Shown: positions 1 through 51,014 of the stretch, piece after piece | Layout of the letters: the number at the start of each line of letters is the position of its first letter | Numbering within the stretch: the first letter of the stretch is position 1 | DNA from: Bryobacteraceae bacterium | Lineage (GTDB): Bacteria; Acidobacteriota; Terriglobia; Bryobacterales; Bryobacteraceae | DNA length: 51,014 nt | Assembly (NCBI GenBank): GCA_036006545.1 | Contig: DASYPO010000224.1 | Location: 1 to 51,014, forward strand | Reading direction: 5' to 3' | Notes under the pieces: generated by a model | What the model was told of the DNA's origin: nothing | Seen by the model: the letters and a program-made list of their open reading frames with translations, nothing else | Databases searched by the model: none | Position numbers and translations under genes: made by a program

Positions 1-1
1 C

Positions 2-2236
2 TCGATGGAATTCATCGAAGGCGAAACGCTTTCCGCGCGCCTGCGCCGCACCGGAGCGATGCCGCCCGAAGAGGCACGCGAGATCGCCCGCCAGATCTGC
101 GCCGGACTCGCCCAGGCGCATCAGCAGGGCGTGATTCATGGCGATCTGAAGTGCGGCAACATTCTGCTGGCGAAAACGACGGATGGCGCGACCCGCGCGG
201 TGATCACCGATTTCGGTCTGGCGCGCGTCAACTTCGGCGGACGGGCCGGATGGGACAGTGGTGGCGGACCCGCGGAGTACATGGCGCCCGAATTGTTCCT
301 GGGCGAACGCGCCAGCATCGCGTCCGACATTTATGCCTTGGGCGTGATGTTCCAGGTGATGCTTACCGGCGTGCCTCCGAAACGTCTCGGCGAACCGCCC
401 ACGGCGCAGACGCAAACCTGGGCATCTGGGTCCGCCGCCAGCACGAAAACCGTGGGCGCGAAAATCGCCCCCGCCGATTGGCAGCGTGAGATCGCCGATC
501 TGCCCGCGCCGTGGAAAAAGATCGTCACCCGTTGTCTTGCTGCAAAACCTGAGCAGCGATTTCATTCCGCCGAACAGGTTTCCCGCGCATTTGAGCCGCG
601 GCGGCTTGCGCTAAAGATCGGCACGGCAGTGGTGGTGACCGCCGGGCTCGCGTTCGGATTTTGGAAGTCGCAAGCGCCGGCTCCTGAGACGCCGGTGCGG
701 CTTGCCATCTTGCCCTTCTCCACCGAAGGCGACCCGCTCCCCGCCGCAGCGGGGGTCGCGAACGACGTAGCCGATCGGCTCTCGGGCGCGCGCCGCAACT
801 TCGTGGTCATCACACCGCGTGAGAATCAGAACCAGCGTGTTGATTCATCGGAAAAAGCTCGCCGCATCGTCGGTGCCACGCACGCACTGCAAACCCGGCT
901 GCGTACCACTGGAACCGAAGTCACCGCCCAGGCGTCGCTCACCGACGTCGTCTCGGGCCAGCGCATCGGCGAGCCGCTCCGCGGCGTGTATGCCGTCGCG
1001 GATCCATCGGCGCTGGCGAAAGCGCTGATCGCGACAGTAACCCAGGGTTTTCGATTGAAGTCGCGCGTACCGCAGGAAACCGTAGCTCCGGGGGCGTATG
1101 CCGATTATGCGCAGGCCATCGAACTGCTGCGGCGCGACGGAAACAATGCCGCGCAAGCGATTCCTTTATTGGAGCGCGCGGTCGAACGCGACCCACGATC
1201 CGCCTTGCCCTATGCCGGCTTAGCTGAGGCGCAATTGCAGCGGTTTGGCCGCGGCGAGGGCCCTGAATGGCTGGATCGCGCAGCCGCCAATGTCGCCAAG
1301 GCGAAGAGTCTCAATCCGGATTCGCATCCCGTGCTGCTGGCGTCGGGCTTGGCGGAGCAGGAGCGAGGACAATACGAACGCGCAATTCGCGATTACACGC
1401 GCGCCACCGAATTAAACCCTACCAGCTCGGACGGCTGGCGGCGCCTCGCGAACGTCTACAATGCGACGAATCGTCCGGAAGAAGCTATTGCGACATATCG
1501 AAAAGCGATCGCCGCGCAACCCGATTACTATCTCCAGTACATCGCCTTCGGGAATTTCTATCTCAATCGCAACGAATATTCACAAGCGGAGCAGCAGTAT
1601 CGCCGCGTCACCTCAAGCGCACCTGAGTTGGCGGACGGTCATATGAATCTCGGGCTGGCACTGATGCGCCAGGGACGTTTCGCCGATGCGGAAGCTTCCA
1701 TGACCCGCGCGCTGAGTCTGCGCCGTACGCCGTTGCTGCTTTCCAATCTCGGATCGCTGTATTACGCACAGGAACGTTTTACGGAAGCCGAGCGTTTCTA
1801 CAAAGAATGCGTCGAATCGCAGCCCTCCGCGCTGCGCTACCGAAATCTGGGCGACGCCTACCGGCACCTTCGGAAAAGGAAGGAGGCGCAGCAGGCATAC
1901 TTGGCCGGTCAGAAACTAGCGGAGCAGGAAGTCGCCCGCAATCCACGCCAGGCATCGGCCCGCGTGCGGCTGGCAATTCTGTGCGCTTTTCTCGGCGAGT
2001 CGCGGCGCGCGGAAAGTGAACTTTTGCAGGCGCTCTCGCTCGACCCGGAGAACGCGGGCGTGATGCGCGAGAGCTCCATTGCTTATGAGTTTCTGCGCCA
2101 GCGCGAAAAAACGCTTGCCGTGTTACAGAACGCACCCAAGTATCTACTGGAGGATCTCAATCGCCAGCCCGATACAGGTCAGTTACGGAAGGACTCGCGT
2201 TTTCTGGATTTGCTTCAGAGAAAAGCGACACAATAG
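2..2236 (+). CDS. Ser/Thr protein kinase, 5' partial (kinase domain cut by window edge), followed by a TM helix, an extracytoplasmic domain and TPR repeats
   Basis: The frame is open to the window start. Motifs seen: catalytic loop VIHGDLKCGNILL (HRD replaced by HGD), ITDFGLAR (DFG) and YMAPELF (APE). One hydrophobic helix, LALKIGTAVVVTAGLAFGFW. The C-terminal half has repeated TPR-like 34-aa periodicity (A..Y..A....P....A...LG). Confidence 0.9.
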   Translation, partial: SMEFIEGETLSARLRRTGAMPPEEAREIARQICAGLAQAHQQGVIHGDLKCGNILLAKTTDGATRAVITDFGLARVNFGGRAGWDSGGGPAEYMAPELFLGERASIASDIYALGVMFQVMLTGVPPKRLGEPPTAQTQTWASGSAASTKTVGAKIAPADWQREIADLPAPWKKIVTRCLAAKPEQRFHSAEQVSRAFEPRRLALKIGTAVVVTAGLAFGFWKSQAPAPETPVRLAILPFSTEGDPLPAAAGVANDVADRLSGARRNFVVITPRENQNQRVDSSEKARRIVGATHALQTRLRTTGTEVTAQASLTDVVSGQRIGEPLRGVYAVADPSALAKALIATVTQGFRLKSRVPQETVAPGAYADYAQAIELLRRDGNNAAQAIPLLERAVERDPRSALPYAGLAEAQLQRFGRGEGPEWLDRAAANVAKAKSLNPDSHPVLLASGLAEQERGQYERAIRDYTRATELNPTSSDGWRRLANVYNATNRPEEAIATYRKAIAAQPDYYLQYIAFGNFYLNRNEYSQAEQQYRRVTSSAPELADGHMNLGLALMRQGRFADAEASMTRALSLRRTPLLLSNLGSLYYAQERFTEAERFYKECVESQPSALRYRNLGDAYRHLRKRKEAQQAYLAGQKLAEQEVARNPRQASARVRLAILCAFLGESRRAESELLQALSLDPENAGVMRESSIAYEFLRQREKTLAVLQNAPKYLLEDLNRQPDTGQLRKDSRFLDLLQRKATQ

Positions 2237-2251
2237 AAAAGGACAAAACTC

Positions 2252-2578
2252 ATGCCCAACGCTCCAGTGCACCACGAAGTAACCCTCAACTATGGCTCGC
2301 CGTTCTCCGCGAACCCGCCCAAGATTCAAGTGAAGCCTGGCGACACCATCTCGTTTAGGTTGGGCCAAGGCCCCGCAAACGGCAAAATTCGTGTGACCTT
2401 CAAGGCTAGTGACCAGGCACGCTTCTCGGCGCGTGTATTCAACGGGGGAGATCCGAACGTTCGGGTCACTGCCAGCGTAGTCCCAACGACCTACCACTGT
2501 GAACTCCTGGTTAACGGCGCAGTAGTCGCGGAGAGCCAGGAAAACGGCGGCGAGATTGAGCCGGCCCCCGGCAACTAA
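2252..2578 (+). CDS. hypothetical small protein (108 aa)
   Basis: The ORF starts 15 nt after the kinase stop, with a purine-rich tract upstream (aaaaggacaaaactcATG). Codon usage resembles the neighbours. No family was recognised. Confidence 0.5.
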   Translation: MPNAPVHHEVTLNYGSPFSANPPKIQVKPGDTISFRLGQGPANGKIRVTFKASDQARFSARVFNGGDPNVRVTASVVPTTYHCELLVNGAVVAESQENGGEIEPAPGN

Positions 2579-2628
2579 ATACCGAAGATTCCTGCGAACC
2601 TTCGCGGGGCTGCATCGTACTTAGTTGC

Positions 2629-5097
2629 ATGCATTCCCTGATGACGCAGGTCCGCCTGGTCGGGCGGCGCCTCGCCCGCACGCCGATGTTCACGTTCATT
2701 ACGCTGCTGACGCTGGCCATCGGCATCGGAGCTAACAGCGCGATATTCAGCGTCATCAACGGAGTGCTCCTGAAGCCGCTACCTTTCGACCAGCCCGAAA
2801 GACTGGTCGGTGTGTGGCACACTGCGCCGGGACTGGGTTTCAAGCAGCTCAATTCGTCGCCGTCCACTTATTTCACATACAAGGACGAGACGCAGACGTT
2901 CGAAGATTCTACCGTGTGGCAAAGCAGCTCGGTGACCATCACCGGATTGGCCGAGCCCGAGCGCGTGCAGGCGTTGTACATTACCTCCAGCTTCCTGCCG
3001 ATCCTGCGCGTGCAGCCGACGGTCGGCCGCGCATTCACTGCCCAGGACGACGCACCAAAGGGTCCCAACAACGTGATCCTGACGCACGCCTACTGGCAGC
3101 GCAAATTCGGCGGCGATCGATCCGCCATCGGCAAACGCCTGCTGATCAGCGGTGAAGCCTACGAGGTCATCGGCGTGATGCCGGAAACATTCCGCTTCCT
3201 GGATACCACTCCCGCGGTACTGTTACCGCAACAGCTCGATCGGACCAAGGCCTTCGTCGGTGGGTTCAGTTACCAATCGTTCGCACGCCTTAAGCCCGGC
3301 GCGACTATCGAACAAGCCAATGCCGACGTCGCGCGCATGCTGCCGATGATGCTCAACAAGTTTCCGATGCCGCCCGGATTCACGGTGGCGATGTTCAACG
3401 ACGCGCGCATCGGACCAAATGTTCATCCGCTCCGGGATGACGTGGTCGGCGACGTAGGCAAGACCCTCTGGGTGATCGCCGCGACAGTAGGGATCGTGCT
3501 GTTGATCGCTTGCGCGAACGTCGCGAATCTTCTGCTGGTGCGCGCCGACGGCCGACGTCAGGAGTTGGCGATTCGTGCCGCATTGGGTGCCGATCGCGGA
3601 CGGCTTGCCCGCGAGCTTCTGGGCGAAAGCATTACGCTGGGCCTCATTGGCGGCGCACTCGGGCTTGGCCTCGCGTGGGCGGGACTACGTTTGCTGGTGC
3701 AAATCAATCCCGGAAATCTTCCGCGGTTGAACGAAATCACGATCGATCCGCTGGTGCTGCTGTTCACGCTGGGAATCTCGCTGATCGCGGGCGTGCTGTT
3801 CGGACTGATTCCGGCGTTCAAGTACGGCGGTCCGAAGCTCGAAACTGCGCTGCGCCAGGGCGGACGATCGTCGAGTCAGGGTCGCGAGCGGCATCGCGCG
3901 CGGTCGGTGCTGGTGGTCTGCCAAGTGGCCATGGCGCTGGTGCTGCTGATCAGCTCCGTATTGATGATGCGAACCTTCCAGGAACTCCGCAAGGTCGAGC
4001 CGGGATTCAAGAATCCCCAGGAGGTGCTCACCCTCCGCATCTCGATTCCGCAGGGCATGGTGAAAGACGACGGGCAGGCGACGCGCATGCATCAGGAAAT
4101 CCTGCGACGCGTATCGGAAGTTCCGCAAGTCGTCTCCGCAGGACTGACGACGTCGGTGACCATGGACGGCAATACCTCTAACGATCCGATTTTCTTCGAG
4201 GACTACCCGACGCCTGAGGGCCAAATCGCGCCACTGCGCCGCTACAAGAGCGTCGCACCTAATTATTTCCACACGATCGGACGGCCGATCGTGGCTGGGC
4301 GGGATTTTACCTGGAACGACATTCTGAACCTGACGCCGACGGTGATTCTGACGGAGAATCTGGTGCGGGTGCATTACAAGGATCCGAATCTAGCCATCGG
4401 CAAGCGCGTACGTGAGCGGCCCGGCGGCACGTGGCGCGAAATCATCGGTGTGGTGGGCAACGAGCATGATGACGGCGCCGATCAGAAAGCCACCGCCGTC
4501 GCCTACTGGCCGATCATGCAGCGCGATTTCTGGGGACAGAAGATCCAGACGCAACGCAATTTGTTGTACGTAGTGCGCAGCCCGCGGGTGGGTACGCCGG
4601 CGCTGCTCGACGACATTCGCAAGGCGGTGTGGTCGGTGAATCCGGATTTGCCGCTGGCCAATGTGCGGACACTCGAGGAAATTTACAAGCGCTCAATGGG
4701 ACGCACGTCGTTCACGCTGGTGATGCTGGCCATCGCCGGGATCATGGCGATGCTGCTGGGCATTGTCGGAATCTACGGCGTCATTTCGTATTCCGTCGCC
4801 CAGCGCACTCGCGAGATCGGAATCCGCATGGCGCTTGGCGCGCGCGAGGAATCGGTGCGCGGGATGTTCGTGCGCCATGGCTTGCTTCTGACGGGAATTG
4901 GAGTGGCTGCGGGGATCGGTGCGGCATTCGCGTTGACGCGGCTGATGTCGTCGCTGCTGTTCGGAGTCAGCCCACTGGATCCGGTGACATACGTGCTGGT
5001 TCCGATCGGTCTGCTGGGGGCCGCGTTCGTGGCGAGCTATCTGCCGGCGCGACGGGCTACGGTGATCGATCCGGTGCAGGCGCTGCGGTCGGAATAA
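2629..5097 (+). CDS. ADOP-family duplicated permease (MacB-like periplasmic domain + FtsX, twice)
   Basis: The N-terminus LVGRRLARTPMFTFITLLTLAIGIGANSAIFSVINGVLLKPLPF is typical of the acidobacterial duplicated orphan permease family. There are two FtsX-type 4-TM halves, each followed by a REIGIRxALGA-like loop (ELAIRAALGAD and REIGIRMALGAR). Confidence 0.9.
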   Translation: MHSLMTQVRLVGRRLARTPMFTFITLLTLAIGIGANSAIFSVINGVLLKPLPFDQPERLVGVWHTAPGLGFKQLNSSPSTYFTYKDETQTFEDSTVWQSSSVTITGLAEPERVQALYITSSFLPILRVQPTVGRAFTAQDDAPKGPNNVILTHAYWQRKFGGDRSAIGKRLLISGEAYEVIGVMPETFRFLDTTPAVLLPQQLDRTKAFVGGFSYQSFARLKPGATIEQANADVARMLPMMLNKFPMPPGFTVAMFNDARIGPNVHPLRDDVVGDVGKTLWVIAATVGIVLLIACANVANLLLVRADGRRQELAIRAALGADRGRLARELLGESITLGLIGGALGLGLAWAGLRLLVQINPGNLPRLNEITIDPLVLLFTLGISLIAGVLFGLIPAFKYGGPKLETALRQGGRSSSQGRERHRARSVLVVCQVAMALVLLISSVLMMRTFQELRKVEPGFKNPQEVLTLRISIPQGMVKDDGQATRMHQEILRRVSEVPQVVSAGLTTSVTMDGNTSNDPIFFEDYPTPEGQIAPLRRYKSVAPNYFHTIGRPIVAGRDFTWNDILNLTPTVILTENLVRVHYKDPNLAIGKRVRERPGGTWREIIGVVGNEHDDGADQKATAVAYWPIMQRDFWGQKIQTQRNLLYVVRSPRVGTPALLDDIRKAVWSVNPDLPLANVRTLEEIYKRSMGRTSFTLVMLAIAGIMAMLLGIVGIYGVISYSVAQRTREIGIRMALGAREESVRGMFVRHGLLLTGIGVAAGIGAAFALTRLMSSLLFGVSPLDPVTYVLVPIGLLGAAFVASYLPARRATVIDPVQALRSE

Positions 5098-5190
5098 TGG
5101 GGGGGCGGATCCCCTGATCCGCGGCCGGCCCCCTGGCCGGCCTTCTGCGGGACGAGGGCGTCCCGCGCGGGCGAGGGCGCCCGCCCCCCA
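5098..5190. repeat. GC-rich tandem-hairpin element (REP/BIME-like), instance A. It fills the whole convergent spacer.
   Basis: Four consecutive perfect hairpins with 4-nt loops: gcggatc-ccct-gatccgc (5105-5122), ggccggcc-ccct-ggccggcc (5123-5142), gggacg-aggg-cgtccc (5149-5164) and gcgggcg-aggg-cgcccgc (5167-5184). They are flanked by an outer inverted repeat, tgggggggcgg ... ccgcccccca. Confidence 0.8.
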
Positions 5191-5194
5191 AAAG

Positions 5195-6307
5195 TCAGTG
5201 CTTGCCGGTAACCAGCGGGACCAGCTCGACCAATAGAATCACGATCACGATCACTTCCAACAGGAAGCTGCGCAGCTCGCGAAACTCGTTGACCATGGAC
5301 TGGTAAATCTCACCCGCCGTGTGCAGCTTGGATTCGACTAGACCGCGATAATCCGCCGCGCCGATCTTCACCGTGGCCAACTGAAACGCCCGCGCGTAGT
5401 ACATGTCGCTCAGGAACTTGATCGCGTTCTGGGTGCGTTCTGAAAGCTCACGCACTTCGAGGCGCAATGTGTCCAGGCGTTCTGCTTCTCTCGCCAGCCG
5501 CCATCTGGCGAAGAATCCCCGCCGATTTTCCAGACTGTCGTAGCCCTCTTCCAGAACGCGCGTGAGAATGTTGTCGTAATGCCGGTACTCGATTAGCTGC
5601 ACGTTGGCGTATTCAAGCAACTGCAGCACCGGCACCGCGCCTTCCGGCGTGTCGTAGACCACCGCCCCCATCCAGGCGGCCAATAACAAATCGGAAGGAT
5701 AGTAGGACATGCTCGAGCCCATCAATTCGCGCTGCTCCCCGGCAGCCAGCGGCGTGGTTTCGCCGCGGACGATCTGCGCAAGCTCCGAGCCGTAGCGCTC
5801 GATCATCTCCGCGCCGCCGAGCATGCGACCCTCGGCAGTTCGAACCGAGCGCAAGTGAATCACGCTGTAGGTTTCGTCGAGCCACTCCGCATAGGGTCCC
5901 TTCAGCGCGCCTTCCGCGCGCGCCACGTGGCTGCGCACGCGCTGGGCCGCAATCTTTTCCAATTCAGGCGCATTCATCCACTGGCTGGACCAGGCGATCA
6001 CCTGGTCCCATCCGGCTTCGAATGGGAACTCCAAATCCAGGCTCACCACGCCCTGCTCGAAATAGCGCAGACAGGCGCGAAAGGTCCTCCCGTCGGGGGT
6101 CTGGACCGGTTCTGTGGGCGTCATCACCGGCGGGCGGACGAATCTTACGTAGTCCGGAACAGGCAATTTGAACCCGAGCGGCCGTTCCGGCTTACACCCC
6201 GCCAATTCGGAGAGACTTTCCAAATGGATCTCATCCGCGATATCGTAGAAGTAGAGCGCGTGGAACGACCCTTCGCAGATTGTAGGGATAACGCGGTCCT
6301 CTGGCAC
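5195..6307 (-). CDS. membrane-anchored hypothetical protein, possibly DUF155/RMD1-like
   Basis: 370-aa ORF with coding-like composition. It has a C-terminal coiled-coil-like region followed by a single terminal TM helix (LLEVIVIVILLVELVPLVTG), an arrangement I associate with DUF155. The family assignment is from memory only. Confidence 0.7.
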   Translation of the reverse strand: MPEDRVIPTICEGSFHALYFYDIADEIHLESLSELAGCKPERPLGFKLPVPDYVRFVRPPVMTPTEPVQTPDGRTFRACLRYFEQGVVSLDLEFPFEAGWDQVIAWSSQWMNAPELEKIAAQRVRSHVARAEGALKGPYAEWLDETYSVIHLRSVRTAEGRMLGGAEMIERYGSELAQIVRGETTPLAAGEQRELMGSSMSYYPSDLLLAAWMGAVVYDTPEGAVPVLQLLEYANVQLIEYRHYDNILTRVLEEGYDSLENRRGFFARWRLAREAERLDTLRLEVRELSERTQNAIKFLSDMYYARAFQLATVKIGAADYRGLVESKLHTAGEIYQSMVNEFRELRSFLLEVIVIVILLVELVPLVTGKH

Positions 6308-6438
6308 GGTGCTCCCAGCATACGTACTTTTGAAGCTTACTGCTTGGAGCTATCTTGTTGAATCCTTTTGACGGTTTGACGCATCTATTAATCAGGGAAC
6401 GGTCCAGGTTTTAACCAGGGACACAGGTAAGTGTTTGC

Positions 6439-6711
6439 ATGGAATGGCACATCATTAATCACAAGGACTACATCGACGGTCCCTTCGATACTTTCGAAGC
6501 GGCCCTGAAGCATGCCTGCTATCTGGGTGAAGACGCCCGGGTGGAGCCGCGTGTGCGGCGCAAAGCAAAGGACTTCTACGTGTACAACCCACCCTACGAC
6601 CGCCGCGAACGGTGGCAGGCCGAGTACTGGATCTGTACGCGGGAAGCCGCCGTTGCCAAGGGCGTCCACGAGACAATTTTCTCGCAACCCCTCCAGGAAG
6701 CCTGGCTGTAA
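6439..6711 (+). CDS. hypothetical small protein (90 aa)
   Basis: Isolated ORF in a locally lower-GC patch between two minus-strand genes. No motif recognised. Confidence 0.4.
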   Translation: MEWHIINHKDYIDGPFDTFEAALKHACYLGEDARVEPRVRRKAKDFYVYNPPYDRRERWQAEYWICTREAAVAKGVHETIFSQPLQEAWL

Positions 6712-6736
6712 GGTCGTAGCGGGCGAGGTTCGCTGG

Positions 6737-9700
6737 CTATCGGATCGCGACCGGCGCAGAGCGGCTGGTCTGTCCGGCGACCGTCAGAGTGATCGGCACT
6801 GCCGCGCCACTCACCCCTGCGGGTACCACTACGTTCACTTGGTACAAGCCGGTGGAGCCGGGTGTGAGTCCCGCGAATCCCGCGTTCACGGTTTTGTCGC
6901 CGATGGTCACCGTTACGGGCGAAACCGTGTTCGCAAGCCGATCGAGCGGCGCGGGCGAGCCTGCCGCAACACTCACATCGGTGGGGCCGAGGCCAGTGCA
7001 ATAAATCACCAGCGTGTCCCCCGCTTGCGCCGGCGAGGACGACGAAACCAGGAATTGCGTCCCGTCGCTGCGCGCCGCGACCACGATTGCATTGACGCCG
7101 CCCGAAAGAAAAATTCCCGGCTGCGCCGCCGCCACATCCACCGTCACCGGCGTCGACAAAGTTTGCCCGCGCTGGATTTGAATCTGTTGCGGCGTTTCAG
7201 TGTTGATTCCGTACGGAACCAGGAAATTGATCTGGCCTTCGCTGACGATATGCAGCGGTGCAATCTCACCGGCGATGACCACGACGGTGTTGCCGAGCTT
7301 CTCAGGCAGCGGTACCGACGTGGCTTGCGCCAGTCCGTCTGCCAGGCGGTTCCCGAAGATCGAAACGAAACTGCCCGGCGCGATGGGCTGATACGGCACC
7401 GGATACGCCGCGCTGCCCAGGGAGCCCTTCGTGAACGCGGGAGGATCCTTGTCGGATTTGAGCGACCCATCCACTTCGCGCGAGCCGCTGATGTTCAGCT
7501 TCGGATCGATGGCGTCCAGGCGCAGCACCAGGTTCCCACCGCCGCTGTGAGTGGAGGTCCAGGTGGCCTGCCAGGTTCCATCGTTGAGCGAGTGAAGCGG
7601 AACCGGAGTATCTCCGTTCGAGAAACTAACGGTGACATCGCCGGCGACTAGCGGATTAAAGCAATCGTCTGTGACCTTGGCAGTGATTGCAACCGGCCAG
7701 CCCGCATTGGCTGCAAAAGCCGTGCCGATCGAAGTCATGGCGGGGACCAGCCGCGTCGGCGAGCATCCGCTTGCCGCACGCGTGTCGGAACCGTCTTCGA
7801 CTTGATTCCCACTTGCCGCAGCCGGGGTCGCGATGACGGTGAGCTTCACCGATTGAACGCGTCCATCGGAGAATTGGAAGTTCAAAATCTGGGTCGACGT
7901 CCCGACGGGGAAAGTTCCGCTGGGCTGAATCACGACCGGCGACGGCTGGCTGGGATCGAGCGCGCCTTCGTGCGGCAATACCAGCACGCCGAAGCCCGGC
8001 GGGCGGCCGATCGCGAAAGTTTTTGCGCCCGCGCCGATGCTATAAACCAACAGCGTCTGCGAGCCGGGCGTCAGACCGGGCGTGGCGTTGAACACTAGTT
8101 CCTGCGGCTGCACCATCGCGCCAGGCTCGGACCCGGCGGGCAGCACCTCCAGAAAAATCGTGACCACCTGCGGGCTGTTCGCGGCGCCCGGCGCGGTGAT
8201 GCGCACGAGGCCATAGTAATTTCCGGCCGCCAAACCGGTTGCGTCGACACCCACCGTGACCTGCGGCGCGACCGCGGCGGCGCTGCTCGCGCCGGTGCGC
8301 GGACTGATCTGCAGCCAATTGGGACCGCCGGCGAGCGTGGACGTGCTGGCAGTCCAGTTCAGCACGCCGGTTCCGACGTTCACCACTCCGAAGGTCTGCG
8401 TGGGAACCACGCCGCCTTTCGCCACCGCGGTGAAGCTGATGCCGGTTTGGGTGAGACGCAGCGCCTGCGTCAGCCTGCTGATGGTCATGACGACTGGAAT
8501 GACGACCGTTCCACCGGCGTCGCCCCGGATTTCGATGGTCGCCGTATAGGTACCGGGCGCGAGCGTGCCCGGGTTGGCCGTGACTGTGAGCGAGACCGGT
8601 TTTCCCGGCGTAAGTTTTCCGGATGCGGGCGAAATCGCGAGGAAGCTGCCGCCCGAAACCGCTGGAGCCGTCGCGGTGAAATTGATTGTGCCGCCGCCCG
8701 CGTTCAAAACCCGCAAATTCGCGGAAGTGGCTGCCGTGCCGCGCGGGAAAGTGAAAGAAAGATTCGGCTGATCTGTGGCAAGCTGTGGCGGCTGCGGCGG
8801 GCCGACATCAAAGGTCACGCCGATCGTGATTTTCGCGGGTGTGGCTGCGGTCGGCGTGATGGTGACGGTGGCCGAATACGAACCGGGAGCGAGATTGGTC
8901 GGATCCGCGGTAAGCGAGATTACGCGCGGGGTGGAACCGGTAGTCGCGTCGGCAGTCAGCCACTTGGTCGGGCCGGGGGTGTCGATCGCGACGGCGAAGT
9001 CGAGACCTGCGAGCGAGCCAGTCACGGTGACTGATTTCGACAGCGGCGCTCCGCCGCTGGCAGCTGAAAAATTCAAATTCGACGGGAACGCCTGCATGCT
9101 CGGCGTCGCGGCCGGAACCACACGCACGCGGTAATTGTATTCGTCGGCGATATAGAGATTTCCCGCGGCGTCGAAAGCCATCTCATTGACCACCGGGATG
9201 GATGCCGCGGTCGCGATCTTGCCGTCGCCCAACTGATCGGAGGGGCCGCCGCCGGCGACGACGGAAATCGCTCCAGCCTGCGTTACCTTGCGGACCCGAC
9301 CGCCGTGATCGGCGACGAACAGATTCCCCGCGGCATCAAAGCGCAGCGCGCTGGGCGAGCCAATGCCGCTCGAAACAAAAGTCGCGATCATGCCCTGCGC
9401 GTCGATTTTGCGAATCAGATTGTTGTCGTGGTCGGTGACGTACACATTTCCCGCGCGATCCACTTCAATGCCCGCCGGATTCGCGATCTGCGCGCTGACA
9501 GCGGGTCCTCCGTTGCCGGTGTTGCCCGGCGTGCCGGTACCGGCGAAGCGCGTGACTTTCCCGGTTGGATCGATGCGCTCGACGCAACAGCCCGAGCGCG
9601 CGACCAGCAGATTACCGGATGGGTCGAACGCCAGCGCGATCGGATTACTGATACCGGACGCGAAGGTGGTGATCAGACCGAAGGGACTAACCTTGCGAAT

Positions 9701-11020
9701 TCGGGAGTTGTCACGATCGGCGATATACAGATTCCCGGCGGTGTCGAAGGCAAGTCCCTGGGGGCTGTTCAGCGTCGCCTGCGTGGCAGGACCGCCATCG
9801 CCGGAGAATCCCGGGGTGCCGTTTCCAGCAAAGGTGGTGAGGAATCCATCCTTGACCTTGCGGACGCGATATCCGTTGCGCTCCGAAAAATAAACCGAGC
9901 CTTCCTTGTCGACGGCGATGCCGTAGGGCAGCCCCAGAGGCGCGGTGAGCGCCAGCACGCCTTCTCCGGAGTAGCGATAATTCCCGTTGCCGGCGATGGT
10001 GTTGACGATTCCGTTCGAGATTTTGCGCACGCGCGCGTTGCCGCGGTCGCCGACGAAAACGTTCCCGCTGCGATCCACGGCCAAGTAGAGCTGGCCTTGA
10101 AAACGTGCGCTGAGCGCCGGCCCACCATCGCCCAGAAATCCTTTGTTGTTGGGATCGCCCGCGATCAGCACGTCGGTCGTCGCACCGGGCGCGAGCTTGT
10201 ACACGGCGTTGCCGCGACTGTAGTAGAGCGTGCCTCCGCTATCCGCCGCCAGGCCGTCCACGCCGTAGTTGGTCAGCGATGAGATTCTTCCGTTCTTGTC
10301 GATTTTGCGGATATGGCCGTTCTCCGCAATGTAGAGGTTGCCGGCGCCATCGAGGGCTAGATAATTCGGTGAGGATAGTTGCGCGTTGATCGCCGGTCCG
10401 TCGTTGCCGGCAAATCCCGCGGTGCCGGTCCCCGCAATGGTCGTGATGATTCCGTCCAGTCCAACTTTGCGGATGCGATTATTGCCCGAATCGCCGATGT
10501 ACACGTTGCCCGCGGCATCCACCGCGATCCCGTTATTGGGTGCGATCTTGGCCAGCGTGCCAGGGCCGTCGTCGCCCCCATAGCCCCCGAGCACGCCGGT
10601 GCCGCCCGCGATTCGCGTGATGATTCCGGCAGGTGTGACCTTGTTCACGTTCGAGCCAGTCAAAATGTACAGGTTTCCCTGTGCGTCGAAGGCGGCGGCG
10701 CGAGGCGAAAAAATTCCGGCGCTGGTAGCCGGGCCACCCTCGCCCGAGTTCAGAAACGTGAGCAGGCAAAAACCGTTTCCCGCGAGCACTTTGAATTTTC
10801 CGTCGGCTTGCACACGCCCGACCATGCAATCGTTGTTGACCACGATCACAGGATTTCCGTCGGGATCGAGCGTGATCCCAGAGAGGTCGCCGATGGGCGC
10901 GTTCAGGGCGGGTTTGCCGTCGCCCGGAAACACCCAATCGGTTCCGGCGAACGTAGTCAGGACGCTCTGCGCTTGCAGCAGCCCCGAGAGGCAAATCCAA
11001 AGAACAGTTTGCTTCACCAA
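6737..11020 (-). CDS. large secreted NHL-repeat protein with Ig-like modules and a Solibacter-type C-terminal domain (TIGR03437-like)
   Basis: Signal peptide MVKQTVLWICLSGLLQAQS. About 12 NHL-type blades (GNLYIAD..N.RIRKV pattern repeated). Ig-like modules follow, then a Cys-pair module (SGCSPTRL ... VTDDCFNPL). The C-terminus AGLTPGSTGLYQVNVVVPAG...VAIR matches the tails of the 39-51 kb paralogs. Confidence 0.9.
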   Translation of the reverse strand: MVKQTVLWICLSGLLQAQSVLTTFAGTDWVFPGDGKPALNAPIGDLSGITLDPDGNPVIVVNNDCMVGRVQADGKFKVLAGNGFCLLTFLNSGEGGPATSAGIFSPRAAAFDAQGNLYILTGSNVNKVTPAGIITRIAGGTGVLGGYGGDDGPGTLAKIAPNNGIAVDAAGNVYIGDSGNNRIRKVGLDGIITTIAGTGTAGFAGNDGPAINAQLSSPNYLALDGAGNLYIAENGHIRKIDKNGRISSLTNYGVDGLAADSGGTLYYSRGNAVYKLAPGATTDVLIAGDPNNKGFLGDGGPALSARFQGQLYLAVDRSGNVFVGDRGNARVRKISNGIVNTIAGNGNYRYSGEGVLALTAPLGLPYGIAVDKEGSVYFSERNGYRVRKVKDGFLTTFAGNGTPGFSGDGGPATQATLNSPQGLAFDTAGNLYIADRDNSRIRKVSPFGLITTFASGISNPIALAFDPSGNLLVARSGCCVERIDPTGKVTRFAGTGTPGNTGNGGPAVSAQIANPAGIEVDRAGNVYVTDHDNNLIRKIDAQGMIATFVSSGIGSPSALRFDAAGNLFVADHGGRVRKVTQAGAISVVAGGGPSDQLGDGKIATAASIPVVNEMAFDAAGNLYIADEYNYRVRVVPAATPSMQAFPSNLNFSAASGGAPLSKSVTVTGSLAGLDFAVAIDTPGPTKWLTADATTGSTPRVISLTADPTNLAPGSYSATVTITPTAATPAKITIGVTFDVGPPQPPQLATDQPNLSFTFPRGTAATSANLRVLNAGGGTINFTATAPAVSGGSFLAISPASGKLTPGKPVSLTVTANPGTLAPGTYTATIEIRGDAGGTVVIPVVMTISRLTQALRLTQTGISFTAVAKGGVVPTQTFGVVNVGTGVLNWTASTSTLAGGPNWLQISPRTGASSAAAVAPQVTVGVDATGLAAGNYYGLVRITAPGAANSPQVVTIFLEVLPAGSEPGAMVQPQELVFNATPGLTPGSQTLLVYSIGAGAKTFAIGRPPGFGVLVLPHEGALDPSQPSPVVIQPSGTFPVGTSTQILNFQFSDGRVQSVKLTVIATPAAASGNQVEDGSDTRAASGCSPTRLVPAMTSIGTAFAANAGWPVAITAKVTDDCFNPLVAGDVTVSFSNGDTPVPLHSLNDGTWQATWTSTHSGGGNLVLRLDAIDPKLNISGSREVDGSLKSDKDPPAFTKGSLGSAAYPVPYQPIAPGSFVSIFGNRLADGLAQATSVPLPEKLGNTVVVIAGEIAPLHIVSEGQINFLVPYGINTETPQQIQIQRGQTLSTPVTVDVAAAQPGIFLSGGVNAIVVAARSDGTQFLVSSSSPAQAGDTLVIYCTGLGPTDVSVAAGSPAPLDRLANTVSPVTVTIGDKTVNAGFAGLTPGSTGLYQVNVVVPAGVSGAAVPITLTVAGQTSRSAPVAIR

Positions 11021-11061
11021 TGTAAGAATACGTTCCTTATCCAGAGGTTGGATGGGCTCGC

Positions 11062-13905
11062 CTATTTGTAAACTCCCACAGCTTTGAAATCGCCGGCCTT
11101 GACGATCGAAACGGCTTCCGGATCAATGTGTTTGCGGAAGGCGGCGTTGATTTGCTCTGGTGTCAGCGACTGGATTTTCGCTTCGAGCTGTTCGTCCCAC
11201 TTCATGGTTCGGCCGTCCTGCTCGTGCTGCGCGAGAACGCCCAGCAACGCGCCGTCCTGTGAGCGGCCTACGCTGCGCGAATCGAGATACGCTTTCTTCG
11301 CGTCGGCAACTTCCTGCGCGGTGAAGCCTTCCTTCAGAGTGCGCTTCAGCTCATCTATGTAGCTGAATTCGACCTTGGGACCGTTCACCGGATTCAGGCT
11401 GACTGTCGCCGAGAGCATGGCCGAATCGCCTTCAGAAGGAATCGCGACGCGGGCGTTCGCGCCATAGCTCAAGCCTTCGCGATTGCGGATGCGATCGGAA
11501 ACGTGCGACGTGATCGGTCCGCCGAACATGTAGCCGGCCAGCAGCATGGCGGGATAATCGGGATGCTCCTGCGACATTGGGAAACGCACGCCGGCTTCGA
11601 ATTGCGCGTTGGCCTTGTCGGGAGTTTCGATCTTGGTGTTGATGGGCGCGGCTTTCTTGAATTTCGTATCGATGCGCTTGTACGTCATCGACGTGTTCCA
11701 GTTGCCGAGCAACTCCGCCGCGAGTTTCTGCACGTCCGCGGCCGGCACGGGACCGACTTCGGCGAACACGCCATAGTTCGCGCCATAGAACCGGGAGTGG
11801 AACGCTTTTACGTCGGCGAGCGTGACTTTTTTCAACTCGGCTATTTGCTCCTCACGCGTGGGGCTGTAGAGCACGTCGCCCTTGGTCCATGGCGTCAGGT
11901 GGCGCTGCAGTAATTCGGTCGCGAGCTGGGTGGGCTCGGTCGGAACGTTCTCTAGTGCCTTGAGCCGCTGCGTGCGCGCCAGTTCGAATTCGGTTTCAGG
12001 ATAAGCCGGCTCCTTCAGCATCTCCACTGCGAGTCGAAGTGCGGGCGCGAAATTCTTGGCTGGCACGGTGATGCTTGCGCTGGCGCTTGAAACGCCGCCG
12101 CCCCCGCCAAATCCGCCGCCGCGTCCTCCACGACCGCCGCCTCCTCCACCACCACCGCCACCGCTGACCGCGATATTCGCGTCCAGCTTGCGCATCTCAT
12201 CCTGCAACTGCTGACGCGTGTGGCTCTTCGTTCCGCCGCGTTGGATCAGCGATCCGGCGAATTGAGCCGCGGCGTTCTGACCCTTGAGGGTGGTCGCGTC
12301 ACCGAAACGAAGATCGATGGTCGCGAGCACCATGCTGTTCGCGGTTTCCTTGGGCAGCACGACGACCTTCATTCCGTTCGCCAGTTTGGAGCGGACGACG
12401 CGTGCTTCGATATTCGCGGGCGTAGGATCGAATCGCTCGGCCTTCGAAATCGTAACCTTGCTCGAGTAGTTGGCGAACAGCGAACTGAAGGTGGGCGTCG
12501 GCGGAATCACCGTGCGATCCGGCACGGCGTCGGGAATGTAGTAGCCGACGGTGCGGTTGGACGCTTTGAAATACGCCTGCGCGACGCGGAGCACATCGGA
12601 TGGACCGATGTCTTCCAGGCGATCGTGTTGCAGGAACATCAGCCGCCAGTCGCCCTGCGCAATGGCGGCGTTGAGCGCGCCGGTGGCGATCGACTGCGGA
12701 TCGCTGAGGCTGCGTTCGAGATTGCGGAGCAGACCGGTGCGGACGCGATCGACCTCTTCTTTGGTCGGCGGATTCTTGAGTACGTCGGCCAAGGCGTCGA
12801 TCAGCGCCTTACGCGCCGCGTCGAGCGACTGGTCCTTGTTGAGATTCGCGGTGAGGAAAATGAGACCGGGATCGTGCTGCAACTGCGCGTTCATGCTAGC
12901 CGATTCCGCGAGCTTGGTATCGACGACGGCTTTCGTCAGCCGCCCTTCTCCGCCGCCACCGCCGCCGCGTCCACCTCGGCCACCGCCGCGTCCGCCACCA
13001 CCGCCGCTCATAATTCCCGAGAGCACCTGCAGCGCCGCCGAATCGGGATGGCCAGCTGCGGGGCCATGGTACGCGATTACCACTTCCTGACCTTGACCGA
13101 CGCGACGCAGTTCGACATAGCGCTCGCCATCCTGCGCGGGCTCGACCGTATAGGTCTGTTCGACGGGGGTGCTCGGACGCGCAATCTTCCCGAACGTGTC
13201 GGCGACCATCTGAAGAGTCTTGCTTTCGTCAAGACGACCGGTGATCACGAGCACGGCGTTGTCGGGCCGGTAGTATTTCTTGTAGAACGCAGCGGGCCGC
13301 TCGATCGGCACCCGCTCGAGATCTTCTTTGGAACCGATGGTCGACTTGCCATAGTTGTGCCACAGGTAGGCGGTAGCCTCGACGCGCTCACGCAGCACTC
13401 GCTCCGGGCTGTTCTCGCCGCGCTCGAATTCGTTGCGCACTACGGTCATTTCGGTGTCGAGAATCTGCTTGGTGAACTTGACGTTGACCATGCGATCGGC
13501 TTCGAGGCCCAGCGCCCATTTGAGATTCTCATCAGTGGCGGTGACGGTTTCGTAATAGTTGGTGCGATCGGACGAGGTGGTGCCGTTCCACTGCGCTCCG
13601 CGGTCGACGATTTCTTTTTTGATCTGACGGCCGTTGGTGGTCTCAATGAAGTTGAGATGCTCGAGCAGATGCGCCATGCCAGTTTCGCCGTAGCCTTCAT
13701 GACGCGAGCCGACCAGGTAGGTGACGTTGATGGTGACCTTGGGATTAGCCTGATCGGGATACAGCAGGACCTTGAGGCCGTTGGGGAAATTGTATTCGGT
13801 GATGCCTCCCATGGAGGCTTTTTTCTGAACCCCGGTCGGCAGCGTTTGGGCCAACGAGATCGACGCGAGCGAGAGGGCGATGGCAAGAGCGCGTGTGTAA
13901 GTCAT
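11062..13905 (-). CDS. M16-family zinc metallopeptidase (pitrilysin/insulinase-like, two fused halves) with Gly/Arg-rich inserts
   Basis: Signal peptide, the inverted zinc motif HLLEH (MAHLLEHLNF) and a downstream RNEFERGEN glutamates region. A second, inactive-type half follows. Two low-complexity tracts are present: GGGGGRGGGRGGRGGGGGGEGR and GGGGGGGGGGRGGRGGGFGGGGG. Confidence 0.9.
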   Translation of the reverse strand: MTYTRALAIALSLASISLAQTLPTGVQKKASMGGITEYNFPNGLKVLLYPDQANPKVTINVTYLVGSRHEGYGETGMAHLLEHLNFIETTNGRQIKKEIVDRGAQWNGTTSSDRTNYYETVTATDENLKWALGLEADRMVNVKFTKQILDTEMTVVRNEFERGENSPERVLRERVEATAYLWHNYGKSTIGSKEDLERVPIERPAAFYKKYYRPDNAVLVITGRLDESKTLQMVADTFGKIARPSTPVEQTYTVEPAQDGERYVELRRVGQGQEVVIAYHGPAAGHPDSAALQVLSGIMSGGGGGRGGGRGGRGGGGGGEGRLTKAVVDTKLAESASMNAQLQHDPGLIFLTANLNKDQSLDAARKALIDALADVLKNPPTKEEVDRVRTGLLRNLERSLSDPQSIATGALNAAIAQGDWRLMFLQHDRLEDIGPSDVLRVAQAYFKASNRTVGYYIPDAVPDRTVIPPTPTFSSLFANYSSKVTISKAERFDPTPANIEARVVRSKLANGMKVVVLPKETANSMVLATIDLRFGDATTLKGQNAAAQFAGSLIQRGGTKSHTRQQLQDEMRKLDANIAVSGGGGGGGGGGRGGRGGGFGGGGGVSSASASITVPAKNFAPALRLAVEMLKEPAYPETEFELARTQRLKALENVPTEPTQLATELLQRHLTPWTKGDVLYSPTREEQIAELKKVTLADVKAFHSRFYGANYGVFAEVGPVPAADVQKLAAELLGNWNTSMTYKRIDTKFKKAAPINTKIETPDKANAQFEAGVRFPMSQEHPDYPAMLLAGYMFGGPITSHVSDRIRNREGLSYGANARVAIPSEGDSAMLSATVSLNPVNGPKVEFSYIDELKRTLKEGFTAQEVADAKKAYLDSRSVGRSQDGALLGVLAQHEQDGRTMKWDEQLEAKIQSLTPEQINAAFRKHIDPEAVSIVKAGDFKAVGVYK

Positions 13906-13962
13906 GGGGGCCTTTCAGCGAGCGAATAGAGGATTATAGCAACCGTGGAAACGCGCACTGAA

Positions 13963-15267
13963 TTAGGGGAGCGCGCTGAACGACTCAGGTGGCTGACAAC
14001 CGCTCCACTGAGTTTTCCGAACCAGCTCGGCTCTGCGGTTCGCGGCGCGATGCTGGTCGGTGTCACTAATCCAGTAGGGACGAGAAGCCGCGCAGCCTTC
14101 GGTCGTAAACCGCTTGGGATCGACGCCGTGACGGACCAGCCAGTCCCGCACAAGGTTGGCGCGTTCGAGCGAAAGTTCCGGCGGACGCGACTCGGTTGAA
14201 TCCGCGTGAGCTTTGATGAACAGGTTCAAGCTGGGATCGCGCCGTAACTCGGAGAGTACAAGATTGAGCGCGGATTCAGAATCACCGGTCAGTCGCGCCG
14301 CATCTTGCGCAAAACGGATTTTTCCACCGCGGAACGGAAGAGTATCGTCGTGCAGCTTGCGTCTGCGCGCCAACTCGAGGGCCAACGCGGACTGAGGATC
14401 GATGCGGATGGGAACGTTCGAGAACTGTGCCGAGGTCAGGAACAGAAGCACATCCAGATCGTCCTGAATCCGACCGGTGGACAAGCGAAACCCGACATCA
14501 CGCACGTCGGCTGCACCCAGCCAGGTTCCACTGACTTCTGCAGCGGAGGGGACGGGCCAGCCGCGGATTCTGGATGCGATCGCGGGCGTGGCTCCTCCCG
14601 CGGCGAGAGCTTGCACTACGAGGGTCTTCCCAGGAAAGCGCGCATCGAGAATATGAATGAGGCTGTTCGGCAGCATTACGCGGCGCCCGATGTGCGCACC
14701 CCCGATGAACAGCAGCGCCTTGCGGCCTTTGCGCAGCACCTCCTGTTCGACCACCCAGGCGAAGTGCGCGTCACGCCAATCGTTCATGTCGTCGTCGGCC
14801 GGGCCGGTTACGCGGGTCCAGTCGACGGGAGGATCGCCGAGCAAAACACGGATTCGCCGCGGTGCAGGAAGGGTCCGGTTGAGCGCGCGGACACTGGTAA
14901 AGAAATCCCGGTAAATCGGTGAGGACCAGACGCCGCTGACCTGCGTCGTGTTCTCCCAGGCGGCGTTGAGTTCGTCTTCGCGCACATCACCGCCGTCGAT
15001 GTATCGGTCCATCACAGTCTGGTAGCGGCCATTGCCGAACTCGACGACGATGTCTGAGACCTTGCCTGCGAATCCCGGGTGCCGAATCAAAGCGGTGATG
15101 AAGTCCATCGTTTCGGGCGAACCGTGAGCCTCGCTCAGCGCAACAATGGGATAGCGGTCGAACGCGTCGACCAGGTATTGCAATGCCGGCCGCGGAGACG
15201 GATCGCGTAGCTGCGCCGTGAGACTCGACAGAAGCGCGAGCGCGACGACCACTAATCGCTTCGGCAT
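13963..15267 (-). CDS. secreted protein with an N-terminal ChaN/Tiki/erythromycin-esterase-like domain and a C-terminal OmpA-type peptidoglycan-binding domain
   Basis: Start chosen at the ATG at 15267 (MPKRLVVVALALLSSLTAQL signal peptide); the tracked ORF extends further upstream without support. Motifs YPIVALSEAHGS ... IVVEFGNGRYQTVMDRYIDGG resemble the GE.H / E..Q..D.Y pattern of ChaN-like domains. The C-terminus SLERANLVRDWLVRHGVDPKRFTTEGCAASRP...NRRAELV is OmpA_C-like. Confidence 0.75.
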   Translation of the reverse strand: MPKRLVVVALALLSSLTAQLRDPSPRPALQYLVDAFDRYPIVALSEAHGSPETMDFITALIRHPGFAGKVSDIVVEFGNGRYQTVMDRYIDGGDVREDELNAAWENTTQVSGVWSSPIYRDFFTSVRALNRTLPAPRRIRVLLGDPPVDWTRVTGPADDDMNDWRDAHFAWVVEQEVLRKGRKALLFIGGAHIGRRVMLPNSLIHILDARFPGKTLVVQALAAGGATPAIASRIRGWPVPSAAEVSGTWLGAADVRDVGFRLSTGRIQDDLDVLLFLTSAQFSNVPIRIDPQSALALELARRRKLHDDTLPFRGGKIRFAQDAARLTGDSESALNLVLSELRRDPSLNLFIKAHADSTESRPPELSLERANLVRDWLVRHGVDPKRFTTEGCAASRPYWISDTDQHRAANRRAELVRKTQWSGCQPPESFSALP

Positions 15268-15283
15268 CGCCAATATTCTAGTG

Positions 15284-15571
15284 CTACGTTCGTCGCAACA
15301 TTGCGGCGATGGATGCGTGGCCCTTCTTCGTGGCCCAAGCGAGGGGCGTGGCCCACGGCTCTGCGTCGGGTTCCACGGGATCGGCGCCACGATCGAGGAA
15401 CAGACGCACCAGTTCGTCGCGACCCCAGCGGCAGGCCCATCCGAGCGGCGTGCTCTTGAGCAGATCATCGCGCAGGTCCATGCGCGCGCCGGCATCCAGC
15501 AGCGCGGTCGCGAAGGCCACGCGTTCGTCGGCGGTAACGTGGTCGCCCATAGTTACGACGTTGTGGAGCAT
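15284..15571 (-). CDS. small ankyrin-repeat protein
   Basis: ANK-type repeats (TALLDAGARMDLRDDLLKSTPLGWACRWGRDELVRLFLDRGADP...TPLAWATKKGHASIAAML). Start taken at MLHNV (15571); it is uncertain because the ORF stays open up to 15721. Confidence 0.65.
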   Translation of the reverse strand: MLHNVVTMGDHVTADERVAFATALLDAGARMDLRDDLLKSTPLGWACRWGRDELVRLFLDRGADPVEPDAEPWATPLAWATKKGHASIAAMLRRT

Positions 15572-15708
15572 CGTATGTGGTTCTGCGGGCTTTCTGAGCG
15601 GGAAATCGAACTGTAGCAATCGAAGTGCGACGGGCTGAACACGACCGGCATCGCGCACCGTACATGCTATGATCGTCCCGCCACCCGGCGTGACACGGGC
15701 CAAACCAA

Positions 15709-16710
15709 ATGATCGACGCATTGGTCGTCGGACAACATTACTCCAACGAAGAGATATTTAGTTCGCTACGTGTGTCGAATGCGGGCGGCATTCGTGTCTC
15801 GCTGAATGGTCGAGCTGTCCTAAGAGCCGTCGTCATGACGTCGGTGCAAGGTATTCATAGCGCCGGAGAGAACCCCTACCATGACAGACTTGAGGGCGAC
15901 GTCCTCACCTACACGGCTGCAGGAAAGCTCGGCCAACAAACGCTTGCAGGCGTGAACAATCGGCTGATCGAACAGAAGACTTTCAATTTCCCGATACACG
16001 GTTTTGTTTTGGTCGCGAGCAGAAGAGACAGGTCGGTGGGACCAAAACGCTGGAGGTATCTGGGGTTACTCGAATACGTCCGCCATTATCCAGACACCGA
16101 ACTCGACGCAGACGGCAAGGTTCGAAAGGTCTGGCTATTTGAACTCAAGATTCACCACGATCGAGGACTCATCCCCCTTGAGAACGAAGCTGCAATATCA
16201 AATGAGCTACTTGTAATCTCCAGGCTCAAGGCTGCCGCTAGTGCTGACGATGATGTGATTATCGATGAGAACCGCCAAGAGGGAGCAGAGAACGTCGAAC
16301 GGATCGAACGCGTTCGAAGCAAATTGCTGGCGTTGCCACCGCAGAGCTTTGAGTTGTTTATCAAGGATCTGCTCGTGCATTGTGGATTCTCAGACGTCTG
16401 CGTTACTAAGTTCAGTTCCGATGGCGGCGTGGACGTGAATGCCCGAGTTGGCGGCCGGATTTGGGTCTTCGAAAACACGCTGGTCCAGGTGCAGGCTAAG
16501 CGCTGGCTTCATTCGGTCGGACGCAAGGAAGTCGCCGAGTTGCGTGGGAGCCTGCAACCGTTCGCGAAGGGTGCGGTCCTCACAACGAGTCATTTTTCAA
16601 AGGCAGCTATCAATGAGGCGAGCGAGGCCGGCAAGAACCCAATTACCCTTGTCGATGGCTTTCGCTTGTCCAGAGTTGTCCTTGATGAAGGATTCCCTCT
16701 CGGAGTATGA
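15709..16710 (+). CDS. type IV (modification-dependent) restriction endonuclease: N-terminal SRA/PUA-like reader fused to an Mrr_cat nuclease
   Basis: The C-terminal half, FELFIKDLLVHCGFSDVCVTKFSSDGGVDVNARV...VQVQAKRW...GAVLTTSHFSKAAINEA...ITLVDGFRL, is a textbook Mrr catalytic domain (D...QxK). The N-terminal half, ENPYHDRLEGDVLTYTAAGKLGQQTLAGVNNRLIEQ, resembles the Y.DD..G..l.YtG.Gg..dQ.l..gN.aL core of SRA-type domains (tentative). GC is visibly lower than the flanks. Confidence 0.85.
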   Translation: MIDALVVGQHYSNEEIFSSLRVSNAGGIRVSLNGRAVLRAVVMTSVQGIHSAGENPYHDRLEGDVLTYTAAGKLGQQTLAGVNNRLIEQKTFNFPIHGFVLVASRRDRSVGPKRWRYLGLLEYVRHYPDTELDADGKVRKVWLFELKIHHDRGLIPLENEAAISNELLVISRLKAAASADDDVIIDENRQEGAENVERIERVRSKLLALPPQSFELFIKDLLVHCGFSDVCVTKFSSDGGVDVNARVGGRIWVFENTLVQVQAKRWLHSVGRKEVAELRGSLQPFAKGAVLTTSHFSKAAINEASEAGKNPITLVDGFRLSRVVLDEGFPLGV

Positions 16711-16770
16711 ATACACCTCCAACGGAGGACACGAGCGATCAGCTAGCGACGCGATCGCAGGAAGGGATTC

Positions 16771-16947
16771 ATGAAGATCGACGAGAAGAGCGACCAATGG
16801 TTTCGCTCACGCGCCACTGAACTGTATCACGAAGACGGGGAGATCGAAGTGGCCCACGACGCACCCGTCTCTAGGGGGGATGATGAGGGGGCGTATGTGC
16901 AGGCGTGGGTCTGGATACCGCTAGACGAGGAAGAAGACGACGCGTAG
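16771..16947 (+). CDS. possible small acidic protein (58 aa), below the ORF-track cutoff
   Basis: ATG at 16771 and TAG at 16945-16947, hand-translated as MKIDEKSDQWFRSRATELYHEDGEIEVAHDAPVSRGDDEGAYVQAWVWIPLDEEEDDA. It lies 60 nt downstream of the Mrr-like gene on the same strand, inside the same insert. Confidence 0.3.
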   Translation: MKIDEKSDQWFRSRATELYHEDGEIEVAHDAPVSRGDDEGAYVQAWVWIPLDEEEDDA

Positions 16948-16990
16948 TTGCAGCGTCGCGAGCCTAATTCATGAAGTGTTGATCGGGCTC

Positions 16991-17097
16991 GTGCTACGTT
17001 CGTCGCAACGTAGCGGCGATGGATGCGTGCTGCTTCTTCGTGGCCCAGGCAAGGGGCGTTGCCCACGGCTCGGCGTCAGGTTCCACGGTGTCGGTGC
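16991..17097 (-). pseudogene. orphan 3' fragment of an ankyrin gene (diverged duplicate of 15281-15387)
   Basis: Manual ungapped alignment with 15281-15387 gives 94/107 identical. It would encode ...VEPDAEPWATPLAWATKKQHASIAATLRRT*. An in-frame TAG lies at its upstream edge, so it has no 5' part. Confidence 0.6.
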
Positions 17098-17446
17098 TGA
17101 ACTAAGAGAGGTCGGGGCGCTCGGGCAGTTTTCGGGTAGGGATCGAGCGGTTCACAATGAGCTCCTTTCGGGGCCGCGCGGTTCCCGCGTCAGCCGCTGC
17201 GCCCGGTGTCCGCTCGCTCGGGCAGAAAAGAGTTCATTAACGCAAAACAATCTTCGGAAACTCAGGGGGACTCAGTCCCTTTCCGCGGACACGGTGGCAT
17301 CCTGATGAGCCACCGCCAGAATATCACGGGAGGCCCGCAGAATCGAGTCCGTCGCGATGCTGGGATCGATCGAAAAAATGCAACGTTAGCCCGATTGTCA
17401 GAATCTTCCAGGAGAGGGCCGGGGGCCTCCTGCGCACAGATGGGGC

Positions 17447-17474
17447 TTGACAAGCTTACGGCTCTGAATAGAAT
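17447..17474 (+). promoter_or_regulatory. candidate sigma70-type promoter for the small ORF-yvcK-glmU unit
   Basis: TTGACA (17447-17452), a 16-nt spacer, then TAGAAT (17469-17474). It sits about 20 nt upstream of the ATG at 17494. Confidence 0.3.
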
Positions 17475-17493
17475 AGGGATAACCTCCAATCCT

Positions 17494-17664
17494 ATGCCGG
17501 GCTGTGAACACAAGCGCACGGAATTCCTGATGCGTCGTGACGGGGTCGATTATCTGACGTGCCTCGACTGCGATCAGGTCTTCGAATCAGATGACCTCGA
17601 GCAGATCCCCTCTTTCGATGAGGCAGAGGAATCGGAGGAGCCGCAACGCAAGCGGGCTTCGTAG
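17494..17664 (+). CDS. possible small Cys/His (zinc-ribbon-like) protein with an acidic tail (56 aa)
   Basis: MPGCEHKRTEFLMRRDGVDYLTCLDCDQVFESDDLEQIPSFDEAEESEEPQRKRAS shows a CxH...CxxC pattern. The tracked ORF is longer (from 17206), but its upstream part looks non-coding. Confidence 0.35.
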   Translation: MPGCEHKRTEFLMRRDGVDYLTCLDCDQVFESDDLEQIPSFDEAEESEEPQRKRAS

Positions 17665-17728
17665 TTATCGCTCGTTTTGGCTGCTGTTCCGAATCGGCGT
17701 TTCGCACCCGTGAGATCCTCGTTAGAGG

Positions 17729-18748
17729 ATGGCAGTTCCCTTGCGCATCGTCTCGATCGGCGGAGGCTCCGGCCTGGCGACCCTGTTGCGCGGGTTGAAG
17801 CGCTACGTCAAAGCCGGCGAGGGCGGGGTTGAGATCACGGCCGTAGTCACCGTTACCGACGATGGAGGCAGCTCAGGCCGCCTGCGCCGCGAATTGGACG
17901 TGCTGCCGCCCGGCGATATTCGCAACTGCATGGTCGCGCTTTCCGAAGACGAGACGCTGCTCTCGCGGTTGTTTCAATACCGCTTCTCGAACGGCCGCGG
18001 TTTGAAGGGTCACAGCTTCGGCAACTTGTTCCTTACCGCGATGTCGCACCTTACCGGCGATTTCGGGCAAGCGGTAAAGCTCTCCTCTGAAGTTCTTGCA
18101 GTGTTGGGGCGCATTTATCCATCGACCGCTTCGAACGTGACGCTCGAAGCCACGCTGGCCGACGGCCGGAAGATCACAGGAGAAACGCGGATCAGCCGCA
18201 GTAGTTCGCCGATCCGACGAATCCAGATGCTACCCAGGCGCCCGCGTCCGCTGGCCGATACACTCGATGCGATCGCCCAGGCAGACCTGATTACACTAGG
18301 GCCGGGATCGCTCTACACCAGCGTGATTCCGAATCTGCTGGTGAGCGGAATCCCGCAGGCCATCGCCCGATCGACGGCGCTGAAGGCATACTTCGTAAAT
18401 CTGATGTCGCAGCCGGGCGAAACGACGGACCTGTCGGCGGCAGAACACGTGGCGGCGATCACGCGGCATTGTGGACGGCTGGACTCACGAAGATTGATTG
18501 ACGTGTGCGTAGTGAATTCGCGCCCCATTCGAGGTCGCGCGCTGGCACGCTATCGCGCGAACGCCGCCCAGCCGGTAGAGAACGATTTTGAAAAACTCCA
18601 GGCCCTGGGCTGCGAAGTCCTGGCGACCGATTTGCTGCGTACCTCGGGCGATCTCTCAAAAGAAAAGATTCGGCACGATCCGAGCGTGCTCGGCGCAGTC
18701 GCGATCAACCTGGCACAACAAGGACAACGGAGGAAGAGCCGAGCATGA
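17729..18748 (+). CDS. yvcK: YvcK/CofD-like gluconeogenesis factor (UPF0052)
   Basis: IVSIGGGSGLATLLRGLK ... VTVTDDGGSSGRLRRE ... PPGDIRNCMVALS ... ITLGPGSLYTSVIPNLLV are hallmark YvcK motifs. The stop overlaps the glmU start (ATGA). Confidence 0.9.
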   Translation: MAVPLRIVSIGGGSGLATLLRGLKRYVKAGEGGVEITAVVTVTDDGGSSGRLRRELDVLPPGDIRNCMVALSEDETLLSRLFQYRFSNGRGLKGHSFGNLFLTAMSHLTGDFGQAVKLSSEVLAVLGRIYPSTASNVTLEATLADGRKITGETRISRSSSPIRRIQMLPRRPRPLADTLDAIAQADLITLGPGSLYTSVIPNLLVSGIPQAIARSTALKAYFVNLMSQPGETTDLSAAEHVAAITRHCGRLDSRRLIDVCVVNSRPIRGRALARYRANAAQPVENDFEKLQALGCEVLATDLLRTSGDLSKEKIRHDPSVLGAVAINLAQQGQRRKSRA

Positions 18749-20136
18749 ACACGACGGTGGTGATTCTGGCAGCAGGATTGGGAACGCGTATGCGCTCGCG
18801 ACGCGCCAAGGTGCTGCATCGCGCGGGCGGGCTGGCGCTGGTGGAGAACGTACTCGATTCCGCTCGAGCAGTCGCGCCGCCGAGTCGCGTAGTGGTCGTA
18901 ACCGGTCACCAGGCGAATCAGGTAGAGGAACTGCTGGGGCCGCAGGGCGTGCGTTTCGTGCGCCAGGTGGAGCAGAAGGGCACCGGCAACGCGCTGGCCT
19001 GCTGCCGCGAGGCGATTTCGAAAAACCCCGGCATGGTGATGGTGCTGTACGGCGATACACCGCTGCTTTCGGGCGATACGCTGCGGCGGCTGCGCGATCA
19101 GCAAGCCAAGTGCAAAGCGGCTGCCACGCTGATCACGACCGACCTACCGGATCCGACCGGATACGGCCGCGTATTGCTCGACAAGAGCGGCGCAGTGACG
19201 GCCATCGTCGAAGAGAAAGCGGCGACTGCGACGCAGCGCAAGATTAAAAGAATCAATTCCGGCATCTATTGCTTTCGCGCCGAGCTGTTGTGGAAGTATC
19301 TGGGCGAAATCAAGCCCAACAAGAAGTCGGGCGAATATTATCTGACCGACATGGCAGAGATCCTGACCAAGCACGGACATCGCGTGGAGCCGTTGCACAT
19401 CGAAGATTCGAGCGAGCTGCTGGGCATCAACACACGGGTCGAGCTCGCCGACGCCGATCGTTTGCTGCGCCGCCGCAAGTGCGAAGAGCTGATGCTTTCG
19501 GGTGTCACGATCGAGCGACCCGAGACGGTCACCATCGACGGCGGCGTGCGGGTGGGACAAGATACTGTGATCGAGCCGTTCGTACGCCTGCTGGGTCCGA
19601 CCGAGATCGGCGAAGAGTGCCACATCGGCGCGGGCGCGATCATCGATTCTTCGGGGCTGGCACATGGGGTGACGGTGAAACCGTACACGCTGATATCGGA
19701 GTCGCATATCGATACCGGCGCTCAGGTGGGACCGTTCGCGCGGCTGCGCATGGACGCGCGAGTGGGGCCGCGCGCCAAAGTCGGCAATTTTGTCGAGCTG
19801 AAAAAAGCCCGGCTCGGCGCTGAGGCGAAGAGCCAGCATCTCGCGTACCTGGGCGACGCCGAGATCGGCGACCATGCGAACATCGGCGCGGGTACGATTA
19901 CCTGTAACTACGATGGCGAGCTGAAGCATCGCACCAAGATCGGGTCGGGCGCGTTTATCGGCAGCAATGCGACGCTGGTCGCTCCGATCGAAATCGGCGC
20001 CGACAGCTACGTGGGCGCGGGCAGCGTCATCACCGATCCGGTTCCGACCGGGGCGCTGGCGCTGGGGCGCGGACGACAGGTAGTAAAAGAGGGTTGGGTC
20101 GCGAACCGGAAGAAGAAAAAACCTACTTCTTCTTAG
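18745..20136 (+). CDS. glmU: bifunctional UDP-N-acetylglucosamine pyrophosphorylase / glucosamine-1-phosphate N-acetyltransferase
   Basis: VILAAGLGTRMRSRRAKVLH nucleotidyltransferase motif, YYLTD, and a C-terminal left-handed beta-helix of hexapeptide repeats (IGDHANIGAGTITCNYDG...). Confidence 0.95.
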   Translation: MNTTVVILAAGLGTRMRSRRAKVLHRAGGLALVENVLDSARAVAPPSRVVVVTGHQANQVEELLGPQGVRFVRQVEQKGTGNALACCREAISKNPGMVMVLYGDTPLLSGDTLRRLRDQQAKCKAAATLITTDLPDPTGYGRVLLDKSGAVTAIVEEKAATATQRKIKRINSGIYCFRAELLWKYLGEIKPNKKSGEYYLTDMAEILTKHGHRVEPLHIEDSSELLGINTRVELADADRLLRRRKCEELMLSGVTIERPETVTIDGGVRVGQDTVIEPFVRLLGPTEIGEECHIGAGAIIDSSGLAHGVTVKPYTLISESHIDTGAQVGPFARLRMDARVGPRAKVGNFVELKKARLGAEAKSQHLAYLGDAEIGDHANIGAGTITCNYDGELKHRTKIGSGAFIGSNATLVAPIEIGADSYVGAGSVITDPVPTGALALGRGRQVVKEGWVANRKKKKPTSS

Positions 20137-20464
20137 GGGCGGTGGGCACCCGCACGACAATCAGTTTTGCGATTTCGCCGTCGTCGCCTGCTACGTAGCG
20201 GACGGTGACGCGCACGCGGGGTCGCAGCTTGCCTTCGACTTTGGTCTCTGGCGTGATCTTGAACTCGCGTTTCTCGGTCTTGCCGAGGACGGTACGTGAC
20301 ACAGTGATCTTCTGCGCGGTGTAGACCTCGACGGTTCCGGCGAAGAACGTAGCGGCGGGCGGGGCGGGCTCGGAATCCTGTGCTTTGGCGCGCGAGATCG
20401 CCGCGGGCGCTGCCACGGCGATGGCCAAAAGGACGCACAGAGACTTGAGATGGCTCAACGTCAC
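20123..20464 (-). CDS. small secreted hypothetical protein (about 113 aa)
   Basis: GTG start at 20464 gives (M)TLSHLKSLCVLLAIAVAAPAAISRAKAQ, a signal peptide, followed by a beta-rich body and a KKK tail. The upstream 320 codons of the tracked ORF run through a repeat element and the antisense of the next gene, so they were rejected. Confidence 0.5.
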   Translation of the reverse strand: MTLSHLKSLCVLLAIAVAAPAAISRAKAQDSEPAPPAATFFAGTVEVYTAQKITVSRTVLGKTEKREFKITPETKVEGKLRPRVRVTVRYVAGDDGEIAKLIVVRVPTAPKKK

Positions 20465-20532
20465 TAGGATACTTAAACCCGAGTCGCGTTTATTACTCTC
20501 TAATATGAATTTTCCTTCACGGACCTGCTGAA

Positions 20533-20685
20533 TTGCGACCAGGGGTCGCGCGCGGGTCAGGGGACCCGCCCTCCACAGGTGCGAATGGAGGGCGGACGCC
20601 CTCGTCCGCAGCCGACGCCCTCGTCGCCCTTCACAACTTGCGCGACCAGGGGGTCGCGCGCGGGTCAGGGGACCCGCCCCCCAAC
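20533..20685. repeat. GC-rich tandem-hairpin element, instance B (composite, in a divergent promoter spacer)
   Basis: The unit gcgaccagggg(g)tcgcgcgcgggtcaggggacccgcc occurs twice in direct orientation (20535-20572 and 20641-20680). Between the copies are cgccctcca-N10-tggagggcg, gcggacg-ccct-cgtccgc and ccgacg-ccct-cgtcg hairpins. Confidence 0.8.
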
Positions 20686-20710
20686 GTGTGCGGGGTGCTA
20701 AGATGCCGCC

Positions 20711-21625
20711 ATGCGAGTTTGGTGGATGATCACGGCGTTGGCGCTGCTGCCCCCTGCGGCGATGGCCTGCAAGTGCGCCACCGAAGGCTCGGTATGCACG
20801 TCGCTCGAAAGCGATGCGGTCTTTATCGGCACCGTGGAATCGATCGAACCGGCCGTGAATCCCTGGGACCCCGCGATTACGTCGCGTCTCGAAAAGCTGA
20901 TTCCCGAGTCGCTGCTGGCGGACAAAACCGCGGCTGGTGTCGCGCGCCTCAAGCGAATTTATCTTCAGGCGCTGCCCGATCTGCCGGCGCGATTCAAACG
21001 CGAACTCGAGAGCGTCACGACCGCGGCCGAGTTCGACGCATTCTGGGAGCGTGTCGCGGAAGAGGGCATGCGCGCGCGTTTCAGGATCGTCGAAACCTTT
21101 CGCGGCTCGGTGCGCGGCATTGCCGACGTATGGACGGAGTTCACCAGCTGCGGCATTCCATTTCAGAAGGGCGAGACGTATCTGGTTTATGCCGGCGCTT
21201 CGAAGAAAAAGGGCGGGCGGCTGGAAACCTCGGTGTGCGCGCGAACCGCGCGGCTGACAGACGCGGGAGAAGATCTGACGTATTTGTATTTCTTCCGAAA
21301 GGGCGGCAGCGGATCCAGCAGGTTGTACGGATTCGTGACGACGTCCGAAGAAAGTTCGCGTGCGACTCGCGCGGAGTCGGTCGTGCAGCCCGCGCCGGGA
21401 CGGATCGTGAAGGTAACGTCGGCGCAAACTTCGCGTTTCGATATCACCGACGCGAAGGGACGATTCGTGCTGGACGGCCTGGAGGAAGGCAACTATCGAG
21501 TCGCAGTTTACGATTCGCCGGGAGATGAGCTGCCAGTCACCGCGCCGCAGACGGTGCAGATCGCCGCGAATTCGTGTACCAATCGTGTGCTACTGGTCCC
21601 GAAGCGTGTCGACCCGCCGAAATGA
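20711..21625 (+). CDS. secreted protein with an N-terminal TIMP/NTR-like module and a C-terminal CarboxypepD_reg-like domain
   Basis: Signal peptide ...LLPPAAMA, then CKCATEGSVCTSLESDAVFIGTVESI. Later motifs FRIVETFRGS, SCGIPFQKGETYLVYAG and LETSVCAR parallel the TIMP N-domain landmarks (CxC, FC..D.VI.A, Y.I..IK.FKG, VCGV.L..G.EYLIAG, ITLC). The tail GRIVKV...ITDAKGRFVLDGLEEGNYRVAV is CarboxypepD_reg-like. Confidence 0.8.
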   Translation: MRVWWMITALALLPPAAMACKCATEGSVCTSLESDAVFIGTVESIEPAVNPWDPAITSRLEKLIPESLLADKTAAGVARLKRIYLQALPDLPARFKRELESVTTAAEFDAFWERVAEEGMRARFRIVETFRGSVRGIADVWTEFTSCGIPFQKGETYLVYAGASKKKGGRLETSVCARTARLTDAGEDLTYLYFFRKGGSGSSRLYGFVTTSEESSRATRAESVVQPAPGRIVKVTSAQTSRFDITDAKGRFVLDGLEEGNYRVAVYDSPGDELPVTAPQTVQIAANSCTNRVLLVPKRVDPPK

Positions 21626-22242
21626 AGCTGCTGGATTATCACCGCCTCTACGACGAAGAAAAAAAATCCTGGGATCTGGCGGGAATCGAAAGCATTGCGG
21701 CGCGTGATGACGCTGCGTTTCCCGCAAAAGTCCGCGAGTTGCTCCCGCGCGAGGACCAACGATTCGACGGCGACCTACAGGACGTGAAAACGGGCGAGCT
21801 GTTCGACCGTTTGTCTCGATTGTGCGGAGTGTACCGCGACGGCACTGCGGCACAACAGGTCTACATCCGCTCTCGCATGACCCAGCGCACGGGCCGCCGG
21901 ATGGAGAGCTTCGGCTTGCGCGCTGCGGTCCTGGGCGCACGGGAAGCGTCCGTCGAGCAAGTCCGCCTGGGATTGACCGGGTTCGCGGTTGCCGACCTCG
22001 CGGGCGGCGATGTGCGCGAAACCCTCATGTCACTTGCCGTGATGTTCGATTGCGCGCGGAAAGCGGGCGGCGATCCCGCAGAGGAATTTAGCGCGGTTGC
22101 GTCGCTCTGCGGCCCGGCGATGGCGGCTGTATTCACCGATTTCGCCAGCCGGCCGCCCGATCTGCAGTCGCTCAGATGCATGGGATGGCACGAGGTGCAG
22201 ACGCCGCAGGGGATCGGGTATCGCCACGGCCCGCCGCGCTAG
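21622..22242 (+). CDS. hypothetical protein (206 aa), translationally coupled to the TIMP-like gene
   Basis: The ATG at 21622 overlaps the upstream stop (ATGA). No family recognised and no signal peptide. Confidence 0.6.
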   Translation: MKLLDYHRLYDEEKKSWDLAGIESIAARDDAAFPAKVRELLPREDQRFDGDLQDVKTGELFDRLSRLCGVYRDGTAAQQVYIRSRMTQRTGRRMESFGLRAAVLGAREASVEQVRLGLTGFAVADLAGGDVRETLMSLAVMFDCARKAGGDPAEEFSAVASLCGPAMAAVFTDFASRPPDLQSLRCMGWHEVQTPQGIGYRHGPPR

Positions 22243-22661
22243 AACGCGGCGCAGACGCCGGCGCTTTCCCACAACACCGATTCCTGCTGGAACATCGCCT
22301 TGTAGCGGTCCACCAGCTCGATCAGCGACTGTTGCGATTTCGATTTTCCGTCGTGCACCACCAGCAACACCTTGGCGCGTTCGCGGCTGATGGTCGCGTC
22401 CGCGGCGCGCCACTGGCCGTCGGCGTCCCAAACGGTAAGCCCGTTGGGGAAGCGCGGGGTCACTTCGTCGCGGAGGTATCCGGCCCATTCGGCGTCGGAA
22501 ATCGCACCGCTGCTGCGCGACATACCGAAATACAATGTGGTACGTACGTGCGACTTGCCGTTTTTGCCGCAGGTGGGCTCGGCCGCGTTGACGCTTTGGC
22601 GGTTCATCGGAATCAGACTCGCTGCTACGAACCCCACCACCACGGCGATAAACGTTCGCAT
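22239..22661 (-). CDS. DUF3574-family secreted protein
   Basis: TLYFGMSRSSGAISDAEWAGYLRDEVTPRFPNGLTVWDADGQWR...ERAKVLLVVH...MFQQESVL matches my memory of the DUF3574 consensus. Start taken at MRTFIAVVVGF (22661). Confidence 0.7.
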   Translation of the reverse strand: MRTFIAVVVGFVAASLIPMNRQSVNAAEPTCGKNGKSHVRTTLYFGMSRSSGAISDAEWAGYLRDEVTPRFPNGLTVWDADGQWRAADATISRERAKVLLVVHDGKSKSQQSLIELVDRYKAMFQQESVLWESAGVCAAF

Positions 22662-22674
22662 CACGTTTGCCTCC

Positions 22675-24117
22675 TCAGGCAAGCATTTTTTGTACGACGT
22701 TACCTTCGACGTCGGTCAGCCGGAAATCGCGACCCATGTAACGATAGCTGAGTTTCGTGTGATCGAAACCGAGCCGATTCAAGATGGTCGCCTGCAAGTC
22801 GTGCACGTGGACTTTGTCTTCGACCACATTGAACCCTAGATCGTCAGTTTTGCCGACAACTGTACCGCCCTTGATGCCGCCGCCCGCCATGAAAATGCTG
22901 TAGCCGAACGGATGATGATCGCGACCGGCATTCTCAGGATCCGACGTGACGCGATTCTCGACCATGGGCGTGCGCCCGAATTCCCCGCCCCAGACCACTA
23001 ATGTCGAATCCAGCAGCCCGCGCTGCTTCAGATCGCGGATCAGCGCCGCGGTAGGCTGGTCGGTAATCGCGCAATTCTTTTTCAATTCCCGATTCAGATA
23101 CGTGTGCTGATCCCAACTGGCATGCATCAACATGACGAAGCGCACGCCGCGCTCGACCATGCGGCGCGCCAGCAGGCAATTGGTGGCGAACGGGCGCGTG
23201 GGTTCCTGGTTGACGCCGTACATATCGAGCGTCGCCGCGGATTCCTTCGAGAAATCGATCAGGTCGGGCGCGGCGGATTGCATGCGAAACCCGAGTTCGT
23301 AAGACGCGATGCGGGAAGCGATCTCGACGTCGCCCGTTTTTTTCAGCCGCTCCTGGTTGAGGTCGCGAAGCACGTCGAGTTCGGCGCGCTGTTGCTGCGC
23401 GGTCACGCCCTCGGGGTTCGACAAGTAGAGAATCGGCTCGGGGCCGCCGCGGAACATCACGCCACCGTAGGCCGACGGCAGAAATCCGGGCGCGAAATTC
23501 GACGCGCCGCCGCTGGTGCCAACGCCCGAGCTGAGCACCACGAATCCCGGCAGGTTTTGCGATTCCGATCCGAGCCCGTATAGCACCCACGCGCCCAGCG
23601 TCGGGCGTCCAAACTGCTGGCTCCCGGTGAATAGCAGCAACTGGCCGGGATGATGATTGAAGGCGTCGGTGACCATGCCGCGGACGAGGCAAATATCGTC
23701 GGCGCAGGAGGCGATGTTGGGGATGAAATCGGAAAATTCGATGCCGCTTTGTCCGTGCGGCTTGAAGATCCGCGGACTGGCGAGCACGGCGGCGCTGGGC
23801 TTAATGAACGCCAGGCGCAGATCCTTGGTCATCGACGGCGGCAGCGATTGGCCGTGATACTTTTGCAGCGCCGGCTTGGGATCGAACAGATCCATCTGGC
23901 TGGGCGCGCCTTCCATGAACAGGAAAATGACGTTCTTGGCTTTGGGCGCGAAGTGCGGCGCTTTAGGTGCGAGCGGATTGGTCGCCGACGCAGTTGAATC
24001 GGCGGCGCGGCCGTCGCCTGCGAGCAGGTTCGCAAGCGCGATGGTTTCGATTCCACCCGCGCAGGTGCGGAAGAAATTGCGGCGGGATTGGATACGGAGA
24101 TAGTCGTGGATGTTCAT
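22675..24117 (-). CDS. DUF1501-family (sulfatase-like) protein with a twin-arginine signal
   Basis: Start at MNIHDYLRIQSRRNFFRTCAGG (Tat-like SRRNFF) at 24117. The tracked ORF's 129-codon extension overlaps the upstream gene and was rejected. The start lies 2 nt downstream of the PSD1 gene stop. Confidence 0.9.
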   Translation of the reverse strand: MNIHDYLRIQSRRNFFRTCAGGIETIALANLLAGDGRAADSTASATNPLAPKAPHFAPKAKNVIFLFMEGAPSQMDLFDPKPALQKYHGQSLPPSMTKDLRLAFIKPSAAVLASPRIFKPHGQSGIEFSDFIPNIASCADDICLVRGMVTDAFNHHPGQLLLFTGSQQFGRPTLGAWVLYGLGSESQNLPGFVVLSSGVGTSGGASNFAPGFLPSAYGGVMFRGGPEPILYLSNPEGVTAQQQRAELDVLRDLNQERLKKTGDVEIASRIASYELGFRMQSAAPDLIDFSKESAATLDMYGVNQEPTRPFATNCLLARRMVERGVRFVMLMHASWDQHTYLNRELKKNCAITDQPTAALIRDLKQRGLLDSTLVVWGGEFGRTPMVENRVTSDPENAGRDHHPFGYSIFMAGGGIKGGTVVGKTDDLGFNVVEDKVHVHDLQATILNRLGFDHTKLSYRYMGRDFRLTDVEGNVVQKMLA

Positions 24118-24119
24118 GA

Positions 24120-26489
24120 CTATTCCCTCGTGATCAGTTCGTCCAGATTGAGAAGAACCCGTGCGACGCCGACCCAAGTGCCGCCCTTCGATCGAAACTG
24201 CTCGATGCGCGCGCGCTCGCTGGGCGACGGATCGCGGCCCACCGTCAATCGGTACGCGTACGCCAGCGGATTGTCGCCGCCTTCGGCTTCGATGCGCTTG
24301 GCCAGCGCCTGCGCGGTTTCGTAGAACACCGGATCGTTGAGCAGGTTCAGCGCCTGCAGCGGCGTATTCGATCGCCGGCGCCGCGCGCACGCGACGTTCG
24401 AATCCGGCTCGTCGAAATTCGCAAGCTGCGGGTAGGGCGCGGTGCGCTGGTAGTGGATGTAGAGGCCGCGCCGGTAGCGATCTGCGCCTGTGCTCTCGCG
24501 CCACTTCACGCTGTTGGCGTAGGACAGCTCGGCGACACCCTTGGGTTGCGGAGGACGAATCCCACGGCCGCCGATGACGGAATTGAGCAGTCCGCTTGCC
24601 ACCAACGCTTGGTCCCGAATCAGTTCGGCGGGCAAGCGCAGGCGAGCTTGGCGAGCGATCAGAGCGTTCTCCGGATCGGACGCCTCAAGATCGGGACGCG
24701 AGTTCGACGATTGCCGATACGCGGCCGACATCACGATCATCTTCTCGATCTTCTTCATGCTCCAGCCGTTTTCGACGAACTCGCTGGCCAACCAATCGAG
24801 CAGCTCGGGATGCGTCGGCTTCTCGCCCTGCGTCCCAAAATCTTCAGAGGTGCGCACCAGGCCGCGTCCGAAAAACTCCTGCCAGATGCGGTTCACTGCG
24901 ACGCGCGCGGTCAGGGGGTGATCGCGCGACACCAGCCAGCGCGCGAAATCGAGCCGGCTCGCATTTGCTCCAGCTTCGAGCGGAGGCAATACCGCGAGCG
25001 TGCCCGGTGATACCGCCTCACCCAGCGTTTTGTAATCGCCACCCAAGCGGAGGTTGGTCGGGGGAATGGTCGGGTCGTCACGCATGGCAGGGGCCTGCGT
25101 GTAGGGCGGGAGCGCGGCAAACAACGCGTCGAGTTTTTCGCGCGCCTCGCGCATTTGCCCGGCGGTCCGCTTGTCCTTCGCATAGTCGGGACCGATGTGC
25201 CCCACGAACCACCCGATCATGCGATCCCATTCGCGGCGCGACCGTTTTGCGGGGTCGTCGCTCAGCAGATGCAGCGCGTGATCGACTGCGGCGCGAAACT
25301 CGGTGGCCTGGAAATCCCATTCGAGATTCAGGCCGGGATTATTATGCGCCTCGCGCAAACGCCGTTCCCAGGGGCCCATCAATTCGCGGACCCAATACTG
25401 TTCGAGAATCTGATCGCGCTTGGCTTGATACTCAGGCGGGGGCGCCTGCTCGCCGGGCAGCGGCGCGTCGATGTCCTCTTCTTCTGCGTGATCGAAGAAG
25501 GCGAACATCTTGTAATATTCCTGCTGCGAAATCGGATCGAACTTGTGGTTGTGGCACTGCGCACAGCCGACTGTGAGACCCAGCCAGGTGGTGGCGACCG
25601 TATTGGTTCGATTCACGATTTGCTCGAACCGCGCCTCGATGCGATCCACACCGGCTTCGCGGTTGGTGAGCGTGTTCCGTAGAAAACCAGTGGCGACGCG
25701 CTGCTCGACACTGGGTTTTTCAAGCAAATCTCCGGCGAGCTGTTCGATGGTGAATTGGTCGAAGGGCTCATCGCGATTCAGCGCTTCGATCACCCAGTTG
25801 CGATAGCGCCAGGCCCACGGGCGCGAGTTGTCTTTTTCGTAGCCGTCGCTATCGGCATAGTGCGCGAGGTCGAGCCACGCGCGCGCCCATTTCTCGCCAT
25901 AGTGCGGCGAAATCAGCAAGCGGTCGACCACGCGCTCGTATGCATCCGGTCGCTTATCGGCAACAAACTCGGCGATTTCCTTGGGCGTTGGCGGAAGTCC
26001 CGTGAGGTCCAGACTCAGACGTCGGATGAGGGTGTAACGATCGGCTTCAGGCGAGGGCGCGATTTTTTCCTTTTCGAGGCGCGCGAGAACAAATCGATCG
26101 ATCGGCGTGCGCACCCACTCGCGCTGTGACACCAAGGGTCGCGGCGGTTTCACCACGGGTTGAAATGCCCAGTGCGTCGATCGCGCGGCAGTAACTGGGC
26201 CAGCAGAGGCTGTGACCCACTGCTGGATTTTGGCGATCTCGCTGTCGCTGAGCCGAGGCCCCATCGGAGGCATGAAAAAACCCTTCTGCGTGCTGGTCAC
26301 CCGATCGAGCACTTTGCTGGCGGCACGTTGCGCCACATCCGCCGAATCCAGCCGCAAACCGCTCATCTGTTGGGTGGGGCCGTGGCAGCCGAAGCAGCGC
26401 TTTTCGAAGATCGGCTTGACGTCCTTGGTGAAGTCCTGCGCGGCGCAGGCGATGCACCAGGCCGAGAAGATCGCGACACGCAGCAGCAT
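24120..26489 (-). CDS. PSCyt1 (planctomycete cytochrome c) - DUF1549 - DUF1553/PSD1 protein
   Basis: Signal peptide, then the heme motif CFGCHG in [25 protein letters not shown] long DUF1549/DUF1553-type body includes [11 protein letters not shown]. It sits in the canonical pairing with the DUF1501 gene downstream. Confidence 0.9.
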
Positions 26490-26504
26490 CGTTGTTATTT
26501 TATA

Positions 26505-26606
26505 GCGGCCGGACCAGGGGGTCCGGCGCGGACCTCACTTGATTCGCCGGCTAAAGCCGCCGCTGCGGGCTGAAGCCCGCGCCACAACAGCCTAAGCCCG
26601 CGCCAC
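26505..26606. repeat. GC-rich hairpin element, instance E (divergent spacer)
   Basis: gccggacc-aggg-ggtccggc (26508-26527), gcgggc-tgaa-gcccgc (about 26566-26581), and the direct repeat aagcccgcgccac twice (about 26572 and 26594). Confidence 0.6.
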
Positions 26607-26623
26607 GGTTCTAGAATCAAGAA

Positions 26624-28027
26624 ATGCTCCGACGAATAGGGTTGCTGCTGCTGGCTGCGTCGATAGGCGCCGCGCAACCGGGGAAACTGGAGGGCACCTA
26701 TCAGGGCACGCTCGACACCGGCGCGGTAAAGCTGCGGCTAGGTCTGCACGTTACCCGAAGCAGCGCGGGCGCGTACAAATCGACGCTCGATAGCATCGAT
26801 CAAAGCGCCATGGGAATCCCGGTGCAGCAAACCACCGTCACCGGCAACAAGCTGCGCTTGGAGATGCCCAACATGACCGCGACCTTTGACGGAACGCTGA
26901 GCGACGACGGCGCGCAGATTACGGGCACTTTCACGCAGGGCGCGCCGCTGGCGCTGGTCTTCAAACGCGTCGAGAAGATCGAGGCGCCGAACCGCCCGCA
27001 AAACCCCAAGCCGCCGTTTCCGTACGAATCGGAAGAGGTGACGTACACGTCGGGTGCAGTGCGGCTGGCCGGCACGCTGACCATTCCGAAAGGTGTCAGT
27101 CCGTTTCCAGCGGCGCTCCTGATCACCGGCAGCGGGCCGCAGGATCGCGACGAGTCGCTAATGGGTCACAAGCCATTCTGGGTGATCACGGATTTCCTGA
27201 CACGACGTGGAATCGCCGTGCTGCGCGTGGATGACCGAGGGATGGGTAAATCCACCGGCAACTCGGTGCGTTCGACGCTCGAAGATTTTGTCACCGATGT
27301 TTTGGCCGGAGTGACTTTTCTCAAGGGCCGCCGGGAAATCGACTCGAAGCAGATCGGCGTGATCGGTCACAGTGAGGGCGCCGTGGTGGGACCGGCGGCG
27401 GCTGCGAAATCGAGTGACATCGCATTCGTGGTGATGCTGGCGGGAACCGGTGTCGACGGCGTAACACTGCTGTATGCGCAGGCTGCCGCGATTTCTCGCG
27501 CCGGCGGAGCGACCGACGCCATGATCGCGGAAAATCGCGAATTGCAGACCATGCTGTTCGACGTTTTCCGTTCGGAGCCGGACGAGAAGAAAGCCGCGGC
27601 GAAAGCTTGGGCCGCCTGGGAGGAACGCAAAGCCGCAATGCCGGAGGAGAAACGCAAGCTGGCCGCGACCGCCGACGGCACCATGAGGTCGCAGATCGCG
27701 CAGTTCAATCAGCCGGAGATGCGATCGTTTATGTTCCACGATCCCGCAGTGTCGCTCCGCAAGCTGAAGACTCCAGTATTGGCGCTGAACGGATCGAAGG
27801 ACACGCAGGTGCCTGCGGGGCAGAATCTGCCGGCGATCGAGGCGGCGTTGAAGGCGGCGGGGAATCCGGATTTCACGACCAAGGAACTGCCTGGGCTGAA
27901 TCATTTGTTCCAGCACTGCAAGAAGTGCACGCCAGCCGAGTACGGCGAGTTGGAAGAAACGTTCGCGCCAGAAGCGCTGGAACTGATGGCGGATTGGATC
28001 CTGCGGCGAACTGGAAGGGTGAAGTAG
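26624..28027 (+). CDS. secreted alpha/beta-fold serine hydrolase (S9/S33-like)
   Basis: Signal peptide MLRRIGLLLLAASIGAAQ, nucleophile elbow GHSEGA, and a C-terminal LPGLNHLF (catalytic His region). Confidence 0.85.
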   Translation: MLRRIGLLLLAASIGAAQPGKLEGTYQGTLDTGAVKLRLGLHVTRSSAGAYKSTLDSIDQSAMGIPVQQTTVTGNKLRLEMPNMTATFDGTLSDDGAQITGTFTQGAPLALVFKRVEKIEAPNRPQNPKPPFPYESEEVTYTSGAVRLAGTLTIPKGVSPFPAALLITGSGPQDRDESLMGHKPFWVITDFLTRRGIAVLRVDDRGMGKSTGNSVRSTLEDFVTDVLAGVTFLKGRREIDSKQIGVIGHSEGAVVGPAAAAKSSDIAFVVMLAGTGVDGVTLLYAQAAAISRAGGATDAMIAENRELQTMLFDVFRSEPDEKKAAAKAWAAWEERKAAMPEEKRKLAATADGTMRSQIAQFNQPEMRSFMFHDPAVSLRKLKTPVLALNGSKDTQVPAGQNLPAIEAALKAAGNPDFTTKELPGLNHLFQHCKKCTPAEYGELEETFAPEALELMADWILRRTGRVK

Positions 28028-28090
28028 GAGGGTCGACGAGGGCGTCGACCGCGGACCAGGGGGTCCGCGCCCCAATTCGGTCCGCCCTCC
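28028..28090. repeat. GC-rich tandem-hairpin element, instance C. It fills the convergent spacer.
   Basis: ggtcgacg-aggg-cgtcgacc and gcggacc-aggg-ggtccgc hairpins, bracketed by ggaggg ... ccctcc. The element occupies the 65-nt gap between the two stop codons. Confidence 0.8.
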
Positions 28091-28092
28091 AG

Positions 28093-28464
28093 CTATTGGA
28101 CGGCGAGCATCCCAGCGCCTGTGCGAGCGGTGGTCGCTTGCGTTCGGAACTCGTATTGTTGAATCTCGAGCGCGGCGCGTCCGCTTTCGAAGCGCACGAC
28201 ACGGCCTCGCGCGACCAGTTTAAGCGCGCAGCGGTTGTTTAACTGTGCCGGCCAACTGATGGACAGCTCCAGGCGCCGTCCCGGCAAGAGGATGTGCTCG
28301 GACGTGAACAAGACTCCGGAGCTAGAGATATTGATGGTTTTGCCATCGCCCACCTCTTCGCCACTGCGTTTATTCAAAACGCGATACCGCACTTCGCGCT
28401 CGATCGGAAAGCGATCCGAGTGGCGGCGGTCAGCCTGTGCGTTCCCCTGTTGACTCACGGTCAT
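28093..28464 (-). CDS. single-domain PilZ (c-di-GMP-binding) protein
   Basis: RRHSDRF (RxxxR) and NISSSG (D/NxSxxG) motifs at PilZ-like spacing. Confidence 0.8.
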   Translation of the reverse strand: MTVSQQGNAQADRRHSDRFPIEREVRYRVLNKRSGEEVGDGKTINISSSGVLFTSEHILLPGRRLELSISWPAQLNNRCALKLVARGRVVRFESGRAALEIQQYEFRTQATTARTGAGMLAVQ

Positions 28465-28622
28465 GGCACCTCAATTCTGCGCCCACGGTTCTGTTCCGGG
28501 GCTCCATGTTGAGTTTCGCTTGTGGGACGCGCAGCAACAATAGGGTACTTGGCCCATTCGAGTACAGTACACGGGTACCGGTCGACCTAACTATCCGCCT
28601 AGGCATGAGATATGATTCGTGA

Positions 28623-29063
28623 ATGCGTAAAACCTTACCGTGGCTGGAGACAGTGGTATTAGTACTTGCCTTAGGGGCAGCGATGCAGGCGGCGGGCCCC
28701 AAAAAGGTGGTAACCCCCAAGGATTTCCCGACGGGCAGGCCGTATAGCGCGGGGATTCTAGTAGGCGACACGCTATACGTCGCCGGCCAAGTCGGCATGG
28801 CGAATGGCGCTCTGCCGGAGAACTTCGAGGACGAGGTAAAGCAGTGCCTGAAGAACGTCGGGGCGATTCTGGAGGCGGGGGGGATGAACTTTTCGGACGT
28901 AGTCTCGTCGACCGTGTACCTCACCGACATGAGCATGTTCGAGCGAATGAATGCGGTCTACACCGGGGTGTTTAAGGAGCCGCGGCCGGTGCGAACGACA
29001 GTGGGGGTCGCGAAACTGGTGGGTGCCGCGAGGATCGAGATCACGGTGATCGCGCACAAGTAG
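28623..29063 (+). CDS. RidA/YjgF/L-PSP family protein with a signal peptide
   Basis: GDTLYVAGQVG ... VKQCLKNVGAILEAGG ... VVSSTVYLTDMSMFERMNAVY ... PVRTTVGVAKLVGAARIEI. Confidence 0.9.
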   Translation: MRKTLPWLETVVLVLALGAAMQAAGPKKVVTPKDFPTGRPYSAGILVGDTLYVAGQVGMANGALPENFEDEVKQCLKNVGAILEAGGMNFSDVVSSTVYLTDMSMFERMNAVYTGVFKEPRPVRTTVGVAKLVGAARIEITVIAHK

Positions 29064-29104
29064 GATTGCTTCATTCGCGCGATCAGGAGGTCGCGCCATC
29101 CAAA

Positions 29105-29215
29105 CTAAACCGTGATCGCTTCGCCCTCGCGCGCGGCGATGGTGTTGGGGAAGCGCACGCGCGCATCCTCTACGATGTTCATCATCGCGGTGTAGTCATG
29201 ATTAGGATCGTGGTG
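29105..29215 (-). pseudogene. orphan 3' fragment of the MBL-fold hydrolase gene (diverged duplicate of 29992-30102)
   Basis: Manual ungapped alignment gives about 101/111 identical. It encodes ...HHDPNHDYTAMMNIVEDARVRFPNTIAAREGEAITV*, versus FHHDPNHDDTAMMNIVEDARVRFPNTIAAREGEVITV* in the intact gene. Confidence 0.65.
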
Positions 29216-29270
29216 CACCGACTGCCTGTGAGATCGTGAAGATTCGCGCGGTGTGCGACATAATGGTCGC

Positions 29271-29513
29271 ATGCAGTTGAAGCCTCCGTTCGACCGGATT
29301 ACCGTCGAGCCCGGCAAGATGGGTGGTCAATAGTGCATTCGCGGCCTGCGCATCACGGTACGCCGGGTGCTGGAAATCCTGGCGGCTTATCCGGAACGAA
29401 CGGCGCTGTTCGCGGATTTCCCGGACCTCCAAGAGGAAGACCTGCAACAGGCACTTGCATTCGCCGCTGCGACCGTGGACGGCACCATCGATCTTCATTT
29501 CGACGCGGCATGA
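29271..29513 (+). pseudogene. DUF433-type antitoxin gene interrupted by an in-frame TAG (29331-29333)
   Basis: Hand translation: MQLKPPFDRITVEPGKMGGQ*CIRGLRITVRRVLEILAAYPERTALFADFPDLQEEDLQQALAFAAATV... The DUF433 core (G.P.IrGtRi.V..il) is split by the stop. The TGA overlaps the ATG of the downstream toxin. Confidence 0.6.
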
Positions 29514-29878
29514 AGCGGGTCCTTCTGGACCAGGGCTTGCCCGCCGGCGCCGGTTCGACCTTGCGCGAGCGTGGTTGGGATGCTGTGCATGTCCGCGAAA
29601 TCGGCATGCACGACGCTTCGGACGTGGCCATTCTTGATCGAGCTGCAGCTGAGTCGCCGGTCGTCGTGACACTAGACCGGGATTTTCCCCAAATCCTGGC
29701 GCTGACGTCCGCGACCTGGCCATCAGTCGTGTTGATTCGATGGCAGAGGCTTCAGGCTGCGGATTTCGTTGCGCTACTCACGTCGGTCTGGAACGACCAC
29801 GAAAACGCTTTGGATGGAGGATGCGTCCTTCGGGTAAGCGTGCGAGGCACAAGGATCAGGTCTTTACCTCTGAAGTGA
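29510..29878 (+). CDS. DUF5615-family PIN-like putative toxin
   Basis: MKRVLLDQGLPAGAGSTLRERGWDAVHVREIGMHDASDVAILDRAAAESPVVVTLDRDF follows the DUF5615 (Mut7-C/PIN-like) pattern. It has an ATGA overlap with the DUF433 frame. Confidence 0.8.
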   Translation: MKRVLLDQGLPAGAGSTLRERGWDAVHVREIGMHDASDVAILDRAAAESPVVVTLDRDFPQILALTSATWPSVVLIRWQRLQAADFVALLTSVWNDHENALDGGCVLRVSVRGTRIRSLPLK

Positions 29879-29991
29879 CGCTGAGATCCGAGATAGTCGA
29901 CGAAGCTATTGGAAATACCGGCGATATCCCGGAATCGCAGATTCAGGAGACACGCCGCGCGACTTAGCACGCGTGTCCTCAAATGAGCGCC

Positions 29992-30813
29992 CTAAACGGT
30001 GATCACTTCGCCCTCGCGAGCGGCGATCGTATTGGGGAAGCGCACCCGCGCATCCTCTACGATGTTCATCATCGCGGTGTCGTCGTGATTCGGGTCGTGG
30101 TGGAACAGCACCAACTGTTTCACCCCGCATTCCTGCGCGACCTTCACCGCTTCTTCCCAAGTGCTGTGGCCCCAGCCTTTGAAGCGCTCGTACTCTTCGG
30201 GTGTGTACTGCGCATCGTGGATCAACACGTCGGCGCCTTTCGCGAATTCCTTCAGCACGGCGTCCATCTCCGGATTGCCATGCTCGCGATCCGTGGCATA
30301 GACGATGACCGCGCCGTTTCGCTCGACACGGTATCCGCCGCAGCCCTGCGGATGATGCAGCGGGAAGGGCGTAAGCGTGACGTCGCCTAGCCGAACCGGA
30401 TCGGCGCCCAGGTCGACGAAGCATAGCTTGGAAGAAACCAGGCTGAGGTCCACCGGAAAGTAAGGCCGGCTCATCTGACCTTCGAGCGTTTCGCGCAGCG
30501 GCCCCGAATACACCGTCGAATACAGCACGACCGGACACTTAGGGTTATACAGTGGCGAGAAAAACGGAAGACCCTGGATGTGGTCCCAGTGAAAGTGCGT
30601 GAAGAAGATATGGACCGGCGCCATACCCTTCATGGCCAGTCCGAGCGGCCGGATGCCAGTACCCGCGTCGAGCACGATCGGCTCGCCATTCGGCACCCGC
30701 ACCTCGACACAGGACGTGTTGCCGCCGAACCGAACGTTCTGCGGTTCTGGAGTCGGGATTGATCCCCGCACGCCCCAGAACTTCAACTTCAACCGCCATA
30801 GATCTTCTGGCAT
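29992..30813 (-). CDS. MBL-fold metallo-hydrolase
   Basis: HFHWDHIQG (HxHxDH), a downstream HHPQG, and a C-terminal FHHDP metal-ligand region. Confidence 0.9.
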   Translation of the reverse strand: MPEDLWRLKLKFWGVRGSIPTPEPQNVRFGGNTSCVEVRVPNGEPIVLDAGTGIRPLGLAMKGMAPVHIFFTHFHWDHIQGLPFFSPLYNPKCPVVLYSTVYSGPLRETLEGQMSRPYFPVDLSLVSSKLCFVDLGADPVRLGDVTLTPFPLHHPQGCGGYRVERNGAVIVYATDREHGNPEMDAVLKEFAKGADVLIHDAQYTPEEYERFKGWGHSTWEEAVKVAQECGVKQLVLFHHDPNHDDTAMMNIVEDARVRFPNTIAAREGEVITV

Positions 30814-30835
30814 GAATCGGTTGTTTCACCCTAAC

Positions 30836-33800
30836 CTAAAATGTCATCCTCACGGAAAGCTGCAGGACGCGCGGGGTCTCGTTGAGCGGACTGGTGGCGG
30901 GGAATCCGTTGCCCGCGCCCGACCTCCCGTAAAATGCGACTCCGAAATTTGGATCTCTCAGCTGGGTCACCGGGTTTCCAAGATTCGCGTGGTTCAGGAC
31001 ATTATACGCATCCACGCGTAACCCCACGCGGCCCGATTCGCCCAGCCACGGCAGCGCGAAGGACTTGGAGATCGCCAAGTCGACGTTATAGAATCCCGGA
31101 CCCGAGAGCGCATTGCGTCCCATATTCCCCAGTGTGCTGATAGCGGGCACGGTGAAGTTGTCGGTGTTCAGCAGCTTCTTTCCACCTGGGACTGGCACAG
31201 AAGGCGATAGAAAAACCGCGTTCGGATCCAGCACGTTCGGACGATTGTTGGCGATCACGCCCAAGGGCTTTACCGCATTCGTAGGCGCGATCAGGTTGTA
31301 GGGGAAGCCGGAGCGGAACGCCGCCATCTCGCTCACTCCCCAGTCGCCCAGCACGGAGTTGAGCGCTCGTCCCATGCGTCCCGTGCGGGATGGCGAGGGC
31401 AGCGACCAATACGAGAACACAATGAAGTTGTGACGCTGATCGAAGGTCGCATTGCCGCGATCGATTTGCGAGTTGAACTGCTTAGTAAACGCCGCACGTC
31501 CGCCGGGACCCTGATTCGCTGTCGCATCGGTGAACTTGAGATTGAAGAAGTCGCCCAGCAGCGGCTCGCTCTGGTTGTCGATAGTGTGGCTCCAGGTGTA
31601 CGTGGCCTGCAGGAAGCCGCGGCTGGCGCGATAGCGAGCCACCGTGGTCAGCCCGTTGTAGTTCGAAAATCCCTGTGCGGCGCGATAAGAAACGTCCTGC
31701 GTGAAGGCGGGATTGATGCGGCCGGCGTTGGTGGTGAAATCGCGATTCACCAGGTCGGTAGTGATCAACCGGCGACCGTAGGAACCGGAGGCGTTGACTT
31801 CGAGCGTGAAGGAATTGCTGAAGCGATGCAGTACCCCACCGAAATAACTCTGCGCGTATCCGTTCTTCAGATCGTAGGGCACCAGCGTGAGGTCGGGGAA
31901 ATTGCTGGAGATGGTGCGTGGCGCGAGTGCAGCGACCTGCGCCGCGACGGGCCCCAGGAAGTGGGTTCGCGCGCCCGAGAGCGAGGCCTGCATGAGCAGC
32001 AGGTTGTTGCTCCGCAGGTTCTCCCAGAGGTTGTCGAAGGGACGATCGTAAAAGATTCCGTAAGCGCCGCGGAGCAGTGTGCGGCCTGTTCCGAACAAAT
32101 CGTAGGACGCGCCCACGCGCGGCGCGAAATCCTTGTAATCGGTGCCGAACAACTGCTGATCGCCGGAGTTCGCTGGCGGAGCGGTCAGGGTCGCGCCTAC
32201 AAGCTGCGTCGCCAGATCTGGTCCCGGACCCAGCACGATCAGGTCGTCTTTTACCGGGCCGGTGTTGCGTGGCCCGCCGAAAACTTCCCAGCGAAGCCCG
32301 TAATTCAAGGTGAGGCGCGAAGTGAGCTTCCAGGTGTCCTGCGCGAACAGGTTGAACTGGCGGTACTTGAAGGTGCGATCGTAGCCCGGCGCCGACAACG
32401 TCGCAAGCTTGTCGCGATCCAGCGGGGCACTGAAACTGAAGGGTGCGTCGAGCGCGAAGTTGATCACGCTGCCGAACAAGTACTGTGTGTCGCGGCCGGC
32501 GGTGAGATAACCGCCCGATCGCCGCATCAGCGCACCGCCGCCGAAGGTGAACAGATGCTGTCCGCGCGCCCAAACCACGTTATCCAACATCTCCCAGCTT
32601 CGATTGACGTTCTTGTATTCGTAAAACGCGGGACTGCCGGGCAACGTTATGACCAATCCGTTGTTGGCATCGGCGGCGGCGAGCGTCGGAACTTCCGGAT
32701 GCGGGCGATTCCAGTGCAGGTCGTCGTCGCTGTAGCTGACCCGCGCCTCGGTAGTCAGTCCAGGCCGGAAGTTGTGCGTCAGCGTAATGGCGGGCGCGAT
32801 GGTGTTGTGCATCAGCGTAGACGTGAAATCGGGATACGGCGTCCAGATGAAGGTCGGATTGCCGAGTCGGTTGAGAATCACGCGGCCTGTGAGGTGATCG
32901 CGGCCCGAGGGCGTGATGTAGTCGAGCCGCTCGATGTATAAGCGGCGGTTTAAAAAAACGGGCGGAGCGATCAGGCTGACCCCAGTAAAAGTGCTGGGCG
33001 TCGGAATCGACGCGGGCGGTGCATACTTCGTCAGAAGCTGGTAGGAATCGCGGGCCGGCTGCGCGAATGCGATCAATGACGGGGTCGGAAAATCGAAGAT
33101 CTGCGGATCCTGGAAACTGCGACTGCGGAAATATTCACCGGAGCTCGACCCGTACAGGCGATTGCGGATCAGCGGCCCGGTGAGCACGAAGCCAGGTTGG
33201 ATTTGTTTCGTGGGCGTACGCGGCGCGCGCGTTGGCAGCTTGGCGAATTCGGCGGCCGGTATGAAGGGCTTGATCTGGCTGAGGATCGTGCCGGCGTTCA
33301 AGTTGTGCTGAAAACTATTGGCGTTAAGCACATCGTTTTCCAGATAAAAATACAACGTGCCGTGGTACTGATCTGTTCCCGCGCGTGTGATCGCATTGGC
33401 CAAAAATCCCGAAGTTCGCCCATACTCGGCCGAAAAATTGTTGGTCGAGATACGGTATTCCTGAATCGCTTCGGGCGCGACGGTGACCAGCGGTCCGGTG
33501 ATCAGGTAGTTGTTGTTCTCTACTCCGTCGAGCAAAAAATTCGACGCCGAGGGTCGCTGCCCGATGGCCGAAAGACCGAGGCCGCGCCCGGTGGCGGCGT
33601 CCGACGTGATGCCGGGCTGTGTGATCAGCAGTGTATATACGTCGCGACCTTCAAGCGGCAGATTGCCGAGCAACTTCGAATCAATCACTTCAGAAACTGT
33701 CGATTCGAGCGCCCCGGTGCGTCCTTTGGTGGCCTCGAAAGATCCGGAGCGGCTGGTGTCGACGTCGGGACCGAAGAACGTAACGATGGTTCGCTGGCCC

Positions 33801-34303
33801 GGCAGAAATACGCTGTTGAACTGGCCGGTTTCCCACACGTCGCTGAGGGGTCGCATGCGGAAATCGAGCTCGATACGCGCAGCGACCGGCAGTTCGAGCT
33901 CCTGCACTTCCTGTGACTGGAAGCCCTGCGAGTTCACGCGCACGCGATAGGTGCCGGGAGAAAGCAGCGGCAGAGTGTAGTAGCCCTTCGCGTCGGCGGG
34001 CGAATTTCCGCCCTGTGTGCTGGAGGTGCTGGAGTATTCGACTACGGCGCCGCCGATGCCTTGACCGGTGACAGTGCTGACCAATCGGCCGGAGATCAGA
34101 CCCTGTGTGGTTTGCGCGAAAAGCGGCGCTGCGAGGAGCAGCGTCCAGAGCAAGAACGTGGGAGGGCGGACCCCCCGGTCCGCAGACCCCCTGGTCGCCC
34201 CGGTGATTTTTGCGACTGGCGGGTCCAGGGGAACCCGCGCGGACGTGGGCGTCCGCCCCCCAATGCCCACCAGAGACGTCGCCGATTCCATCGAGTACTG
34301 CAT
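30836..34303 (-). CDS. CarboxypepD_reg-domain TonB-dependent-receptor-like outer-membrane protein (start uncertain: 34303 ATG or about 34153 TTG)
   Basis: A signal-like FLLWTLLLAAPLFAQ, then ISGRLVS...GTYRVRVNSQGF (CarboxypepD_reg), a plug-like region and a long beta-barrel ending in ...LQLSVRMTF (terminal Phe). Codons between 34303 and about 34160 are encoded by a repeat element. Confidence 0.85.
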   Translation of the reverse strand: MQYSMESATSLVGIGGRTPTSARVPLDPPVAKITGATRGSADRGVRPPTFLLWTLLLAAPLFAQTTQGLISGRLVSTVTGQGIGGAVVEYSSTSSTQGGNSPADAKGYYTLPLLSPGTYRVRVNSQGFQSQEVQELELPVAARIELDFRMRPLSDVWETGQFNSVFLPGQRTIVTFFGPDVDTSRSGSFEATKGRTGALESTVSEVIDSKLLGNLPLEGRDVYTLLITQPGITSDAATGRGLGLSAIGQRPSASNFLLDGVENNNYLITGPLVTVAPEAIQEYRISTNNFSAEYGRTSGFLANAITRAGTDQYHGTLYFYLENDVLNANSFQHNLNAGTILSQIKPFIPAAEFAKLPTRAPRTPTKQIQPGFVLTGPLIRNRLYGSSSGEYFRSRSFQDPQIFDFPTPSLIAFAQPARDSYQLLTKYAPPASIPTPSTFTGVSLIAPPVFLNRRLYIERLDYITPSGRDHLTGRVILNRLGNPTFIWTPYPDFTSTLMHNTIAPAITLTHNFRPGLTTEARVSYSDDDLHWNRPHPEVPTLAAADANNGLVITLPGSPAFYEYKNVNRSWEMLDNVVWARGQHLFTFGGGALMRRSGGYLTAGRDTQYLFGSVINFALDAPFSFSAPLDRDKLATLSAPGYDRTFKYRQFNLFAQDTWKLTSRLTLNYGLRWEVFGGPRNTGPVKDDLIVLGPGPDLATQLVGATLTAPPANSGDQQLFGTDYKDFAPRVGASYDLFGTGRTLLRGAYGIFYDRPFDNLWENLRSNNLLLMQASLSGARTHFLGPVAAQVAALAPRTISSNFPDLTLVPYDLKNGYAQSYFGGVLHRFSNSFTLEVNASGSYGRRLITTDLVNRDFTTNAGRINPAFTQDVSYRAAQGFSNYNGLTTVARYRASRGFLQATYTWSHTIDNQSEPLLGDFFNLKFTDATANQGPGGRAAFTKQFNSQIDRGNATFDQRHNFIVFSYWSLPSPSRTGRMGRALNSVLGDWGVSEMAAFRSGFPYNLIAPTNAVKPLGVIANNRPNVLDPNAVFLSPSVPVPGGKKLLNTDNFTVPAISTLGNMGRNALSGPGFYNVDLAISKSFALPWLGESGRVGLRVDAYNVLNHANLGNPVTQLRDPNFGVAFYGRSGAGNGFPATSPLNETPRVLQLSVRMTF
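34160..34262. repeat. GC-rich tandem-hairpin element, instance D (divergent spacer / predicted 5' end of the receptor gene)
   Basis: gcggacc-cccc-ggtccgc, gacc-ccct-ggtc, gcgggtcc-aggg-gaacccgc (imperfect) and gcggacg-tggg-cgtccgc. The stems are the same as in instances A-C. Confidence 0.75.
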
Positions 34304-34318
34304 TCTTATCGTAGTAAG

Positions 34319-36184
34319 ATGCAGGTTAACATGGGCACCCATTGGCGACGCTGGGCGATCGTGGCGGCGATTGCGCTGGTCAGCGCCGTGGCCGCGCGTC
34401 TGCTGAGCAGCACGCACTTTTTCACCCAGCTCAACCTGAAAACCTACGACGCGCACTTCGTGTGGCGCGGGGACGAGCGGGTTTCGGACGTCTTCCTGGT
34501 CACCCTTGACGAGAGGGCCAACAACGCCTACCGCGAACCGGGGATTTTCTGGCATCAGCATTACGCCGCCGCCATCAAGGCCGCCGGACTTGGTGGCGCG
34601 AAAGTCGTCGGACTCGATTTGGCGTTCGGCATCTCCGTAGAAGAGTGGGCCAAGGACAACGATCGTCTCCTCGCCGAAGCAGTAACCCTGGCTCCCATGC
34701 CTGTCGTTATCGGCTACGCGTCGCAAATAAATGGCGACCAGGAGCGTTTGAAGGTACCCGTCAACATGATGGCCGCCGCCATGGGCCTCGCAGGATTTAC
34801 GAATCTGACGGTCGATCCGGATGACTTCGTCCGTTCCCAGGAACTGATCGAGTCGGTCTCTCCCGACCCCAAGGCTCCGCCGCCCGAGCGATCACTGGCT
34901 ATGCGGGTCACGGAGAAGTTCCTCGACAAGGAAGCAGTTTTCGAAAACGGGCGACTAACACTGGATGGCAAGCTCATCCCCCTCACCCCGCAGCGCAGTA
35001 TTGCGATCCACTTCGCGGGCGGACCGGACACCTTCCCGCGCATGTCAATCGTCGATTTCATTGCCAAGGGGGACAAGGGCGAGGTCGAGGAGCTACGTAA
35101 ATTGGTCCAAGGCAAGATCGTCTTGATCGGCACTGACATCCGCGGCATCGATACTTTCGGTACGCCGTTTTATACGGCGCTCAAGGGCACCAAGAATCTA
35201 ACCGCTGGAGTCGAGATTCACGCCAACACCATCCACACGCTGCTCGAAGGTAAGTTCCTGCTGCCGGTACAGAACTGGGTGCGCAATCTTGCGCTCATCC
35301 TGGCAACGGTGATTGCCGCGTTCATCTCAGTCCGGTTTTCGGCGGGTCGCGCGGTTGGGCTCCTGATCCTGGTGGCGGCAGCGATCGCTGTAATCACACA
35401 CTGGATGTTCCTGAACGGGAAGATTCTGTCGACGTCGGAAACGCTCGCCGCGCTGGTCTTTTGCCTGGTGGGATCGATCGCGTTCCGCTTCGCGACCGAA
35501 GAGAAACGCCGCCGGCTGTTCAGCAACGCCGTTACGCTGTTCGTCGGCAAGGACGTTGTGAAGGGCCTCGACAGAAGCGAGAAGATCGAGCTGACCGGCA
35601 AGACGCTCGAAGTGACGATCTTGTTTACCGACATTCGCGGCTTCACGGCGTACACCGACAAAATGTGTCAGGATCACGGTCCCGAACTCCTGGTCGAACA
35701 GCTCAACGAATACATGGCGCAGATGGTGGCGATCATCGTGAAGTATCACGGCCATGTGAACAAGTTCATCGGCGACGGGATCCTCGCAGTATTTTCGGAC
35801 GACGACGAGGGTTCAACTCCTGGCGATCATGCGGCACGCGGCGTGCGCTGCGCCTACGAGATGGTCACCGCGCCTAGCCGCTTCTCGACGGGCTCGGGCC
35901 TCCATAGCGGCACCGTGGTGGTAGGCAACATCGGATCCAAGGACAAAATGGAATACACCGTTCTGGGCGACACGGTGAATCTGGCCTCGCGCCTCGAGAG
36001 TCTCAATAAGGAGCGCCACACTAAACTGCTGATGAGCGGCGCGACGCAAGAATTGCTCAACGGCGCGATGGAAACGTCGCTGCTCGGGTCTTTCGAGGTG
36101 CGTGGCAAGAGCCAGCCGGTGAGTTTGTACACCGCGACGTCGCTGCTGCCAGAACCGGTACCGGAGCCGGCGGGCAAGCAGTAG
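34319..36184 (+). CDS. CHASE2 sensor-domain class III adenylate/guanylate cyclase
   Basis: N-terminal TM (WAIVAAIALVSAVAARLL), an extracytoplasmic CHASE2-like domain (YDAHFVWRG...VFLVTLDE...) and 3 TM helices. The cyclase core follows: VTILFTDIRGFT, NKFIGDGILAVF, GNIGS, YTVLGDTVNLASRLES. Start at 34319 or 34331. Confidence 0.9.
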   Translation: MQVNMGTHWRRWAIVAAIALVSAVAARLLSSTHFFTQLNLKTYDAHFVWRGDERVSDVFLVTLDERANNAYREPGIFWHQHYAAAIKAAGLGGAKVVGLDLAFGISVEEWAKDNDRLLAEAVTLAPMPVVIGYASQINGDQERLKVPVNMMAAAMGLAGFTNLTVDPDDFVRSQELIESVSPDPKAPPPERSLAMRVTEKFLDKEAVFENGRLTLDGKLIPLTPQRSIAIHFAGGPDTFPRMSIVDFIAKGDKGEVEELRKLVQGKIVLIGTDIRGIDTFGTPFYTALKGTKNLTAGVEIHANTIHTLLEGKFLLPVQNWVRNLALILATVIAAFISVRFSAGRAVGLLILVAAAIAVITHWMFLNGKILSTSETLAALVFCLVGSIAFRFATEEKRRRLFSNAVTLFVGKDVVKGLDRSEKIELTGKTLEVTILFTDIRGFTAYTDKMCQDHGPELLVEQLNEYMAQMVAIIVKYHGHVNKFIGDGILAVFSDDDEGSTPGDHAARGVRCAYEMVTAPSRFSTGSGLHSGTVVVGNIGSKDKMEYTVLGDTVNLASRLESLNKERHTKLLMSGATQELLNGAMETSLLGSFEVRGKSQPVSLYTATSLLPEPVPEPAGKQ

Positions 36185-36591
36185 ACACTTCCCCACTGAT
36201 CTTGCTGGATTCGAGAGGTCGTCGTCTGCGCGGCGGCCGAGCACAGCGAAGCAGGTGTTATTTGCGCTTTTTGCTTCGCGGTGGCCGGGAGGCCAACCAG
36301 CGGCGCAATAGGTCTTGGGTCTCGCCCCGACTTGTTTCCGGCCGAGAGATCCAGCTTCAACGAGTCACCGCTGACGCGAATTGCCCGCGCCGTTGTGTCG
36401 TGGATCTGCAAAGTGCTCATGCCATGCCCTTAATAACAGCACTGCCTGTGGGGCTGCCAGTCCTGGCGGCGAGGCGACGTCCACGTCGGCTTCCAAAAGC
36501 CAGCTACCAGCCGCCTTGCCGGCAAATTGCCGGCCCCACATTTAATTGCATCCACGTCTCACCAATGCTTTATCATCCAAGAATAGCGGTA

Positions 36592-39414
36592 ATGCGTAAA
36601 CCTTACGTGAGATGTATTTGGGTGACGTTGCTCTCCAGCGTCGCCGCCCTCGCCGATCAACCTGCACAGAAGCAAGAGTCTCTGGGATTGATCCTCAATC
36701 CCGGCGGCGCGAAACTGCTGCGCGAAGGACAGGAAACGCCGCTCGACGCGCGCGCGGGCGACCTGCTTTACGCCGGCGACGGACTGCGCACCACCGCAGG
36801 TCCCGCGAAGTTCATGTTCTGCCCGTCGAAGACGCTGCAGACCCTGACGGCCGCGGGCGAAGTTCGTCTGGACAAAGCCACGCTGAAGGTCAAAACCGGC
36901 AAGCTGTCGGACGAGCCGCTGCCGCGAAGCTGCATTCTTCCGACGACGTTGCGCGTGGCGGTCGCGAGCCAGCAGCACGTCGGAGCGACGCTAACTCGGT
37001 TCGAATTCAAGCTCACCGATCGCAACAAGCTGGACGCCGCTGTCGTCGCCGAACTTACTCCGCTGGATGCGGCCGTCGCGGCCAACGATCCGACTGCGCT
37101 GGTGTCTGCTGCGGCGATCTTCGAGAAGTACAACCTGCTGAACGACGCTGGCTTCATCTACGGCAAGCTGCGCGCGGTTTTCGGCGATGATACCGCCTGG
37201 ATCAACGACAAGCTCTACGTTCTCGCGCAGACCATTCAATCCCAGCAGGCCGCTGCAGCAGCTACCGGACCGCAGGGAGGGCAAACGTTCGCGCTGCTGC
37301 TGGGCGTCTCCAAGTTCAAGAAGCCGGAGCTTAATCTGTTGTTCGCCAATGCCGACGCTACTTCTATGGCGGATCTTCTGCAAACTCCGCGAGGAGGCGG
37401 CGTGCCCAAGGAGAACATTCTGCTCCTGACCGACGAGCACGCCACTACGGGTGCGCTGCGCCTCGGCTTCAACGACTTTTTGAAACGTCGTGCGGGGAAG
37501 AATGACACAGTCATCATCCTCATTGCGGGGCATGGGACGGTGGAAGCGCCGGGGTCGAAAAGCGCATTCATCCTTACACATGATGCCGATCCGCAGGATC
37601 TGAAATCCACCGCTCTGGCGGTGAACGAATTGCAGGAGCTCTTCACGCAGCAACTTGAAAAAGTGGCTCGCGTGGTTATGTTTGTCGACGTATGCAAGGC
37701 TGGTGCCGTGTCTCAAATGTCGACTGCCAATATGGCGAGCACCGTCGAGGCTCTGGGCGGAGCGCCCGGGAAGCTGTTCGGATTTCTGGCCAGCAAGCCG
37801 AACCAGGTGTCCGTCGAGAGCGACCAGTATGGAGGCGGACACGGCGTCTTCAGCTATTTCCTGCTCAAGGGACTCTTGGGCGCGGCGGACGAAAACTCAG
37901 ATGGCGTGGTGGACGCCGGCGAGCTGGTGAGCTATGTCACCGCGCAAGTAACCAAGGCGACCAGCCGCAAACAATCTCCGCGCGAGTTCGGGACCTACGA
38001 CGCGGAAATGCGACTGTCGGACACCAAGAAGCCCGCCGAGATGAAGTTGACGCATTTCCCAATGTTGTGGGATGCACGCAGCGGACAACCCATGTACCTG
38101 GCCAGCACCGCCGAAGGCCCGCCGCCATTGCCACCGCAAGCGACCGAGACACTGGAGCGTTACCGCGCGGCGATCGCCGCCGGACAAATTCTTCCCGATC
38201 AGCGGGGCGGCGCATTCGACTTACTGCGCGATTTCAAGAATCAGCTGGGCACCGACCCGGCGGGTCAGTACATCACCGCCGAAAACGAATTGCGCGTCGC
38301 GCTCGAGGACAAGGCGCAGGAAATTCTGCTGCGCTATCTGACCGGCGACGAGATCCCGCAGTCGCAGTCGGACTTTGCACAGGGTGCGCGCTACATGGAC
38401 GCAGCTCGTACGCTGAACGAAGGATCGCGGTTCCTCGAAGCTCGCCAGGATTTCTTCCGCGGCCGCGCGCTGCTGTTCGACAAAAAGCCGGAGAGCTACA
38501 CCAACGCGGCGAATCTGCTGGAACAAGCCGTGCGCATCGATCCCAACACTGCGTACGGTTTTAACGCACTCGGAATCGCTTACCTGGAGCAGGCCCAGTT
38601 CGACAAAGCACTGCCGGCGTTTCGCGACGCGGCCAAGCGCGCGCAGCATTGGTCGTATCCACTGCATAACGCCGCGCTGGCGTCGGTCGAAACCGGCGAC
38701 TACAAATCGGCGATCAAATATTACCAGCAGGCCATCAAACTGACGCCGCAGTACAGCTATCTGCATTACAACCTGGGGCTGGTTTACCAGCGGCTGAATC
38801 GCAACAAGGATGCGGAGAACGCGTATCGCGAGGCCATGAAGCGCGCCAGCAGTTCGGCCGAGCCTTCGAACGCATTGGGGACGCTGAAGGCCGCGCAGGG
38901 CAAGCGTTCCGAAGCCGAGCAATTTTACAAAGACGCGCTGGCGAAGAATCCCAAGCTGTACAGCGCCCGTCACAACCTGGCGCTGCTCTTAGCTTCCGAC
39001 AAGAATCGACAGCAGGAAGCGATCGACTTGTGGCGCGAGAATCTGCGCCAGTCGCCGGGCTTCACCGCGTCGCAGTTGAGCCTGGCCGAAACGCTGGCTG
39101 CGCGCGGCGACAATGCGGGTGCGATCGAGCAGTACAGGGCCGTCGTGCAGGAGAAGCCCAAGTATGTAGCGGCGCACCTGGCACTGGCGCAGCTGCTGAT
39201 CAAAACGGCGGACACCGAGGGCGCGCTCGCCGAACTTCGCGCAGCTTCCGCGGTCGAGTCGCAAAACTTCGAGATTTTCGAGTTGACCGGCGATCTGGAA
39301 GCCGGCCGCAAGAACACGGCGGAAGCGAAGATCGCTTACGAAAAGGCCGCGCAACTGGCGCCCGATCGTAACGCTAAGAAGCGGGTTGCATCTAAGCTCA
39401 AAGCGCTTCCGTAA
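36592..39414 (+). CDS. secreted FecR-like / caspase-fold (peptidase C14) / TPR-repeat protein
   Basis: Start at MRKPYVRCIWVTLLSSVAALA (signal peptide). The FecR-like stretch is AKLLREGQETPLDARAGDLLYAGDGLRTTAGPAKFMF. The caspase dyad contexts are VIILIAGHG (His) and VVMFVDVCKAG (Cys). The C-terminal third has about 8-10 TPR units (AYGFNALGIAYLEQAQFDKALPAFRDA...). Confidence 0.85.
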   Translation: MRKPYVRCIWVTLLSSVAALADQPAQKQESLGLILNPGGAKLLREGQETPLDARAGDLLYAGDGLRTTAGPAKFMFCPSKTLQTLTAAGEVRLDKATLKVKTGKLSDEPLPRSCILPTTLRVAVASQQHVGATLTRFEFKLTDRNKLDAAVVAELTPLDAAVAANDPTALVSAAAIFEKYNLLNDAGFIYGKLRAVFGDDTAWINDKLYVLAQTIQSQQAAAAATGPQGGQTFALLLGVSKFKKPELNLLFANADATSMADLLQTPRGGGVPKENILLLTDEHATTGALRLGFNDFLKRRAGKNDTVIILIAGHGTVEAPGSKSAFILTHDADPQDLKSTALAVNELQELFTQQLEKVARVVMFVDVCKAGAVSQMSTANMASTVEALGGAPGKLFGFLASKPNQVSVESDQYGGGHGVFSYFLLKGLLGAADENSDGVVDAGELVSYVTAQVTKATSRKQSPREFGTYDAEMRLSDTKKPAEMKLTHFPMLWDARSGQPMYLASTAEGPPPLPPQATETLERYRAAIAAGQILPDQRGGAFDLLRDFKNQLGTDPAGQYITAENELRVALEDKAQEILLRYLTGDEIPQSQSDFAQGARYMDAARTLNEGSRFLEARQDFFRGRALLFDKKPESYTNAANLLEQAVRIDPNTAYGFNALGIAYLEQAQFDKALPAFRDAAKRAQHWSYPLHNAALASVETGDYKSAIKYYQQAIKLTPQYSYLHYNLGLVYQRLNRNKDAENAYREAMKRASSSAEPSNALGTLKAAQGKRSEAEQFYKDALAKNPKLYSARHNLALLLASDKNRQQEAIDLWRENLRQSPGFTASQLSLAETLAARGDNAGAIEQYRAVVQEKPKYVAAHLALAQLLIKTADTEGALAELRAASAVESQNFEIFELTGDLEAGRKNTAEAKIAYEKAAQLAPDRNAKKRVASKLKALP

Positions 39415-39427
39415 GGTTTGAACACAC

Positions 39428-42400
39428 ATGAAAATCGCCAAGAAATACTGCGCGGTGGTGGGGTTTGCCCTGACGCTGGCCGCCACCGCTCCGGCTCAGA
39501 GCATCACGATTTCGCCGCAACCGCCGCTGCCTTTCGGCTCCATCAACAGTAACTATGTCGCCAATTTGACCGCGAGCGGCGGGCAGAGCGGGAACTATGT
39601 GTATAGCCTCGCTGCGGGCCAGCTCCCGCCCGGTCTGCAGCTCTCCAACATCGCTGGCAGTCCGACAACAGCCCGGATCAGCGGTGTTCCGACCGCGGGC
39701 GGAACCTACAATTTCACGATCCGCGCCACCGACAGCTCCATCTCCGGGCAGCAGGCGTATTCGATCGGCGTGATGCAGATTATTACGCCATCGACACTGC
39801 CGGGCGCGGATGCGGGAACGCCCTACTCGCTGCAGTTCCAAGCTTCCGATGCGCCCACGCCATATAACTGGTCGGCGCCCGGCGCGCCTCCCGGATTGAC
39901 GATGACTCCGGGCGGCCTGCTGAGCGGAACACCGCAGCAGACCGGAACCTTCACCTTCAATGTCACCGCAAATGCGATCGGGTTCGCGAGCGCCACCAAG
40001 GCGGTGACTATCACGATCGTGCCGGCGCTCCAAATCGTGACCGGCGTCACACTCGCTCCCACCTATGTGGGAACTCCTTCTACCATTGCCCTAACCGCGA
40101 CCGGCGGAAAGACTCCGTATGTGTGGTCGCTCGCAACGGGACCGTTGCCCGATGGCCTGACGCTCTCTTCGAATGGCCTGCTCAGCGGAACTCCCAAAGT
40201 TTCCAGTCCGTCCGGAACTCCGTTCACCTTCCGAATTCAGGTGAAGGACGCGAATAACGGCATCGATGTCAAGCAGTTCTCCTTGACGGTTTACGACACG
40301 CTGTCGATTGCGACGCCCAATCCGCTGCCTTCGGGCGCACTCGGCCAGCCTTACAGCCTGACGTTTCAGGGGGCGGGCGGACTGCCGCCCTACACCTTCG
40401 GTATCGTTCCGTCAGGTCTTGGCAGCGGTGTGCCTCCAGGGTTGGTGGTGTCCTCCGCGGGTGTGCTGAGTGGAACTCCCGCCGTCGCGAGCTCGTACAG
40501 CTTCATCCTGAAGATCACCGACGCAAACCAGGTGACCGCGCAAACCACCTACAACATCAGCATCACGCAGCTCAACATCACGACTCAGTCTCCGCTGGCG
40601 GCCGCTCAGGTCGGTCGTACCTATACCCAAAGCTTCGCGACTACAGGCGGCACCGCGCCCTACACGTATACGCTCACCGGCGGATCGCTGCCGCCGGGAA
40701 TAAGCCTCAGCCCGGCGGGTGTACTGGGCGGAACGCCGTCCTCGGCAGGAACCTTCAGCTTCACAATTACTTCGACCGACGCACTCCAGCAAACCTTTAC
40801 CAAGCAATTTCAACTGCCGGTAGGCGTCACTGGCTCGGTGCTTCAAGTTGATCCAGGCAGCATCCGCTACAACGCGATCTCCGGCGGCGATTCTCCGCCA
40901 CCGCAATTCCTGGAGATCACCGGCATCAACAACGCGGCGATCAACTTCACCGTCACCGTCGACAACGGATCGGGAGGCGCAGCGCCGCCGTGGATCACGG
41001 TGCTCCCGCTCAAGGGCGTAACGCCGGCGCGGGTGACTGTGATTGTGGACCCGTTAACTCTTGCGGGCGGAACGTCGTATCCGGCGCGCATCCGGATCGG
41101 GGTGCAAGGATCTACCACCGCTCCGCTCGATATTCCGGTCACCAACAGCGTGGTCACGGCCACGCCGGACGTGATCGCTTATCCCACGTATCTGCGCTTT
41201 GAAGCGCGCATCGGAGCGCCAAAAACGAAGGTGCAATCGCTGCGGGTGATCAACCGCGGTGGAGGCGGGCCGCAGAGTTTTCAGATGTCGGTAGTCAACA
41301 ACAGCTCCTGGCTGAGCCTGACCCCCTCGAATGGAACGACCGCGCATAACGCGAATGCGGTGGTGCTGGTCAAAGTCAACACGCAGGGACTGGCGCCCGG
41401 TCTGTATCGTGACGCGATTCACTTCGTCTCGCCGTCGGTCACCTACGACATCCCGGTTTCCGCGTATGTGGCTCCGGCCGGGCCGATCCTCAAGCTCTCC
41501 ACCAACGGACTCCAGTTCCAGGTAAAACAGGGTGCGGGCGGGTCCAACGCACAAACCGTCAAGGTGCTGAACGTTGGGGATCCGAACACGATCATCAATT
41601 TTCGCGCCGACATTCTGCAGGGCAGCAACTGGTTTACGATTTCGCCCAGCTCGGGAGTCGCTTCCCAGTCGTCGCCCGGGATCATCACCGTGGTACCCGG
41701 AACCGGGGCGCAGAATCTTCCCGCGGCAGGCGCTTACGCGCTGGTGCGCATTACCGACACCAGCGGCACCAATTCGCCCCAATATTTGACGGCACTGCTC
41801 GACGTGCTGGATCCGAATACTCCGTCGTCTCCGGATCTTTCGCCGACCAGCCTGGTCTTCCGCGTAGTGCCCGGCGCCGGGACTCAGACACAACAAATGC
41901 TGGTTTACACGAGCGACCTCGGGGCCGCGCCGTACCAGGCGTCGTCCAACTCTTTCGATGGCGGAAGCTGGCTTAGCGTGACTCCCGCTGCCGGAACCAC
42001 GTCCACACGAGCGCCCGGGCGTCTGACCGTGAACGTGAATCCGGCGGGACTTGCCCCCGGCGTGTATCGCGGAGAGCTGGTGTGCGCGATGGCGGGCGGC
42101 GTTCGCGTGGCTACGGTGACGCTCATCGTTGCCAACACGCCTCCCATCAGCGGAGCGTCGCTAGAATCCAACGGGGCCGCGAACAGATCCGCCGCCGGAC
42201 AGAGAAACGAAGATTGCACGCCGTCGCAACTGGTGGTCACCAACCTCAATACCGCCGGCGAGTTTTTCATCAAGGCCGGCTGGCCGGTGTTTCTTCTGGT
42301 CCAGGTACACGACGATTGCAACGGCTCCGTTCAGGGTGCGAACGTGGTCGCAAGTTTCTCGAACGGCGATCTTCCGCTCACTATGTTCCCCGATCCGGAC

Positions 42401-43306
42401 GTGAACCTGTACACCACCGTGTGGCAGCCTGGCAGTGTATCGCCTTCGACCACCGTGGCTTTCTCTGCCAACCTGGGCGATCTTGCGACCGGCGGTGCAG
42501 GCACCGGAAACGCGGCAGTTCCACGCGATGCGGGCGCGAACGTCGTAACTGGCGACGGCTCGGTAACCGGCGCAGTGACCGCCAATCCAAGTCCAGCGCC
42601 ACCGCCTTTCCTGAACGCCTGTGGCACGGTTAACAACACCAACGTGATTCCCTGCGGCGGGCTGGCACCCGGAACCGTGTCGTCGGTGTATGGACAAAAC
42701 CTGGCACCCGCGCCGCCGGTGAATCCGAATTTCCTGCCGCTGCCGACTTCCTTCAACGGAACGCAGGTACTCGTCGGTGGGATCCCCGCGCCGATGTTCT
42801 ACCTGGGTCCCAACCAGATCAATATCCAGGTTCCGACTGAATTAGTGGTCGGCCGCCAGTATCAGGTTCTGGTCACTGCTCCGGGCGGAGTGTCGGCCAC
42901 CGATCCGATTACGATCGTCCCGGCCTCGCCAGGCGTTGCAGCGCTGCCGGACGGTCGCATCAACGCGCAGCACGGCAACGGGCAATCTATCACTGCTCTG
43001 AATCCGGCGCGCCGGGGTGAAACCATCGCGATGTATCTCACCGGCATGGGCGTGACGAATCCACTGGTCGCCACCGGGGCGCAGGCACCCGGAGTCGCGC
43101 CGCTGCCGGTGCTGCAGAACGCTCCCACGGTCACGGTGGACGGGCAAGACGCCCCCATCGCCTTCGCGGGTCTGACGCCAGGCGGGATTGGTTTGTATCA
43201 GATCAACTTCACCGTCCCGGCGGGAACGCGCGTCGGCGAATTGAACGTGGTCGTGACCCAGAACGGCGTCGCATCCAATGTCACCAGATTGAACGTCTCT
43301 CAATGA
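39428..43306 (+). CDS. giant secreted protein, paralog 1: at least 5 He_PIG-type putative Ig repeats + Ig-like modules + Cys-pair module + TIGR03437-like C-terminus
   Basis: Signal peptide ...LAATAPAQS. Repeated LPPGL.L...G.LSGTP..(A)GT(Y/F).F(T/I). motifs. Modules end in W[IL][ST].(T/S)P..G...G.Y. Also EDCTPSQL...VHDDCNG, and the tail AGLTPGGIGLYQINFTVPAG...LNVSQ. Confidence 0.9.
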   Translation: MKIAKKYCAVVGFALTLAATAPAQSITISPQPPLPFGSINSNYVANLTASGGQSGNYVYSLAAGQLPPGLQLSNIAGSPTTARISGVPTAGGTYNFTIRATDSSISGQQAYSIGVMQIITPSTLPGADAGTPYSLQFQASDAPTPYNWSAPGAPPGLTMTPGGLLSGTPQQTGTFTFNVTANAIGFASATKAVTITIVPALQIVTGVTLAPTYVGTPSTIALTATGGKTPYVWSLATGPLPDGLTLSSNGLLSGTPKVSSPSGTPFTFRIQVKDANNGIDVKQFSLTVYDTLSIATPNPLPSGALGQPYSLTFQGAGGLPPYTFGIVPSGLGSGVPPGLVVSSAGVLSGTPAVASSYSFILKITDANQVTAQTTYNISITQLNITTQSPLAAAQVGRTYTQSFATTGGTAPYTYTLTGGSLPPGISLSPAGVLGGTPSSAGTFSFTITSTDALQQTFTKQFQLPVGVTGSVLQVDPGSIRYNAISGGDSPPPQFLEITGINNAAINFTVTVDNGSGGAAPPWITVLPLKGVTPARVTVIVDPLTLAGGTSYPARIRIGVQGSTTAPLDIPVTNSVVTATPDVIAYPTYLRFEARIGAPKTKVQSLRVINRGGGGPQSFQMSVVNNSSWLSLTPSNGTTAHNANAVVLVKVNTQGLAPGLYRDAIHFVSPSVTYDIPVSAYVAPAGPILKLSTNGLQFQVKQGAGGSNAQTVKVLNVGDPNTIINFRADILQGSNWFTISPSSGVASQSSPGIITVVPGTGAQNLPAAGAYALVRITDTSGTNSPQYLTALLDVLDPNTPSSPDLSPTSLVFRVVPGAGTQTQQMLVYTSDLGAAPYQASSNSFDGGSWLSVTPAAGTTSTRAPGRLTVNVNPAGLAPGVYRGELVCAMAGGVRVATVTLIVANTPPISGASLESNGAANRSAAGQRNEDCTPSQLVVTNLNTAGEFFIKAGWPVFLLVQVHDDCNGSVQGANVVASFSNGDLPLTMFPDPDVNLYTTVWQPGSVSPSTTVAFSANLGDLATGGAGTGNAAVPRDAGANVVTGDGSVTGAVTANPSPAPPPFLNACGTVNNTNVIPCGGLAPGTVSSVYGQNLAPAPPVNPNFLPLPTSFNGTQVLVGGIPAPMFYLGPNQINIQVPTELVVGRQYQVLVTAPGGVSATDPITIVPASPGVAALPDGRINAQHGNGQSITALNPARRGETIAMYLTGMGVTNPLVATGAQAPGVAPLPVLQNAPTVTVDGQDAPIAFAGLTPGGIGLYQINFTVPAGTRVGELNVVVTQNGVASNVTRLNVSQ

Positions 43307-46011
43307 AATCCAGAAGTATGAAAAACAGCATTTGGTCCGGAATCGCGGCAAGTTTTCTGCTGCTTACCGCGTCGGCGCAGGCGCAACTTGTAATCTCACC
43401 GTCCACCCTGCCCGACGGTACGACAGGCTTTCCTTACGCCGCCGTACTACAGGTGGATACCGGGAGCGGGGAGGACACCTGGTCGATTTCATCGGGCGCG
43501 CTTCCGCCTGGAATCGATTTCGTCACCCCCGAGAAGACACCCGTAAACGCGCTGTTCGGTATTCCGACCACGCCAGGAACTTACACCTTCACGATCAAGG
43601 TAGTCGACAGCGGCATGGGCAGCGCGGGGACCGCCACGCAGTCGTACACCATCCGGATCACCGGCGGAGCTGCGGTTTCGGTTGCACCTGCGAGTCTCGC
43701 CTTCACCGGCGTCGCGGGCGGCGATGCGACTTCGCCGCAAACCCTAACGGTTGGCGGGGGCGCGGCATTTTTCGTCGGCCTCGATAATGGAAGCGGCGGA
43801 GCGGCCCCGGCCTGGATTTCGGCCTCTCCCGCCGCGGGCATAGCACCCGCGCTGGTTACCGTGACGGCCACACCGGGCACGCTGGCGGCCGGCACCTACA
43901 CGGCGCGCCTTCGAATCATTCCTGCCGCGGGTACGGCGCCGGTCGACGTGCCGGTCACGTTTACGCTCACCGGAGGCACACCCAAGCTCGAAACTGCACC
44001 GGCGTTCCTGCGTTTTTCCGCGCGCGTCTCAGCGCCCGGGATCCAGGAGCAGCAGATCGTCGTGCGCAATAGCGGCGGCGGCGCTCCCATCGCATTCCAA
44101 GCGTCAACCGGGGGGAATGCATTTCTCTCCGTTACGCCCGCATCGGGCCAGTCGACGCCCAACACGCCCGTGATCGTCAAGGTGCGCGTCAATACCTCCG
44201 GACTAAGCGCCGGGAATTACACCGATACCGTGCACATCACTTCGCAGGCAGGCAACTCCGACGTTGCGGTCTCGCTGTTCGTCGCCGACGACGGACCCAT
44301 TCTGCGGTTGTCCGAATCGGGTTTGCATTTTAAGGAACGACAAGGCGCCGGCAACACCAATACGGAATCGGTGCTGGTGCTGAACGTGGGCGATCCGGCC
44401 GCGCGAATCAACTGGAGCGCATCGATTTCGGCCAGCCCGAACTGGATCAGCGTGACGCCTGCCACGGGAGTCGCGACCACGGCGGTGCCGGGCCAGATAA
44501 CTGTTGGGCTCAACGCCTCTGCTTCGCAGTTGGCGCCGGGCGCATACTATGCTCTCGTAACCGTGACGGCGCCCAATACGCAGGATTCGCCGCAGACTTT
44601 TTCGGCAGTGCTCGAAGTCTTGCCGGCCGCCACGCCCGCCGAGCCTGAGTTGGATCCAGGCGGACTGCTCTTCGTAGCTCCTGCCGCGGGAGCGGCGCCT
44701 GCGGCGCAGAAGATCACGATCTTCGACAGCAGCGCGACGCCAGTGAGTTTTCAGGCTTCGGTGTCGACCAAAGACGGCGGGAAATGGCTGACGGTTGCCC
44801 CCGCCACCGGAACGTCGTCGACGGCCGTGCCGGGCGTGCTCAACGTCAGCGTGAATCCGGCGGGACTCAAAGCGGGCGTGTATAGCGGCGAGGTCGACGT
44901 GAACCTGGCCGGCGTGCTGCGGTCGGCTACGATCACGCTGCTGGTGCTGCCGGCGGCGACCGAAGCGCGCAGCGCGACTGGCTGTACGGGCACGCGCACC
45001 GTGATCACACCGGTAGGAATACCCGGCAATTTTTCGCTACCGTCGGCTTGGCCCGAGACTTTGGCCGTGCTCCTCACCGACGATTGCGGAACACCGCTGC
45101 CCGACGGCATCGGATCGGTCGTGGCGCGTTTCGACAACGGCGACAAGCCCATAACGTTGAACGATTTTCAGAAGATCGGCAGCTTTTCGGCGGACTGGAC
45201 GCCGCTGTTCCCGGCTTCGAAAGTAACCATCACCTTCGCGGCTTCGGCGGGCAGTCTGCAGCCGACCACCGCGCAGCTCGGCGGCGGTGTCGACAAGAAT
45301 GCGCTCGCTCCTCCGGTATTATTCGACAACGGCACGGTCAACAATACGAACCCATTTGCGGGCGCGAGCGTCGCCCCGGGAACGGTGGCTTCGATCTACG
45401 GTCAGAATCTCGCAACCGCTACCGTATCCCCCGGCGTCCTGCCGCTTCCCACGCTGTTTAGCGGAACCAGCGTCGTCGTGGGCGGAATTTCCGCGCCGCT
45501 GTATTTCTTGAGCAACGGACAACTCAACGTGCAAATTCCCTCGGAGCTCAAAACCAACCAGCACTACCAAGTCGCGGTTTCGGTGAACAACGCGTTCGCG
45601 GTGCTGCCCGGCGGCATCACGGTAGTAGGCACGGCGCCCGGAGTCTCGGCGTTCCCAGATGGCCGTTTGATCGCGCAGCATGGCGATTTCACGCTGGTCG
45701 ACGCCACACGACCGGCGCGCGCCGGAGAATCGCTGGTCATGTACCTGACCGGCATGGGACCCACGAATCCTCCGGTCAAAACCGGTGATCAATCGCCCAG
45801 CGCTCAGCCCGCCGTGGTGGTCACGCAACCCATCGTTACAATTGGCGGCGATCGTGCCGATGTGTTATTTGCGGGGCTAACGCCCGGAGGCATCGGTCTG
45901 TACCAGATCAATTTCACGATTCCCGCTGGATCACGCGGCGGCGACCTGGATGTGGTGGTTTCGCAAGCCGGAGTTTTGTCCAACGTCACGAAATTATTCG
46001 TGGCTAAGTAA
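43303..46011 (+). CDS. giant secreted protein, paralog 2 (1 He_PIG repeat, same back half)
   Basis: ATGA overlap with paralog 1. Signal peptide ...LLLTASAQAQ. Its module order matches paralog 1: TGCTGTRT...LTDDCGTPL and the tail AGLTPGGIGLYQINFTIPAG. Confidence 0.9.
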   Translation: MKSRSMKNSIWSGIAASFLLLTASAQAQLVISPSTLPDGTTGFPYAAVLQVDTGSGEDTWSISSGALPPGIDFVTPEKTPVNALFGIPTTPGTYTFTIKVVDSGMGSAGTATQSYTIRITGGAAVSVAPASLAFTGVAGGDATSPQTLTVGGGAAFFVGLDNGSGGAAPAWISASPAAGIAPALVTVTATPGTLAAGTYTARLRIIPAAGTAPVDVPVTFTLTGGTPKLETAPAFLRFSARVSAPGIQEQQIVVRNSGGGAPIAFQASTGGNAFLSVTPASGQSTPNTPVIVKVRVNTSGLSAGNYTDTVHITSQAGNSDVAVSLFVADDGPILRLSESGLHFKERQGAGNTNTESVLVLNVGDPAARINWSASISASPNWISVTPATGVATTAVPGQITVGLNASASQLAPGAYYALVTVTAPNTQDSPQTFSAVLEVLPAATPAEPELDPGGLLFVAPAAGAAPAAQKITIFDSSATPVSFQASVSTKDGGKWLTVAPATGTSSTAVPGVLNVSVNPAGLKAGVYSGEVDVNLAGVLRSATITLLVLPAATEARSATGCTGTRTVITPVGIPGNFSLPSAWPETLAVLLTDDCGTPLPDGIGSVVARFDNGDKPITLNDFQKIGSFSADWTPLFPASKVTITFAASAGSLQPTTAQLGGGVDKNALAPPVLFDNGTVNNTNPFAGASVAPGTVASIYGQNLATATVSPGVLPLPTLFSGTSVVVGGISAPLYFLSNGQLNVQIPSELKTNQHYQVAVSVNNAFAVLPGGITVVGTAPGVSAFPDGRLIAQHGDFTLVDATRPARAGESLVMYLTGMGPTNPPVKTGDQSPSAQPAVVVTQPIVTIGGDRADVLFAGLTPGGIGLYQINFTIPAGSRGGDLDVVVSQAGVLSNVTKLFVAK

Positions 46012-46204
46012 AGCTATGTAGCGTCCACCAAGGCGCTAGGCCCGGTGTCGTGGCGGACAGGGTGACGTGGTCGAGAATACGACAAAACTGAAACTGGAAC
46101 AGTAACGTGCGATAATGAGATTTACGCAGTTTTCAAGGTAGTTCCGCTGAAGAAATACGCCGTTAAGTTTTCGTTGTACCAATCCATTGGAAGTATCCCA
46201 ACAA

Positions 46205-48982
46205 ATGAAATTCCCGCAGGCCCTTCTACGCGCGACAGCGCTGTCCATTTTTTTCGCAGCCGCTGGCGCGGCGCAGGCCACGTTTAGCCCCGCGACACTC
46301 CCCAACGGCGCGGTGGGTAGCCTCTACCAACAAGATATTTCGGTGGGACTGAATGCTCCAGTTCACTACGCGATTGCGCAAGGGACGCTGCCGCCCGGAC
46401 TGACCATCACCGATTTCAGCCCGCCTAGCAACACGGGGCAGGTGGGCCGCATCGCGGGAACTCCCACCACCGCCGGAACCTATCCGTTCACGATTCACGC
46501 CTCGGACACCAGCGGTCCCAACGTGTTCAGCCAAACCAAGGACTACACCATTGTCGTCACGGCGGCCAGCGCGAGTCCGCTAACGGTTTCGCCGACGAGC
46601 CTCAAGTTCAGCGGGATCGCGGGAGGGGATGCAACCACGCCGCAGGCTATTTCGGTGACCACACCGACTGCCGGCGAAGTGTACACGCCCATCGTCGACG
46701 ACGGGAACGGCGGCGCGGCGCCGAGCTGGCTACGTCTGAATATCGCCACGGGAACGTTCGTGCGGCGCACTCCGGCCCGGATCGTTGCAGTTGCAGACCC
46801 CGGGGCGTTGAGCGCTGGAACATACTCGGCCCGTATCCGGCTGCTCAATTCGACGGGGAACGCGGTCGCCGTGCCGATCACTTTCGAAGTGAAGACAGGT
46901 ACCCCGCAATTGCAAGTGGCGCCGACGTTTCTACGCTTCGCCTCGCGCATCGTTGCGCCGGGGCTTCTGGAGCAACCTATTGTGGTGTCGAACGCCGGCG
47001 GTGGTGGACCGGTTAATTTTCAAGCGACCATCGTGAACTCCAGTCCCTGGATCACGATCACCCCTGCCTCGGGTCAAACCGCGCCCAACGCTCCGGTGCT
47101 GATACGCGTGCGCGTGAATACCGCCGGCCTCCAAGTGGGCGGGTACAGCGACGTGGTCCGCATCACCTCCAACGCCGGCAGCACGGATGTGCGCGTCAAC
47201 TTACTCGTCCAGCAGGATGGGCCGATTCTCACGCTCGACAAAACCGGCGTGCGCTTCACCATCCGTCAGGGAAATTCCAACGGCGCTGCTCAAACCGTCG
47301 CGGTATACAACACCGGGAGTCCGAACACGACCATTACCTGGACCACCACGCAGCGGTCCTCGTCAAACTTCCTGGCTTTCACTCCGGCGGGGGGAACGGC
47401 GACGCCGACGAATCATGGAACGATCAATCTGACGCTCAATTCGAACGCCCCGACACTGCCGGTGGGAGCGTACTACACGCTGGTAACCGTCAGCGACCCC
47501 AAGGCATTCAATTCCCCGCAGGTTTTCGTTGCGGTGCTGGAGGTAGCCGACGCGGCAGCGACGCCGGCGGCGCCCGAACTCGTCACCTCCGGAGCGAGCT
47601 TCGCGGCGGTAGTAGGGGGCGCGGCGCCGATCGCGCAAGGGATCAGTTTTAGCACCAGCAGCAATGCCGCGATCGGATTCCAAGTGCAAGCTACGACTAA
47701 CGACGGCGCAGCCTGGCTAAGCGCGACGCCCACCAGCGGAACGGTATCCGCCACCAGCCCGGTGTTGCTCGTGATTTCGGTCGACCCGACGAAACTCAGC
47801 CGGGCCGGCGTTTATACCGGAACGGTGGATGTCGCGATCAATGGAATTGTGCGCTCGGTAGCGGTAGGGCTGACGCTGTTGCCGCAAGGCGCCACACTTT
47901 CGACTGAGTTAGACGAAAAGGAAGCAGCCAAGGCTCGCGCGGTCACGGGGTGCACGCCCACACGCGCGGTAATCACGCCCCTCGGCATCCCCGGTGGATT
48001 CTCGATTCCAGCGGCATGGCCGACGACGCTCGCCGCCATGCTCACCGACGATTGCGGGACACCGCTCGCCGGCGGGAATGGCTCGGTCGTCGCCAGCTTC
48101 GATAGCGGAGACGCACCGCTGACGCTCTCCGACTATCAGCAAACGGGTAGTTACGTCGCCACCTGGACGCCGGCGTTTCCGGCGGGGAATATGGCGGTAA
48201 CGCTGCGGGGAGCGAGCGGGTCGCTACAGCCGGCCAGTGCGCAGGTCGCCGGGGGAATTAATGCCAACAAGTTCGCGCCACCGGTACTATTCGATAACGG
48301 CACCGTGAACAATACGAATCCGCTAGCGGGGGCGCTGCTCGCTCCGGGCGCAGTGACTGCGGCGTACGGGCAGAATCTTGCATCGAGCACCGTCTCGCCC
48401 GGCGTAATTCCGCTGCTCGAAACCTTCAACGGTACGACCATTCTGGTCGCGGGCCTGCCGGCGCCGTTCTACTTTTTGAGCGGAGGGCAACTGAATGTGC
48501 AGACACCGGTCGAACTGGCGCCCAACCAACAGGCGTCAGTGGCGGTGCAGGTGAACTCGGCCTACGCAGTGCTGCCAAACGGCGTCCTGCTGATCCCAGC
48601 GGCACCGGGGATCGCCAGTTTCCCCGACACAAAGATCATCGCGCAACACGCCGATTTCACACTGATCACCAGCTCGAGTCCATCCAAAGCGGGCGAATCC
48701 ATCGTAAGTTATGTGAGCGGTATGGGCTCGACCAATCCCAGCTACGCGACCGGGCAGCAAGCTTCGCTCACCGCACTTGCGCCGGCCAAAATCCAGCCCA
48801 CAGTCACGGTGGATGGAGCCAATGCGACCGTACTCTACGCGGGGCTGACACCGGGAGGGATCGGGCTGTATCAGATTAATTTCACAGTGCCTGCTTCTAC
48901 CCGTCCCGGCGATGCCACCGTCGTGATCACGCAGAATGGCATCGTTGCCAATGTGACGAAGCTGCCGGTGGGTGCGCCATAA
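46205..48982 (+). CDS. giant secreted protein, paralog 3
   Basis: ATG at 46205 (MKFPQALLRATALSIFFAAAGAAQA); the tracked ORF begins at an upstream TTG. The architecture is the same: TGCTPTRA...LTDDCGTPL and AGLTPGGIGLYQINFTVPAS. Confidence 0.9.
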   Translation: MKFPQALLRATALSIFFAAAGAAQATFSPATLPNGAVGSLYQQDISVGLNAPVHYAIAQGTLPPGLTITDFSPPSNTGQVGRIAGTPTTAGTYPFTIHASDTSGPNVFSQTKDYTIVVTAASASPLTVSPTSLKFSGIAGGDATTPQAISVTTPTAGEVYTPIVDDGNGGAAPSWLRLNIATGTFVRRTPARIVAVADPGALSAGTYSARIRLLNSTGNAVAVPITFEVKTGTPQLQVAPTFLRFASRIVAPGLLEQPIVVSNAGGGGPVNFQATIVNSSPWITITPASGQTAPNAPVLIRVRVNTAGLQVGGYSDVVRITSNAGSTDVRVNLLVQQDGPILTLDKTGVRFTIRQGNSNGAAQTVAVYNTGSPNTTITWTTTQRSSSNFLAFTPAGGTATPTNHGTINLTLNSNAPTLPVGAYYTLVTVSDPKAFNSPQVFVAVLEVADAAATPAAPELVTSGASFAAVVGGAAPIAQGISFSTSSNAAIGFQVQATTNDGAAWLSATPTSGTVSATSPVLLVISVDPTKLSRAGVYTGTVDVAINGIVRSVAVGLTLLPQGATLSTELDEKEAAKARAVTGCTPTRAVITPLGIPGGFSIPAAWPTTLAAMLTDDCGTPLAGGNGSVVASFDSGDAPLTLSDYQQTGSYVATWTPAFPAGNMAVTLRGASGSLQPASAQVAGGINANKFAPPVLFDNGTVNNTNPLAGALLAPGAVTAAYGQNLASSTVSPGVIPLLETFNGTTILVAGLPAPFYFLSGGQLNVQTPVELAPNQQASVAVQVNSAYAVLPNGVLLIPAAPGIASFPDTKIIAQHADFTLITSSSPSKAGESIVSYVSGMGSTNPSYATGQQASLTALAPAKIQPTVTVDGANATVLYAGLTPGGIGLYQINFTVPASTRPGDATVVITQNGIVANVTKLPVGAP

Positions 48983-48992
48983 TCGAGGGATC

Positions 48993-51014
48993 TTGTTTCG
49001 ACCGACCCGTCCACCTGGCGCCCTTCGGCCCATTTTCCGCCTGACCCTGCTGACAGCGGCTTGGGCGTGCGTTTGCTCGGGACAAATCAATATCCAGCCG
49101 GATACTCTGCCGACGGCCGCGATCGGCGTGCCCTACGGGCAGCTTCTGTCGGGGAGTCCGGCAGGCAACTTCAGCTGGAGCATCACGCAGGGGGCGCTTC
49201 CTCCGGGCTTGAATGGGAATCAGATTTCCTCTGGCGACTTTACTCAGTTCGCCATTTCAGGGACCGCGACCACGCTGGGAAGCTACAACTTCACGGTTCG
49301 TGCGGTTGGCACCACGAGTACTGGACCCCCTCCGGTGGGTCAGCGCCAATATACGATCACGGTAAGCAATGCACTGGCGCTGACCACCACGTCGCCCCTG
49401 CCCGGCGGCACGGTCGCTACAGCCTATTCCACGACTTTCGTTGCGACCGGGGGCACAACACCTTACTCGTTTACTGCATCGGGTGTCCCGTTGGGGCTGT
49501 CACTGAGCACTGCGGGCGTGCTTAGCGGCACACCGACCACCGCAGGGAACTACAACCTCCAGGTTTCGGTGACTGACAAAAACTCCACGATTGTCACCAA
49601 GCCGTATACGCTCAGCATTGCCGCTCCAGTGACACCGGTGGTGATTACCACCACGTCGCCGCTGCCCATCGCCTCCACTGGAAGGTTCTACACGCTTCCG
49701 CTGGCGGCCAGCGGAGGCACCGGGCCGTACACGTTTTCATTTACCGGCACGGTGGCGCCCGGCATCTCGTTCTCCGGCGCGGGAGTGCTCAGTGGAACGC
49801 CCACTACCCCGGGGATCTATAACTTCGTGGTGACCGCCACGGATAGTTTGAGGGCTACAGGATCAAAACCGTTCCAACTGGCCGTAGGCACCGCCGGACA
49901 GTCGCTGCTGCTGCTCACCAACGGCTTGAATTTCACTGCGCCGCAGGGCGGCGATCCGACTTCTCCGCAAACGATCGTGACCCTCTCCGCGACCGGATCC
50001 TCGGTGCCCTTCGTCATAGCCGGTGACGATGGCGCGGGTGGCCCTGTACCGAGCTGGCTAACCGGCAAGCCACTCAAAGGTTCCACGCCGGCACGCGCGC
50101 AATTCATGGCGGATCCCGGCAATCTCCCGGCAGGAACCTACAACGCGCGGCTTCGATTTTTTTCGGGAAACGAGCCCGCCATTGAAGTCCCCCTGCGCTT
50201 CGTGGTCACGCCCAGCGTCCCGAAGCTTCGAGCAATTCCTTCGGTGCTTCGTTATTTCCAGCGATTCTCCCAACCGGGGACGGAGGACCAGTCCATCCTG
50301 GTGCAGAATCCCGGCGGCGGCGGCCCGCTCGACTTCCAGGCCCGGATCATCGGCGCGAGCCCGTGGGCGACGCTGTCGGCGACCTCTGGTCAAACCGCTC
50401 CGGGTCTACCCGCTGTGATCAAGGTACGGGTGAACACGCTTGGTTTAGCGGTAGGCGTGTATCGCGATACGGTACGCATCTCGTCGGTGAGCGGCACCGA
50501 CGACGTGCTGATCACACTCTTCGTCACGCCCGACGGCCCGGTGCTGCGGTTGCCCACCACCGGCGTCGTGATTCCGGTACGGCAGGGACATACGCAGAGC
50601 GCGAAGAGCGTGGTGCGCGTCCTGAATATTGGGAGCCTCGGCTCGCAGGTCAACTATTCAGTCGACGTCGTGAGCAATCCAAGTTTTCTCACCGTGACGC
50701 CCAGCAGTTTTGCGGTGACTCCGTTGAACCCAGCCACGCTGACGCTGACGCTGGCTCCCGGCGCCGACGCGTTGACACCAGGCGCGTATTACGCGTTGGT
50801 GCGCGTCAGCGATCGCGCTGCGCTCAACTCGCCGCAATTACTTTCGGTAGTGTTGGTGGTGCTGGATCCCAACAGCGTTTCTTCGCTGGAGGTCTCGCAA
50901 TCCGGCTTCTTTTTCCTGGCGGGCGTCGCTTTCCCGACGTCGAGTAAACAATTTACCGTTACCTCTTCGAGTGCCGATCGAACACCCTTCAGCGTCGCGG
51001 CCAATACCGACAGC
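48993..51014 (+). CDS. giant secreted protein, paralog 4 (3' partial, runs off the window; not in the ORF track)
   Basis: The hand-translated frame (positions divisible by 3) is open from 48993 (TTG) to the window end: (M)FRPTRPPGALRPIFRLTLLTAAWACVCSGQINIQPDTLP... It has three He_PIG-type repeats (GVLSGTPTTAGNYNLQVSVTD etc.), then the same Ig-like modules (PSWLTGKPLKGSTPARAQFMADPGNLPAGTYNARLRF). Confidence 0.8.
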   Translation, partial: MFRPTRPPGALRPIFRLTLLTAAWACVCSGQINIQPDTLPTAAIGVPYGQLLSGSPAGNFSWSITQGALPPGLNGNQISSGDFTQFAISGTATTLGSYNFTVRAVGTTSTGPPPVGQRQYTITVSNALALTTTSPLPGGTVATAYSTTFVATGGTTPYSFTASGVPLGLSLSTAGVLSGTPTTAGNYNLQVSVTDKNSTIVTKPYTLSIAAPVTPVVITTTSPLPIASTGRFYTLPLAASGGTGPYTFSFTGTVAPGISFSGAGVLSGTPTTPGIYNFVVTATDSLRATGSKPFQLAVGTAGQSLLLLTNGLNFTAPQGGDPTSPQTIVTLSATGSSVPFVIAGDDGAGGPVPSWLTGKPLKGSTPARAQFMADPGNLPAGTYNARLRFFSGNEPAIEVPLRFVVTPSVPKLRAIPSVLRYFQRFSQPGTEDQSILVQNPGGGGPLDFQARIIGASPWATLSATSGQTAPGLPAVIKVRVNTLGLAVGVYRDTVRISSVSGTDDVLITLFVTPDGPVLRLPTTGVVIPVRQGHTQSAKSVVRVLNIGSLGSQVNYSVDVVSNPSFLTVTPSSFAVTPLNPATLTLTLAPGADALTPGAYYALVRVSDRAALNSPQLLSVVLVVLDPNSVSSLEVSQSGFFFLAGVAFPTSSKQFTVTSSSADRTPFSVAANTDS

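Follow-up and report, generated by a model that had tools for sequence, protein, structure and literature searches.

Between an ankyrin gene and its OmpA neighbour, the window (the whole stretch of 51,014 nucleotides that was analysed) carries what comparison with relatives marks as an inserted two-gene defence cassette, made up of a gene for a predicted methylated-DNA nuclease and a gene for a tiny acidic protein. The cassette spans about 1.4 kb (15576-16987), and the two proteins it encodes have 333 and 58 aa. To its left lies a gene with an OmpA domain and a ChaN-like N-terminal part (13963-15276, minus strand; Pfam OmpA E=7e-13, Cofac_haem_bdg E=2e-4), whose start codon is 7 nt past the stop codon of a short ankyrin reading frame. 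This ankyrin fragment, OmpA, CofD and GlmU are the neighbours of the nuclease gene in the window. The type of event is an ordinary one, although a few of its details are unusual. The host is a soil acidobacterium.

A sequence-only reading of this DNA had described a low-GC islet. The description holds for the nuclease gene (15709-16710, plus strand), which has a GC of 0.535 (53.5% vs. 61-62% in the flanks) and a GC3 of 0.587; the genes flanking the cassette have values of 0.61-0.63 and 0.70-0.76, respectively, and the nuclease gene lies 6-8 points under its flanks in all five loci measured. It does not hold for the acidic ORF, whose GC is not low (0.588, with a GC3 of 0.71). Our scans agree with the same reading that no integrase, transposase or inverted terminal repeats are visible: the ten largest ORFs beyond the region showed no integrase or transposase domain, neither kind lies beside the cassette, there are no inverted repeats at the cassette ends, and the region contains no tRNA gene or Rfam family. 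Nor did these ten ORFs of the window yield a methylase domain. A terminator scan of the region returned nothing, a hairpin 3' of the acidic ORF was not significant (z = -1.8), and the sole consensus promoter call (17447-17474) lies outside the cassette.

The nuclease gene encodes a putative modification-dependent endonuclease of 333 aa (Pfam Mrr_cat E=1.4e-20). Structure-model matches place an SRA-like reader domain at aa 1-150 (15709-16158), followed by a linker helix, and Pfam places a Mrr_cat PD-(D/E)XK domain at aa 208-322 (16330-16674). The predicted catalytic residues D242 (16432-16434), Q262 (16492-16494) and K264 (16498-16500) are invariant across 42 homologues, and the QAK of the window nuclease aligns to the GQAK motif of MspJI. 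The full-length structure model matches MspJI (E 1e-10) and AspBHI (1.6e-9). A model of the N-domain only (pLDDT 72, pTM 0.74) matches AspBHI (2.6e-7), MspJI (2.9e-6) and LpnPI (9e-6) with TM-scores of 0.57-0.63; the nuclease structure models are of moderate confidence, and prediction is poor in the loops at 47-56 and 73-81. Each of the 17 PDB hits that the N-domain model gave at E<0.01 is an SRA-like domain (from AspBHI, MspJI, LpnPI, SUVH6, ScoMcrA, TagI and SauUSI), which bears out the proposed relation of this domain to modified-base readers. In a set of 41 diverse proteins that share this domain, Pfam assigns SAD_SRA to 19 and, weakly, RE_AspBHI_N to 8, and the partner domains are HNH, Mrr_cat and AAA. 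The window protein itself has no Pfam match to RE_AspBHI_N or Mrr_N.

At the sequence level, similarity to this group is marginal. A single-sequence PDB search with the window nuclease found nothing, and the PDB sequences reached by the family profile were MspJI/AspBHI-type enzymes only (MspJI E=0.1, AspBHI 0.42), at values that are not significant and over the C-terminal part only, with 14-16% identity. PADLOC PDC-S02 and mREase_IV also match (E 4e-25 and 9e-11) in the C-terminal nuclease part only (residues ~180-326). The full-length search returned 1,316 proteins at E<=0.001, the best 120 of them 74-100% identical, and the N-domain alone matched 260 cluster representatives. No relative of the nuclease was found in a scan of viral contigs, and plasmid and phage collections gave single-domain matches only, with no full-length relative.

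The MspJI family is characterized by an SRA plus PD-(D/E)XK architecture and a D..(E/Q)xK motif (PMC6765204, PMC4333417, PMC3479186). The window protein, as modelled, shares with MspJI, AspBHI and LpnPI an SRA-like N-terminal reader, a linker helix and a C-terminal D..QxK nuclease, and these enzymes are its best structural matches, both whole and by N-domain. Like them it is, as judged from its neighbours in the window, without a companion methyltransferase. However, it is shorter, with 333 aa compared to 447-450 for MspJI chains and 387 residues for AspBHI in the PDB matches, its sequence identity to them is only 14-18%, and it is accompanied by a conserved small acidic ORF. E. coli Mrr, a type IV enzyme, has the same Mrr_cat catalytic domain with a (D)..QxK motif, but the N-terminus of the window protein is an SRA-like beta-barrel and not the winged-helix Mrr_N. 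The SRA-HNH enzymes (TagI, ScoA3IV/Sco5333) and ScoMcrA are comparable in that distant N-domain relatives carry a fused HNH nuclease and in that the window N-domain model finds the TagI and ScoMcrA SRA domains at E 8e-5 to 1e-3, whereas the window nuclease is of the PD-(D/E)XK type and has no sulfur-binding domain. The predicted architecture is therefore an SRA-like reader joined to a D..QxK nuclease of the Mrr type, much as had been proposed from the letters alone, and the enzyme is a further member of the MspJI-type group rather than a new kind. As modelled, it probably recognizes 5mC or 5hmC in incoming DNA, flips the base into the SRA pocket and cuts nearby. Enzymes of the MspJI type cleave 5mC- or 5hmC-containing DNA at a fixed distance (N12/N16) and act as tetramers. 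If the enzyme binds DNA containing 5mC or 5hmC, it would act as a type IV or IIM restriction enzyme without a methyltransferase of its own.

The nuclease gene may instead have no role in defence; its SRA/Mrr-like product could be inactive or regulatory (a sensor module, say) or could take part in host DNA repair together with Vsr. The protein does match the Pfam family NA-iREase1 (inactive restriction endonuclease) right at the threshold (27.1 vs. 27 bits), its gene is persistently linked with vsr fragments in other loci, and it is 75-85% identical across acidobacterial lineages at saturated dS, which is unusual for arms-race genes. However, the invariant catalytic D, Q and K, together with best structural matches that are all active modification-dependent nucleases, make this explanation improbable. 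Furthermore, vsr is truncated in all seven loci that have it (by position 76 of the ~90-aa reference fragment at the furthest) and therefore is not a working partner of the nuclease.

The cassette leader (15576-15708, plus strand) is homologous to positions 7738-7874 of L001, a relative that carries the same cassette. It contains the motif TGCTATGAT (15665-15673), which resembles an extended -10 element; this block is 100% conserved, and the rest of the leader is about 77% identical to L001. We infer that TGCTATGAT is a putative promoter element; the consensus promoter scan did not call it. The small acidic ORF (16771-16947, plus strand; 58 aa, pI 4.1), a putative partner gene of the nuclease, is found 3' of the nuclease gene in six of the eight loci examined. 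Its dN/dS between contexts is 0.05-0.24, and it has no match in Pfam, PADLOC or NCBIfam. We know of no similar acidic partner described for MspJI-type enzymes.

Two direct repeats lie in the region, at 15281-15387 and 16991-17097. Our recount reproduced exactly the 94 of 107 ungapped identities reported from the sequence, and ten shuffles of the 5-kb region reached 49-54 of 107 at best. A repeat tool extends the match to 15278-15387 and 16988-17097 (96/110, 87%). The repeat begins 3 nt past the ankyrin stop codon (15284-15286, minus strand) and spans the last 33-34 codons, in agreement with what had been read before. The left repeat is part of copy A (15277-15574, minus strand), which shares 87.6% of its nucleotides with positions 9235-9532 of L001, where the 3' end of a gene for a 635-aa ankyrin protein lies. 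What had been called a small ankyrin gene does hold an open frame of 95 codons with two ANK repeats (15284-15571; Pfam Ank_2 E=7.5e-15), but by this alignment it is a 298-bp 3' fragment, adjoining OmpA, of a gene that in relatives encodes 635 aa and lies on the CofD side of the cassette. Copy A differs from L001 with a dS of 0.58 and a dN/dS of 0.058. At 15575/15576 (15572-15580), an illegitimate junction that we call J2 joins ankyrin 3'-end position 298 to a point 133 bp 5' of the nuclease start codon, as placed by a three-way alignment with L001. A 151-nt contig of run X5 (15543-15693) spans the joint of ankyrin fragment and cassette with zero differences.

The right repeat belongs to copy B (16985-17097, minus strand; repeat part 16988-17097), a pseudogene comprising the last 34 codons and stop codon of the former 635-aa gene, with a translation that ends in TVEPDAEPWATPLAWATKKQHASIAATLRRT and the stop. 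Its identity to the ankyrin 3' end of L001 is 78%. The stop previously noticed at its upstream edge is an in-frame TAG (17102-17104, minus strand). However, copy B is not an orphan lying apart from an intact gene, as had been supposed; it is the 3' end of a gutted gene and is still joined to the first 17 codons. This ankyrin 5' remnant (17105-17155, minus strand) consists of a GTG start (17153-17155) and 16 more codons, and its peptide, VNRSIPTRKLPERPDLS, is identical to residues 1-17 of the 635-aa ankyrin protein of L001. Reading across the joint gives VNRSIPTRKLPERPDLS, a stop codon, FSTDTVEPD...RRT and a second stop codon, so that a stop codon at the joint separates the first 17 codons from the last 34. 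The joint itself (17098-17108, minus strand) marks a deletion of about 1.75 kb, with a GGCGC microhomology in a three-way alignment with both L001 ankyrin sides, and a 648-nt contig of run X1 (16582-17229) spans it and copy B with zero differences. L001 carries the intact 635-aa gene at the place of copy B, and in the near-identical strains of runs X12 and X13 contigs run from 17108 into intact ankyrin 5' sequence. Copy B thus appears, from these alignments, to be the tail of the 635-aa gene after an in-frame internal deletion of about 1.75 kb. The order at the locus is then gutted gene, cassette and second 3' copy, which is the classical one, and the reversed order that had seemed odd therefore disappears.

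Relatives identify the cassette as an insertion. In a 602-nt contig from run X12, from a relative with about 90% identity, the ankyrin 3' end leads into OmpA through a single copy of a 22-bp sequence, and exactly the 1831 bp that L008/L001 carry are missing; at this empty site, the ankyrin stop codon is directly beside the OmpA start. L001, in which the OmpA-gene orthologue has 86.5% protein identity, holds the cassette at the same point as the window, between 22-bp repeats (TCTAGTGCTACGTTCGTCGCAG) that are 21/22 identical. The empty site and the 22-bp-flanked cassette of L001 therefore point, by sequence comparison, to an insertion of foreign composition. The same nuclease gene occurs in six further unrelated contexts, accompanied by the acidic ORF in five of them. 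The nuclease dS relative to L001 is 0.27, compared to 0.41-0.56 for the flanking genes. Horizontal acquisition, which had been proposed earlier, is consistent with the composition, the unrelated contexts and the empty site, and the L001/window comparison likewise places both insertion and rearrangement at the ankyrin 3' end. Since no recombinase is present, "recombination at the 3' end" is a description and not a mechanism. Scanning genome and metagenome contigs for matches to the OmpA-family protein found one close lineage only (L008, equal to L001), and the remaining matches were about 55% identical and without synteny. Ankyrin orthologues in L030, L036 and L037 (70-73%) have lost synteny and therefore give no empty site. 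In L029, the slot holds a different cargo, a DUF2779 nuclease-like gene with ankyrin 3' copies on either side (about 480 bp, about 80% identity). This duplication appears to be independent of the one in the window, hinting at a general duplicating mechanism rather than a one-off accident.

Taken together, the most satisfactory explanation, and one we hold to be likely, is that an SRA-Mrr/acidic-ORF cassette encoding a modification-dependent enzyme was inserted, that the repeats are ankyrin 3' copies, and that the locus was later rearranged. The order and number of the rearrangements were reconstructed from two relatives and short metagenome contigs. The initial insertion would have duplicated only 22 bp, as in L001. 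An illegitimate local rearrangement (for example a template switch or tandem duplication) may then have started at the 22-bp repeat and produced the 298-bp ankyrin 3' copy on the OmpA side, copy A, which would have taken the place of the truncated vsr gene that makes up the left side of this cassette elsewhere. In a second step, an in-frame deletion mediated by microhomology would have removed about 1.75 kb, with ankyrin codons ~18-600. The first 17 codons, a stop codon and, as copy B, the last 34 codons would have stayed behind.

Besides the L029 duplication, two observations count against this history. Copy A appears to be under purifying selection, given its dN/dS of 0.058 and its 2 unique changes compared to 10 in B (Tajima p=0.02), which is unexpected for a functionless duplicate. 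Copy B has a CAG (Gln) codon where A and L001 have GGC/GGG, and the CAG allele, a 3-nt difference also found in L029 and the X12 relative, counts against simple decay and suggests an imported origin for part of B. Both would be accounted for by a Campbell-type integration, in which a circle carrying the cassette and about 300 bp of a related strain's ankyrin 3' end underwent recombination with the ankyrin gene already in place. On this view, the displaced native 3' end would be copy A, a true orthologue of the L001 ankyrin end, and copy B would have been brought in by the cassette and would have completed the gene for a short time, until the deletion. The observed order would result directly, with J2 as the circle-closing joint, and the long ankyrin copies around the L029 cargo and a cassette dS of about half that of the flanking genes would also fit. 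However, across the 99 nt they share, B is nearest to A (with 2 unique changes in A, 10 in B and 12 in L001), and most window-lineage changes relative to L001 are common to both copies; the donor would therefore need to be a very close relative. Half of the unique changes in B fall at third codon positions, compared to 81% for functional ankyrin sequence, which fits decay, and neither a circular form of the cassette nor an excision joint was found in the runs examined. We therefore regard Campbell-type integration as unlikely. From the alignments, the A/B duplication appears specific to the window lineage, as local rearrangement after insertion would have it. Signals conflict as to whether copy A or copy B is native. 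Excision via the 110-bp repeats was considered separately and rejected, with no joint skipping 1710 bp in runs X1-X5, X12, X13 and X16.

Direct repeats that include a gene 3' end are also typical of genomic islands. The cassette could thus be a decayed integrase-borne island that a recombinase integrated at the ankyrin 3' end, with the repeats as attL and attR and the integrase gene later deleted, and 22-23-bp repeats do flank the cassette in L001 and L002. We consider this very improbable. Integrase, excisionase and transposase genes are absent in or beside the cassette at all eight loci examined (the window region and seven others), and there is no tRNA gene. The repeats of L001 (22 bp) and L002 (23 bp) are wholly different in sequence, each being local host sequence, and therefore share no common att core; moreover, repeat length varies around the nuclease cassette (22, 23 and 110 bp) and reaches ~480 bp around the L029 cargo. 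A DNA transposon is also a poor likeness, with neither inverted repeats at the cassette ends nor a transposase, despite the target-duplication-like repeats of L001 and L002. No element known to us produces target duplications 22-23 bp long. No sequence common to the right ends of different cassettes was found. An IS66 copy lies 4 kb from the cassette in L032 only. A duplicated target gene in L035 was rejected, as its two NTP_transf_2 genes share only 24 bp and are therefore no real duplication.

Variable, recombinase-less defence slots between conserved core genes offer a likeness, in that the cargo varies (the nuclease in the window and L001, DUF2779 in L029, none in the X12 relative) and no mobility gene is present. 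However, the insertion in this slot has duplicated 3'-end sequence of the upstream gene, short or long, at its borders, and 22-23-bp repeats occur at two independent loci. The locus is a clean small example of defence-slot evolution without mobility genes, with the slot seen empty, holding the cassette with a 22-bp duplication, or holding different cargo; the window is a secondarily rearranged state in which the neighbouring gene has been destroyed.

In other loci, a truncated vsr gene precedes the cassette and remnants of an Eco29kI-type nuclease sometimes follow it. These remnants hint at descent from a 5mC restriction-modification module. The ancestor would have been an operon of vsr, a C5-methyltransferase and an Eco29kI-like nuclease, in which a 5mC-attacking nuclease then took the place of the methyltransferase. 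In the stretch from vsr' to the nuclease start, L002 FAGASDLALGFEKAGF and L033 GGVAFAIEQAGF resemble what we take to be C5-methyltransferase motif I; as a motif-I remnant, this candidate was dropped, with no support from Pfam or a PDB sequence search. In its widest form, the proposal is of a recombinase-less mobile module of about 1.8-2.1 kb (vsr', SRA-Mrr, acidic ORF and sometimes the Eco29kI-type gene) with ancestry in a 5mC type II operon, whose unusually long target duplications (22-23 bp) can grow to hundreds of bp and in which the nuclease would have a functional partner in the acidic ORF, such as an inhibitor or modulator. We put this forward tentatively, as a possible but doubtful reading. 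If the vsr, methyltransferase and Eco29kI remnants are what they appear to be, one site would record a switch from methylation-protective to methylation-targeting restriction, and the locus would also point to an insertion mechanism with 22-23-bp target duplications that matches no element known to us.

The enzyme extends the MspJI-type modification-dependent nucleases by an acidobacterial branch that is widespread and strongly conserved. Enzymes of this type serve as epigenetic tools (PMC10954476), and a new specificity could therefore be useful.

Horizontal acquisition of the cassette, proposed in the sequence-only reading, is supported by the unrelated contexts in which its nuclease gene occurs, by low GC content and by an empty site in a public sequencing run (X12). 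Acidobacterial metagenome bins, for example those of Bryobacteraceae and Acidiferrales, very commonly hold homologues of the nuclease (74-93% identity), and the neighbourhoods of these are unrelated. The low-GC islet described earlier was confirmed: the nuclease gene (15709-16710) has a GC content of 0.535 and a GC3 of 0.587 compared to 0.61-0.63 and 0.70-0.76, respectively, for flanking genes, and in the five loci measured it lies 6-8 GC points under its surroundings. In L001, a contig of a related genome (~88% identical to the window, and identical in the cassette region to another contig, L008), the gene order is M16 peptidase, OmpA, cassette, 635-aa ankyrin gene, small ORF, CofD and GlmU, and a 22-bp direct repeat flanks the cassette (L001:7404-7425 and 9235-9256; 21/22 identical). 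A ~90% identical, 602-nt contig from run X12 joins OmpA to the ankyrin 3' end (L008:536/2393), holds one copy of the 22-bp sequence and lacks exactly 1831 bp of L008; its 25 unaligned letters are diverged ankyrin codons, in frame. This contig is an empty site. The slot is also variable, since the third relative, L029, carries a DUF2779 (nuclease-like) gene there in place of the cassette (L029:1119-5162), flanked by two ~480-bp copies of the ankyrin 3' end that are ~80% identical, and the copy beside OmpA is decayed, with indels and stop codons. We looked for relatives with the same arrangement and uniform composition, which would argue against acquisition, and found none. Relative to L001, dS is 0.27 for the nuclease gene and 0.16-0.19 for the acidic ORF vs. 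0.41-0.56 for flanking core genes, and the lower values may mean that lineages exchanged the cassette at a later time. As a defence slot, the locus is instructive yet ordinary, and its enzyme is of a known kind.

The earlier assignment of this enzyme as a type IV nuclease combining an SRA-like reader with an Mrr domain is supported by an Mrr_cat match, the model of its N-domain and invariant catalytic residues. Residues 208-322 match Pfam Mrr_cat (E=1.4e-20), and the first 190 residues matched no Pfam, NCBIfam or PADLOC model searched. The top PDB matches of the full-length AlphaFold model (pLDDT 66) were MspJI (E 1e-10) and AspBHI (1.6e-9). With a model of residues 1-185 (pLDDT 72, pTM 0.74), 17/17 matches with E<0.01 were SRA-like domains; proteins matched by the N-domain model were AspBHI, MspJI, the LpnPI recognition domain, plant SUVH6, ScoMcrA, TagI and SauUSI. 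An exhaustive search with the N-domain matched 260 cluster representatives, and in a diverse set of 41 proteins sharing it, 19 hit Pfam SAD_SRA and 8 hit RE_AspBHI_N, with HNH, Mrr_cat or AAA ATPases as the fused domains. D242, Q262 and K264 are unchanged throughout 42 homologues, and the QAK aligns to the GQAK motif of MspJI. MspJI, AspBHI and LpnPI are described as SRA-PD-(D/E)XK enzymes; they carry a D..(E/Q)xK motif and flip 5mC/5hmC from the helix (PMC6765204, PMC4333417, PMC3479186, PMC4231741). Based on the domain and model matches, the invariant D/Q/K and this published architecture, we read the nuclease as a predicted modification-dependent (type IV / IIM) endonuclease of MspJI-like architecture that would probably recognise 5mC or 5hmC. 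Identity to MspJI-type enzymes is 14-18%, too distant for family assignment by sequence alone.

The 58-codon acidic ORF (16771-16947; pI 4.1) lies downstream of the nuclease gene in 6/8 loci examined and has the conserved core KSDKWFR.RA.ELYH.DG.IEVD.NA.ISRGDD.GAYV.AWVWVPL and a dN/dS between contexts of 0.05-0.24. Because of this co-occurrence, conservation and constraint, it is taken as a genuine gene tied to the nuclease; a database match was sought and none was found.

A second associated gene is vsr (very-short-patch repair endonuclease), of which a 3'-truncated form immediately precedes the nuclease gene in 7/8 cassette loci (L001:7462-7734, L002:7789-8004, L031:5774-5977, L032:5930-5989, L033:4766-4945, L034:4796-4957 and L035:4702-5004), the window being the sole locus without it. 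The fragment starts with MDT(L/M)TP in six of the seven; that of L034 is an internal part only, equivalent to positions 23-76 of the L001 fragment. The L001 fragment matches Pfam Vsr (E=1.5e-24), and at L035 a called Vsr gene is present. Truncation points vary by locus (residue 20-28, 34, 52, 60, 68 and 68), and dN/dS is ~0.1-0.5, rough estimates given the few codons and saturated dS. Immediately downstream of the cassette, three loci in unrelated contexts have Eco29kI-type restriction nuclease genes or remnants (L002:9237-9833, L033:6362-6688 and L035:6418-6918), with no methyltransferase gene called beside them. In L002, the unit from vsr' through the Eco29kI gene sits between the two copies of a 23-bp direct repeat (L002:7732-7754 and 9833-9855; 22/23). 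The left repeat ends 34-36 nt ahead of the vsr start codon in L001 and L002 alike, and the flanking repeats of the two are unrelated sequences, each local host sequence. To our knowledge, no element makes target duplications of 22-23 bp. In L002 and L033, a short segment located between vsr' and the start of the nuclease gene bears what we take to be a resemblance to C5-methyltransferase motif I, which is without statistical support. Together, the vsr fragments, Eco29kI-type genes, flanking repeats and motif I resemblance suggest a 5mC restriction-modification ancestry; in its full form, the hypothesis that the cassette descends from such a module, its methyltransferase replaced, is speculative and we consider it rather unlikely. 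The vsr/Eco29kI association deserves follow-up, as do the 22-23-bp duplications. The L035 cassette has a HEPN/nucleotidyltransferase toxin-antitoxin pair on one side and a further nucleotidyltransferase gene on the other (L035:3780-4503 and 6940-7290), which puts it within another small cluster of defence or toxin-antitoxin genes.

In the window, the flanking repeat reported previously was recounted exactly (15281-15387 and 16991-17097; 94/107, ungapped), and a repeat finder set its limits at 15278-15387 and 16988-17097 (96/110 identical). It is real, since shuffling the 5 kb around it ten times gave a top 107-mer match of only 49-54. As also reported, it takes in the last 33-34 codons of a minus-strand ankyrin ORF and starts 3 nt past the stop codon. 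Contigs from other public soil runs, covering 15543-15693 (run X5) and 16582-17229 (run X1) with zero differences, confirm two junctions of the assembly. However, the small ankyrin gene taken to be intact is itself a 298-bp fragment of the 635-aa gene (copy A, 15277-15574; 87.6% identical to the L001 ankyrin 3' end). Copy A adjoins the OmpA start codon, and its inner end is joined, illegitimately, to cassette sequence 133 bp ahead of the nuclease start codon, at a place corresponding to the truncated vsr gene in L001. The ankyrin-fragment ORF can be read further upstream, as far as an ATG at 15721 (15284-15721; 145 codons); so extended, it runs antisense over the cassette leader, has a 13-nt overlap with the nuclease start codon and gains 50 cassette-derived codons.

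On its right, the second repeat, copy B, leads straight into codons 1-17 of the L001 ankyrin gene, and alignment to both sides of that gene places a ~1.75-kb deletion at a GGCGC microhomology. The reading frame across the joint is VNRSIPTRKLPERPDLS, a stop, FSTD and then the last 30-odd ankyrin residues. Because these N-terminal codons adjoin it across the joint, copy B is read as the tail of a formerly complete ankyrin gene. The deletion is strain-specific, since contigs of runs X12 and X13 matching from 17109 onwards run into intact ankyrin sequence. Read in gene orientation, the gene body (now deleted) comes first, followed by copy B, the cassette, copy A and OmpA. The odd order noted before, with an orphan fragment upstream of an intact gene, arose because a fragment had passed for the intact gene; with the gene body placed, the order is ordinary.

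Over the 99 nt shared by the copies and L001, copy A has 2 unique changes, copy B 10 and L001 12 (Tajima relative-rate test, p=0.02), which suggests that the duplication arose within the window's lineage and that copy B changed faster than copy A. From an L001-like ancestor, the shortest path to the present arrangement would take two events: a template switch or tandem duplication beginning at the 22-bp repeat, which would have copied 276 more ankyrin-end bases to the side of OmpA and eliminated the vsr fragment, and a later internal deletion of the ankyrin gene. The dN/dS of copy A (0.058), a constraint like that of a working gene, and a CAG codon of copy B, three bases off copy A and the same allele in L029 and the X12 relative, do not fit neatly with this path. 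The main rival, which would account for both, is Campbell-type integration of a circle derived from a close relative. The ~480-bp ankyrin-end duplication of L029 also suggests that duplication is a regular outcome at the slot. An integrase-borne island is unlikely, as a recombinase is found at 0/8 loci and the repeats share no common core and range from 22 to 110 bp across cassette loci, and to ~480 bp at L029.

The intergenic region that separates the ankyrin 5' remnant from a Cys-rich ORF (17109-17557) shares 91-98% identity with L001, where the background is ~88%, and an Rfam search of this stretch gave no family match. A near-consensus sigma-70-type promoter lies at 17447-17474 (TTGACA, 16 nt, TAGAAT), and the 56-aa Cys-rich ORF (17494-17664; CxxxxxxC...CxxC) is possibly a zinc ribbon. 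Two low-complexity inserts rich in glycine and arginine, GGGGGRGGGRGGRGGGGGG and GGGGGGGGGGRGGRGGGFGGGGG, lie within the M16-family peptidase gene (11062-13905).

Follow-up and report, generated by a model that had tools for sequence, protein, structure and literature searches.

We propose, with moderate confidence, that the conserved unit in this DNA is an envelope-spanning cAMP signalling module of the Bryobacterales with a periplasmic protease, rather than the row of six genes marked out in a first-pass annotation. The module would comprise a TonB-dependent-receptor-like barrel in the outer membrane; a periplasmic protein in which a disulfide-bonded beta N-domain precedes a protease of caspase fold, whose His/Cys dyad is intact and which contains an EF-hand-like loop, with TPR repeats at the end; an adenylate cyclase of the inner membrane with its CHASE2 domain facing the periplasm; and, in many lineages, a cytoplasmic MBL-fold enzyme resembling cyclic-nucleotide phosphodiesterases. 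Where the parts lie, how they dock, how proteolysis exerts control and which way the signal runs are inferred: the N-domain may dock the caspase-TPR protein onto the CHASE2 domain, and the TPR array would hold a protein client that sits at the outer membrane or comes from it. The caspase domain would then cut this client or a regulatory partner, the outcome of cleavage would alter cAMP synthesis by the cyclase, and the MBL-fold enzyme would reset the signal.

Components of the proposed module

The window, meaning the whole 51,014-nt stretch of DNA that was analyzed, comes from a soil acidobacterium, and its features are listed in Table 1. The six consecutive plus-strand ORFs of the first-pass annotation were recovered where it had placed them, from position 34319 to the window end. 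Its spacings also held for the 13-nt gap between the caspase gene and paralog 1, the 4-nt ATGA overlap of paralogs 1 and 2, and the gaps of 193 nt (paralogs 2 to 3) and 10 nt (paralogs 3 to 4), but the distance between the cyclase and caspase genes was 407 nt instead of 408. Spacers of this length are rare, with a median of 19 nt over 75 loci and only one similar case (L040, 414 nt); the spacer had no Rfam match, and a minus-strand ORF inside it had no Pfam match. The domain calls for CHASE2, cyclase, C14, TPR and the giant paralogs were recovered above curated cut-offs, but the FecR call was not. In addition, two conserved minus-strand genes of the module, encoding the barrel and the MBL-fold protein (29992-34300), had been missed; they lie outside the coordinates annotated.

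Table 1. Positions of module components and giant genes in the window
Feature	Position	Strand	Basis or remarks
Fifth TIGR03437-tailed giant	6737..11020	-	NHL repeats and BACON_2; ~20 kb from module
MBL-fold hydrolase, 273 aa, no signal peptide	29992..30813	-	Pfam Lactamase_B_2, 76.8 bits
TonB-dependent-receptor-like outer-membrane barrel, N-terminal CarboxypepD_reg	30836..34303	-	Pfam; divergent from cyclase gene
CHASE2 sensor and class III (IIIb-like) adenylate cyclase, membrane, 621 aa	34319..36184	+	Pfam, solved relatives
Spacer between cyclase and caspase genes	36185..36591	.	407 nt, unusually long
Caspase-TPR protein gene	36592..39414	+	ORF; signal peptide, N-domain, C14 caspase, TPR
Sec-type signal peptide, MRKPYVRCIWVTLLSSVAALA/DQ	36592..36654	+	Read directly off the sequence
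N-domain, residues 28-140, small all-beta	36673..37011	+	Family profile, AlphaFold model
Helical-hairpin linker, residues 149-224	37036..37263	+	Four predicted helices, pLDDT above 90
Peptidase C14 (caspase/metacaspase-fold) domain	37288..37983	+	Pfam Peptidase_C14, 43 bits (cut-off 21.4)
Codons of catalytic H314; catalytic C368	37531-37533; 37693-37695	+	
EF-hand-like loop ADENSDGVVDAGEL, residues 432-445, inside caspase domain	37885..37926	+	Invariant residues, weak profile matches
C-terminal TPR array, ~300 aa	38491..39411	+	Many TPR families above cut-offs, residues 634-940
Paralog 1, 1292 aa	39428..43306	+	Signal peptide, He_PIG repeats, BACON_2-like region, TIGR03437 tail
Paralog 2, 902 aa	43303..46011	+	BACON_2, TIGR03437 171.8 bits
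Paralog 3, 925 aa	46205..48982	+	He_PIG, BACON_2, TIGR03437 149.7 bits
Paralog 4, 674 codons up to window end	48993..51014	+	He_PIG, weak BACON_2

The cyclase protein matched Pfam CHASE2 with 116 bits (residues 21-334) and Guanylate_cyc with 74 bits (residues 431-599). Among solved structures, it is closest to P. aeruginosa CyaB (3r5g) and to photoactivated adenylate cyclases, and its FTDIRGFT, KFIGDG and YTVLGDTVNLASRLE motifs align with theirs; by sequence, it resembles the class IIIb adenylate cyclases. No gene for a Crp-like cAMP receptor was found near the module.

In the caspase-TPR protein, catalytic H314 and C368 stay unchanged throughout 32 homologues (alignment A1), in which a hydrophobic N-terminus with an A-x-A end also recurs. 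The family profile aligned them with the catalytic GHG and DSCHSG motifs of the yeast metacaspase Yca1 (PDB 4f6o), with C368 on the residue that is mutated to Ala in 4f6p. The first-pass annotation had proposed a profile alignment as a check on whether its His/Cys pair falls on the C14 catalytic positions, and with Yca1 as the reference it does. Within the caspase domain, A432, D433, N435, D437, G438, V440, E444 and L445 of the EF-hand-like loop are likewise invariant in the 32 homologues, and the segment showed weak profile matches to the EF-hands of calmodulin and calexcitin, so that it is a possible Ca2+ site.

The N-domain carries two invariant cysteines, C77 and C114. Because of these cysteines and the signal peptide, the caspase-TPR protein is predicted to lie outside the cytoplasm. 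The FecR identity originally given to this domain failed in three tests: PF04773 was matched neither by the window protein nor by 16 homologues at E-values up to 10; the Foldseek matches of the confident AlphaFold model (pLDDT 84.7, nine strands) included no FecR-type structure; and hhalign against E. coli FecR gave a probability of ~1%, whether from the single sequence or from the family profile. In the same Foldseek search, none of the PDB folds was matched with an E-value of 1e-3 or lower. The closest Pfam model is DUF7354, below threshold; PF24045 was matched by all 16 members tested (best E 3.7e-5). A search of 1.84 billion representatives yielded only 252 relatives with an E-value no higher than 1e-3. 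By sequence and predicted structure, the N-domain is thus a narrow, previously undescribed all-beta domain and not FecR.

The barrel, whose start codon is uncertain (~34170 to 34303), matched OMP_b-brl_4 (369 bits), CarboxypepD_reg (54 bits) and TonB_dep_Rec_b-barrel (32.8 bits), and one orthologue showed a weak Plug match; no STN signalling domain was detected in the window barrel, whose N-terminus is the CarboxypepD_reg domain. The MBL-fold gene lies 26 nt downstream of it on the same strand. The MBL-fold protein aligned over its full length with NF041851, a family of cyclic nucleotide-degrading phosphodiesterases, with a score of 73 bits, far below the cut-off of 400, and is therefore a candidate cytoplasmic cyclic-nucleotide phosphodiesterase.

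Linkage of the genes across the Bryobacterales

We conducted a census of 80 species-level Bryobacterales loci, all belonging to one order. In 73 of 76 species-level loci, the caspase gene is immediately preceded on its own strand by the cyclase gene (median gap 19 nt), and several of these pairs overlap; the caspase-TPR gene occurs without the cyclase in three loci (L008, L038 and L045). In three split variants (L083, L084 and L093), the caspase-TPR gene is divergent from the cyclase gene, which is followed by a gene for a stand-alone N-domain protein, and split or re-ordered variants keep all three components together at only 30-39% identity. CHASE2, cyclase and N-domain are found in a single polypeptide in P0216 (locus L085), P0233 and P0237, and P0200 consists of N-domain, TPR and CHAT. 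In the architectures examined in detail, the partner of the N-domain is a CHASE2 cyclase or a caspase-fold protease, which is part of the same polypeptide or encoded by the neighbouring gene. Because of the split-gene and fused-gene variants, we conclude that the cyclase, the N-domain and the caspase-TPR protein belong together, and these arrangements support a functional pairing of the CHASE2 cyclase with the secreted caspase-TPR protein. The linkage and the fusions suggest that the N-domain, which has no solved relative, may dock on CHASE2. The cyclase-caspase pairing put forward in the first-pass annotation is thus borne out by same-strand adjacency and by these variants; the neighbourhood census that it had suggested gave a divided answer, since this linkage is conserved but TIGR03437 genes follow downstream in only one of 64 loci.

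In 50 of 62 loci, a barrel orthologue lies upstream in divergent orientation. L055, L076 and L078 have it downstream and L062 has it upstream, in all four cases on the same strand, so that the barrel is adjacent to the module in most loci though its arrangement changes. Of the 80 loci, 21 contain an MBL-fold homologue, placed in at least four ways and in 10 loci immediately following the caspase gene; the other 59 have none within 10 kb.

Giant TIGR03437-tailed proteins and alternative readings

The TIGR03437 tails of paralogs 1-3 scored 150-175 bits (cut-off 29), and those of paralogs 2 and 3 are 60% identical; paralog 4, which starts with TTG preceded by GAGGGA, would have its tail beyond the window end. 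The fifth giant is 38% identical in its N-terminal part to a giant whose gene overlaps the caspase-TPR gene in L083. The first-pass annotation regarded the paralogs as putative substrates or partners of the caspase. They are not its partners in general: the four-gene array is common only to the window and one 89%-identical relative, and a same-strand tailed gene 3' of the caspase gene is confined to the single locus noted above. Nevertheless, when 1.51 Mb of flanks were searched with an iterated profile, all seven TIGR03437-tailed ORFs detected were no more than 1.3 kb away from a module gene (chance under uniform placement roughly 0.24^7, ~5e-5), and none was detected in 762 kb of more distant flank, although profiles seeded from the window's own tails may favour a module-associated subfamily. 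Because of this distribution, a facultative link is likely, and the giant proteins are likely to be occasional, non-random accessories of the module in a minority of lineages. In the proposed module they would be facultative clients or neighbours, gained in some lineages and present in four copies in the window.

The same distribution would also fit a different role, a sharper version of the first-pass reading, in which the TIGR03437-tailed giants have in the caspase-TPR protein a peptidase dedicated to their processing or sorting, the barrel serves the giants as a partner in the outer membrane, and their traffic is reported or controlled by the CHASE2 cyclase. Such a logic would be akin to that of other caspase-fold peptidases acting on C-terminal signals, for example PorU (type IX secretion) and the GPI transamidase. 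The caspase gene is tied to paralogs 1 and 2 by the 13-nt gap and 4-nt overlap in the window and in L081, and in L026 and at the P0084 locus, too, the gene 3' of the caspase gene has a paralog-1-like architecture; these two belong to a clade apart from that of the window in a neighbour-joining tree. Moreover, the caspase-TPR gene of L083 overlaps its giant NHL/BACON_2 gene by 4 nt, with a TIGR03437-tailed gene nearby, and a Sphingobium plasmid locus (pMSHV) contains CHAT, a CHASE2 cyclase, an ShlB-type barrel and then a giant protein. However, ~90% of the species-level loci have no tailed gene beside the module, and the orientation of the giant genes varies where they are present, several being convergent. 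We therefore regard a dedicated sorting role as rather unlikely.

We also considered the possibility that the genes share inherited synteny with no functional tie, the caspase-TPR protein being a general periplasmic protease or scaffold and the cyclase sensing something unrelated. Much of the module synteny could indeed reflect common ancestry inside one order: convergent bactofilin and ATP-synthase genes are the downstream neighbours in about half of the loci, the ATP-synthase genes being likewise conserved downstream in 31, and the caspase-TPR gene persists in the three loci that have no cyclase. However, tight or overlapping spacing in most loci, cohesion of the three components after splitting and re-ordering, the cyclase and N-domain fusion proteins, and the pairing of so narrow a domain family with these partners in the architectures examined in detail all argue against this explanation, which seems improbable. 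More improbable still is a conflict or programmed-death system, in which the CHASE2 sensor and a cyclic nucleotide would control a caspase effector, as in EACC and TRADD-N-type systems, with the MBL-fold protein as a nucleotide-degrading regulator. Among NCBIfam models, the caspase domain scored best against the EACC1-associated caspase type (69 bits, short of the 140-bit cut-off), and caspase-CHASE2 fusions occur in cyanobacteria and EACC2 systems (PMC3501461, PMC8195603). However, the effectors of such systems are cytoplasmic and this caspase is predicted to be extracytoplasmic; its chromosomal position beside housekeeping genes is stable across the order, unlike that of a variable island; and NTPase, TIR and other conflict-system components are absent nearby.

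Relation to known CHASE2 systems

The envelope-spanning module is best read as a new form of a known kind of cluster, in which CHASE2 cyclases are found with outer-membrane and TPR partners. The first-pass annotation had pointed to a link of CHASE2 with caspase/CHAT and FecR-type neighbours, and such links are indeed described (PMC9239204, PMC5192318, PMC3501461, PMC8195603) and occur in the Sphingobium locus. The Campylobacterota cluster contains a CHASE2 adenylate cyclase, a cAMP phosphodiesterase, a FecR-domain protein of the outer membrane and a TPR protein (PMC9239204). The Bryobacterales module likewise groups its CHASE2 adenylate cyclase with genes for an outer-membrane protein, a TPR protein and a phosphodiesterase-like enzyme, but its TPR protein also has the caspase domain and N-domain, its outer-membrane protein is TonB-dependent-receptor-like with no FecR domain detected, and its phosphodiesterase candidate is an MBL-fold protein with a sub-threshold match, in about one quarter of loci.

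In Sinorhizobium meliloti, CHASE2 cyclases of the inner membrane depend on NsrA, an outer-membrane beta-barrel, for sensing an external protein signal (PMC7529298, PMC13001267), and the regulon of this NsrA / CyaK, CyaD1, CyaD2 / Clr pathway includes FecR-domain and TPR periplasmic proteins (PMC7529298, PMC13001267, PMC5498481). The Bryobacterales module would likewise join an outer-membrane beta-barrel to an inner-membrane CHASE2 cyclase. However, no caspase or CHAT protease is described in the S. meliloti pathway, and the Bryobacterales module has no adjacent Crp-like regulator. Of the three alphaproteobacterial plasmid loci examined, including one of S. meliloti, none matched the N-domain profile. 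A Burkholderia operon, with a related one in Pseudomonas aeruginosa PAO1, encodes a LysM-FecR protein and a CHASE2 histidine kinase (PMC5192318). There too, a secreted accessory protein is encoded beside a CHASE2 sensor and probably works with it, but that protein combines LysM with a true FecR domain and lacks a protease, and the output is a histidine kinase and response regulator instead of a cyclase.

The layout also recalls FecA-FecR-FecI, with a TonB-dependent outer-membrane barrel, a periplasmic go-between and an inner-membrane transducer. However, the tests described above gave no FecR homology, the window barrel has no detected STN domain, and the output would be cAMP and not an ECF sigma factor. 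Finally, CHASE2 sensors linked to a caspase-fold protease are known from the Trichodesmium metacaspase-CHASE2 (PMC3501461, PMC2853523) and EACC2-caspase-CHASE2 (PMC8195603) proteins and from the Sphingobium locus, where the outer-membrane barrel and giant protein are also shared with the window. In the caspase-CHASE2 fusions, the protease is on the cytoplasmic side of the same polypeptide, whereas the window protease is a protein of its own, has a signal peptide and is predicted to lie in the periplasm together with the CHASE2 domain.

Conservation of the cyclase-caspase pair

The six consecutive plus-strand ORFs that the first-pass annotation described, namely a CHASE2 cyclase, a caspase-TPR protein and four giant paralogs, were all found in the window. 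Its spacings of 13 nt, a 4-nt ATGA overlap, 193 nt and 10 nt between successive genes after the caspase gene were reproduced, but the cyclase-caspase spacer measured 407 nt and not 408 nt. Its CHASE2, cyclase, C14, TPR and TIGR03437 domain calls were recovered with Pfam and NCBIfam, but its FecR call was not.

Features of the window, with the basis for each where one was recorded
Feature	Position	Strand	Basis or remark
Fifth TIGR03437-tailed protein	6737-11020	-	carries NHL repeats
DUF1501 and PSCyt2/PSD1 proteins	22675-26489	-	adjoining genes
PilZ-domain small ORF	28093-28464	-	32 bits (cut-off 22.5)
MBL-like fragment	29108-29257	-	50 codons
MBL-fold hydrolase	29992-30813	-	Lactamase_B_2; 26 nt after barrel gene
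TonB-dependent-receptor-like barrel, CarboxypepD_reg N-terminus	30836 to about 34300	-	Pfam
CHASE2 cyclase	34319-36184	+	Pfam
Cyclase-caspase spacer	36185-36591		407 nt
Spacer ORF	from 36420	-	starts MSTLQIHDTTARAIRVSGDSLKLDLS...; extends into cyclase 3' end
Caspase-TPR protein	36592-39414	+	Pfam, NCBIfam
Linker after N-domain	36994-37030	+	about residues 135-146
EF-hand-like loop ADENSDGVVDAGEL	37885-37926	+	invariance in homologues; weak calmodulin, calexcitin profile matches
Paralog 1	39428-43306	+	TIGR03437 tail, 174.8 bits
Paralog 2	43303-46011	+	TIGR03437 tail, 171.8 bits
Paralog 3	46205-48982	+	TIGR03437 tail, 149.7 bits
Paralog 4	48993-51014	+	runs past window end before tail

We conducted a census of 80 species-level loci with 10-kb flanks, annotated by tblastn with the window proteins as queries. 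In 73 of the 76 loci with enough sequence, the CHASE2 cyclase gene immediately precedes the caspase gene on the same strand, and some of the pairs overlap. The median gap is 19 nt over 75 related loci, so that the spacer of the window is an outlier, approached only by that of locus L040 (414 nt). An Rfam scan of 30000-51014, including this spacer, gave no match, and promoter and terminator scans stayed at background level and left it unexplained. The minus-strand ORF within it has no Pfam match. Convergent bactofilin and ATP-synthase genes lie downstream in about half of the loci; therefore, the caspase gene is normally the last of the operon. Most loci have the cyclase, the TPR protein and an outer-membrane barrel clustered together, and 21 of the 80 also have a phosphodiesterase-like gene. 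Three loci (L008, L038 and L045) have a caspase-TPR gene but no cyclase gene upstream of it; two of these, L008 and L045, look like second copies, since the full pair is present in the same MAGs at L044 and L037.

Among remote members of the N-terminal domain (N-domain) family, we also found variants in which the same parts are arranged differently. In the split form (L083, L084 and L093), a caspase-TPR gene without the N-domain is divergent from the CHASE2 cyclase gene, and after the latter come one or two genes for N-domain proteins that stand alone; the split-form proteins are only 30-39% identical to those of the window, and a metagenome scan for this variant returned five loci only, one of them long. 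In the fused form (homologous proteins P0216, from locus L085, P0233 and P0237), CHASE2, cyclase and N-domain make up one polypeptide. A third form, P0200, joins the N-domain and TPR repeats to a CHAT domain, another caspase-fold protease; downstream of its gene in L082 (4816-6165) lies the gene of a secreted protein with extended, collagen-like repeats of GxT/GPT triplets. The evidence is thus comparative and of three independent kinds (near-universal linkage, fused genes and split genes), and it suggests that the cyclase, the N-domain and the caspase-TPR protein act together. Their persistence through fission, fusion and re-ordering is the strongest argument for such joint action, and mere synteny, that is, adjacency without joint function, is less likely. 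The split and fused variants also mark the N-domain as the element that is probably coupled to the CHASE2 cyclase.

Domains of the caspase-TPR protein and the cyclase

The N-domain (residues 28-140) had been labelled FecR in the first-pass annotation. However, FecR (PF04773) gave no match at E up to 10, either in the N-terminal 230 residues of the window protein or among 16 homologous fragments. All 16 fragments instead matched DUF7354 (PF24045), each below threshold, with a best E of 3.7e-5. A profile search of 1.84 billion representative proteins returned only 252 relatives at E up to 1e-3; therefore, the family is narrow. A word-indexed search with the N-terminal fragment returned fragments only. 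Given an alignment of 48 diverse sequences, AlphaFold confidently predicted an all-beta fold (pLDDT 84.7), superseding a model from a shallow 15-sequence alignment in which the domain scored below 50. Foldseek of the confident model against the PDB found nothing at E up to 1e-3 (best E 0.21) and no FecR-type structure, and the hhalign probability was 1.5% for E. coli FecR and 0.9% for an alignment of the FecR family that had low diversity. On the Pfam scans, Foldseek and hhalign together, we reject FecR identity, and the likeness is limited to a motif, one beta-hairpin aligning with FecR residues 112-149. Two cysteines of the N-domain, C77 and C114, are invariant, and their presence, taken with the signal peptide, fits an extracytoplasmic location. 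In the linker that follows, the window protein has about five residues fewer than all homologues (TLTRFEFKLTDRNKL versus TRDGPEDYIPLATPRDKL in its closest relative, P0002).

The caspase domain matched Peptidase_C14 (PF00656) at residues 233-464 with 43 bits (cut-off 21.4), and about 300 residues of the protein are TPR repeats. Since phmmer with the domain as a single sequence gave no match in the PDB, we used a family profile for the comparison with solved structures. In this alignment, H314 (IAGHG) and C368 (DVCKAG), which are unchanged across 32 full-length homologues, match the catalytic GHG and DSCHSG motifs of the yeast metacaspase Yca1 (4f6o), and C368 aligns with the position of the C276A substitution in structure 4f6p. 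His and Cys thus occupy the C14 catalytic positions; had they been misplaced, this would have counted against the signalling system that the first-pass annotation proposed. The caspase of this secreted partner appears from its sequence to be active. Within the same domain, residues 432-445 form an invariant EF-hand-like loop (ADxNxDGxVDxxEL) that may be a Ca2+ site and hints at Ca2+ dependence of the predicted protease. Full-length orthologues of about 930 aa, 48-62% identical, occur throughout Bryobacterales. One clade has a further, separate gene for a caspase domain 3' of the caspase-TPR gene, with about 50% identity to residues 221-482 (L069 12912-13700, L070 13041-13802 and L073 12906-13667).

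In the cyclase, CHASE2 (PF05226) spans residues 21-334 with 116 bits, and we read one hydrophobic segment before it and three after it. The catalytic domain (PF00211, 74 bits) has P. aeruginosa CyaB (3r5g) and photoactivated adenylate cyclases as its closest solved relatives, with which the motifs FTDIRGFT, KFIGDG and YTVLGDTVNLASRLE align. cAMP is the likely product, because both the metal-binding Asp and the substrate-defining Lys/Thr pair of typical class IIIb adenylate cyclases are present in the alignment; the Lys/Thr pair is read as adenylate-specific in that class.

Giant TIGR03437-tailed neighbours

The tails of paralogs 1-3 score far above the cut-off of 29.05 bits for TIGR03437 (Solibacter C-terminal domain), and these three proteins carry He_PIG and BACON_2 modules. 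The paralog tails are 50-60% identical and the middle parts 39-49%, which marks the paralogs as old duplicates. The four-paralog array is common only to the window and a metagenomic relative, L081 (89% identical).

The first-pass annotation had grouped these giants with the cyclase and caspase genes in one candidate system. The census bore out the linkage of the latter two, but in only one of 64 loci (L026) is the caspase gene followed, on the same strand, by a TIGR03437-tailed gene. Other arrangements were also observed. In L045, a 1146-aa TIGR03437-tailed ORF lies directly upstream of the caspase gene, in the usual place of the cyclase; at the P0084 locus, a paralog-1-like gene follows the caspase gene by 53 nt; He_PIG giants adjoin the barrel gene in L064 and L066; and the caspase-TPR gene of the split variant L083 shares 4 nt with a giant NHL/BACON_2 gene whose product is 38% identical to the fifth giant of the window. 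A single gain of the paralog-1-like gene, with the window clade and the L026/P0084 clade as sisters, was unsupported by the identity ranking and by a weakly resolved neighbour-joining tree.

We then counted TIGR03437-tailed ORFs in all 80 loci (1.51 Mb) with an iterated profile that was seeded from the window tails and recognises the divergent NHL-type tail. Seven were found (L026, L045, L047, L054, two in L057, and L058), all of them within 1.3 kb of a gene of the conserved cyclase-caspase module, and none in the 762 kb of flank more than 1.5 kb away. Assuming uniform placement in the flanks, the chance of such clustering is about 0.24^7, or about 5e-5, a figure that comes from few, partly related events in varying orientations, several convergent, and from profiles that derive from window proteins and may detect mainly a module-associated subfamily. 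TIGR03437 members resembling the window paralogs adjoin the module far more often than chance predicts, and this adjacency is the first contextual clue for the large TIGR03437-tailed family of Bryobacterales. We read the giants as facultative accessories, possibly clients, outside the core module.

The barrel, related CHASE2 systems and a possible mode of action

The barrel protein matched OMP_b-brl_4 (369 bits) and TonB_dep_Rec_b-barrel (32.8 bits, cut-off 27); a Plug domain was not reported for it at E up to 0.001, and an orthologue gave a weak match. The barrel orthologue is divergent upstream in 50 of 62 loci; elsewhere it is still adjacent, on the same strand after the caspase gene (L055, L076 and L078) or before the cyclase (L062). 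The MBL-fold protein aligned over its full length (residues 10-265 versus profile positions 3-244 of 253) with NF041851, a cyclic nucleotide-degrading phosphodiesterase family, at 73 bits, far below the cut-off of 400, and its RNase Z matches were partial only. Its homologues occur in 21 of the 80 loci in at least four arrangements. Among these, a deep clade has ten loci with the MBL gene directly 3' of the caspase gene; in the window, in L026 and at the P0084 locus, it comes after the barrel gene; and in another clade it is convergent, downstream of the caspase gene. Two loci, L034 (15840-16451) and L040 (10464-11090), encode a further cyclase catalytic domain (39% identical) beside the MBL-fold gene, 3-4 kb downstream of the caspase gene.

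The module fits a known theme of CHASE2 sensors with partner proteins. All identified adenylate cyclases of Campylobacterota carry CHASE2 (PMC9239204); compared with their cluster of CHASE2 cyclase, outer-membrane protein, TPR protein and phosphodiesterase, the outer-membrane protein here is without a detectable FecR domain. In the best-studied case, S. meliloti, the CHASE2 cyclases CyaD1, CyaD2 and CyaK require the outer-membrane barrel NsrA for a protein signal, the ribosomal protein uL2, which points to protein signals passed on from the barrel (PMC7529298, PMC13001267), and one FecR-domain protein and one TPR protein are among the targets of cAMP/Clr (PMC5498481). In Burkholderia, a CHASE2 histidine kinase is paired with a LysM-FecR protein, and P. 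aeruginosa PAO1 has a related operon (PMC5192318). In the caspase-CHASE2 fusions known from Trichodesmium and EACC2 systems, the protease lies on the cytoplasmic side (PMC3501461, PMC2853523, PMC8195603). On a Sphingobium plasmid, the gene order is Crp-family regulator, TPR-CHAT protein, CHASE2 cyclase, hypothetical protein, ShlB-type barrel and giant protein. The N-domain profile had no match in the CHASE2-cyclase loci of Azospirillum, Sphingobium and Sinorhizobium, and tblastn with one Crp/Fnr query found no Crp-like regulator in the window or the 80 loci. Unlike the known CHASE2 systems, the module has a TonB-dependent-receptor-like barrel and a secreted partner that carries an apparently active caspase, and a new N-domain stands in place of the FecR of systems that use one.

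We propose as the likeliest explanation, with about even confidence, an envelope-spanning cAMP signalling module. The barrel would lie at the outer membrane and the caspase-TPR protein in the periplasm, docked to CHASE2 via its N-domain; periplasmic proteolysis or client binding would modulate the cyclase, and the MBL enzyme would remove the nucleotide. Such a module suggests a testable arrangement, in which CHASE2 may have a secreted protein, and not a small molecule, as its immediate partner, and in Bryobacterales the candidate partner carries what its sequence suggests is an active caspase-fold protease. It would also put a caspase homologue in the predicted periplasm of widespread soil bacteria. 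Bacterial caspases have mostly been discussed in cytoplasmic death or defence roles, and we consider a defence or death system less likely here than the signalling module.

The stronger idea of the first-pass annotation, that the caspase processes the TIGR03437-tailed proteins, gains some support from the adjacency statistics; however, such processing could be the general function only if most genomes encode the substrates elsewhere, and we regard the idea as rather unlikely. A more specific reading, which we think quite improbable, is that a Ca2+-binding periplasmic caspase, tethered to CHASE2 by the new beta domain, acts on the giants or on protein ligands delivered by the barrel, and that this extracytoplasmic proteolysis is the input that CHASE2 converts into cAMP. 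If true, it would give the first mechanistic answer to what CHASE2 domains sense, and would assign the TIGR03437 tail a role for the first time, as a handle for a protease or for sorting.

Beyond the MBL gene of the window, we also observed a fragment 70% identical to the MBL C-terminus (residues 224-273), which looks like the remnant of a duplicated copy. A small PilZ-domain ORF, of the c-di-GMP-binding type, lies on the same strand about 1.5 kb beyond the MBL gene. Further along, a DUF1501 protein adjoins a PSCyt2/PSD1 (DUF1549/DUF1553) protein with a cytochrome c domain, a pair typical of Planctomycetes-type genomes.
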